This document shows positions 1 through 39,428 of a stretch of 39,428 nucleotides of DNA, piece by piece (position 1 is the stretch's first letter; each line of letters starts with the position of its first letter). Source of the DNA: Rhodospirillales bacterium (GTDB lineage Bacteria > Pseudomonadota > Alphaproteobacteria > Bin95); the NCBI GenBank assembly GCA_038143065.1, contig JAYQLI010000046.1, positions 1-39,428 on the forward strand, given 5' to 3'. The position numbers and the translations under genes were made by a program. The notes beneath the pieces were generated by a model, which saw only the letters and a list, made by a program, of their open reading frames with translations, was not told the origin of the DNA and made no database searches.

Positions 1-17
1 ACTTCTAAAAGTAGGCT

Positions 18-140
18 GCCCCCGGGCACCACTTCCGAAAGTCAACCTGTTGAATAGCTTCACGTTTTCTAATGATTTATAAGAAGGTGTGAATTTTCAC
101 TTCAGAAGTTGCACTTTAGATAAAGACAAACACGTCATTA
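18..140 (+). repeat. Inverted att-like site: tRNA-Phe 3' core GCCCCCGGGCACCA (18-31) plus arm; inverted copy of ~1880-2000
   Basis: 18-69 matches the reverse complement of 1948-2000 with 2 mismatches and 1 indel; weaker similarity (AAGAAGGTGTG, ACTTTAGA-TAAAG) continues to ~140. Confidence 0.9.
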
Positions 141-167
141 TCATCAACTTAACCTGCCCCCTATTAT

Positions 168-243
168 ATTTATAGTGAAGACGCTTTTGTCTCCAACGAC
201 AGTTTCTTAATGTCTTATTAATTTATAGTGAAGACGCTTTTGT
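168..243 (+). repeat. Perfect 23-bp direct repeat ATTTATAGTGAAGACGCTTTTGT (168-190 and 221-243)
   Basis: Read directly from sequence; lies upstream of the Cys-rich ORF. Confidence 0.9.
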
Positions 244-279
244 TTGTCTGAACTTTCGGGGGTCAACCCCGGATTTTCA

Positions 280-760
280 ATGACAGATAAACATTGCCCA
301 AAGTGTGGGATGGCTTTCTGTGGTCGCTCCAACAAAAAGTTTTGTTCAAGCAAATGCAGAAAACTATTCTCACAACAAACTATAAGAGCAACAACCCCCG
401 TAAATTCAAAAAATAGTAAGTGTAAGAAGAGAGAGCAGTATGAGTTGTTTGATACAGCCCTGCGCCTTGCCGAAATACTATATGCTTTACCTCCAAGTGA
501 ACGCCTTAGTTTCATGGAACGCCTCATCTTGATTTAATGGCGAGAAGACGGTGAGCATCCAAGCTAAAACAAATATTAACAATGCCAACTTTGTTAAATG
601 CTAACCGTAAAAGTAAATCACTATACTGGCGTCGCGCGCCAGCCAATCACCGTACAATTTCGCAAGCAGCAAACAACTATTGTAAACGCTTTTGAAACGG
701 AATGTAATATTTGTCGTGAATAATACAGATTATGAACCACACACTGGCGAGGTCATTTAA
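280..760 (+). CDS. Hypothetical protein with N-terminal Cys4 zinc-finger-like motif (frameshifted)
   Basis: MTDKHCPKCGMAFCGRSNKKFCSSKCR (CxxC...CxxxC); the ORF stops at 537 but plausible coding text continues in other frames (KQILTMPTLLNANRK...YCKRF; NVIFVVNNTDYEPHTGEVI*) to TAA 758-760, converging on the integrase stop. Confidence 0.6.
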
Positions 761-1931
761 ACAATTTTGTGCATCCACTTACTGAGCACCCCTAGTTGGT
801 AGCCGTGGCCATATTGGCTGCCAATACCTTTATTCACCCAGCCACCTAGTTGATTTACGTGTCAACTGGACACTCTACCTCCTCAAACGGTCTCTAAAGC
901 TGTGCCTCTGGAGAATGCACTGAATAACGTCTTCAAATTCATTTTGCTTGAGCCATTTGTTCATCGCAGCACTTGCAGAGTTCCCATCAGTTCGGTCATG
1001 TTTATTATATCTGCTTATCAGATATTCACGGTTGCGATTTTTACCGGGTAATCTTGTGGCGGCCCAAAGGGAATCTCCAACAAGTGGAATAGAACGTGCA
1101 CTAGAGGCTGTTTTAAGGCGCCTGTGAGCATTTGGTTGGACAATTACATGCGGATACTCATGAACTAAAACTAGGTCTCTGTGGCGCAAGCCTACAGCCT
1201 CTGAAAGGCGCATGCCCGTATCGCAGATAAGAGCTAAAATATGTCTAAGTTCATCATCATATTGATGGCATATTTGCTTTAGACGCAGCAAATCAACAGA
1301 CGTAAAACCGTTTCTACGTACAGAGCCGATGGAAATATCAATGAAAACACCAGATAGTGGATTTGGTTTGTCTATCCCCAGTTCAGAAAATGCTATGTTG
1401 ATGATGGACTTAGCATTACCAAACACACGACCAATGCTGGGACCTTTAAGTCCTCTGGATACAAGATAATCACGGAACAGAATAGCATCTGTCTTCTGTA
1501 TCTTACCTATTGTTTTCTCACCAATTGCTTCTGATAGATATTTTGTAGTTCTCTCAGCAGCGCGATGAAATGTATCTGGACGCCCTGCCCCTTTCTGCTT
1601 CAAATAAATTTGTTTTGCTTGCTCTAATGTTATGTCAGCATGGGACTCCTCTACACCATCGCCGTACAACATAGGTATCTCAGCGGGAAATAAATTTAAG
1701 GCAAATTTCTCACCCCGCCGTACTCTTAAAGCTGACCAATATTGATCAAGCTGCAGCGTTAATGACTGTGCTAAGCTGTGCGCAATCTTTACACTCTTTG
1801 TCTTAAGCGAAAACACTACTTTTTGTCTTGGATAGTGACGTTCAAGGTCTTTTGGAACGCGACGTTCATAGTAATAAACGCCATCGCACGTACGTATGCT
1901 TTACTCTAAAGTCCTTCAAAAATTCCCACAC
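757..1931 (-). CDS. Tyrosine recombinase/integrase with DUF6538-like N-terminal domain (frameshifted near both ends)
   Basis: Core ORF 875-1816 has DTGMRLSEAVGL and RHSFRDRLR; the upstream frame gives GVYYYERRVPKDL (DUF6538-like) after GTG 1931; the downstream frame gives NQLGGWVNKGIGSQYGHGY...KIV* with the likely catalytic Tyr. Confidence 0.88.
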
Positions 1932-1986
1932 CTTCTTGTAACCACAGGAAAACGTGAAGTTATTCAACAGGTTGACTTTCGGAAAT

Positions 1987-2031
1987 TGGTGCCCGGGGGC
2001 GGGATCGAACCACCGACACGGATTTTTCAAT
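1987..2031 (-). repeat. 3' half of tRNA-Phe(GAA), displaced att fragment (not a functional tRNA)
   Basis: Reverse complement ATTGAAAAATCCGTGTCGGTGGTTCGATCCCGCCCCCGGGCACCA = anticodon loop, T-arm GGTTCGATCCC, acceptor stem and CCA; no D-arm or 5' half upstream. Confidence 0.9.
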
Positions 2032-2195
2032 AGAGACGGAAATAAATAATTATATGAAAACAGTGACTTGTAGCTATATTATATTAGTGTGTGCTTAAAG
2101 TGTGTATTTGATATTGTCTGAGGTTTAGATCAGAGAAACTTTGTGTCGATAATCAATGGCAGGACACAGTATTTGGCAAAGACTTGAGCCATACA
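2007..2195 (+). repeat. att arm type A, copy 1 (degenerate direct repeat of 20048-20228)
   Basis: Shares GAACCACCGACACG..ATTTTCAATAGA, AATAAATAATTA-ATGAA-ACAGT, AAAGTGTGT-TTTGATATT, TGTGTC and GGACA with the 20 kb copy. Confidence 0.85.
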
Positions 2196-2252
2196 AGTGA
2201 CAGTTGAATGCGCAGGCGTAATACTTCGATGTTCAGCGGTATTTCCAATAAT

Positions 2253-3131
2253 TCATATTCGCTTCGTAATCCAATCGGGGTTATTAATGAAGAGCTGCAA
2301 TACGCCTGAGCATCGTGACCTGCAAACATACCGTCTTGGGTGACTAGAACAGTGCGCCAACCATTCGTGCGGCGGCGCTAATAATGTCGGTGGCGGCGTA
2401 TCACCGATCATAGCAATGCGATTTGGAAGAATGCCGGCCAGCGACACCTCAGCCAGCGTGTAAATCTCTGCGAATGGTTTACCGAAAAACTGAATTTCGT
2501 ACTTCATTTGGTCAAGTAGCAAATGCCCAAAATATCCGGCTCTTGCGAAAAGCCGTTTTCGCGCGGGCGGCAATGTCGGCATTGGCAATTACCAATGGTC
2601 GCGGGTTATCGCGCAGCGAACGTTCAAAGCGCTTGACGCGGACGCCGACCACTCCGCGGACGACAAAAACAAGAAACCTTCCGCTTGATCATAGAGTAAC
2701 TGATCATCACCCAATCGTGATGTCTTGGTGGGAATGTCACTAAGATCATCGTTTATCGCAGCGATGCAGCCAAATGTCCGCGCATCCAAACCAATCAATG
2801 CAGCATCCAATAGTAATGATCTCTTCAAATTCAATCTTTATACCAAGACGCTTAAATTTAAGACCGCGTCCTCATGCTTATAGCTTGCCGCATTAGACAA
2901 GATGCGAATTGCGCAGCCTCGCGCGCGCAATTCATCAAGACGCTCCGCCGCTCCCGGGATTGGGGTTTCGCCAACATTTAGGACACCGGAAAGCATCAAA
3001 CACAAAGGCATCTATTTGATCTGTGATATCCAAAAGCGAATTGATGGAATTTATGCTTTGCGCAAACGTCGCCGTGGGCAAGCGATCCTGACGGACTGAT
3101 AACGATCAAAGATTTCCTGGACTGTTAACAT
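2253..3131 (-). CDS. HAD-superfamily class IIA hydrolase (NagD-like), frameshifted
   Basis: Pieces across frames: MLTVQEIFDRYQSVR, AFVFDAFGVLNVGETPIPGA (motif I), ILSNAAS, FFGKPFAEIY, IAMIGDT (motif IV), DWITKRI*. Confidence 0.8.
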
Positions 3132-4849
3132 AGGATATGTGACTTTCAAATGTTCGGCCTGGCACTTTTTTATTTTCTGGCTTTCGTTCTGCGGACAGTC
3201 GTGTCGACAGAAGATCGCCAGAGCGCTCTGCAATTGGTTGACCTATTGTTGCAAATGCAGCGTTGATCGTTTTGAGCGTCCGCAATGTGTCTTGGTGGAT
3301 GTGGCTTGTTTCAAAGCTGGCAGGGATATTTTCTGCGCAACCGCACGAGATGTCGTTCTTGTAGCATTTGCTCTGCTTTGCGGACCTTGTCTTTGGTATG
3401 AAGCAGTTGGCGTGTTGCGTCTGGTTCACCCGTCATTAATACGCTTAAGGCAAGCTGTGTATTGCTCAGAATGCGGTCGTGAAAATCTTCAAGATCCGAC
3501 CATCCATCTTCCGAAAATCCCAACCCATCAGAATTTAGCCGCTCAGCGTTCATAACAAGACTCTGTGAAATCGCACTGGCTGCAGTTTCTAAATTTAACG
3601 CGATTGACGCCAGTTCATTAGCTTTGTTCTGTTCAGTCTCTGATAAATCTTTGTGATTTAACCCAGCTAGGAATCCTTTAATGTCCGAATGCACAGTGCT
3701 GACGTCTTCAGACTTTTTGATGATAGCTTTTGCTGCATGAGCATCCCAGTTTTGGAATAAACCCATCGACGTACGCAGCATGACCTCGATTGCCTCTCCC
3801 ATCTTCATTATTTCGCGTGCGGCGCATGGTAGAGCGCGCGATGGCAGGTGAAGCGTTGACGGATCAAGGGCAGTGCTGTGTGACAGTGTGTTAATCTTAT
3901 CTTTGCGTTCAGGCGTCAGCTTAAGCGTAGCATCCGCAATCAAGCCCAAGAAAGGCACACAGACAAGCGCCAACCCGATATTGAACACCAAATGTAGGTT
4001 GATAATCTGTTGCGCTGCCTCGGTGCCCAGCCAGCTTAAGATTCCGAAGCTTTTTGACAAAATCCCGAGGACCAGCGGCAGCACCTCCGCCACGCAGCAC
4101 CAAGTTTATAATGACTACGCGTCGTGCGGTCAAAGAGGCGTTCAGCGTGAGCACATAGGCTAATATCGCAGCACCTCCATTTGCCCCCAGAACCATGGCA
4201 GCCGCCCCGCTTGCCGGCAAAAGCCCTTGCCCTGTGAGAGTGACAAAGAACAGAACCGCTGCGACCGACGAATGCACAGCCCATGCAAATAACCCGCCAA
4301 TTAAAAATGACGATAAGATCGCCAGCCAAATAGCCCATGACATATGCCGTTGCGGTGCTTTCAATAAGTGGAGCAGTTGTAGCACGGAGCATATCAAGCG
4401 AGACTAAGACAAGTCCTAACCCGATCAGGATGCGTCCAGATTGGCGGATTTCATTGCGTGAACTGCGCAAGAATAAGATAACACCACACAGCAAAAAAAG
4501 TGGGATCAAAAATTCTTGGCGGATCAGCAAAATCTGGGATACGATAGCAGAACCGGATGTCGGCACCAAGTAATATCGCTGTTCCCGCCAACAATCCAAC
4601 GCCACCTTTTGTTGCAAAATTCGACAACAAAACAGCCACCGCCGTGGCACTTTGTAAGCATAATGCGGCTATCACACCACTAATCAGGGCTTGCAGTCTG
4701 TTTGCATTAGATCGACGCAGAAAGGCGCGTAGGTGCACCGAGAATGCTCGCTCGACCCCCGTGCGCAACAAGCGGACCGCCCAGATCAAAAGTGCAGCGG
4801 CACCCGCGATATGCAGCGCGAACAAAATGATGCTTGAATCTACCATCAA
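3106..4849 (-). CDS. Na/Pi cotransporter family protein with PhoU-like C-terminus (YjbB-like), frameshifted
   Basis: ORFs 4451-4849 (LQSATAVAVL, LLGADI), 4036-4650, 3921-4397 (HSSVAAVL, VLGAN), 3311-4093 and 3106-3429 (ETSHIHQDTLRTLKTIN) assemble into one gene. Confidence 0.85.
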
Positions 4850-4853
4850 TCAA

Positions 4854-5663
4854 TCATTTGTCTGGGTAGAACAGGTATGGACCAGGGTAATCCCCCACAG
4901 GAATATAATGACTGGTGATGACGCCACGTATTTCGTACAGCATAAAGCCACCCGGTTCTTTGGTTAAACAATTTGGCGCAGCTTCTCGCAAATCCATTGT
5001 GACAGCATGGGATACACCTGGTGCGATCTGACAGATAACGTTACCAAAAGGAGCAACAATATTGCGGTGAACATGTCCGCAGGTCAGGCGCAGCTCTCCG
5101 GTGTAGCTAGACAAAATCGCCTTCAGCTCTTTGCTGTGGCGCAGATTTTGAACGTCCATCTTATCGATGCCAGTCAAAATTGGCGGGTGGTGAGTCATCA
5201 CGATGGTTGGCTTACCGCCGTTGGCCTCCAGTTTTTTCGATAAAAATGACAATGTCTCATCGCTTAAATGGCCATGGGCTGCCTCTGCAACGCTACTGTC
5301 CAACCCGATTACGACCAGGTCATCAAAGTGTGCGTCCCAATTGATAGGACCAACGGTTGGCATCCACGGCTGGTCAGCGAAACATTCCCGCATAACTTCG
5401 ATGTCGTCATGATTGCCTGGGATGACGCGGTACGCCAAATTGAGAGGCTCCATAAGTGCCCGAAACCGTTCATATTCTTCGACCGTACCAAAGTCGGTAA
5501 GGTCACCTGAGACAAAGACCATATCAATAGGGCCAATCATTGGCAGGCAGCGGTTAATGGTTTCGATGCAATTGGACAATCCTTCAGCGGTATCGACTTG
5601 GCCGTAGGCCATTTGGCCGTACGGAACGATATGCGGATCTGAAATTTGGATGATTCGAGTCAT
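4854..5663 (-). CDS. Metallophosphoesterase/phosphodiesterase (CpdA/GpdQ-like)
   Basis: Motifs ISDPH, SGDLTD, PGNHD, HHPP, CGHVH; intact 269 aa. Confidence 0.92.
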   Translation of the reverse strand: MTRIIQISDPHIVPYGQMAYGQVDTAEGLSNCIETINRCLPMIGPIDMVFVSGDLTDFGTVEEYERFRALMEPLNLAYRVIPGNHDDIEVMRECFADQPWMPTVGPINWDAHFDDLVVIGLDSSVAEAAHGHLSDETLSFLSKKLEANGGKPTIVMTHHPPILTGIDKMDVQNLRHSKELKAILSSYTGELRLTCGHVHRNIVAPFGNVICQIAPGVSHAVTMDLREAAPNCLTKEPGGFMLYEIRGVITSHYIPVGDYPGPYLFYPDK

Positions 5664-6694
5664 GCAACATCTACCTCTTGTGGAAGCAGCATTAGGGTTT
5701 CCGGCTTGATCGCGACATTGATCATGTCGCCCACCTTCGGTGCGTTCTGCCCAGCATGGATTGAAGCGATGGTATCAGGTGTGATGCCGGAAATGCCAAT
5801 CTTGTAGTGGGTACCCAGAAACGTCACAGTTTCAACCTTACCCTCAAGGAGCCATCGTCTCGGATGCAAACATCTTCAGCGCGCACGAACACGGTTTGAC
5901 CTTCCGCCACGCGCAGGCAAGGTTAACGCGCCACCATCAAGGTACAATGTTGTGCCATCGGCCTTGCCGCGCAGCGACATCGCATTGCCTACAAACCCTG
6001 CTACGAAGGGCGATTTTGGATTGCGGTAAAGTTCTTCTGGCGTGCCGGTTTGTAAAACGCGACCTTGGCACATAACAGCGACGCGATCAGCGATGGCCAT
6101 CGCTTCATCTTGGTCATGGGTTACGAATATCGCAGTTATATCGAATTCGCGTAGCAGCACCGCTAATTCTTCACGCAAGGTTCCGCGCAAAAGATGCGTC
6201 CAGCGCCGATAACGGTTCATCCAGCAACAACATTCTGGGTCGTGGTGCGATCGCACGCGCAAGGGCAACGCGCTGGCGCTGTCCACCAGAAAGCGCCGTA
6301 ATCGCGCGAGCCGCGAATGGTTGAAGCTGACACATCTCCAAGACTTCGGTGACGCGGGCCTCGATCTCGGACTTAGGTAGTTGTTGCATTTTCAGCCCGT
6401 AGCCGATGTTGGCACGCACAGACATGTTTGGAAACAGGGCGTAGGATTGGAACACCATACCGACTTGCCGGCGCTCAACCGGCAGTGGAGTCACATTGTC
6501 ATTGTCAAACCAGATTTCACTTCCTGCGTCGGGTGTCTCCAAACCCGCAATGATGCGCAACAAGGTAGTTTTACCGCAGCCTGATGGGCAACAGCGAGAC
6601 AATCTCGCCCTTTCCAACTGACAGATCAGTGGGTAACAGCGCTTTGGTGCCATCGGGGGTAGGTTTTGGCAGTATGAGTCAGTCGTAAGGTCAT
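5660..6694 (-). CDS. ABC transporter ATP-binding protein (PotA/FbpC-like), frameshifted
   Basis: PSGCGKTT Walker [34 protein letters not shown]-like tail; ATG 6694 overlaps the permease stop. Confidence 0.9.
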
Positions 6695-7467
6695 TGTGTA
6701 ATCCTTTGAGCGCGTGCCGAAGCCCACTGCATGGCCATCAAGAGCGGAACAATCAGTATGAAAAAAACAAGAGTGTAAGCTGAGGCGATTTCTAGCCGCA
6801 TTGAAGCATAGCTGTCGGCAAGACCGACGGGCAGCGTTTTTAGGTACGGCGTATGCAACATCCAGGTAAGGTTGAACTCACCAATAGACAACGTGACAAC
6901 GGTTAGCGATCCCGCCAAAATGCCGGGCATAGCATTAGGCACCACAATGTCTCGGAACCGCTGCCAAGGTGAGGCACCAAGCGAAGCGGCCCCCTCTTCA
7001 AGTGTTTTGAGATCAATAGAGGCCAGGACCGCAAGAATGGACCTTACCATGAAAGGTAATGTGTACAGTACGTGCCCGACAAGTATAAATGTCCAGGATG
7101 CACGGAACCCTTTCATCGAACCATAGAGTTGCAACAACGCCAAGGCGAGCGCCAAACCTGGGATCGCAAGTGGCAATGAGATGAATTCCTCCAGCAGCCG
7201 CGACAACCATCCAGGGTGGCGGGCAAGACCGTATGCAGCGGGCAGTCCGATAATTAATGTGCAGACCAAACAGGCGATAGCCAACCACATGGATAGGAAA
7301 ATACTGTTTGCATAAAGCTCCCATACTTCGATGACCCATTTAAATGTCAAACCGGATGATATGCCTTTAAAATAGTTTGCCGTCAGACCCGCGAGAACTG
7401 ACATGATAATGGGCAGGAAAAGGAATGCGCAGGCCAGCAGCGTGACGGCAAGTTGCATTATCTTCAC
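6691..7467 (-). CDS. ABC transporter permease (PotC-like)
   Basis: Hydrophobic 258 aa with EAA motif [11 protein letters not shown]; true start may be slightly upstream. Confidence 0.9.
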
Positions 7468-7482
7468 TTTGATTTGAACATG

Positions 7483-8286
7483 TCAGCCACCTCCAGCCAC
7501 AGTTGAACCTGACAAGGAGCGCGCAATCAGCAATAAGATCCATGTGATAATGCCCAAAACAATGGACAACGCAGAGGCCATCGCGATGTTCGCGGAAAGA
7601 GTAAATTCGGTGTAAATAACCATAGGAATAACATCAATATCGGTAGCAAGTGTGAAGGCGGTTCCAAAAGCGCCCATCGCAGTAGCAAAAGCAATCGCAC
7701 CCGAAGCAATTAGCGAGGGCATTAGACCGGGTATGATAACATCCATCACAACCCGATAGGGTGTCGCCCCCATTGTGCGGGCGGCTTCCTCAAGAGAGGG
7801 GTCAAGTTTTTCCGCTGCGGCCATCACCGTGAGCAAGACACGCGGAATTGAGAAATAGAGATACCCAAGAAACAAGCCAATTGCAGAATAAGCAAATACA
7901 ACATGTCCAGGGGTCAATTGGTTCACCAGCCCTTGGCGACCACCCAGTAGGATAATCAGAAAGCCTATTACAACACCTGGAAACGCTAAGGGTAAGGTAA
8001 GGACCGACAGAACTGTGCCTCGACCTGCAAACCGATTGCGTACTAAGAACATGCCCGCAGTTGTAGATACAGCAAGGGCTGCAAAGGTGGTGGCCAGAGA
8101 CACCAGAACTGTCAAAACAAGCGTGTTCAAATAACGTGGTTTGCGCAGAATATCGAGGTAAACTGCCCACCCAGCGCTACCTTCCCCGGATACCATAAAC
8201 AGACGGATCAGCGGTAGCGCCAAAAACGCTATGGCAAAGATGAGAAGTGGCGTCAGGCACGCCAATATAAAATTGCGATCTGTCAT
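7483..8286 (-). CDS. ABC transporter permease (PotB-like)
   Basis: EAA motif LEEAARTMGA; likely start MTDRNF. Confidence 0.9.
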   Translation of the reverse strand: MTDRNFILACLTPLLIFAIAFLALPLIRLFMVSGEGSAGWAVYLDILRKPRYLNTLVLTVLVSLATTFAALAVSTTAGMFLVRNRFAGRGTVLSVLTLPLAFPGVVIGFLIILLGGRQGLVNQLTPGHVVFAYSAIGLFLGYLYFSIPRVLLTVMAAAEKLDPSLEEAARTMGATPYRVVMDVIIPGLMPSLIASGAIAFATAMGAFGTAFTLATDIDVIPMVIYTEFTLSANIAMASALSIVLGIITWILLLIARSLSGSTVAGGG

Positions 8287-8339
8287 ACGAATTCCTCGTA
8301 GGGTCACGCTGACGCAACCCTACTGGTTAAAACATGTGA

Positions 8340-9334
8340 TTAGTCAACTTCGGACAAGTAACGCTCACCAAAGCCAGCTTGTACTTGTTCCATCTTTGCA
8401 TAATCGACTGCAACAGCACGCTCATAGTCGCTTGCGGGCAGAAATTTGGACGCTACGTCTGCTGGCAATTCAACCGGACGCGCTGGCTGAAGATAGGCAT
8501 TTGTCCAGATTGCTTGACCCTTATCTGATAAGATAAAGTCCAGCACCTTTTTGCCAAGCTCAGGATTTGGACCGTTGTTTACTAAGCTCATAACGTAAGG
8601 CACCCTAACCGAGCCTTCGCAGGGCATCACAAACTCAAAGTTACCATCTTCTTCGTACTTTCCGCGATAAGCGTTAAAGTCATAGTCAAATAGGATTGGG
8701 ATTTCGCCTGATACCACACGCGCATAGGACGTTTGCTTTGGAACAATTGGCGAATTTTCACCCAACTCTTTAAAATATTTGATTGCTGGGTCAAAGTTGT
8801 CCAGATCGCCACCAAAAGCCATGTTCACTGCAACTGCGCCGGCGTAGCCAACAAATGCAGATGACGGGTCAAGATATCCAACCATGCCGCGATATTCAGG
8901 TTTTTTCAGATCCGCAAAGCACTGAGGTACTTCCGCTCCACCAAGCGCATCAACGTTCACAAAAAACCGAGCGAGCCATAGTGGATTGCAAACCACTTGC
9001 CGTCCGGATCCTTTAGCCCGTCAGGAATTTCATCAAATTTTGCTGGTTTGTAAGCGGCCGCCACGCCTTCATTGCCGGCCTTAATACCTGTCGTCACCCC
9101 ATAATAGGCAACATCTGCTATAGGGTTATCTTTTTCCGCCAAGAGTTGGCTCAAGGTCTGGCCAGAATTCTTGTTGTCATGGGGCATCTGAACATCGATT
9201 TCTTTGTCGATCGCTTCAAGCATTGATGCCCAATCCGCCCATTGTGGCGGGCAGTTATAACACACAGCATCTTCGGCCAGCGCAGGTGCTGCGAATGCTA
9301 TTGTCAAAAAGGCTGTTGCAAGTTTATGTTTCAT
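8340..9334 (-). CDS. ABC substrate-binding protein (Fe3+/2-AEP/thiamine-binding family), one frameshift ~8960
   Basis: Signal peptide MKHKLATAFLTIAFAAPALA; LLAEKDNPIADV, YLDPSSAFVG, DFILSDKGQ; ORFs 8957-9334 and 8340-8996. Confidence 0.88.
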
Positions 9335-10432
9335 GTTGATCTCTCCTGTTGGATTTTAGCTTTCTTGTAGGTTTGGTCGTCTGACGGCGGAAAGGCTGCA
9401 ACCTTTTCGCCGTCTTTGCTTTCGGCTGCCAAAGGCATCAGACTGCCTCCGGCGCGGAAACTGAATGTTTGTTCTTTTAGAGGTAATTGGGGCGGCGATG
9501 ACCCGGTGATCATCGAAAGGATCGTCTGACTTGCGCCTGCACCCAATTTGCGGGGAGCTGTTACAATCGTCGCGAGCGTTGGATCAATCATCTGACCAAC
9601 TTTGATGCCATCAAACCCGACAATTGACATGTCACGCGGCACGTTTATCGACAATTGTCGCGCACTGCGAATGGCTGCAAGGGCGCGGTAATCATTTGAA
9701 GCAAAAATGCCTGTGATGTCCGGGTGGCGCTTCAAAAACGCGTCTAGTTGAGGTGTCAAATCATCCTCGTCGTCACCCACCTCCAACAAGGCAGGTGGTG
9801 TCATTTTGTGATTGGCACACCCTTGTGAAAAGCCTCGAAACGCTGGCGCGCGCGGTCAGAACTTGAAAAGTCCAAGCCAAGAAAGCCCGTGTGTTTATGG
9901 TTATTTTCAAAAAAAACATCTGCGACTTTCACGCCGGCCGCATGGTCATCCACCGCCCAACTGAACTGCCCCGCAGGCGCAGTATTATACAGCAAGCAAT
10001 GAGGCAAAGTCCGCGAGCGGATCAAATCCAGCCCTTCACTGTTTTGAACATCACCAACAGTCAAAATAATCCCGTCGACTTGCTTGGCGATCAATGTCCG
10101 AATGGCATGAGTTTCCATTTCAGCGTTGTAGTTAGTGCAAATCAGTAGCATTTGATATCCAGCGTCTAAGCAAACTCTTGCGCGCCTTGCACTGCATCCG
10201 CATAAACAGGGTTTTCAATAGACGGGACAACGCATCCAATTGTGCGGGTAGTATTGCTTTGGAGGGATCGGCCTACTTCGCTGAAGTGAAAATCGAGTTC
10301 CTTGACCGCAGTCATGACCTTCGCGCGCATCTTGGCACTCGCGGAACCTTTGTTGTTCAACACCCGGCTTACAGTTGCGACACCGCAGCCTGCACGTTGA
10401 GCAACATCCTTAATTGTGGCCACTTGACCCAA
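9331..10432 (-). CDS. LacI-family transcriptional regulator, frameshifted
   Basis: HTH ATIKDVAQRAGCGVATVSRVLN; VDGIIL; IFASND...VPRDMSIVGFDG...PTLATI across three ORFs. Confidence 0.9.
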
Positions 10433-10443
10433 CGCTCACCCCT

Positions 10444-10461
10444 ATTGGAAACGTTTCCAAT
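10444..10461. promoter_or_regulatory. LacI-family operator (perfect 18-bp palindrome ATTGGAAACGTTTCCAAT)
   Basis: Central CG and GAAACGTTTC core typical of LacI operators; just upstream of the LacI start. Confidence 0.85.
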
Positions 10462-10680
10462 TATGAATACCCAAAATCTGCTAATCACGCAAGAAATTTC
10501 CGGGCACAAAAAAATATTCCGTGTGAAATCAACGCATAAGTGTCGAACGACGTCTCACCAATTTATCTACAGATGCATAGCACGTGACTAGATCACGCGT
10601 GGAATGCTGGATAAAAAGATGATTCGTTTGCGCAATTAGAAGTTTAAGTTGATCGGTAGAGATGGAGAACCTCCGCATAA

Positions 10681-10871
10681 AAACACGCGAAAAGTGTGTG
10701 TTTGGTGTGTTTTTGAATCGCACACGCATAGCGTTAGTGCGCGAGAAATAAGCCATTGATATTGTTTTGAAAAGTGGTGCCCGGGGGCGCAACCATACTT
10801 TTCTAAAATATATTGTAATTCTAGATGGTTAGAGGTTATCTAAAATATGGAAGTGGTCCTAAAAGCGGTCC
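10681..10871 (+). repeat. att site type B, copy 1 (~190-bp direct repeat with 19424-19613); tRNA-Phe 3' core at 10775-10788
   Basis: Core TGGTGCCCGGGGGC; IHF consensus WATCAANNNNTTR on minus strand at 10749-10761; tandem GTGTG repeats on the left and GTGGTCCT-AAAA-GCGGTCCT on the right. Confidence 0.92.
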
Positions 10872-11048
10872 TGGTTCGTAGTGGAAATCTCGCACCAAGA
10901 CTCTGTGTCACTTAAATGTTTTCGGGAATGGAATTAGTATCGATGAAAGCGATATGTTAAGTAATAGCCGCGTAGCTCATTGCCGAGTTGTTTAAGGAAA
11001 CGAGGTTCGCCAAGAAGGTGTCCCCAAACTTATCTATCATGAGATCTT

Positions 11049-11215
11049 TTAGAACCTAGCCTTGCGTCGAATTTGCAACAGATAAATACAGGCCACTAGC
11101 AAGAGTGCAGGAATGTAAAACAACTCTTTCGGAGGGCAATCCGCGGCCTGTTCAATTTCGACAACTTCCCAATCCCAATTAATGCCCAGCTGCTCGGCAG
11201 GACCACCAAGGGGGC
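11049..11215 (-). pseudogene. C-terminal remnant of a TRAP 4TM/12TM fused permease (DUF3394-like tail)
   Basis: GGPAEQLGINWDWEVVEIEQAADCPPKELFYIPALLLVACIYLLQIRRK resembles the end of TAXI-TRAP fusion permeases; the rest of the gene is absent. Confidence 0.6.
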
Positions 11216-11238
11216 ATAAAGGTCCGATTACACCATAA

Positions 11239-12237
11239 TTATTGGGGCTTTGCGGATTTGTAATGCCCAAAATTTTTGGTGTTGCGCCCCATAATGTATT
11301 CGCCTGCGGAAATGATATCTTCGGCACTGCCTGACGCACCAAAGTCGCGCGGGTCAATTGGGGTTTCGCTTGTGGGATCACAAAAAACGGGGGATGGAAT
11401 ACCGACTAGTTGGGTTGCGATTGATCACGCGGTGCACTGTCGATGTCAGGCGCCCCCTGTCCAACGTTCCAGTAGATCGCCGATGTTGCATACCAAAGTT
11501 CCCTGAACTGGAGGTGCTTCAATCCAGTCGCCTGCGGGATTGCGCACCTGCAACCCGCCCTGCATATCCTGCATCAAGACTGTCAAAACGCCAAAATCCG
11601 TGTGCGCCGCAGCACCCAACCGATTTTGAGCAATATCCTGTGCGTTCATCGGTGGATAATACACCAACTGCCCCCGCCCTAGCGGATCCACATAAGCATG
11701 ATCAAAAAATGTTTTTGACTGCCCCAAACCATGCGCCAAGGCCGATAGAACCCGCCGCCCCAATGACATGACCTGCTGATAATAAGGCCAAATCCCATCC
11801 TTTTAAAAACGCGGCCTCATGTTCTGGCCATTGATTTGGATGCACCAAGGGCGGGCGTTTTTCAGGATTGGCAGGCATATCTGCGCCCTCCCAGCCCCAA
11901 AAACACCTCTTTCGCATCGTGCGTTGCGGCACCCTCTAATTGCGCAAGGCCCGATTGCATCCACCCGCGTTGAAGTGTGTTCACGGACACTTGGCCCTTT
12001 ACGTCAGCGGGTAAATCAAAAAACCGACGGGATGCCTCAAATGCCTGATCCATCACATCTGCGGAAATCCCATGATCGCTTAAATAGAAAAACCCAACAC
12101 GATGCGCCGTCTCAACCAGATCACGCGCGACGCGTTCAAACCCTTTTATCAATTTCCAAACCCGACAAACTGATGATTGGTATTTCTTCAAAATCGGTTT
12201 TCTGTGCGGGGGCGTAGCGATCAATATCCATGGTCAT
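11239..12237 (-). CDS. 2-oxoglutarate/Fe(II) dioxygenase, isopenicillin N synthase family, frameshifted
   Basis: VGFFYLSDHGI, RRFFDLP, AHTDFGVLTVLMQD..GGLQV, VCNIGDLLERWT, STVHRV...RYSIPVF across frames. Confidence 0.88.
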
Positions 12238-12910
12238 TCCTATAAATATTGGGGAGCAATCGATTTGGGTGCGATATGTTCAATCGCCGATAAAATATCG
12301 ACAATACGCACATTTCTGTTGCGCCGCATTTGGGGTTTATAGGGGGCAAATTTGTACATTCCAATATCACTGTTTCCGTCGTTGGCGTCATGGCTGCAGC
12401 GAAATCATGAATGACAGCATCCTGCATGTCAGATGGATCAAACCGATCTGGAACATCCCCTTCTATCCGTTGGCGCAGGGGATTATCAAGGCGCAAGCCC
12501 ACAATGCGAAAATCGCCGGCGCCATAGGGATGAGGGAAATGTGCGTCAACCAATCGCTCTGCATCAAAGGTCAGCACACTACTGCGTTCGCAACCTTTCG
12601 GCACCTTCAAATCGTTTAGCATGTTGAGAACCGAGGCAATGACAGGTTTATGTGTCGCGCTTTGTAATTGATCCTGAAACGGTGACAGAAACCCACAAGA
12701 GGTCACGATAATATCCCCATTTGCCTTCTCGATCGCCTTTAGGAACGGTTCAAGATCAATTTGATCTGGCTGATCGCTGACAACATTGGCAACACTGGCG
12801 CGCGGCACGCGAATAATTTCAGGGGCGTTTACATAACTATCCACACATCCAACGTCGCCAGGCACGCGGCAAAACCGCGTGTCCAGTTGCAAAACGCTGA
12901 CACGCGCCAT
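12221..12910 (-). CDS. Aspartate/glutamate racemase-superfamily protein
   Basis: LQLDTRF..VPGDVG, IVTSCGFL, ILECTNLPP (two-Cys racemase-fold motifs); probable frameshift near the 3' end. Confidence 0.75.
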   Translation of the reverse strand: MARVSVLQLDTRFCRVPGDVGCVDSYVNAPEIIRVPRASVANVVSDQPDQIDLEPFLKAIEKANGDIIVTSCGFLSPFQDQLQSATHKPVIASVLNMLNDLKVPKGCERSSVLTFDAERLVDAHFPHPYGAGDFRIVGLRLDNPLRQRIEGDVPDRFDPSDMQDAVIHDFAAAMTPTTETVILECTNLPPINPKCGATEMCVLSIFYRRLNISHPNRLLPNIYRNDHGY

Positions 12911-12913
12911 GCC

Positions 12914-14218
12914 CTAGTTCCGCTGACGAATGTTTTCAGGCAGCCATGTCGCGAGTTCAGGGAAAATCACAAGGATCACCACCATCAACAACATCAAACC
13001 CACCATAGGAATGGCAGTTTTTGCAATATAGCCGATTTCATGTTTGGTCATCCCTTGCAAAACAAACAGGTTGACCCCAATCGGTGGTGTCACCTGCGCT
13101 GTTTCGATCACCACAACCAAAAAGATGCCAAACCAAATTACATCAATCCCCGCCGCACGGATCATGGGTTCCACAATGGCCATCGTCAAAACGACCGAGG
13201 ATAGGCCATCCATAAACATACCCAAGATCAGATAAAAGACCGTCAGCACCGCAATCAATGCGACAGGCGAAAGGTTATACCCCTCAATCAATTCGGCCAT
13301 GGCGCGCGGCAATCCTGTGAACCCCATGGATAAGGACAAAAACGCAGCCCCCATCAGGATCAGCGCAATCATCGCAGATGTCCGCGTTGCGCCCATCAGG
13401 CTTTGGGAAAAGCTGGCCCAATTCAACGACCCTTGCGCCGCAGACAAAACCAAGGCACCGATCACACCCACGGCCGCCGCCTCGGTCGCAGTAGCATAGC
13501 CAAGATACATGGATCCTATCACCACACAGACCAATCCCATTACAGGCAGCAAAAACACGCTTTCACGGATCATTTTAAATAAGGACATTTTTGGTTCAGG
13601 CTCTGGGCGCGATCCCCCGCCAAAGAAGTGCCAAAACACAATATAGGCCATGAAAAGACCGGCAAGCACCAAACCAGGGAAAACACCCGCCATAAACAAT
13701 TTGGTAATGCTTTCATTAATGGTCACGCCATAGACAATCAGGGTCAGCGATGGTGGGATCATCAAACCCAATGTCGCAGCCCCGCCAACGTGCCAATGAT
13801 CATATGTTCGGGATATCCACGCGAACGCAATTCAGGGATCGACATTTTTCCAACCATATTCAATGTGGCAGCAGATGATCCCGAAACGGCCGCAAAAATC
13901 GTACATCCCGCAATATTTGTATGCAGCAATCCACCCGGCAAAAACCGCATCCATGGGGCAAGGCCGCGAAACATATCCTGGGACAGGCGCGTTCGATATA
14001 GGATTTCACCCATCCAGATGAACAAAGGCAGCGCGGTTAATGTCCAACTGCTTGCCCTGTCCAGATGGTTGTGATCATTGCATCCCTGCAGGGCGCGATG
14101 TGAAGAGTTCCATACCAACCCAGGCCACCCCCATCAGCGCCAAACCAACCCAAACCGAACTGCCCAAAAGCGCGAAAAGAACGAATAAGAAAACAATGAT
14201 TGCGTACACTTCGGTCAT
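12914..14218 (-). CDS. dctM: TRAP transporter large permease (DctM), frameshifted
   Basis: LTALPLFIWMGEIL, FAAVSGSSAAT, LMIPPSLTLIVYG, TATEAAAVG, TPPIGVNLFV. Confidence 0.9.
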
Positions 14219-14922
14219 TCCACTTCCTCCCGTACAATTTGGGTCTGTCCGATGATCAACAAGCGGTACAAATAATCCCAAAGCGCGATCGCCAATAAAA
14301 TCGTTCCAAAGGACATCGCCAATTGCGGCAACCAAACGGGGGTAAACACCATTTTATCAGATGTCTTTGCCCATGTATCGGCCCAATACCAAGGCCATTG
14401 TCCCATCATCGCAAATATTGACAAAACCCATTCTGGAACCTGATCCAATCCTTGGGTCCGATCATTCAGCATTTCAGAAAAATAATTTGTTTTAACGGCA
14501 TATCGGGCAAAATAGGTTGCCGTTATTGCCGAAAGCAGCATCGCAACCGCATCCAACCAAAATTTCAAAAATCATTCATATTTAGGAAAATTGAAACGCG
14601 AATGTGCGATCCGCGTGTCAGGGCATAGCCATCGCAAACGACGTGCAGGCCATGGCATATCCTGCAAATTCGGTGCCCCTGGAAAAATCGTATTCGTCCA
14701 CCGCGCCACCATCTGTCCAACGATCAGCAATAGAATGATCACCATGAACATCGCCGCAATCACGCCGCTGACCACATAAATGCGATCCAAAATGCGCCAG
14801 ATCGGGCGCAAAATGCGGTGGGCCATGTGACGGGATGTCAAACAGAACGCAGCAATCAATGTGGGGAAAATAAACAGCCAGAACCACAATGGCAGGCCGA
14901 TATAAATTGGCCAGTCGTTCAT
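14215..14922 (-). CDS. dctQ: TRAP transporter small permease (DctQ), frameshifted
   Basis: Hydrophobic pieces, GTEFAGY, TPVWLPQLAM; lies between dctP and dctM. Confidence 0.8.
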
Positions 14923-14936
14923 GCCCTACCTTCCTG

Positions 14937-14965
14937 AAAAGAGCCCGCCATGACAGCGGGGCTTG
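14937..14965 (-). terminator. Hairpin with U-tract after dctP
   Basis: Minus strand AAGCCCCGCTGTCATGGCGGGCTCTTTT. Confidence 0.6.
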
Positions 14966-14977
14966 GATTTATTTTGA

Positions 14978-15960
14978 TTAGTTTGCGTTATACGCGTCGA
15001 TGATGGCCTGACCATCTGCGCCAACATCAGCCAGCCACGCAGCTGTCATTTTCGCACCAATCGCCTGTAATTCCGCAAGGAATTCTGGGCCTGCATCTTC
15101 AACCGACATGCCATTTGCGGCCAGCTGTTCAAAGTACCAATTTGCCAGCTCAGCTGATTTTGCAGAACATGCAGCGCCTGTTTCATTTGCGGCTTTTTGA
15201 AGGGCGGCTTGCATGTCGCCACTTAGGCCTTCCCAAACACCTTTGTTCACCATCACATAGTTGCGTGGTAGCCATGCGTTCACTTTGTAATAATGGGTTA
15301 GGTGTTCCCAAACTTTGCGGTCATACCCCGTTGATCCAGATGATATAAAGGATCCTGCAACCCCTGTTACAAGGCTTGGGACAATTCTGCCGCTTCGACC
15401 TGAACAGGGACCATGCCCAACTCTTCTGCAAATGTTGCTGTGGCCGAATTGTATGAACGGAATTTGATCCCTTGGGTATCTTTGGACGATGCGACCGCCT
15501 TTTTGAAATAGAACCCCTGCCCGGGCCACGGACATGTATAAAGCGCGACCAAGTTCAAATCGGCCAGTTGCGCGTTTACTTTATCTTTGGCGGCGGCCCA
15601 TAGTTTGTTGTTCTCTTCATATGTCGTTGCCAAGAAAGGCAAGTTATCCCACCCAAGCAAAGGCGCCTCATTCGCGTGCGCGGACATAAAGCGTTCGCCA
15701 ATTGGGGCCTGACCCGTTTGAATGGCGCGTTTGATTTCGCCACCCTTGAACAATGAACCACCCGGATGCACCGTAATGTCGATATCACCGTTTGTGTATT
15801 CACGCACCTTATCTGCAAAAACGACCCCCATTTCCGAATGGAAATTCGTTGCCGCATACGCCATGGGCATATCCCATTTTTCCGCGCTGGCTGTTTGTGT
15901 AGACACCGCAATGGCCGCAATGCCCATTGCCAGTGTTGTCATTTTCTTAAGTGCTTTCAT
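14978..15960 (-). CDS. dctP: TRAP substrate-binding protein (resembles Bordetella DctP6/DctP7 type), one frameshift ~15375
   Basis: Signal peptide; KWDMPMAY, EIKRAIQTGQAPIGE, PWPGQG, KFRSY, SSGSTG, AWLPRN. Confidence 0.88.
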
Positions 15961-15993
15961 TTTAATCTCCCTGATTTGTTGCACATTTCTTCA

Positions 15994-17228
15994 TTATGAA
16001 AATCGTTGTGGTTCAAACGGGCGTAAATCGGCATTGGCCGGTTTTCCCGCAATCATATCGGCCACCATGCGCCCCGTTTTCGGACCACCTGTCAGACCAA
16101 TGTGATGATGTCCAAAGGCGGTATAAATGCCCGAATTTTTAACCTGACCCAAAAGTGGCAGGCTATCTGTTGGCGCGGGGCGAAAGCCCAGCCATTCCTC
16201 ATCACTTTCGTATTCGAACTTTGGAAATATCTCTTTCACTTTTTTGCGCAACAATAGCAGCGGCGCTTTGGACTTTTTGGGGCTTAGGCCCCCGAATTCA
16301 ACAACGCCTGCACAACGCACACCTTGGTTCATGGCCGTGGCCACGAATTTGCCTGCGGCCAACATCATGGGATTGCGAGGTTTTTGCGTGGGGTTTTTAA
16401 ATACGATGTGATAGCCCCGCTCAGCCTCAAGCGGGACCTTAAGACCCAGTTTTTCAATCAAGGAGCGGGACCAAATTCCGCTGGACACCACAGCGCGATC
16501 ACAATGAAACCGCCCTGCTGTGGTATCAACAGATGTAATCGTTTCATTTTCAATCGTGAAATCTGTCACCTCGGCCTGAACAAAGGTGCCCCCATTTCGA
16601 TCAGAACTTTGACCAGTTCCTGAACGTATTCAGCTGGGTTCAAAATGAAACCATGGTTTTTCAAAACCGCAAGCAGCTTTGTGTTGGACCCTAAAATAGG
16701 TTCCTCTTCCCGAACGGCGTCCCCTTCGATTATATCAGGAACAAATCCCGCCTCGGCCCGCAATTGCCACGTGAACTTATCCTTTTCAAAGGCCTGACGA
16801 TCACTATAGGCAAAACTATACTTGCTTTCACAGACCCATTGGGCTGCTGATGTCCCGGCACTTAGCGCCTGATGTTGTTCAAGGCTGTCGCCAACGATTT
16901 GCGTTAATCCCTGACTGATGCGGCGCGTATCATCGGTATTTGAATGCCCCAGATACTGCACCAACCATGGCACCAATTTCGGCAGATATCGCCAGCGTAA
17001 GAACAGCGGGAAATTAGGATCACGCAACATTTTGGGTGCATTTTTGACCAACCCCGGACCTGTGACAGGGACAACCGAACAACTGGCCAAAATACATCCG
17101 TTGCCGTAGGACGCGCCCATTCCAGGCGTGCCCTTGTCGATTAGTGTCACGTCAAACCCTGCGCGGCGCAACCAAAGGCCCGTTGAAACCCCGATGATGC
17201 CCGCGCCAATGACAACCACATGTGTCAT
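15994..17228 (-). CDS. FAD-dependent D-amino-acid dehydrogenase (DadA-like), one frameshift ~16580
   Basis: VIGAGIIG Rossmann motif, GASYGNG, ERGYH, WLGFRPAPTDSLPLLG, FGHHHIGLTGGPKTG. Confidence 0.88.
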
Positions 17229-17303
17229 GACCGTCTCCAACTCTCTTGAGATTAGGTTGACACCAAGTAAATATCATTTCAATTATTATATTATCAAACA
17301 AAC

Positions 17304-17318
17304 ATCATTTAAAGTGAT
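17304..17318. promoter_or_regulatory. Putative LysR box ATCA-N7-TGAT (T-N11-A)
   Basis: Dyad in the AT-rich divergent intergenic region between the dehydrogenase and LysR genes. Confidence 0.5.
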
Positions 17319-17322
17319 ATAG

Positions 17323-18267
17323 ATGAAGCTCCGATCCTGACAGTTGCAGGCGTTCCACGCGATTATCCAAACTGGCACAGTTGTGGGGGCGGCAGAAATG
17401 TTGGGGATTTCACAACCTGGGGTGTCCAACCTGATTTCGCAGTTGGAACGACAGACGGGTCTGAAACTGTTTGAAAGGATGCACGGACGCCTAACTGCCA
17501 CGCCCGAGGCCGCAATTATCCATCGCAATGTGGATGCGATTGTGCGTGGGTTGCAACAGGTCACACAAACCGTTGTGGATTTGCAAAACAAACAGACGGG
17601 TAATTTGCAAATCGCCTCTCAACACTCAATGTCATTTGGCGTGATGCCCCGCATCATTGGTGATTTCAAAAAAATCTATCCCGACATCAGTATTTCTTTT
17701 CAATCCCAATACAGCGCGAAAATTCAGGAATGGGTCGAAGCAGGCATTTTCGAAATTGGGATCTGCGAACTGCCAAAACTTTATGACACGCTCACCTATT
17801 ATCCCATTCAAATCCCAACCAAGATCGTAATGCATCATGAAAATCCATTAGGGGAACATCAGGTTTTAACGCCTGAATTATTGCGACATGAAAACTTTAT
17901 CCTAATGGGTCCCGATCACACGACACAGACACAATTGTTTCAGGCCTTTGAGCAGGCTGGAGTGAAATTGAAATCCTCAATCCATTCTCACCTGTTCAAA
18001 AACCTACTATCATTTGTAAAAGAGGATATGGGAGTGGCCCTGGTGGATGATTTTGCCATCGAAAATGATCTCGACCCCCGCTTTATTAGTCGTGATTTTA
18101 CACCAATAATTTACACCAACATGGCTATAATAACATCAAACACTAGGCCACTTTCAAAACTTGCGAACGAATTCCTGCAGCTGCTTCGGCAAAAATTGGC
18201 ATGTTACTTTCCAAAAGCTGAAACCAAAGCTCCCGATACTACAGAAAGCAAGCTTTATAAAGACTAA
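17323..18267 (+). CDS. LysR-family transcriptional regulator
   Basis: HTH QLQAFHAIIQTGTVVGAAEMLGISQPGVSNLISQLE..LFER; ATG 17323 gives MKLR-S-stop-QLQAF (in-frame TGA at 17338-17340); open from 17344. Confidence 0.88.
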
Positions 18268-18342
18268 GTTGAGCGCTTACACTTTGTGAAAAGGTATATT
18301 TGAAGAAGTCACTGGCCCTTTGCCCGACAGCTAAAAATTAAT

Positions 18343-19267
18343 CTATTCAGTTTTGTAGAGCCAACGCATAAATATTGGCGTTAGGTACATCGGTAATTGA
18401 TAACAACCGAGGAATATGAGAAATTCATCGCTGTTCGAAACAGTAACAGCGACTATAAAGACTGCTACATTTCTATTTCCAGCGATAATTGCCATGGATG
18501 TGTTTTGCGGGTTAGCACCGGTAGTTCGAAACAAGATATATGTGATTACTTGCAGACCATAATTAAGGCCGAATGCAAGAACCAACCAATTAAGTAACTT
18601 TTTTGGGATCTTCGTTAAGCGTTGGAACGATAGCACTCATTAACCCAACAACTATTACAGCCAGCAAAAGCGTAGAAACACCATCTAGCGCCATTTTTTG
18701 GTCAGGATTCACCTGAGGTATTAGAACTGCTCTGATAATAAACCCAATCGCAATCGCCAAACCCATAGTCGCGGTAAGTTCGATAGATAACCAAATTATA
18801 TCGTACAACGAACCAGCAGCAGGTAAGAACCATAGGACAGGAATTATAGTAATAGGTAAACAACACGTTCCAATGACCAAAACTCGAAAAGTAGGTTCAG
18901 GCTGGTATCCGAGCATTATAGCAAAATTTGGCGCTCCAGTTATTGAAGGTGCAGCCAATACCAAAGTAATCACCATTGCAACAGCGGTATTACCTAATCC
19001 AAAAGCTATTAACATAGCTACAACGGTCAGGGGGAAAATGACTTGAAAAGTAAAGACTATTAACAGAGTTTCTTTTATGTGATCCACTGCGTCTTTCACG
19101 GCTGTAAATCCAATTCGAAGGGACGTGAAACCGAGTAACAGAATTACCAATTCGCTTAACCACGGGCGCATTGCCAAAGCAATATCTGGCAGCAACATTC
19201 CCGCGATCAAACCAAGCACTAAAACGAACCGTCCGTATTCAGCAATAAATTTAAAACTAGCAATCAA
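18343..19267 (-). CDS. Membrane transporter, bile acid:sodium symporter/Acr3-like, frameshifted ~18600
   Basis: Multi-TM protein with LAAPSITGAP and AGNRNVAVF motifs; ORFs 18590-19351 and 18343-18636; start uncertain. Confidence 0.65.
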
Positions 19268-19423
19268 ATGGACACTCAAATCTATAAATTTCGTTAAAGT
19301 TATCACAACAGTGCAATTGTTTCTACGTAAAGCAAAGACCATAAAATACATAGTTCATTGCAAACAACTGTGTTCTTTCACTAGGTTCGAGACACGGTGT
19401 CGAACCCCGGAATCTCTATTCTC

Positions 19424-19613
19424 AAACACATGAAAAAGTGTGTGTTTGGTGTGTTTTTGAATCCACACGCATAGCGTTAGTGCACAAAAATTAAGTCATT
19501 GATATTATTTTGAAAAGTGGTGCCCGGGGGCGCAACCGATACTTTTCTAAAATATCATTTATTTATAGATGGTTAGAATTCCGAAAATATTAAGCGGTCC
19601 TAAAAGTGTGTCC
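19424..19613 (+). repeat. att site type B, copy 2; tRNA-Phe 3' core at 19518-19531
   Basis: Direct repeat of 10681-10871; IHF consensus on minus strand at 19492-19504. Confidence 0.92.
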
Positions 19614-19812
19614 AATATTTTGTGTTTTAATCAAACACTGTGTCTACAAGCCTGACCACAGGACATTACTGTTCAAAACGCCAAGTAGTTTGAGTAATAA
19701 ACCTTTTGACAAAAAGCAAAATTTCTCTTGCTCATGTTCTATTACAGACGGAAGCCGTTACATTACTTGGTAATCTCTGATTAATGACTTAACGCGTTTG
19801 ATTTCAGGCAAG
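19602..19812 (+). repeat. Cassette-terminal sequence repeated at 20137-20331
   Basis: Shared blocks ATCAAACACTGTGTCT, TGACAAAAAGCAAAAT and TTAATGACTnAACGCGTTTGATTTCAGGCAAG (19781-19812 vs 20300-20331, 31/32). Confidence 0.85.
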
Positions 19813-20047
19813 CTGTAAGTAACACTACAGAAAAGCATCCATACCACTCATCTCAAAATTGATTTATGAAGTTCGGAGTGATTGCTACTGGTGTAGCGCA
19901 GTTATTCCCACGCCTATTTTGGTAGTTCTTAGATTAGCTTGCACCTAGCGTGAGTCCCAGATGCAATCGCGGAATGCGCCATCTAGCGTCCTCTAATGCA
20001 TATTCGTAATTTGATATTTGCATCCAAATTCCATCACCGATAAAGTG

Positions 20048-20331
20048 GAACCACCGACACGAGGATTTTCAATAGAAATGGTAATAAATAATTAAATGAA
20101 TACAGTAAGTTGTATGGATATAAAATGAATGTGCGCAAAAGTGTGTTTTTGATATTTTGTTGGTTTGGATCAAACACTGTGTCTTCAACCAATAGCGGGA
20201 CAGAGTGTTTGGTGCCACTTAGTTACACAAAAACCTGACAAAAAGCAAAATCTCAGAGCTGATTTTAAAATAGCGGAAGGGTACAGTATTGGTCATGGCT
20301 TAATGACTGAACGCGTTTGATTTCAGGCAAG
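20048..20331 (+). repeat. att arm type A, copy 2, with tRNA-Phe anticodon/T-arm fragment (20048-20073)
   Basis: Reverse complement ATTGAAAATCCTCGTGTCGGTGGTTC; the arm matches 2007-2195 and the tail matches 19602-19812. Confidence 0.88.
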
Positions 20332-20388
20332 GCGGCTTATTCTGACAGCTCCAGCGCAGCAAACGTCCAATTCGCTCAAACGAAGCAT

Positions 20389-21999
20389 TCAATTGCCGCT
20401 TTCTCCCAAGACCTTCGCCTCAGTCAGCTCGTTTTCATCCCAAAAACCAACGATTATACCCTTAGCAAGTTCGCCGCCCTTGCGGCTTGAAATACGTTTG
20501 TCAGACACGGTGACTCGGTTGTGGTGGCCGAGCGCCCATCTGTTCAACTGATGGAATAATCTGCTGCGCTCAGCTTCGTACTTTGGATCACCTCCGAGAT
20601 CGAAGAACTCTTCTGGGTCCGTCTCGAGGTCGAAAAGCATGGGCCGGAAACCTTCCGCGTGAAGGTATTTCCAACGACCGTCGAACACCATGACCATGCG
20701 ACAGTCGCCAACGGGATGGTCCAGAATTCGCCGGGCGCGGCGCATTGAGTAATCATATTCGCTAATAACATAGCTTCGCCACTCGGGATCTTCGCCACGC
20801 AGGATGGGGAGAAGAGACCTCCCTTCTAGGATTTGGGGTCGCGGTTCTCCGTCGAACCAGTCGACGAATGTGGGTGCGAGGTCGATGGACTCAACCAGGT
20901 GATTGGACACGCTCCCGCGCGTTTCATCTGCCTCAGGCGAGGGGTCCACCAAGATCATTGGGACATGTACAGAGGGTTCGTGGAACAGTTCTTTTTCACC
21001 CAGCCAGTGATCGCCCAAGTAGTCCCCATGATCTGAGGTAAAAACGATCAATGTATCTTTCGATACTCCGTTCTTATCCATCCAGGCCACAAGACGGCCG
21101 ATTTGGTCGTCAATTTGAGCAATGAGACCCATATAGGCCGGTATTACACGCTCGCGCACCTCGTCGCGCGTGAAGACTTTGGAAAATCTGTGGTCGAAAT
21201 AGGCTGCAAGCACGGGGTGAGCGTCGATTTGCTCCTGCTCTGATCGGACCGGAAGCTGAACATGTTCAGGTCCATACATGTTATGATATGGTGCCGGCGC
21301 TATGTACGGCCAATGCGGCTTGATGTAGCTCAGATGTAAACACCATGGCTGATTGCCCGCGTCTTGGATGAATTCAATAGCACGGGTTGTAGAATAGGTT
21401 GTTTCCGAGTGCTCTTGTGGAACGCGCGCAGGTTTGTTTGCGTTTTCATAGAGCCAGCCCGATAGGACTTTTCCCTCGGGATCTTCGGCAGAATTTGCCA
21501 CATCTTCCCATGGATTTTCGATGTTGTAACCTTGGGCTCGTAGATAATCATTGTAGTGGCTGGGCTTCTTGCCACCGGTTGGATGCAAGCCGTCCAAACG
21601 GTCCCAAACTTCGAACCCGCATTCCGAAATGCGCTTACCAACAGGTGACTCTGGATCGATGCCCAGACGTTTCATGCCTTCCATATCAGCGCTCATGTGG
21701 GTTTTGCCGCAAAGCGCTGTGCGTACGCCCAAGGGTTCAAGATGGTCCCCTAAAGTCATTTCACCGACGCGGAGGGGAAAGTTGTTCCAGCTAGCGCCAT
21801 GGGAGCGCACATAGCGGCCGGTATAGGTACTCATCCGGCTTGGACCGCAAATTGGCGATTGCACGTAAGTGCGATCAAACCTCACACCGCGCGTGGCAAG
21901 CGCATCGATATTGGGCGTCTTGATGAATGGATGACCCGTGCAACCAAGGTAGTCAAACCGTAACTGATCACACATGATGAAAAGAACATTCTTAGTCAT
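20389..21999 (-). CDS. Sulfatase-family hydrolase (phosphonate monoester hydrolase-like)
   Basis: NVLFIMCDQLR, CGPSR formylglycine motif, KPHWPY, TSDHGDYLGDH; intact 536 aa. Confidence 0.92.
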   Translation of the reverse strand: MTKNVLFIMCDQLRFDYLGCTGHPFIKTPNIDALATRGVRFDRTYVQSPICGPSRMSTYTGRYVRSHGASWNNFPLRVGEMTLGDHLEPLGVRTALCGKTHMSADMEGMKRLGIDPESPVGKRISECGFEVWDRLDGLHPTGGKKPSHYNDYLRAQGYNIENPWEDVANSAEDPEGKVLSGWLYENANKPARVPQEHSETTYSTTRAIEFIQDAGNQPWCLHLSYIKPHWPYIAPAPYHNMYGPEHVQLPVRSEQEQIDAHPVLAAYFDHRFSKVFTRDEVRERVIPAYMGLIAQIDDQIGRLVAWMDKNGVSKDTLIVFTSDHGDYLGDHWLGEKELFHEPSVHVPMILVDPSPEADETRGSVSNHLVESIDLAPTFVDWFDGEPRPQILEGRSLLPILRGEDPEWRSYVISEYDYSMRRARRILDHPVGDCRMVMVFDGRWKYLHAEGFRPMLFDLETDPEEFFDLGGDPKYEAERSRLFHQLNRWALGHHNRVTVSDKRISSRKGGELAKGIIVGFWDENELTEAKVLGESGN

Positions 22000-22008
22000 G
22001 ATAAGTAC

Positions 22009-22938
22009 CTATTTATTCCAAACCACTCGAAATCCGTGATGCGTGGTCGTGCTATCGGGCGAGGTGCCGGACCGGGCGGCGATCCGGTAGCGCGTGCAAT
22101 AGCTTCTATGACAAAGAAATGAACCGCCTTTGGACAGTTTGAACCCGCGCATCGCTCGTTGCCGCTCTTTCACGGATTTCTTTAGTGACTTGATCTTGTA
22201 GGCGTCTGCTGTCCATTCCCAGACATTCCCGACCATGTTGTACAGCCCATAGCCATTAGGCTCGAACGACTTTGCTGGAGCCGTGGTAATGTGCCCGTCT
22301 GCGCCTGTGTTTGTCTCAGGAAACAACCCCTGCCATATGTTACAAGGCGTGTAGTCATTGTCATTGGGCTCCTTCTCGCCCCACGGATAGGGCACATCCC
22401 CCTGCCCTCCTCGCGCTGCATGTTCCCATTCCACTTCTGTCGGCAAGCGGCCTCCGACCCAAGCGGCATAAGCGCGGGCGTCGTTCCATGAAATGTGCAC
22501 TACCGGGTGATCGTCCAGACAAGTATCCTCTGTCTGCGGTCCGTTTGGTGAACACCAAGTTGCTCCATCAACCCGGCGCCACCATTCTACCTCTACAACA
22601 CCTTGGGTCGCGCCCACGTGGTGCGGTACCTGGTTCCAAAAGACGAAGGACCAACCAAAGCGTTTGGCCTCGGTAACATAGTCAGTGGCCTCAATGAATT
22701 GCCGGAACTGGGCGTTGGTTACTGTTGTCCGACCCATGAGAAACGGCTTAAGGCGCACCTTTCGAAGAGGGCCCTCCCCATCATCGGCAATACGGGGATG
22801 GGCTGTGCCGACCAAAGCCACACCGCCGGGGATGTCAATTGCATCCGCGCGCTGCGGCTTACCCAGTTCTACGCTTAGCGTTTGTGCGGCACCTTCGGCG
22901 CGGCTAGGGGAACAGCAGGGTTTTGCGAACTCAGTCAT
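22009..22938 (-). CDS. Formylglycine-generating enzyme (sulfatase-modifying factor)
   Basis: HPVVHISWNDA, RLPTEVEWE, NMVGNVWEW, KGGSFLCHRSYCTRYR, HHGFR. Confidence 0.95.
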   Translation of the reverse strand: MTEFAKPCCSPSRAEGAAQTLSVELGKPQRADAIDIPGGVALVGTAHPRIADDGEGPLRKVRLKPFLMGRTTVTNAQFRQFIEATDYVTEAKRFGWSFVFWNQVPHHVGATQGVVEVEWWRRVDGATWCSPNGPQTEDTCLDDHPVVHISWNDARAYAAWVGGRLPTEVEWEHAARGGQGDVPYPWGEKEPNDNDYTPCNIWQGLFPETNTGADGHITTAPAKSFEPNGYGLYNMVGNVWEWTADAYKIKSLKKSVKERQRAMRGFKLSKGGSFLCHRSYCTRYRIAARSGTSPDSTTTHHGFRVVWNK

Positions 22939-22941
22939 ATA

Positions 22942-24468
22942 CTATCCTGGTCCGACTCGTTGACCAGTTGGTCCAATGTCATCCGGTCTTGCGTGCAGAT
23001 ACCCTTCAAGCACTTCCCGCAATTCGGCGTGGTCCGGATCATGAAAAACGTTGCACAACTCGTTTGGGTCAGTTCGCAGATCATACATCTCCCCTGCCCC
23101 CGACCGCAGGTCCATGGTTAATTTGGCATCCGCCGTGCGAACCGTGCGCAGGGACAACGCGACCCCAACCCGGTTGGCAAAAAGCTCCCATTCCATCATG
23201 GCAAAATCCCGCGTGCCTTCACTCTCAAGCAGAGGTTTCAGCGAGGCGCCATGCTGGGGCAACCCCGCAGCCGTTCCGCTGTAGTCATAAAGCGTCGAGG
23301 CAATATCGAGCGTTGACACGGGCTCTGTCACGATCTTGCCGTTGGAAATACCCGGCCCTCTGGCAATTAGCGGTACGCGAAGCAATCCTTCATAAGGCAT
23401 TGGACCTTTCAAGATAAGCCCGTGATCGCCCAACCAGTCTCCATGGTCAGATGTATAGATCACGATCGTATTTTCCGCCAAGCCAACCTCGTCGAGAACG
23501 GCCATCAATCGGCCCACCTGTTCGTCAATGAAAGATATCTGGCCATAAGTATTTGCGATAATCTCGCGCAATTGATCATCGGTCTGAGGCGCTATGCGCG
23601 AATAGGTGGACCGGACTGCGATTTCTTGGGCATCCCCTTTGGGTGTGTTTTCAACCGCTGCACGATGCCACCAAGGGCGTTGGTCAAAGTCCAATTCGCG
23701 GTGCTTTGGCAAGTCAATGTCTTTGGGGTTATGCAACCGCGACCAAGGCTCGGGGCAATCAAACGGATGGTGAGGGTCTACAAAACTGACCCAGGCACAA
23801 AAAGGTTTGGTTTCGTCTCGCCCATGGCGCAGCCATTCAATCGCGCGATCAGCTGTCCAAGGCGTATAGTGCCAATTTGTCGGCAATTTCGAATGCCATG
23901 TCTGAGCCGCGTCCTTGGTGTCGCCAGCATTTGCCAGATATTCATCCCTACGCGCTTCTCCTCGACCATCCGCGTAGAAAAACCGTTCATAGTGTAGTCC
24001 AACCGGAGGCTCTTGCGGCGGATGGTTAGAGGGGCCTGAAAGCATTAGTTCGACATGATTGAAGCCCATGTATGGCCCATTCCAATCGGGACCAAAATCG
24101 ACCGAAGAAATTGCGGCTTCTGGTCGACCTGTAGGCTCTATCGGATCATAGCTTGAAAAATGTGCCTTGCCAAAAAGCCCGGTATCGTAGCCCGCCTGCG
24201 TGAGGGTTCCAGCAAATCCAGCTTCCCCCGTTCTCTCATTGAGATCAATGCCGTTGTCATGAACGCCGTGGGTCCGACAGAGCTGACCTGTTAAAATTGA
24301 TGCACGTGCGGGTTGGCAGACGGGCGCGGAGCAAATGGCTGATGTGAAACGCACACCCTCATTTGCTAATTGGTCTAAATTGGGTGTGCGCACGCTACGC
24401 CCTTCAACCCCAAGGCAGTCGCCCCGATGTTGGTCTGCGGAGATGATCAGGAAATTGGGTCTTTGCAT
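22942..24468 (-). CDS. Sulfatase
   Basis: RPNFLIISADQHR, CQPAR motif, DPHHPF, TSDHGD. Confidence 0.93.
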   Translation of the reverse strand: MQRPNFLIISADQHRGDCLGVEGRSVRTPNLDQLANEGVRFTSAICSAPVCQPARASILTGQLCRTHGVHDNGIDLNERTGEAGFAGTLTQAGYDTGLFGKAHFSSYDPIEPTGRPEAAISSVDFGPDWNGPYMGFNHVELMLSGPSNHPPQEPPVGLHYERFFYADGRGEARRDEYLANAGDTKDAAQTWHSKLPTNWHYTPWTADRAIEWLRHGRDETKPFCAWVSFVDPHHPFDCPEPWSRLHNPKDIDLPKHRELDFDQRPWWHRAAVENTPKGDAQEIAVRSTYSRIAPQTDDQLREIIANTYGQISFIDEQVGRLMAVLDEVGLAENTIVIYTSDHGDWLGDHGLILKGPMPYEGLLRVPLIARGPGISNGKIVTEPVSTLDIASTLYDYSGTAAGLPQHGASLKPLLESEGTRDFAMMEWELFANRVGVALSLRTVRTADAKLTMDLRSGAGEMYDLRTDPNELCNVFHDPDHAELREVLEGYLHARPDDIGPTGQRVGPG

Positions 24469-24480
24469 ATCATACGACCG

Positions 24481-25305
24481 TCAGTGTGCAAGCAGGACGG
24501 GCAGCGTCGCATTTTCAAGAATGAATTTCGTCGGGCCCCCAAATATTTCTTCGCGCAACAGGCTCCTTTCAAACGCACCCATGACCAACAAACCCGCATC
24601 GACCTCGTGGCAATAGTTCAAAATATCTTGACCAATATTGCGTGACGTCGCCGGTCGTCTAATGCGACTGGCAGGTACTTCGTGTCGCCGCAAAGCGCTC
24701 ACCACATCTATTCCATCCAATGGTGGCCGAACATCCTGCCCAAAGCTAACAACATCGACCTTTTGTTTTGTCTCCAGAATCAGCATCGCATCATTTAGTG
24801 CACGCGTGGCTGAACGCCGCCCATCCCAGGCAAGAACGGCCGTCTTTGCCAAGGCTTCATCGTTCGCAATATTTGGAACGACCAAAACCGGCCGGCCGCT
24901 TTTCAGCGCGATCGTTTCCGGGTGCAAGTCTATGTCGGTAGAGACCTCATTGTCATGTTTGCCGATAAGGGTGAAGTCGAACATGCAGGCATACTGAGAA
25001 ACGGTATGATCAGGTTGCCCGCTGAGCGATATCCAATGCAGCTTTTCCGGCGGGACTGTTGGCCCGGCCTGTGCATGAAACTGGGCTTCGACTTCGGTTT
25101 CGTTCTGCTGGATGGCTTCATTGAGAATACCACGGACATTCTCTGGCACCCACTGATGCTGGCTGAACCTGTCGCGCTTTCCTTCATGGGCAAGAATCCC
25201 GGTGATGTGAGCATCATATTTTTTCTGCATCAGCAGCGCAGCCTCGAGCGCATTTTTGGATGTCTCTGACCCGTTAAAGGCCACAAGAAGATTTTTGATC
25301 GCCAT
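24481..25305 (-). CDS. Universal stress protein (tandem UspA domains)
   Basis: LLVAFNGS, SGRPVLVVP, AWDG, LLVMGAF..GGPT..LPVLLAH. Confidence 0.9.
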   Translation of the reverse strand: MAIKNLLVAFNGSETSKNALEAALLMQKKYDAHITGILAHEGKRDRFSQHQWVPENVRGILNEAIQQNETEVEAQFHAQAGPTVPPEKLHWISLSGQPDHTVSQYACMFDFTLIGKHDNEVSTDIDLHPETIALKSGRPVLVVPNIANDEALAKTAVLAWDGRRSATRALNDAMLILETKQKVDVVSFGQDVRPPLDGIDVVSALRRHEVPASRIRRPATSRNIGQDILNYCHEVDAGLLVMGAFERSLLREEIFGGPTKFILENATLPVLLAH

Positions 25306-26909
25306 TACGTGTCCCTCTCTGCATCAATTGCTGCATTCACTGCGGGTTTCTTGGGCCGCGAAAAGAACACGATCACTGCAACAGACAGAGCCAAGAAAAC
25401 CAGCGACAGTGGGCTCTTGAATAAGAAGAACGGATCTCCATCAGCCACAGCAAATGCTTGACGGAATGCCGTTTCCAAATTGCCCGCGAGAATGAACGCG
25501 ATGACGAAAGGCAGGGTTGGTATCTTCAGTTTGCGCATCAGGTAGCCGAGAATTGCAAAAGAAAAGGCAAAGTAGAAAGCGTTGAAATCCGTTTCCTGCA
25601 CATAGATCGCGGTCATGGTCAGCAGCAGAACAATCGGCAACAAAACTTGTTTCGGGATGGAGGCCATGACGCCCACCATGCGCATGAATTGACCACCGAT
25701 GATCCAGTTCATGATGTTGGCCAGCATCATCGTGGTGAAGAGGCCAAAGGCAATAACCAGTTCCGGGTTCACCTCCGAGGCTGTGAAACGGAAGACGCTT
25801 GGCCCGGGATTGAACCCACCAATGCTTTCGGCGGCCAGAATCAAGAATACAGCCCCCACATTTCCGGGAATACCCAGCGACAAAACCGGGATCAGGTTCG
25901 CGCCCGAAACCGAACTGTTCGCAGCTTCGGTGGCGGCCACGCCCTCAGGTGTGCCTTGGCCAAAGGGTACCTTGCCCTTGTGCATCCGCTCGCCCGTCGC
26001 ATATCCCAGCGTCGCCGCAAGCGTCGACCCAATGCCCGGCAGCGCACCGATACCTGTACCAATGACCGCTGACACGCTGATAAATGGCATAAGCTTGCGA
26101 CGGTCTTTCCAGGTCAGCTTGTTATCGCGTGATTGCGAAACCTCGACAGGCGGCTGGTCAGACTGTCTGTCGCGCCACATCTGTTCAAAGGCAAAAAGGA
26201 CTTCGCCCAGGATCAATACGCCAAGAACGGCCGTGATCAATGGCACACCATTAGATAGGAAATCAATGCCAAATGAAAGCCGCGAATAGGTGTCCTCACC
26301 TGTTCCGATCGCGGCAATGAAGAGCCCGAGGAAGGCGGCAATCATGCCCTTCATCGGAGAGGCTCCTACAACCGCTGCGACAAACGCAAGCGATAGCAGG
26401 ATCAATGCCGCCTTTTCACCGAAGCCAAGATAGGCCTCGACAATGATCGCCAAAAACGGCGCACAGGTGAACAGAACGAGGTCAGAAAAGGTATCGCCCG
26501 AAACCGATGCGAAATGCGCCGTCTTGAGTGCTTTGCCAGCCTGTCCCTTTTTCGCCATCGGGTAGCCGTCAAACGTGGTCAACATCGCATCCGGCGTGCC
26601 GGGCGTATTAAACAAAATTGCGGGAACCGCGCCGCCAACCGTAGCGCCCTTCATGACGCCCACAAGAAAGCCCAGAACCGGCAGCAACGCGTCCGGTGTA
26701 AAGCCAAAGATCGAGAGCAGGATCGGGAGCGAAATGGCCATCAGGAACGGCCCGGCGAGGCCAGGCGTTGCGCCACCGACGATCCCAATGACAAAGCCGA
26801 CAAACACCATCAAGGGCGTAATCGGAATGGCAATTCCGAAAATCTCAAAGGCGGCGGGGCCGGCTATTACCGCCAGTACCCCCGCCCAGACATACTCCAG
26901 GACGCTCAT
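25305..26909 (-). CDS. tctA: Tripartite tricarboxylate transporter large permease
   Basis: AILFNTPGTP, DGYPMAKKG, EAANSS, LSLGIPG. Confidence 0.92.
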   Translation of the reverse strand: MSVLEYVWAGVLAVIAGPAAFEIFGIAIPITPLMVFVGFVIGIVGGATPGLAGPFLMAISLPILLSIFGFTPDALLPVLGFLVGVMKGATVGGAVPAILFNTPGTPDAMLTTFDGYPMAKKGQAGKALKTAHFASVSGDTFSDLVLFTCAPFLAIIVEAYLGFGEKAALILLSLAFVAAVVGASPMKGMIAAFLGLFIAAIGTGEDTYSRLSFGIDFLSNGVPLITAVLGVLILGEVLFAFEQMWRDRQSDQPPVEVSQSRDNKLTWKDRRKLMPFISVSAVIGTGIGALPGIGSTLAATLGYATGERMHKGKVPFGQGTPEGVAATEAANSSVSGANLIPVLSLGIPGNVGAVFLILAAESIGGFNPGPSVFRFTASEVNPELVIAFGLFTTMMLANIMNWIIGGQFMRMVGVMASIPKQVLLPIVLLLTMTAIYVQETDFNAFYFAFSFAILGYLMRKLKIPTLPFVIAFILAGNLETAFRQAFAVADGDPFFLFKSPLSLVFLALSVAVIVFFSRPKKPAVNAAIDAERDT

Positions 26910-27484
26910 TAGAAGTCTCCGTTCGGGGGTAAGAGGATCGTGTCGAAAGGCACGTCGAAGATGAGGATAAGGACAATCACAGCAAGGATCGACGAGAGCG
27001 CACGCTTAGCACTCAAACGTCCTTCAATCAGAGATGTGATGCCAAAAACCAACGTGAACCCGCCAAGAATGAAGCCAATGTATTTCCACGGAACAGTGCC
27101 GCGCAGCTGGCGATAGGTGACAGCTTCTTCACCCGATGGGCCAAACAGCGCAACAGCGACTGGGCCCGCCCAATACATGAGCGCGAATGAGCTGACGCAT
27201 ATGCCAACAACGGCGGCAAAAAAGATGAAAGTCATCGCGTCGAAGGGGCCGTCGCCACCTTTCTCGTCACGCCTGCGAAACGAAAGAAAGCAATGAACCG
27301 CGGCGCATAATACAATGCCAGAAGCCGCCACCATCGGAAGCATTGCATCCCCGATGTAAGTGTTGCGACGGAACTCATAGATCGGAGGAGTTTCGCTATC
27401 GAAAGGCACCCAGACAAACACCGCGACCAACGACAAAACTAAAAACCCAAAACCAATCCACAATTCGACAGACCGTCCAAGCAT
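26909..27484 (-). CDS. tctB: Tripartite tricarboxylate transporter small permease (TctB-like)
   Basis: 191-aa hydrophobic protein between tctC and tctA, ending FDTILLPPNG. Confidence 0.75.
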   Translation of the reverse strand: MLGRSVELWIGFGFLVLSLVAVFVWVPFDSETPPIYEFRRNTYIGDAMLPMVAASGIVLCAAVHCFLSFRRRDEKGGDGPFDAMTFIFFAAVVGICVSSFALMYWAGPVAVALFGPSGEEAVTYRQLRGTVPWKYIGFILGGFTLVFGITSLIEGRLSAKRALSSILAVIVLILIFDVPFDTILLPPNGDF

Positions 27485-27527
27485 GGCACGCCTCCCTTCA
27501 TGAGTGCTGTATAGAAGAATGGATGAC

Positions 27528-27550
27528 CCGACCCGGTTTCACCGGGCCGG
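27528..27550 (-). terminator. GC-rich hairpin after tctC (stabiliser or weak terminator)
   Basis: Minus strand CCGGCCCGGT-GAA-ACCGGGTCGG; no clear U-tract. Confidence 0.5.
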
Positions 27551-27563
27551 ATCCAAATCAGGC

Positions 27564-28520
27564 TTATTCAGCAGAAGCATCCAAAAGGGCGCCTGCGGCC
27601 GCATAGTTCGCGTCAATTTCTGCGCGCAGGGCATCCCCTTGGATCACGACAGGGCCAGCGAAGGCCTTGTTTGCGAAGGCCGCAACCTTGCTTTCAGGAT
27701 CGTTCAAAACCTCGGCGATTGCCGTAATGTAGGCAGATTTTGCCGCATCATCCAGGCCAGCAGGCGCAATAACCATGAACTGCACACCGAAGGTGAACGG
27801 CACATTGTACTGCTCCAGCAGCGGCGCATCTGGCGAAATCCTGAGCGGGCTGGTTTCGGCAGACACAATGTTGACAAGTTCGCCTGCTTTGACGCCCGGG
27901 GTTTGCACGCCAGCCGCCCAAGCAACGTCCAGATCATCTGCAACAACACCGTTCAGGCCGCCCTTGCCGCCCTTGACCATAACAGTCGTGAACTCAACGC
28001 CGTTGGCTTTGCCAATCACATATGCCGCATCCGCAAGCTTGGGGCTCATCGCGCCAAATGTAATCTTTTCGCCCGCTTGCGCGGCAGCGATCACGTCGCC
28101 CAAGTCGTTCCAGCCCCGGTCTGCTTTTGCAATGATCCCCATTTGAGATCCAGTGAGCGTAGAGAGATACTCAAAATCGTCCACCGAATAGCCGGGGTTG
28201 CGTGCCGCTTGAACGCCGTAGGTCACAGCTTCGTTGACTGTTACACCTATGGCCAAACCATCTGCCGGCTCGTCCTTGAGAGCAGTCGCCATCGTGGCGC
28301 CGCCTTTGCCAGCCACGTTTTCTGGAATGAACTCCCAGCCATTGCGTGCGCTTAGTTCTTCGGCCAGCAGACGGGCCATTGTGTCCACGCCGCCACCAGC
28401 CCGGAACGCCACCATCATTTTGATCGGGCCATTCGGCGCCCAATCCTCGGCGTTTGCGGTTACTGCGGATGCTGCAATTGCCAGTGTGGCGACTGCGCTC
28501 TTCAAAAATGCGAATTTCAT
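27564..28520 (-). CDS. tctC: Tripartite tricarboxylate transporter substrate-binding protein (Bug/TctC)
   Basis: Signal peptide from MKFAFLKS; AFRAGGGVDTMAR, ENVAGKGG, PADG. Confidence 0.9.
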   Translation of the reverse strand: MKFAFLKSAVATLAIAASAVTANAEDWAPNGPIKMMVAFRAGGGVDTMARLLAEELSARNGWEFIPENVAGKGGATMATALKDEPADGLAIGVTVNEAVTYGVQAARNPGYSVDDFEYLSTLTGSQMGIIAKADRGWNDLGDVIAAAQAGEKITFGAMSPKLADAAYVIGKANGVEFTTVMVKGGKGGLNGVVADDLDVAWAAGVQTPGVKAGELVNIVSAETSPLRISPDAPLLEQYNVPFTFGVQFMVIAPAGLDDAAKSAYITAIAEVLNDPESKVAAFANKAFAGPVVIQGDALRAEIDANYAAAGALLDASAE

Positions 28521-28548
28521 AGTTTTCCTCTCTATTTGCGAAGATGGA

Positions 28549-29976
28549 TTACGTTGGAACCGGTGTTGCACCGGAGGGTCCAGTGTTGAAGGCGGCCTCC
28601 GGGCCACCAAATCGCGCAACCAGCCTGTCCTGATCCGCCTTTGCTGCTGCATCGACGGCCTCAGGGTCACAGATTGCGTGAAGTTGAGTGCGCATGAATT
28701 GCGCAATGGTCTTGTGTTTGGGGTTCTCTATCAGGTTGTTGACCTCAAGCGGGTCTGCTTCCAGGTCAAACAACTCGGCGCCGTAGCCGACGAATTCGTG
28801 GTATTTCCAGCGCGCATTCGCGAGCATGAAGCCACCTGAAGGCGCGTTGACTGCATGATATTCGGCGAAGACTAGCCGTTCAGAGTCATCCGGCTTGGCG
28901 GCGATCTTCAGCAAGGATTGGCCCACCCATTCGGGGTCGGCGGGCAATTTGCAAACGTCGCTGATCGTCGGCGCAATGTCCAAAAGGCTTACAGGCGTTG
29001 TGACAGTGCTGCCTGCGGAAACACTCGGTCCAGCAAGTATCATCGGCACCTGCACGCTCTCGCGGTAAAGATGCGATTTGCCCCAGCGGCCGCGCATGCC
29101 CAGACCTTCCCCATGATCTGAGGTGTAGATCACAAGCGTGTTTTCGGCCTGACCGGAGGCTTCCAAAGCATCCAGCACACGACCGATCTGCGTGTCAACA
29201 AAGGTACAAAGCGCATAATATGCTGCAATCGCCTCGCGGCGTTTTTCATCAGTGCCAAGCTCGGCATCACTGTTTTCGATGTCGTTCATCCGGTCTAGCC
29301 AGGGATGAACAGTGTAATTCGGGCCCGGACGCACAGACGGGAGGGGCATTTCAACCGCCGGGTACATGTCCAGATATTCTTGTGGGACGGTCAGCGGGAA
29401 ATGTGGCGCGACAAAGCTGGTAAAGGCCACCCAGGGCTCTGCTTTGCGTTGAGGCTCTTGCAGCCAATCGACGGCCTTTTCAGCAACGTTCATGTCGAAG
29501 GAGTTATACTTGGAGAGGCCAGCGCCGATTTGTCCCAGCATACCCGTTCCTTTGGCGACCTTGGGAAGCGGATTGCGCACCGATCCCCAAACTTGGCCAA
29601 TCCCGTTCTGGATATGCATGGGCAGGATCTGTTCGTCAAAACCAGTGGGATCTTCGGCGGTGCGATAGTGTAGCTTGCCAATACTGGTCACAGACACGCC
29701 TGCCGATTGTAGAACGCTGCCCCAGCCCGGCACGCGCCCATCATAGGCGTGGGCATTGTCCCAATAGCCGGTTTTATGAGTGTAGCGTCCTGTTGCGACC
29801 GCCGCGCGGGCGGGCACGCAGATCGGGCAAGGCGTATAGGCGTTTTGAAACACCGTTCCGCGCGCGGCCAAACGGTCAAGGTTTGGCGTTTGCACAACGG
29901 GATGGCCCAAAAACGAAAGCGCGCCCGCTTGATGTTCATCTGCCATGACGAACAAGATGTTAGTCGGAGTTCCCAT
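28549..29976 (-). CDS. Sulfatase (choline-sulfatase-like)
   Basis: NILFVMADEH, CVPAR motif, GKLH, APHFP, TSDHGE, AEYHA. Confidence 0.92.
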   Translation of the reverse strand: MGTPTNILFVMADEHQAGALSFLGHPVVQTPNLDRLAARGTVFQNAYTPCPICVPARAAVATGRYTHKTGYWDNAHAYDGRVPGWGSVLQSAGVSVTSIGKLHYRTAEDPTGFDEQILPMHIQNGIGQVWGSVRNPLPKVAKGTGMLGQIGAGLSKYNSFDMNVAEKAVDWLQEPQRKAEPWVAFTSFVAPHFPLTVPQEYLDMYPAVEMPLPSVRPGPNYTVHPWLDRMNDIENSDAELGTDEKRREAIAAYYALCTFVDTQIGRVLDALEASGQAENTLVIYTSDHGEGLGMRGRWGKSHLYRESVQVPMILAGPSVSAGSTVTTPVSLLDIAPTISDVCKLPADPEWVGQSLLKIAAKPDDSERLVFAEYHAVNAPSGGFMLANARWKYHEFVGYGAELFDLEADPLEVNNLIENPKHKTIAQFMRTQLHAICDPEAVDAAAKADQDRLVARFGGPEAAFNTGPSGATPVPT

Positions 29977-30046
29977 CAAATTCCCTTGCACGATTCTCAT
30001 TGCCGTCGCATCTTTAATCAGACATTACGTTTATTACGATACGAAA

Positions 30047-30072
30047 GCAACAAAAATGTTGCGTGCGCAACA
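30047..30072. promoter_or_regulatory. Putative MarR operator: overlapping dyads GCAACA-N4-TGTTGC and TGTTGCG-N2-CGCAACA
   Basis: Located in the divergent sulfatase/marR intergenic region. Confidence 0.6.
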
Positions 30073-30083
30073 AGGAGATCTTG

Positions 30084-30551
30084 ATGAAACTTACAGCCGC
30101 CACATTAGAGAGCCAGTTGGAAAAGGTGAAAGATCTTGAAAGCCGACTGACGTTTCGCCTGTCTGTCTTGAGCAAAGTCCTTGATCATCAATCAGTTGAG
30201 CTGCTCAAGGGCTCGCCGCTCAGCCTGACGGGCTACCGGATAATGAACGTCGTCGAGACATTTGGAGCTATTTCGATTTCTGATCTCAGCCGGTTCACCG
30301 CCCTCGATCGCGCCCAGATAAGCCGCACGGCGGAAAACCTTGGGAAGCAGGGCCTCGTCACCTTCTCCGCCGATCCCAACAGCAAGCGCAAGAAACTTGT
30401 GAACCTTTCCGTCGAAGGTCGGCGCATCCTGGACGAGGTCCAACCAAAATTTGCAGATCGCCAGAAGCAATTAAAAGAACAAATTGGCCAGGAAGATGAA
30501 GACGCTTTATGGCGCGGGTTGTCGAAACTGGGCGAAGTGCTGGGGACCTAA
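30084..30551 (+). CDS. MarR-family transcriptional regulator
   Basis: Winged-helix features LDRAQISR, DPNSKRKKLVNLSVEGR; RBS AAGGAG. Confidence 0.9.
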   Translation: MKLTAATLESQLEKVKDLESRLTFRLSVLSKVLDHQSVELLKGSPLSLTGYRIMNVVETFGAISISDLSRFTALDRAQISRTAENLGKQGLVTFSADPNSKRKKLVNLSVEGRRILDEVQPKFADRQKQLKEQIGQEDEDALWRGLSKLGEVLGT

Positions 30552-30554
30552 AGC

Positions 30555-32489
30555 TTATGCGCCGGATATCCCATCCAGAAACGCCTGCGCATCTCGCTGC
30601 GACTCAAAGATATGCGCAGCCTCGGAGCGGGCGAACACCTTGCCCAGTTTCATGCGCATGAATGCCGAAGCGGAATAGCGCGTCGTGGTTCGGTAGAACC
30701 GTTTCTCTAGCGTTTGGATCTGTGCGGCATAGTGCTCTTCAATCTCGGGATAGATCACCGTTCCATCATAGTTAACAATGGCATCGACCTTGTGATCCAG
30801 CCCGCCGCAGACCGCCTCGACCCGCGCGTTAATCCGTTCGACATCACCAATGTTGCGAATACGTAGCTTTTCGAGATTAATGAAGAGCCGTTCTTGCGCC
30901 GTATCCAGTGCGATCCGCACATCCAAATCCAACGCCAACAGATCAACATCCAACCCCATCGGATCATCGGTGAAGATGCGCGGATCCATGGGTTGCACGT
31001 CTTCAATGATCGGGCGAAAGGCCATCTGATCCAGAATGTCCCGGTCCAGATCTATGCCGGGCGCCACCTCGATCAGTTCCAAGCCGTCAGGGGTCAAGCG
31101 GAAGACACAGCGCTCAGTTACATAGAGCACCGGTTGGCCCAGTCGCGCGGCGCGCGCGCCCGAGAAGGTGGTGTGCTCGACGCTTTCAATGAACTTTCGA
31201 ACGCGACCTTCGCTTCGCAGATCAAGTGCCCCGTCGGCCACCCGGATGTCTAACTCGACCGAGGCGAAGGTGCCAGTGAACACAACCTTGCGCGCATTTT
31301 GACTGATGTTAATGAACCCGCCCGCACCCGCGAGGCGCGGCCCGAATTTCGAGACATTGACTGACCCGTCCCGCCCCACCTCGGCCATGCCAAGCACTGC
31401 AATATCAAGGCCCCCGCCATCGTAAAAATCAAACTGCTGGTTTTGGGCGATAATCGCGTCGGTGTTCACAGCCGCCCCGAAGTCCAACCCCGAGGCGGGC
31501 TGCCCGCCGATCACGCCGGGCTCCGCGGTGAGTGTCAGATTGTCAAGGATTTTCTCCTCCGCCGCCACAGCGGCCACGCCTTCGGGCATCCCGATGCCAA
31601 GGTTGACGATCCCGTTCACTGGCAGCTCAAATGCGGCACGCCGCGCGATGATCTTGCGCACGTTCAGGTCCAGATCCGCGCGGTTTCCCGTGGGCGCTTT
31701 GTAGCGGCCCGTGAAGGCGGGTGAGAATGGCGTCTTGAAGGTCTGCATGTGATCGTCCGGCTCGGCGATCACCACCGCATCGACCAAAGCGCCAGGGATC
31801 TCCACATCGCGGGGGCTGAGCGAGCCTGCCTCGACCACGTTCTCCACCTGTACAATCACGACCCCGCCCGAGTTCTTGGCCGCCATCGCCTGCGCCAGAT
31901 TGTCGATGGTCAGCGCCTCATTCTCCATCGTCACGTTGCCCTTGGTATCCGCCGTCGTGCCGCGGAGCAGGGCCACATCGATGGGCATTGCTTTGTAAAA
32001 AAGAACCTCTTCGCCGCCGATCTGCATCAGTTCTACCAGATCATCCGTGGTTCGCGGGTTCAGCTTGCCACCGGTCTGGCGTGGATCAACAAATGTCTCA
32101 AGGCCGACTCGCGACAGCGTGCCGGGCTTTCCAGCGGCAATATCCCGAAACATCTGGCTGATGACGCCCTGCGGCAGATTATAGGCGTCGATCTCTCCAG
32201 CATTGGCCAGTGCAGCGACTTTGGGGATCAGCCCCCAATGACCGCCGACGACGCGCGACAAGAGCCTGTCATGAGCCAGATGGTTGAGACCGCGATCCTT
32301 ACCGTCCCCCTGCCCCGCTGCAAAGAACAAGGACAGGCCACGCGGTGCGCCTGTGTCTTGGAATCGGTCCGATACAGCCCGCAGCAGGGTCTCTGGCACA
32401 CCGATACCCACAAAGCCCGAGGTCGTGACCGTATCGCCGTCATGGATCAACGCGGCAGCCGCTTCTGGAGAGAGGGTCTTGTTCGGCAT
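30555..32489 (-). CDS. Acyl-CoA:acetate/3-ketoacid CoA-transferase (fused alpha/beta, YdiF/Pct-like) with C-terminal extension
   Basis: AAGQGD, GGHWG, NLPQG, VNLGIGMPEGV, GAGGFINISQ, VTERCVF; 644 aa. Confidence 0.9.
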   Translation of the reverse strand: MPNKTLSPEAAAALIHDGDTVTTSGFVGIGVPETLLRAVSDRFQDTGAPRGLSLFFAAGQGDGKDRGLNHLAHDRLLSRVVGGHWGLIPKVAALANAGEIDAYNLPQGVISQMFRDIAAGKPGTLSRVGLETFVDPRQTGGKLNPRTTDDLVELMQIGGEEVLFYKAMPIDVALLRGTTADTKGNVTMENEALTIDNLAQAMAAKNSGGVVIVQVENVVEAGSLSPRDVEIPGALVDAVVIAEPDDHMQTFKTPFSPAFTGRYKAPTGNRADLDLNVRKIIARRAAFELPVNGIVNLGIGMPEGVAAVAAEEKILDNLTLTAEPGVIGGQPASGLDFGAAVNTDAIIAQNQQFDFYDGGGLDIAVLGMAEVGRDGSVNVSKFGPRLAGAGGFINISQNARKVVFTGTFASVELDIRVADGALDLRSEGRVRKFIESVEHTTFSGARAARLGQPVLYVTERCVFRLTPDGLELIEVAPGIDLDRDILDQMAFRPIIEDVQPMDPRIFTDDPMGLDVDLLALDLDVRIALDTAQERLFINLEKLRIRNIGDVERINARVEAVCGGLDHKVDAIVNYDGTVIYPEIEEHYAAQIQTLEKRFYRTTTRYSASAFMRMKLGKVFARSEAAHIFESQRDAQAFLDGISGA

Positions 32490-32492
32490 GGA

Positions 32493-33140
32493 TTACGCCT
32501 CTGGTGGGCCGATAGCATCGGGATGGGCAGCCTGGAATGCCGGGTGCTTTGCGGCTTGCTTTGCAATCCGGCTGATATGTGTATGACCGGAATAGTCAAC
32601 ACCCCAGCGATCCGCATTGTAGAGCTGCGGTATCAAACAGCAATCGGCCATGGTCGGCGTATCGCCGTGGCAGAACAGTCCCGCTCCGCCTTGCGCCAAC
32701 AATCCCTCAAGGCCATCCAGCCCCTTGCCGATAAAGTGCCGCATCCAGGCGACGCGCTCTGCGTCGCCGCCATGGGTCAGCGCGCCCACATGCTTTGCCA
32801 CACCCAGATTGCACACTGGGTGGATTTCCATCGCCACCGCATAGGACAATTGCCGCACGCGGGCCTGTTCCAGCGGGCTGTCGGGGATCAGGCTGGAGCC
32901 GTCCCGCGTGCTGTGCAGATATTCGATAATCGCCAGCGATTGCGTCAAGGTCTGCCCGTCGATAACCAGCGTCGGCAAGATGCCTTGCGGGTTCAGGGCC
33001 AGATAGTCCGCATCGCGATGCGTGGCGGTCAGCAGGTTGACCGGAAGGGCTTCGTACACCTCGCCCAGAAGGTTGAGCGCGATACGCACGCGGTAGCTAG
33101 CCGAAGACCGCCAGTAGTCATAAAGTAATGGAACTGTCAT
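32493..33140 (-). CDS. maiA: Maleylacetoacetate isomerase (GST zeta)
   Basis: YDYWRSSASYRVRIAL, NPQG, QSLAIIEYL, EIHPVCN. Confidence 0.93.
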   Translation of the reverse strand: MTVPLLYDYWRSSASYRVRIALNLLGEVYEALPVNLLTATHRDADYLALNPQGILPTLVIDGQTLTQSLAIIEYLHSTRDGSSLIPDSPLEQARVRQLSYAVAMEIHPVCNLGVAKHVGALTHGGDAERVAWMRHFIGKGLDGLEGLLAQGGAGLFCHGDTPTMADCCLIPQLYNADRWGVDYSGHTHISRIAKQAAKHPAFQAAHPDAIGPPEA

Positions 33141-33925
33141 TGTGCGGTCCAGCCTCCGTCGATCGGCAGGGCCGCACCAGTGATCGACGCGCCTGCGTTT
33201 GAAGCGAGGAAGACCGCGAAGGCCCCTACCTCGTCAAGGCCAACGAATTTCTTCGTGGGCTGCCCAGCCAGCATGACGTCCCGCACCACTTCCTCTTCGG
33301 TGATGCCGCGCGCTTTGGCGGTGTTGGGGATCTGCGCCTCGACCAGGGGCGTTTTCACGTAGCCCGGGCAGATCGCGTTGCAGGTGATGCCGTTCTGTGC
33401 CGTCTCCAGAGCGATGGTTTTGGTCATGCCGACAACGCCATGCTTGGCGGTGACATAGGCCGCCTTGTAGGGCGAGGCGATCAACCCATGGGCCGAAGCC
33501 ACGTTGATGATCCGCCCGAAGCCCCTTACCTTCATGCCCGTAAGAGCCGCGCGCGAGGTGTGAAAGGCAGAGTTCATATTGATCGCGATGATGGCGTCCC
33601 ATTTCTCCAGCGGGAAGTCCTCGACCGGCGCGACATGCTGGATGCCTGCGTTGTTCACCAGGATGTCAAGCGATCCGAAATCGGCCTCGGCCTTGGCGAT
33701 CATGGCGGCGATCTGGTCGGGCTTGGTCATATCCGCGCCGTCATAGGCCACGGTGACGCCATGAGTGGCGGCAAGCCAGGCGCGGGTGGCCTCTATCGCG
33801 TCCGCATCGCCGAAGCCGTTCAACACGATATTGGCCCCGGCCCCGGCCATGGCCTCAGCAATGGCAAGGCCGATCCCGCTGGTCGAGCCGGTGATGAGGG
33901 CGGTTTTGCCGTTCAAATCGGTCAT
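33137..33925 (-). CDS. bdhA: 3-hydroxybutyrate dehydrogenase
   Basis: TGSTSGIG, NNAGIQHV, SAHGL, YVTAKHG, ICPGYVKTPLVEAQI. Confidence 0.93.
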   Translation of the reverse strand: MTDLNGKTALITGSTSGIGLAIAEAMAGAGANIVLNGFGDADAIEATRAWLAATHGVTVAYDGADMTKPDQIAAMIAKAEADFGSLDILVNNAGIQHVAPVEDFPLEKWDAIIAINMNSAFHTSRAALTGMKVRGFGRIINVASAHGLIASPYKAAYVTAKHGVVGMTKTIALETAQNGITCNAICPGYVKTPLVEAQIPNTAKARGITEEEVVRDVMLAGQPTKKFVGLDEVGAFAVFLASNAGASITGAALPIDGGWTAQ

Positions 33926-33929
33926 GTCT

Positions 33930-34571
33930 TTATCCTTTTTTGTCCGCTACGCCCGCCAAACGGTCGGGATGCGTTTCTGCAAATGCGGGATGCTCCAAGG
34001 CGCGGGCATAAATCGCGGCAATCTGCGGCCAGCGCCCCAGATCGACGCCCGTTTTTTCGGCATTGCGCGCCTGAGGGATCAGACAGCAATCGGCCATCGT
34101 GAGCGTGTCACCGTGACAGAACGTGCCGGTCTCTGGATGATCCAAATGGCCCTCGAACGCGTCGAACCCGCGCGCGATATAGCGCTGCATCCAGTCGGTC
34201 ATGTCGCCCCCGCTCGAGGCATCGCTTGCCACGTCGCGGTTGGTGACCGCATGGGTCTCCATGGCGATGATGTGGGACAGAATGCGCACCCGGGCACGCG
34301 CGGCTGGATCAGTCGGCAACAGGCGCTGTTCGGGAAGCGTTTCTTCGAGGTATTCGATGATCGCGAGCGATTGCGGGATAACCAAGCCATCCACCTCAAG
34401 CACAGGCACCGTGCCTTGCGGGTTCAGACCCATGTAGGCCGGGGTGCGATGCCCGTGCCCCATGATGTTATGCATCCGAACCTGATGCGCGATGCCATTA
34501 AACTGCAATGCGGCACGCACCCGCCACGCGGCAGAAGACAAAAGACTGTCATGAAAGATGATTTGTGCCAC
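33930..34571 (-). CDS. maiA: Second maleylacetoacetate isomerase-like GST zeta
   Basis: SSAAWRVRAAL, NPQGTVP, QSLAIIEYLEE, TMADCCLIPQ. Confidence 0.85.
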   Translation of the reverse strand: MAQIIFHDSLLSSAAWRVRAALQFNGIAHQVRMHNIMGHGHRTPAYMGLNPQGTVPVLEVDGLVIPQSLAIIEYLEETLPEQRLLPTDPAARARVRILSHIIAMETHAVTNRDVASDASSGGDMTDWMQRYIARGFDAFEGHLDHPETGTFCHGDTLTMADCCLIPQARNAEKTGVDLGRWPQIAAIYARALEHPAFAETHPDRLAGVADKKG

Positions 34572-34598
34572 TAAAGAGTTCCTTTGATCGTCTTCGCG

Positions 34599-34958
34599 TT
34601 ATCCCCCGACCCGCACCGTGCCGTAGGCAATGGCGACAGGCACTGGATCAAGGCAGGTGCCAATCCCCAAGCCCTCTACGCCTTCGCCCGATTCAACCGA
34701 AAATCCGGCGCCGTGCATCGTGCAGCGCAGCACCGTCTTGTCTGCAGAGATCAACTTATCGCCCTGATAATTCAGCGGCATGTATTGATGCGGGCAGGCA
34801 TTGACGTAAGCTCTTACGTCATTCCCCCGTCGCACCAGCAGCAATGGAAATCCGTCCAGTTCAAGGCACAACGTATTGTCGTCCGGGATGTCCGTGACGG
34901 CGCAAACCTCTGCCCCGTCTTCCGGGGCACCCCGGTAGGATTTCCAGGCGTCCGACAT
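34599..34958 (-). CDS. Rieske [2Fe-2S] ferredoxin-like protein
   Basis: NACPHQ...RCTMHGAGF; start MSDAWK directly after the fahA stop. Confidence 0.88.
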   Translation of the reverse strand: MSDAWKSYRGAPEDGAEVCAVTDIPDDNTLCLELDGFPLLLVRRGNDVRAYVNACPHQYMPLNYQGDKLISADKTVLRCTMHGAGFSVESGEGVEGLGIGTCLDPVPVAIAYGTVRVGG

Positions 34959-34959
34959 C

Positions 34960-36228
34960 TCAGCCACCAAATTCCGGCGCGGGGAGGATCGTGCCTTCGC
35001 AGTTTCCAAAACCGATGCGATAATCGCCGTCGCAATGCCCGGTGATGTTGATGCTGTCGCCATCCTCCAGGAAGGTGCGCGTCCCGCCATCGACGGTAAG
35101 CGCGTCACGGCCATTCCAGGTCAGCTCTAGCATAGAGCCATAGCTGTCCTGCGTCGGCCCCGATATGGTGCCTGAACCCAGCACATCGCCGGTTTCCATC
35201 GCGCACCCTGACGAGGCATGATGCACCAGTTGCAGGGCCGAGGAGTAGTACATGTACTTGTAGTTCGTCGTGCTGATCACGCTTGGCGTGCCGCTCTTGG
35301 GGGCCAGCGTCACCTGCATCACGATGTCAAAGTTGTTGGGCGTGTCCTCTTGCAGATAAGGCAAGAGTGGCTTCACCCGCTCGGGCGCGTCTACGCGGAA
35401 TGGCTCAAGCGCTTCACGGGATACAACCCAAGGGCTGATCGAAGTACCGAAGCCCTTGGACTGAAACGGCCCCAGCGGCTGGTACTCCCAGACCTGAATG
35501 TCGCGGGCGGACCAGTCGTTCATCAGCACGTAGCCGAAGATGTTGTCATAAGCCTCCGCCGCAGTCACCGGCGCACCCATCGGGTTTGGCGTACCGACAA
35601 GGGCGCCCAGCTCCAGCTCGATGTCCAGTTTCTGACACGGGCCAAAGTGCGGCGCCTCATCAGAGGGCGCTTTCAGCTGCCCATTGGGCCTGGTGATCGG
35701 CGTGCCGGAGGCCACCACGGTCGAGGCGCGCCCGTTATACCCGATCGGGATATGCAGCCAGTTCGGCATCAGCGCGTTATCCGGGTCGCGGAACATGCAG
35801 CCCACATTGGTCGCGTGCTCTTTGGACGCGTAGAAGTCGGTGAAGGACCGTACAAAAATCGGTAAATGAAGGGCGGCGCCTGACTGGGCGACCAGCGGGA
35901 GCGATCGATCGCCGCCTTCCGCATCTAAGAGTTCCCCAATCTTGGCGCGGGTCTCGGACCAGACAGGCTGCGGCAACGCCATCAGTGGGTTGAGCACACC
36001 TTGGTCGAACACCTTCGCGTCCCCGCCTGGGGTCAGGATGCCATCCGCTTCCAACTGGGTCAGGTCGAGGATCTGATCACCGATGGCCACACCAACGCGG
36101 TGCGCCCCGCCATCCACCGAGAAAACGCCATAAGGCAGGTTCTGGATCGGGAAATCTGTGCCCGCCGCGTTTGCCGATTCAACCCATGAGCGGCGCGCAG
36201 GGTTATGGGTTTCGTTCAGACCAGCCAT
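34960..36228 (-). CDS. fahA: Fumarylacetoacetase
   Basis: DFPIQNLPYGVF, TDFYASKEHATNVG, GYNGRAS, NDWSARDIQVWEYQPLGPF. Confidence 0.96.
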   Translation of the reverse strand: MAGLNETHNPARRSWVESANAAGTDFPIQNLPYGVFSVDGGAHRVGVAIGDQILDLTQLEADGILTPGGDAKVFDQGVLNPLMALPQPVWSETRAKIGELLDAEGGDRSLPLVAQSGAALHLPIFVRSFTDFYASKEHATNVGCMFRDPDNALMPNWLHIPIGYNGRASTVVASGTPITRPNGQLKAPSDEAPHFGPCQKLDIELELGALVGTPNPMGAPVTAAEAYDNIFGYVLMNDWSARDIQVWEYQPLGPFQSKGFGTSISPWVVSREALEPFRVDAPERVKPLLPYLQEDTPNNFDIVMQVTLAPKSGTPSVISTTNYKYMYYSSALQLVHHASSGCAMETGDVLGSGTISGPTQDSYGSMLELTWNGRDALTVDGGTRTFLEDGDSINITGHCDGDYRIGFGNCEGTILPAPEFGG

Positions 36229-36290
36229 GGTCAGCCTCCCTTCAAGTCTTTCATGTGGGGCGACCCAGTCGATCGCCCCTGAATGTGAGA

Positions 36291-37661
36291 TTATTCGCCG
36301 TTCCAGACCAGCCGGTTCGGATCGAAATGGTTGCGCAGAGGCTTCCAGACATCCGGGTATTTGACCTGCAGCGTATCAAGTCCGGCCGCGTATTTGGTCA
36401 GCTGCTGCGGGAAGCGGGTCTCGAACATGAAGGCGATGGTGTTGTCCAGCTTTTCGGGTTCGAGGTCCTTCAAGGACGCCGCATAGAACGCATCCGCATC
36501 CGGCCCATGGGGCAGCATCATGTTGTGGCATGACATACCGCCGGGCACGAAGCCCTCGGGCTTGGCGTCATAGACCCCTTCGATCAGCCCCATGAACTCC
36601 GACATGATGTTCATGTGATACCAGGGCGGGCGAAAGCTGTCCTCGGCCACCAGCCAGCGCGGTGGGAAGATCACAAAGTCGATGTTAGCTGTGCCCGGTT
36701 CGCCCGAAGGCGCTGTCAGCACGGTAAAGATCGACGGGTCCGCGTGGTCGTTGCGGATCGGGCCGACGGGCGAGTAGTGCCTCAGGTTGTACTTGTAGGG
36801 CGCGTAATTGCCGTGCCAGGCCACCACGTCCAGCGGCGAGTGGTCGATCTCGCAGGCATGGAACTGGCCGCACCACTTGGTCACAACACGGTGCTTGACC
36901 CCTTCCTTCTGCTCAAAGGCGGCCACGGGCGACAGGAAGTCGCGTGGGTTCGCCATGCAGTTGGCACCGATGGGGCCGCGCTCGGGTACGGTGAAGACAG
37001 CGCCATAGTTCTCGCAGATATAGCCGCGTGCCTTATGGTCACCGTTCAGCAGGACCTTGTACTTCACACCGCGCGGGATGCAGACGATTTCGCCGGGGGC
37101 GACGTCGAGGATCCCAAACTCGGTGAAGAAGCGTAGCGCGCCCACCTCGGGCACGATCAACATCTCGCCATCGGCGTTGTAGAACACCTCGGTTTCCATG
37201 CTTTCCGTCACCGCATAGGTGTGGATCGCATAGCCGACCTGGGTCAGCACATCGCCGCCGGTGAAGATGGTGCGCATACCTTCCAGCCAGGTGCCCGCGT
37301 CCTCCGGGATCGGCGCCGGGTCCCACCGCATCGGTGCCAGCGGCAGGCCACTTTCGTCAACCGTAGGAGCAGAGCGAAAATGCGGCAGATCGAACCGGAC
37401 CATGTCAGAGATATGCTGGACCGTGGGACGCATGCGATAAAGCCAAGACCGCTCGTTCGAGATACGCGGCGCGGTGAAGGGCGAACCCGAAAGCTGCTCG
37501 GCATAAAGACCATAGGGGCAGCGCTGTGGGCTATTTTGACCGATGGGCAGCGCGCCTTCGACGGCCTCGGTTTCAAAGTCATTGCCGAAGCCGGGCATGT
37601 AGCCTTCGTTGTACTTCGCGCGGCTCTTGGCCACGACGAAATCAGGTGTCGGAGCGTTCAT
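36291..37661 (-). CDS. hmgA: Homogentisate 1,2-dioxygenase
   Basis: [51 protein letters not shown]. Confidence 0.97.
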
Positions 37662-37664
37662 GAC

Positions 37665-38771
37665 TTACGCCTCCGCTTTCAAAACGCCGCGCTGAATCTG
37701 GTCTTCTTCGATCGATTCAAACAGCGCCTTGAAATTGCCCTCGCCAAAGCCATCGTCACCCTTGCGCTGGATGAACTCGAAGAAGATCGGCCCGATCACG
37801 GTTTTCGAGAAGATCTGTAAAAGGATGCGGGTCATACCGCCCTTCACGACACCCTCGCCGTCAATCAGGATACCATGCTTTTTCATCCGGTCGAGCGGCT
37901 CATCGTGGCCTTTCACACGGTCGAAAGACTTGTCGTAGTAAATCGCCGGAGGCGGCGGCATAAAGTCGATGCCCGCATCACCGATGATATCGGTCGAGGC
38001 ATAGATGTCCTCTGAAGCAACGGCGATGTGCTGAATACCTTCGCCTTTGTATTCCTTGAGGTATTCCTCAATCTGGCTTTGATCGTCCGAGCTTTCGTTG
38101 ATCGGAATGCGGATCTTGCCGCAGGGCGATGTCAGCGCGCGGCTGGTCAGCCCGGTGATCTTGCCCTTGATGTCGAAGAACTTGATTTCGCGGAAGTTGA
38201 ACGCAGTTGCGTAGAAGCGATACCACGTGTCCATGTTCCCCTGCATAACGTTGTGGGTCAGGTGGTCGATATAATAGAAGCCCGCGCCTTCAGGCTTGGG
38301 ATCGGCTTCACCCAGCCACTCGAAATCGGCATCGTAGGGGTTCTTACCGTCGTCATAGTTCTCGATGAAATACAGCAGCGAACCACCAATGCCCACAGCT
38401 GCAGGCACGTCGATGGATTTGCCGGGACCAGTATATTCCTCGGCACCGTAATCAAGCGCGCATTTCAGAGCGTGCTGCGCATCCACTACGCGCCACGCCA
38501 TTGCGGGGGCGCAGGGGCCGTGGTCCTTGACGAACTGCGCGGCATGCCCATCGGGGTCGCGGTTGATGATGTAGTTCACGTTGCCTTGGCGATAAAGCGA
38601 GATGTCTTTGCTTTTGTGCTTGGCGACCTCGACATAGCCCATCTTGGTGAAGAGTTCTTCGAGAACGCCGGCCTCGGGGTGGGCAAATTCGACGAACTCA
38701 AAGCCGTCGGTCTCGGCGATATTCAACTCGTCAATTTTTGCTTTCGGCGCATCATGCGGAAAAGGTCCCAT
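37665..38771 (-). CDS. hppD: 4-hydroxyphenylpyruvate dioxygenase
   Basis: DGFEFVEF, IDHLTHNV, GEGIQHIA, FFEFIQRKGDDGFGEGNFKALFESIE. Confidence 0.97.
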   Translation of the reverse strand: MGPFPHDAPKAKIDELNIAETDGFEFVEFAHPEAGVLEELFTKMGYVEVAKHKSKDISLYRQGNVNYIINRDPDGHAAQFVKDHGPCAPAMAWRVVDAQHALKCALDYGAEEYTGPGKSIDVPAAVGIGGSLLYFIENYDDGKNPYDADFEWLGEADPKPEGAGFYYIDHLTHNVMQGNMDTWYRFYATAFNFREIKFFDIKGKITGLTSRALTSPCGKIRIPINESSDDQSQIEEYLKEYKGEGIQHIAVASEDIYASTDIIGDAGIDFMPPPPAIYYDKSFDRVKGHDEPLDRMKKHGILIDGEGVVKGGMTRILLQIFSKTVIGPIFFEFIQRKGDDGFGEGNFKALFESIEEDQIQRGVLKAEA

Positions 38772-38974
38772 AATAGGTCCTCCTTCTATATGGCGCGCGG
38801 CTTTCGTGCCCATCCACGCAATTTTCGCGATCCCCGGCCCGCGGGTGGTCGGAATTGATTCTGACCATACATCAATTTTAGTCGCATTAATGATGCATAG
38901 TCAACATTATTATTGCCTATTCATCGCTCAGCTGATAATAGTCCGCATGTCCTAAGCAAAAAGTCTGAGTCGTG

Positions 38975-39428
38975 ATGTCCTCCGTACAACAGCCGTCATT
39001 TCACCGGCAGCCGCGTCTAGCTATGCTGTCACCCGTCCGGCCTTGGGTCGCCAACATCTCATCGAAAAACTTGAAAAAAGACGCACTCGCCGGGCTAACA
39101 AACGCGGCCATTGTCCTACCTCAGGGCGTTGCCTTCGCCATCATTGCCGGGCTGCCGCCGGAATACGGACTCTACACAGCGATGGTCACGGCTATCATTG
39201 CGGCCTGGTGGGGGTCTTCGGCCATTATGGTCTCGGGACCGACGACCGCAATATCTGCCATCCTATTTGCCTCTCTGTCGAACGTCGTCGCTCCGGGCTC
39301 AGCAGCTTATATCTCGCTCGCGCTCACCATGACGTTTCTTGTGGGCGTCCTGCAACTGGGCGCAGGCCTCGCGCGGTTTGGCGGGTTGATCTCATTCATT
39401 TCGCATTCAGTGATTGTTGGCTTCACAG
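38975..39428 (+). CDS. SulP-family anion transporter (5' part, runs off the window; absent from the ORF track)
   Basis: Hand translation: MLSPVRPWVANISSKNLKKDALAGLTNAAIVLPQGVAFAIIAGLPPEYGLYTAM...GSS..MVSGPT; start 38975 or 39023. Confidence 0.9.
   Translation, partial: MSSVQQPSFHRQPRLAMLSPVRPWVANISSKNLKKDALAGLTNAAIVLPQGVAFAIIAGLPPEYGLYTAMVTAIIAAWWGSSAIMVSGPTTAISAILFASLSNVVAPGSAAYISLALTMTFLVGVLQLGAGLARFGGLISFISHSVIVGFT

Follow-up and report, generated by a model that had tools for sequence, protein, structure and literature searches.

Modules for transport and catabolism set apart by recombination-site-like repeats of the tRNA-Phe end in an alphaproteobacterial contig

Islands built from exchangeable units have been described in several bacteria. 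In Alteromonas, a tRNA-Phe gene is among the hotspots of additive flexible genomic islands, whose cassettes are marked by partial repeats of the tRNA; strains differ in how many cassettes they have and in how these are ordered, the cargo of the cassettes includes transporters, degradation pathways and sensing functions, and near-identical cassettes are found in different backgrounds (PMC4898812). The tycheposons of Prochlorococcus are tyrosine-recombinase elements at tRNA genes. Their serial integration pushes older elements inward, and the resulting islands hold degenerate remnants, scattered partial tRNAs, fragmented integrases and nutrient-uptake cargo (bioRxiv 10.1101/2020.12.28.424599). 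CIMEs possess attL and attR but no integration or transfer genes, lie in tandem at a tRNA 3' end, and can be excised with a neighbouring element or by its integrase (PMC5704250). In Dehalococcoides, tandem islands are linked to ssrA, a single small-RNA gene site used by a genus-wide mechanism (PMC3146451).

The window analyzed here is a whole contig of 39,428 nucleotides from an alphaproteobacterial bin. In its left half, modules for transport and catabolism follow one another, set apart by repeats that resemble recombination sites and contain the end of tRNA-Phe (Table 1). This kind of swapping island is known from other marine bacteria as additive flexible islands, tycheposon islands and CIME accretion, while the present repeat family is apparently undescribed so far. 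The initial annotation had regarded the locus as integron-like. To call it new as well would be an overstatement, since tRNA-Phe cassette hotspots, serial integration and integrase-less CIMEs have already been published; the idea of att-bounded cartridges lacking an integrase was supported, as shown below.

The additive islands of Alteromonas share with this locus a tRNA-gene hotspot, strain-variable cassettes and transporter or degradation cargo. Here, however, the hosts are Rhodobacteraceae and an alphaproteobacterial bin, and a junction made up of left arm, tRNA core and right arm, about 190-275 nt in all, is conserved across genera in two crossover classes; in the parts of the Alteromonas account considered here, such arms are not described and integrase-less cassettes are not counted (PMC4898812). 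Tycheposon islands are likewise formed by tRNA-targeted serial integration, with partial tRNAs and nutrient-type cargo, but according to the sections consulted tycheposons carry an integrase and modules for integration and replication, neither of which is found in E1 or E2, and the present locus has a DUF6538-type integrase (bioRxiv 10.1101/2020.12.28.424599). CIMEs are also att-flanked, integrase-less units in tandem at a tRNA 3' end. As defined in the part of the source used, they are decayed ICEs or IMEs, whereas neither E1 nor E2 showed genes for conjugation or mobilisation or remnants of such genes, and most units of the array here lack an integrase (PMC5704250). The Dehalococcoides islands, as far as that account was drawn upon, similarly occupy a single small-RNA gene in a site-specific manner, the target being tmRNA there and tRNA-Phe here (PMC3146451). 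With integrons the locus shares a one-sided platform that stacks exchangeable units between recombination sites and needs an integrase in trans; in contrast to them it has no IntI, attI, Pc or attC, its junctions are lambda-like att sites on a tRNA end, and its units are whole operons of 2-25 kb with their own regulators. On CIMEs and site-specific accretion, PMC5704250 also cites Pavlovic et al. 2004.

Table 1. Elements, junctions and genes of the window.
Feature	Position	Strand	Remarks
Inverted 14-nt copy of tRNA-Phe 3' end	18..31	+	exact match; orientation opposite to the other three
Inverted copy of integrase-proximal arm	32..97	+	18-97 vs 2000-1919: 86.7% over 83 nt
Zinc-ribbon-like small ORF, 85 aa	280..537	+	DUF2116, E=6e-4; 20.1 bits, under cut-off of 26.8
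E0 tyrosine integrase, DUF6538 N-terminal domain	869..1885	-	PF00589 at 869-1285; DUF6538 at 1724-1885
Integrase-proximal arm at core A	1919..1986	-	without Larm motif
Junction A core	1987..2031	-	45-nt tRNA-Phe 3' half, CCA end to anticodon loop with GAA
R1 arm, E1 left end	2032..2180		about 145 nt beyond core conserved in 10 aligned copies
E1 cargo	2181..10680	-	profile matches; no recombinase
E1 HAD-like pieces	2256-2834		weak
E1 Na/Pi cotransporter and PhoU	3314-4650		split
E1 metallophosphoesterase	4857-5663
E1 ABC ATPase	5879-6653		split
E1 permeases, two	6694-8307
E1 solute-binding protein	8343-9334		split
E1 LacI-family regulator	9334-10432		three pieces
Junction B left arm (Larm)	10681..10774		hairpin at 10681-10703
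Junction B core	10775..10789	-	last 15 nt of tRNA-Phe
R2 arm, E2 left end	10790..10871		two GGTCC motifs at its end
E2 cargo	10872..19361	-	no recombinase
E2 DUF3394 fragment	11052-11381		left edge
E2 2OG-Fe(II) oxygenase	11449-12224		split
E2 Asp/Glu racemase	12224-12910
E2 TRAP DctM/Q/P	12917-15984		split
E2 FAD oxidoreductase DAO	15997-17240		split
E2 LysR regulator	17344-18264	+
E2 membrane transporter-like protein	18346-19351		split
Palindrome-bearing segment	19362..19423		palindrome 19384-19406; precedes Larm in many copies elsewhere
Junction C	19424..19601		Larm 19424-19517; 15-nt core 19518-19532; R2 arm 19533-19601
Remnant E3	19602..20047		R1-like inner arm 19602-19812, then first ~235 nt of a module
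Junction D partial core	20048..20073	-	T loop to anticodon loop; without acceptor end and Larm
R1 arm and inner arm, E4 left end	20074..20331		98.2% to C47:1-166
E4	20332..39428	-	runs into contig end; GC 52-62%; frames all intact; no integrase in the portion on the contig
E4 cargo			three sulfatases, FGE, Usp, TctABC, MarR (+ strand)
E4 cargo, continued			CoA-transferase, two GSTs, SDR, Rieske, FAH, HgmA, HPPD, SulP (start only)

It can be seen that the tRNA-Phe 3' end is represented by four fragments of like orientation (1987, 10775, 19518 and 20048), each within a repeated spacer, and by a fifth in the opposite orientation at 18-31. The 14-mer TGGTGCCCGGGGGC is a tRNA 3' end in reverse complement and occurs four times in the window (at 1987, 10775 and 19518 in the same orientation, at 18-31 in the opposite one) against 0.04 expected by chance, and four or more copies were found in none of 100 shuffles; the sequence of core D occurs once, with 0 expected. 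The initial annotation of these repeats was confirmed only in part. All four positions stood, but the fragments at B and C are 15 nt only and that at D has no acceptor end. The spacer, taken to be a single one of about 190 bp, is indeed repeated but falls into two distinct families, B with C (86.6% identity over 187 nt) and A with D (76.6% over 171 nt). Likewise, E1 and E2, full modules of about 8.7 kb apiece with transporters, enzymes and a regulator, had been called complete operons, which is not literally so: at least four genes of E1 and at least five of E2 are split across adjacent frames. Judging from contigs of public runs and an intact homologue of E2, most of these splits are probably homopolymer assembly errors and not decay. 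Between 20389 and 39428, none of 20 scanned ORFs, including a plus-strand regulator, looks split. Among the pieces listed, the homology of E1 with two long public contigs ends at 10522.

An alignment of 12 copies of the R2-type junction (three from this bin, nine loci from other assemblies) shows conservation across about 195 nt. In these copies the similarity of the R2 arm ends after 10871, and the flanks beyond are unrelated except in two pairs of similar loci. The stretch 19351-19419 gave 12 short matches beside junctions in three other genomes (G041, G042 and G044). Further junction copies are present on at least nine other contigs of the bin (C2, C5 with two, C7, C8, C9, C11, C45, C47 and C48). 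When public genome contigs were searched with an exact 20-mer of Larm, 58 loci were obtained in 34 other assemblies, nearly all of Rhodobacteraceae, and in 20 of the 58 an intact tRNA-Phe(GAA) precedes Larm by about 60 nt. The junction repeat is common to many marine Rhodobacteraceae. Five other genomes that were checked have 3-15 junction matches apiece, arranged as arrays. Within the family of the bin itself the junction was found in only one of 36 other genomes; therefore, the contig may be mis-binned or the elements may be foreign.

The cargo between the junctions changes from genome to genome. The arrays of G041 and HIMB11 have junctions in common but almost no cargo. A homologue of E2 (L062/L045; 84-88% identity, genes intact) is bounded by junctions in G044, and its neighbours differ from those in the window on both sides. 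Similarly, E4 matches contig C44 of the same bin with 99.56% identity over 19,171 nt, the left neighbour being different. The sharp edges of the repeats, which flank unrelated cargo in the bin and in other genomes, support the view of the repeats as att-like junctions. A fixed gene order in relatives, repeats that never flank other cargo and homologous modules that always bring their own integrase had been named beforehand as findings that would speak against the cartridge reading; each was checked, and none of the three refutes it.

As proposed at the outset, the only integrase of the window is at the left end: one PF00589 and one DUF6538 match were obtained, both left of junction A. As assembled, this gene has no in-frame start, its C-terminus is found in a different frame or past a stop, and one TAG falls within the PF00589 match; two additional letters follow position 1884 in three of four public runs whose contigs were compared with the window. 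E1 and E2 have their own regulators (LacI and LysR respectively), and profile scans of their ORFs found no recombinase family. Taking them together with 14 intervals between successive junctions in the five other genomes, 12 of 16 junction-bounded modules (10 of the 14 intervals) are without a PF00589 match, and of 18 DUF6538 matches none falls within these intervals. In the arrays of HIMB11 and G041, 2 of 79 ORFs are Phage_integrase, side by side in one module; the others are transporters, oxidoreductases and LysR, GntR or AraC regulators. Together with the recurrence of E2 between other neighbours, these results support att-bounded cartridges without an integrase. A DUF6538 integrase might mobilize them in trans. 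In this bin three such integrases stand no more than 102 nt from the end of a tRNA-Phe. In the five other array-bearing genomes, however, none of 17 DUF6538 integrase genes is at tRNA-Phe, while 13 are directly downstream of other tRNAs.

We consider it fairly probable that positions 1-20331 represent the distal portion of an array that grew by tandem accretion at a tRNA-Phe attachment site. ARAGORN found no tRNA gene in the whole window. Since the tRNA sense is on the minus strand, the intact tRNA-Phe absent from the contig would lie to the right, beyond its end. Its absence speaks against this reading, as does the only tRNA-Phe of the bin, on C35, which has no Larm after it and shows 91% identity to core A (3 mismatches in 34 aligned positions). 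Each incoming element would bring a three-part att site. Its right arm would be either R1, of about 145 nt, or R2, of about 80 nt; its core would be identical to tRNA-Phe over the last 45 nt in the R1 class and over the last 15 nt in the R2 class; and its left arm would be Larm, some 85 nt long and in many cases preceded by a palindrome. Recombination at the tRNA 3' end would restore the tRNA, which would then be followed by the Larm of the newcomer; older elements would be displaced outward, and a complete arm-core-arm junction would remain between neighbours. The presumed order of arrival is E0, bearing the integrase, then E1, E2, E3 (truncated later) and E4. E1 and E2 would be integrase-less cargo units of transporter, enzymes and own regulator. 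Because they keep both arms, a tRNA-Phe-specific tyrosine integrase in trans could recombine any two junctions and may do so at present, the gene near A being a candidate.

Some features tell against this reading as signs of decay or rearrangement: core D is truncated, E3 is a remnant, a piece of DUF3394 stands at the left edge of E2, and part of a junction is copied in inverted form at 18-97. The interval 19533-20047 is no module but a truncated remnant; its inner arm has 70% identity to 20137-20331, and a longer version of its module stands at the start of C47. Such signs would fit a decayed, immobile tandem island, in which once autonomous modules had lost their integrases by deletion and genomes differ through deletion and vertical descent rather than because integrase-less units move. 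The disrupted integrase and the many broken integrase matches on the small contigs agree with this, and in the published CIME model such units do arise by decay (PMC5704250). Nevertheless, we regard it as unlikely. No PF00589 or DUF6538 remnant was found in E1, E2 or 10 of the 14 other intervals; the integrase-less modules retain complete, sharp-edged arms, E2 is intact between junctions with other neighbours in a second assembly, and most of the apparent pseudogenes are probably assembly errors.

Alternatively, the junctions might serve as portable homology for RecA-dependent crossovers after DNA uptake, by which modules would be gained, lost or exchanged with no dedicated integrase involved. 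Rhodobacteraceae make gene transfer agents, a possible route of uptake. Compared between genomes, the junction copies match at 80-92%, and hybrid arms exist, such as R2 followed by the inner R1 arm at 19533-19812. B and C, 87% identical overall, have two identical 30-nt runs in common, by which modules could be shuffled without an integrase. In the five other array-bearing genomes, the search for a cognate integrase at tRNA-Phe found none. This explanation appears improbable, however: in the R2 class the tRNA identity stops at the same base (15 nt) in 12 of 12 copies, and an imperfect inverted repeat flanks the 15-nt core at both B and C, as expected for a recombinase site (at B, the core is inside 21 nt between 17-nt halves, 10759-10775 and 10797-10813). 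In addition, the arms carry repeated short motifs and are of attP-like size, and an integrase of tRNA-targeting type lies 102 nt from core A.

It is very improbable that E1-E2-E3-E4 is an assembly or binning artefact, with contigs of different strains or organisms wrongly joined at a high-copy repeat and strains mixed in the bin. The depth of the junction bins does exceed that of the modules several-fold in four of four public runs, the bin has 5.5% contamination and two nearly identical E4 copies, indel errors are many in the left half, no junction is bridged among the public contigs listed (so that the E1-E2-E4 adjacency comes from the present assembly) and junction contigs occur also in MAGs labelled Flavobacteriales. 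On the other side, similar arrays are present in isolates and in records of closed genomes (HIMB11, Nereida ignava and a complete Roseovarius MAG chromosome), a 2.86-Mb contig suggests long reads able to span 200-nt repeats, and each module with its two junction halves stands even if the order is wrong.

Accretion with exchange of modules thus remains the preferred reading. Neither an excised circle nor an empty site was seen among the public-run contigs, in which the joints are ambiguous. At the left end of the window, bases 1-17 show, by eye, a loose likeness to an inverted R2 arm.

C46, the contig under study, is one of 52 contigs in a 4.63-Mb bin; it stops at 39428, and no tRNA gene was called in it by ARAGORN. 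The sequence TGGTGCCCGGGGGC, the reverse complement of the tRNA 3' end, was found four times, against 0.04 matches expected, and four or more matches were obtained in 0 of 100 shuffles. The initial annotation had placed four tRNA-Phe fragments here (junctions A to D), each within one repeated spacer of about 190 bp. All four fragments are present, but they keep unequal portions of the tRNA (see the table). The repeats are present as well, but they form two families, B with C (86.6% identity over 187 nt) and A with D (76.6% identity over 171 nt), and no single repeat of about 190 bp; in addition, 19602-19812 is similar to 20137-20331 (70%). In what follows, the tRNA piece is called the core and the left arm Larm, while R1 designates the right arm of A and D, and R2 that of B and C.

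Features of the window and what each of them contains
Feature	Position	Description
Copies of TGGTGCCCGGGGGC	1987, 10775, 19518; 18-31	first three co-oriented; last inverted
Core of junction A	1987-2031	45 nt kept, CCA to anticodon loop with GAA
Cores of junctions B and C	10775, 19518	15 nt of tRNA kept in each
Core of junction D	20048-20073	inner part only, T loop to anticodon loop
Larm (left arm)	10690-10774 and 19434-19517	~85 nt
Integrase of E0 (left end)	DUF6538 1724-1885; PF00589 869-1285	the window's one integrase; reads away from core A, starting 102 nt off
E1 cargo (full module)	2181-10680	Na/Pi cotransporter with PhoU; metallophosphoesterase; ABC importer (ATPase, two permeases, binding protein); LacI-family regulator
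E2 cargo (full module)	10872-19361	2OG-Fe(II) oxygenase; Asp/Glu racemase; TRAP transporter; FAD oxidoreductase; divergent LysR regulator; transporter-like membrane protein; DUF3394 fragment at left edge
E4 (right-hand module)	20332-39428	intact sulfatase, TctABC, homogentisate-pathway genes; GC 52-62%, above the left half

A lambda-type att site has a core that contains inverted recombinase-binding sites and, on either side, an arm in which binding motifs recur; the whole measures about 200-250 nt. At junctions B and C, an imperfect inverted repeat (17 nt and 11 nt, respectively) encloses 21-22 nt containing the 15-nt core; the edges of the junction arms are sharp, and the motifs GTGTGT and GGTCC are repeated. 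A possible mechanism is that tyrosine integrases insert elements serially at the 3' end of tRNA-Phe, each element bringing an att site of the form arm-core-arm. Serial integration would produce, first, an intact tRNA followed by an element-borne Larm; secondly, full junctions between neighbours; and thirdly, a far array end without Larm. As read from the DNA, the anatomy fits serial site-specific integration at this tRNA end. Two crossover classes, with 15 nt and 45 nt of identity, would then act on one tRNA. Integrases that target tRNAs reportedly use different sublocations, as Williams is said to have described in 2002.

Some further features were seen at the junctions. A 10-bp palindrome, GGTTCGAGAC / GTGTCGAACC, lies at 19384-19406, about 30 nt left of Larm. 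It is absent from junction B, and the stretch of about 55 nt around it was also found beside junctions at 12 places in three other assemblies (G041, G042 and G044). On either side of the integrase gene lies a copy of its upstream arm together with 14 nt of core, the two in inverted orientation (18-97 versus 1919-2000; 86.7% identity over 83 nt); an earlier inversion between att sites could account for this, as could two elements formerly placed face to face. The junction spacing is 8788 nt for E1, 8743 nt for E2 and 8898 nt for one module of G041:C10, while others span 1.6 to 25.6 kb; the near-equality of the three is probably a coincidence.

An exact 20-mer of Larm was found at 58 loci in 34 assemblies. 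By filed names, 29 of the 34 belong to Rhodobacteraceae or Paracoccaceae genera or to Alphaproteobacteria (the isolates HIMB11, HTCC2083, Nereida ignava and Pseudopelagicola and two closed MAG chromosomes among them), three are MAGs labelled Flavobacteriales or Ca. Arcticimaribacter, and two have matches without a tRNA core. Within the bin's own family, a junction was found in one of 36 other genomes (G006, a MAG of the same genus filed as "Alphaproteobacteria bacterium"). At 20 of the 58 loci, an intact tRNA-Phe(GAA) precedes Larm by about 60 nt; 12 are R2-type junctions, 5 are R1-type, 12 have the 45-nt core with another arm, 6 have no core, and at 3 the sequence is too short for the type to be told. 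When the 12 R2-type junctions were aligned, about 195 nt were conserved up to a common end at two GGTCC motifs, past which the cargo is unrelated; the R1 arm is likewise conserved, with a sharp end and unrelated cargo past it. The 20 loci beside an intact tRNA suggested that Larm might be the native chromosomal flank of tRNA-Phe. This was rejected because Larm has many copies per genome, the DNA to its left is mostly unrelated from locus to locus, three array-end junctions have core and R2 without Larm, and it does not follow the tRNA-Phe of C35, another contig of the bin, and is lacking from 35 of the 36 other family genomes. A scan of viral contigs gave one match, which lacks a tRNA core and was taken as chance.

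In the MAGs filed as Flavobacteriales or Ca. Arcticimaribacter, the junction contigs are of 2.0-2.4 kb (L033, L036, L056) and were most likely mis-binned; a like caution applies to the bin of the window. On G006:C81 (L002, the same as L041), a 45-nt tRNA-Phe fragment with Larm abuts what by eye resembles the C-terminal end of fliI, a flagellar ATPase gene that would be truncated here, with a fliJ-like gene next to it.

Five genomes were checked; their junction matches, arranged in arrays of one orientation, number 6, 13, 3, 15 and 11. Intervals between successive junctions lack a PF00589 match in 10 of 14 cases, and none of the 18 DUF6538 matches of these genomes falls inside such an interval. 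In the arrays of HIMB11 and G041 there are 79 ORFs, which encode transporters, oxidoreductases and LysR/GntR/AraC regulators; only two are integrase ORFs, and these are adjacent to each other in one module.

A similar picture was obtained in the window. E1 and E2 have junctions on both sides and are without integration and transfer genes; ORF and profile searches of both modules found no recombinase or transfer family. The modules had been described as complete operons with their own regulator and no mobility gene. The LacI and LysR regulators and the lack of a recombinase bear this out, but completeness does not hold for the sequence as assembled, in which at least four genes of E1 and at least five of E2 are split over adjacent frames. 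The placing of the sole integrase at the left end proved right: the window has one DUF6538 and one PF00589 match, both beside core A, and the integrase is all that is visible in E0. In the assembled sequence, its frame has no start, and the C-terminal part is shifted to a different frame or follows a TAG. No integrase was found in the seen part of E4 (20332-39428). DUF6538-type integrases may move E1 and E2 in trans. A 253-aa ORF adjoining junction C was considered as a new recombinase and rejected, being hydrophobic and transporter-like; it has 335 aa in G044, and paralogues on C50 and C2. An Rfam match to mir-367 (E=0.22) was regarded as chance, and there was no other Rfam match.

Pseudogenes were suspected at first because ORFs are split and long-ORF cover is low in the left half (0.49 versus 0.88); in the right half, 0 of 20 scanned ORFs look split. 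Near-identical module contigs were found in four public sequencing runs, and the window differs from them mostly by indels. One piece from run X5 shows 0 substitutions and 8 gaps in 827 nt, another public-run piece shows 5 substitutions and 12 gaps in 2.8 kb, and the E4 flank shows 0 gaps in three runs. Among the indels listed, five lie inside E2, all five in homopolymer runs and each common to 2-4 of the 4 runs; when these five were applied, two DAO pieces fused into one 426-aa frame. The E2 homologue in G044 has full-length genes (DAO 415 aa, DctP 335, oxygenase 330, membrane protein 335). Pseudogene decay as the main reading of the split ORFs was therefore discarded, on the homopolymer indels, the DAO fusion, the gap-only differences and the full-length homologue. 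Most splits are likely consensus errors in a low-coverage part of a long-read assembly, and those of the integrase possibly are, too. For annotation, it should be kept in mind that split genes here resemble homopolymer errors and that island contigs of this type are easily mis-binned.

The idea that different cargo occupies att-bounded slots is favoured by E2: the MAG G044, filed under Rhodobacteraceae, carries it with 84-88% identity over window positions 11255-19605, between junctions and with both neighbours different. Its right boundary there is an R2-type junction, the same as in the window, and its left boundary is Larm with the full 45-nt core. To the left, in place of E1, there are a betaine-type ABC transporter, a PLP enzyme and a LysR regulator; to the right, in place of E3, the truncated remnant next to E2 in the window, the neighbour begins with a transketolase-like gene. 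Similarly, the G041 and HIMB11 arrays have junctions in common but not cargo, except for one piece of 0.6-0.7 kb. This piece is FAD-monooxygenase-like (91%; L095:1-691, L096:455-1148, L093:3009-3600); the HIMB11 copy lies left of the array-end junction, and the G041 copies lie at two places. For E1, only ABC genes of 69-72% similarity were found elsewhere, at another place in G043. The hgmA gene of E4 has 73-76% identity to same-genus genomes and 65-66% to five Rhodobacteraceae.

A tentative and still doubtful reading is that pelagic Rhodobacteraceae and the bin have a dedicated tRNA-Phe cassette platform in common. In it, the conserved arm-core-arm junctions of 190-275 nt would act as portable recombination sites that bound integrase-less operon cartridges (transporter, enzymes, regulator). 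DUF6538-type integrases specific for tRNA-Phe, rare and transient, would capture, excise and reshuffle these in trans, and the cartridges would cross families as junction-to-junction units. If true, this would be an operon-scale integron in function, built on lambda-like att sites. Homologous recombination between junctions is a live alternative to such integrase-driven movement. Decay of formerly autonomous islands is likewise live. Neither E1 nor E2 shows traces of an integrase, relaxase or conjugation gene, which speaks against decay from an ICE or IME, although an old origin need not have left any. A chimeric join at the repeats also stays live, because among the public contigs listed none bridges a junction. 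Joints in public contigs (10789>20048, 19532>20048, 19419>10673 and others) were considered as proof of excision or circles and set aside as ambiguous, since their sides are only 20-36 nt, the repeats are multi-copy and the 5 intervening letters just complete the tRNA core. Contig depths of E1, E2 and the E4 flank, which are not copy numbers, are about 5, about 20 and 88 in X5, and 14-18, about 4 and about 4 in X16; this hints that the three are not always linked. Run X1 has no cover on 20344-21000.

The integrase family was also considered in five Rhodobacteraceae genomes (G041-G045). There, 13 of 17 DUF6538 integrases (L071-L087; an 18th, weakest match is omitted) lie directly downstream of a tRNA gene, namely Leu (4), Arg (3), Thr (3), Ser (2) and Asn (1), and 0 of the 17 lie at tRNA-Phe. 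This distribution points to a role of the DUF6538 domain in tRNA-targeting integrases, and as a working role it may be described as the N-terminal domain of integrases lying directly downstream of tRNA genes. A search for "DUF6538" returned 0 papers in literature of partial coverage.

An integron has an IntI integrase with attI and Pc, attC sites and mostly promoterless single-gene cassettes. Here, in contrast, a DUF6538 N-terminal domain characterises the only integrase, which adjoins the tRNA end; the sites are tRNA-based junctions of 190-275 nt, and operons with a LacI or LysR regulator form the units. The array, initially called integron-like, is not an integron. Its direct repeats of the tRNA 3' part between units resemble a tandem accretion array or additive flexible island, as does the change of units at this site from genome to genome (E2 in G044, G041 versus HIMB11, E4). 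E1 and E2 resemble cis-mobilizable elements (CIMEs) in being att-flanked without integration or transfer genes, but they show no sign of origin from an ICE or IME by decay. They differ from tycheposons, which are described as having their own tyrosine recombinase and replication module, neither of which is in E1 or E2. Earlier reports describe tRNA hotspots in Alteromonas, tRNA-Phe included, with cassettes marked by partial tRNA repeats (PMC4898812), serial integration and degenerate remnants in the islands of Prochlorococcus (bioRxiv 10.1101/2020.12.28.424599), and CIMEs as att-flanked and without integrase (PMC5704250). The kind is thus already known: tRNA-site cassette islands, serial integration and att-flanked integrase-less units. 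No description of tRNA-Phe arrays in Roseobacters was found in the literature searched (partial coverage, main texts). Within that literature, the tRNA-Phe junction family itself and its spread over many Rhodobacteraceae genera appear to be new, as do the two nested core classes and the predominance of integrase-less operon modules.

Roseobacter-group bacteria are major marine organic-matter consumers with large strain-level gene differences, and a defined junction sequence provides a simple marker of exchangeable uptake and catabolism modules. A junction scan of any genome or long-read metagenome would give a list of the cassette pool, and then module order and turnover. The array-carrying isolates HIMB11 and Nereida ignava are suited to test whether integrase-less modules move, and by which integrase.

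Within the bin, copies of Larm, core and R1 occur in several combinations on C2, C5 (two), C7, C8, C9, C11, C45, C47 and C48. The start of C47 is a 98% copy of the R1-arm end followed by other cargo, and the E3 remnant of the window is the first ~235 nt of that cargo. The bin has 22 DUF6538 and 39 PF00589 matches, mostly on small contigs and many fragmentary; three DUF6538 genes lie at most 102 nt from a tRNA-Phe end (C46, C5 and C35). C35 carries the bin's only intact tRNA-Phe. At C35:2571672-2572017, a truncated DUF6538 integrase frame of 114 aa comes 97 nt behind this gene, whose downstream arm has copies on C41, C6 and C34. Larm also lies ahead of two near-complete tRNA-Phe-like sequences, at C7:13830-13900 and C5:10245-10298 (72 and 54 nt, ~92% identical to the C35 tRNA). 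ARAGORN calls neither of them, and they are either pseudo-tRNAs or error-bearing ends of the attL type. ORFs of at least 200 aa cover 72% of the bases of C35 (2.86 Mb) and 0-50% in most of the 51 small contigs, for which indel errors at low coverage, genuine decay or wrongly binned island DNA could be responsible. E4 is present twice in the bin: window 20260-39428 matches C44:51-19220 with 99.56% identity over 19,171 nt, including 3 gaps and 82 mismatches, so that there are either two strain variants of E4 in the bin or a duplication of it. The C44 copy has a neighbour other than that in the window, with another arm and phage-like and recombinase fragments in front. C46 and C44 end at the same point, inside a SulP gene.
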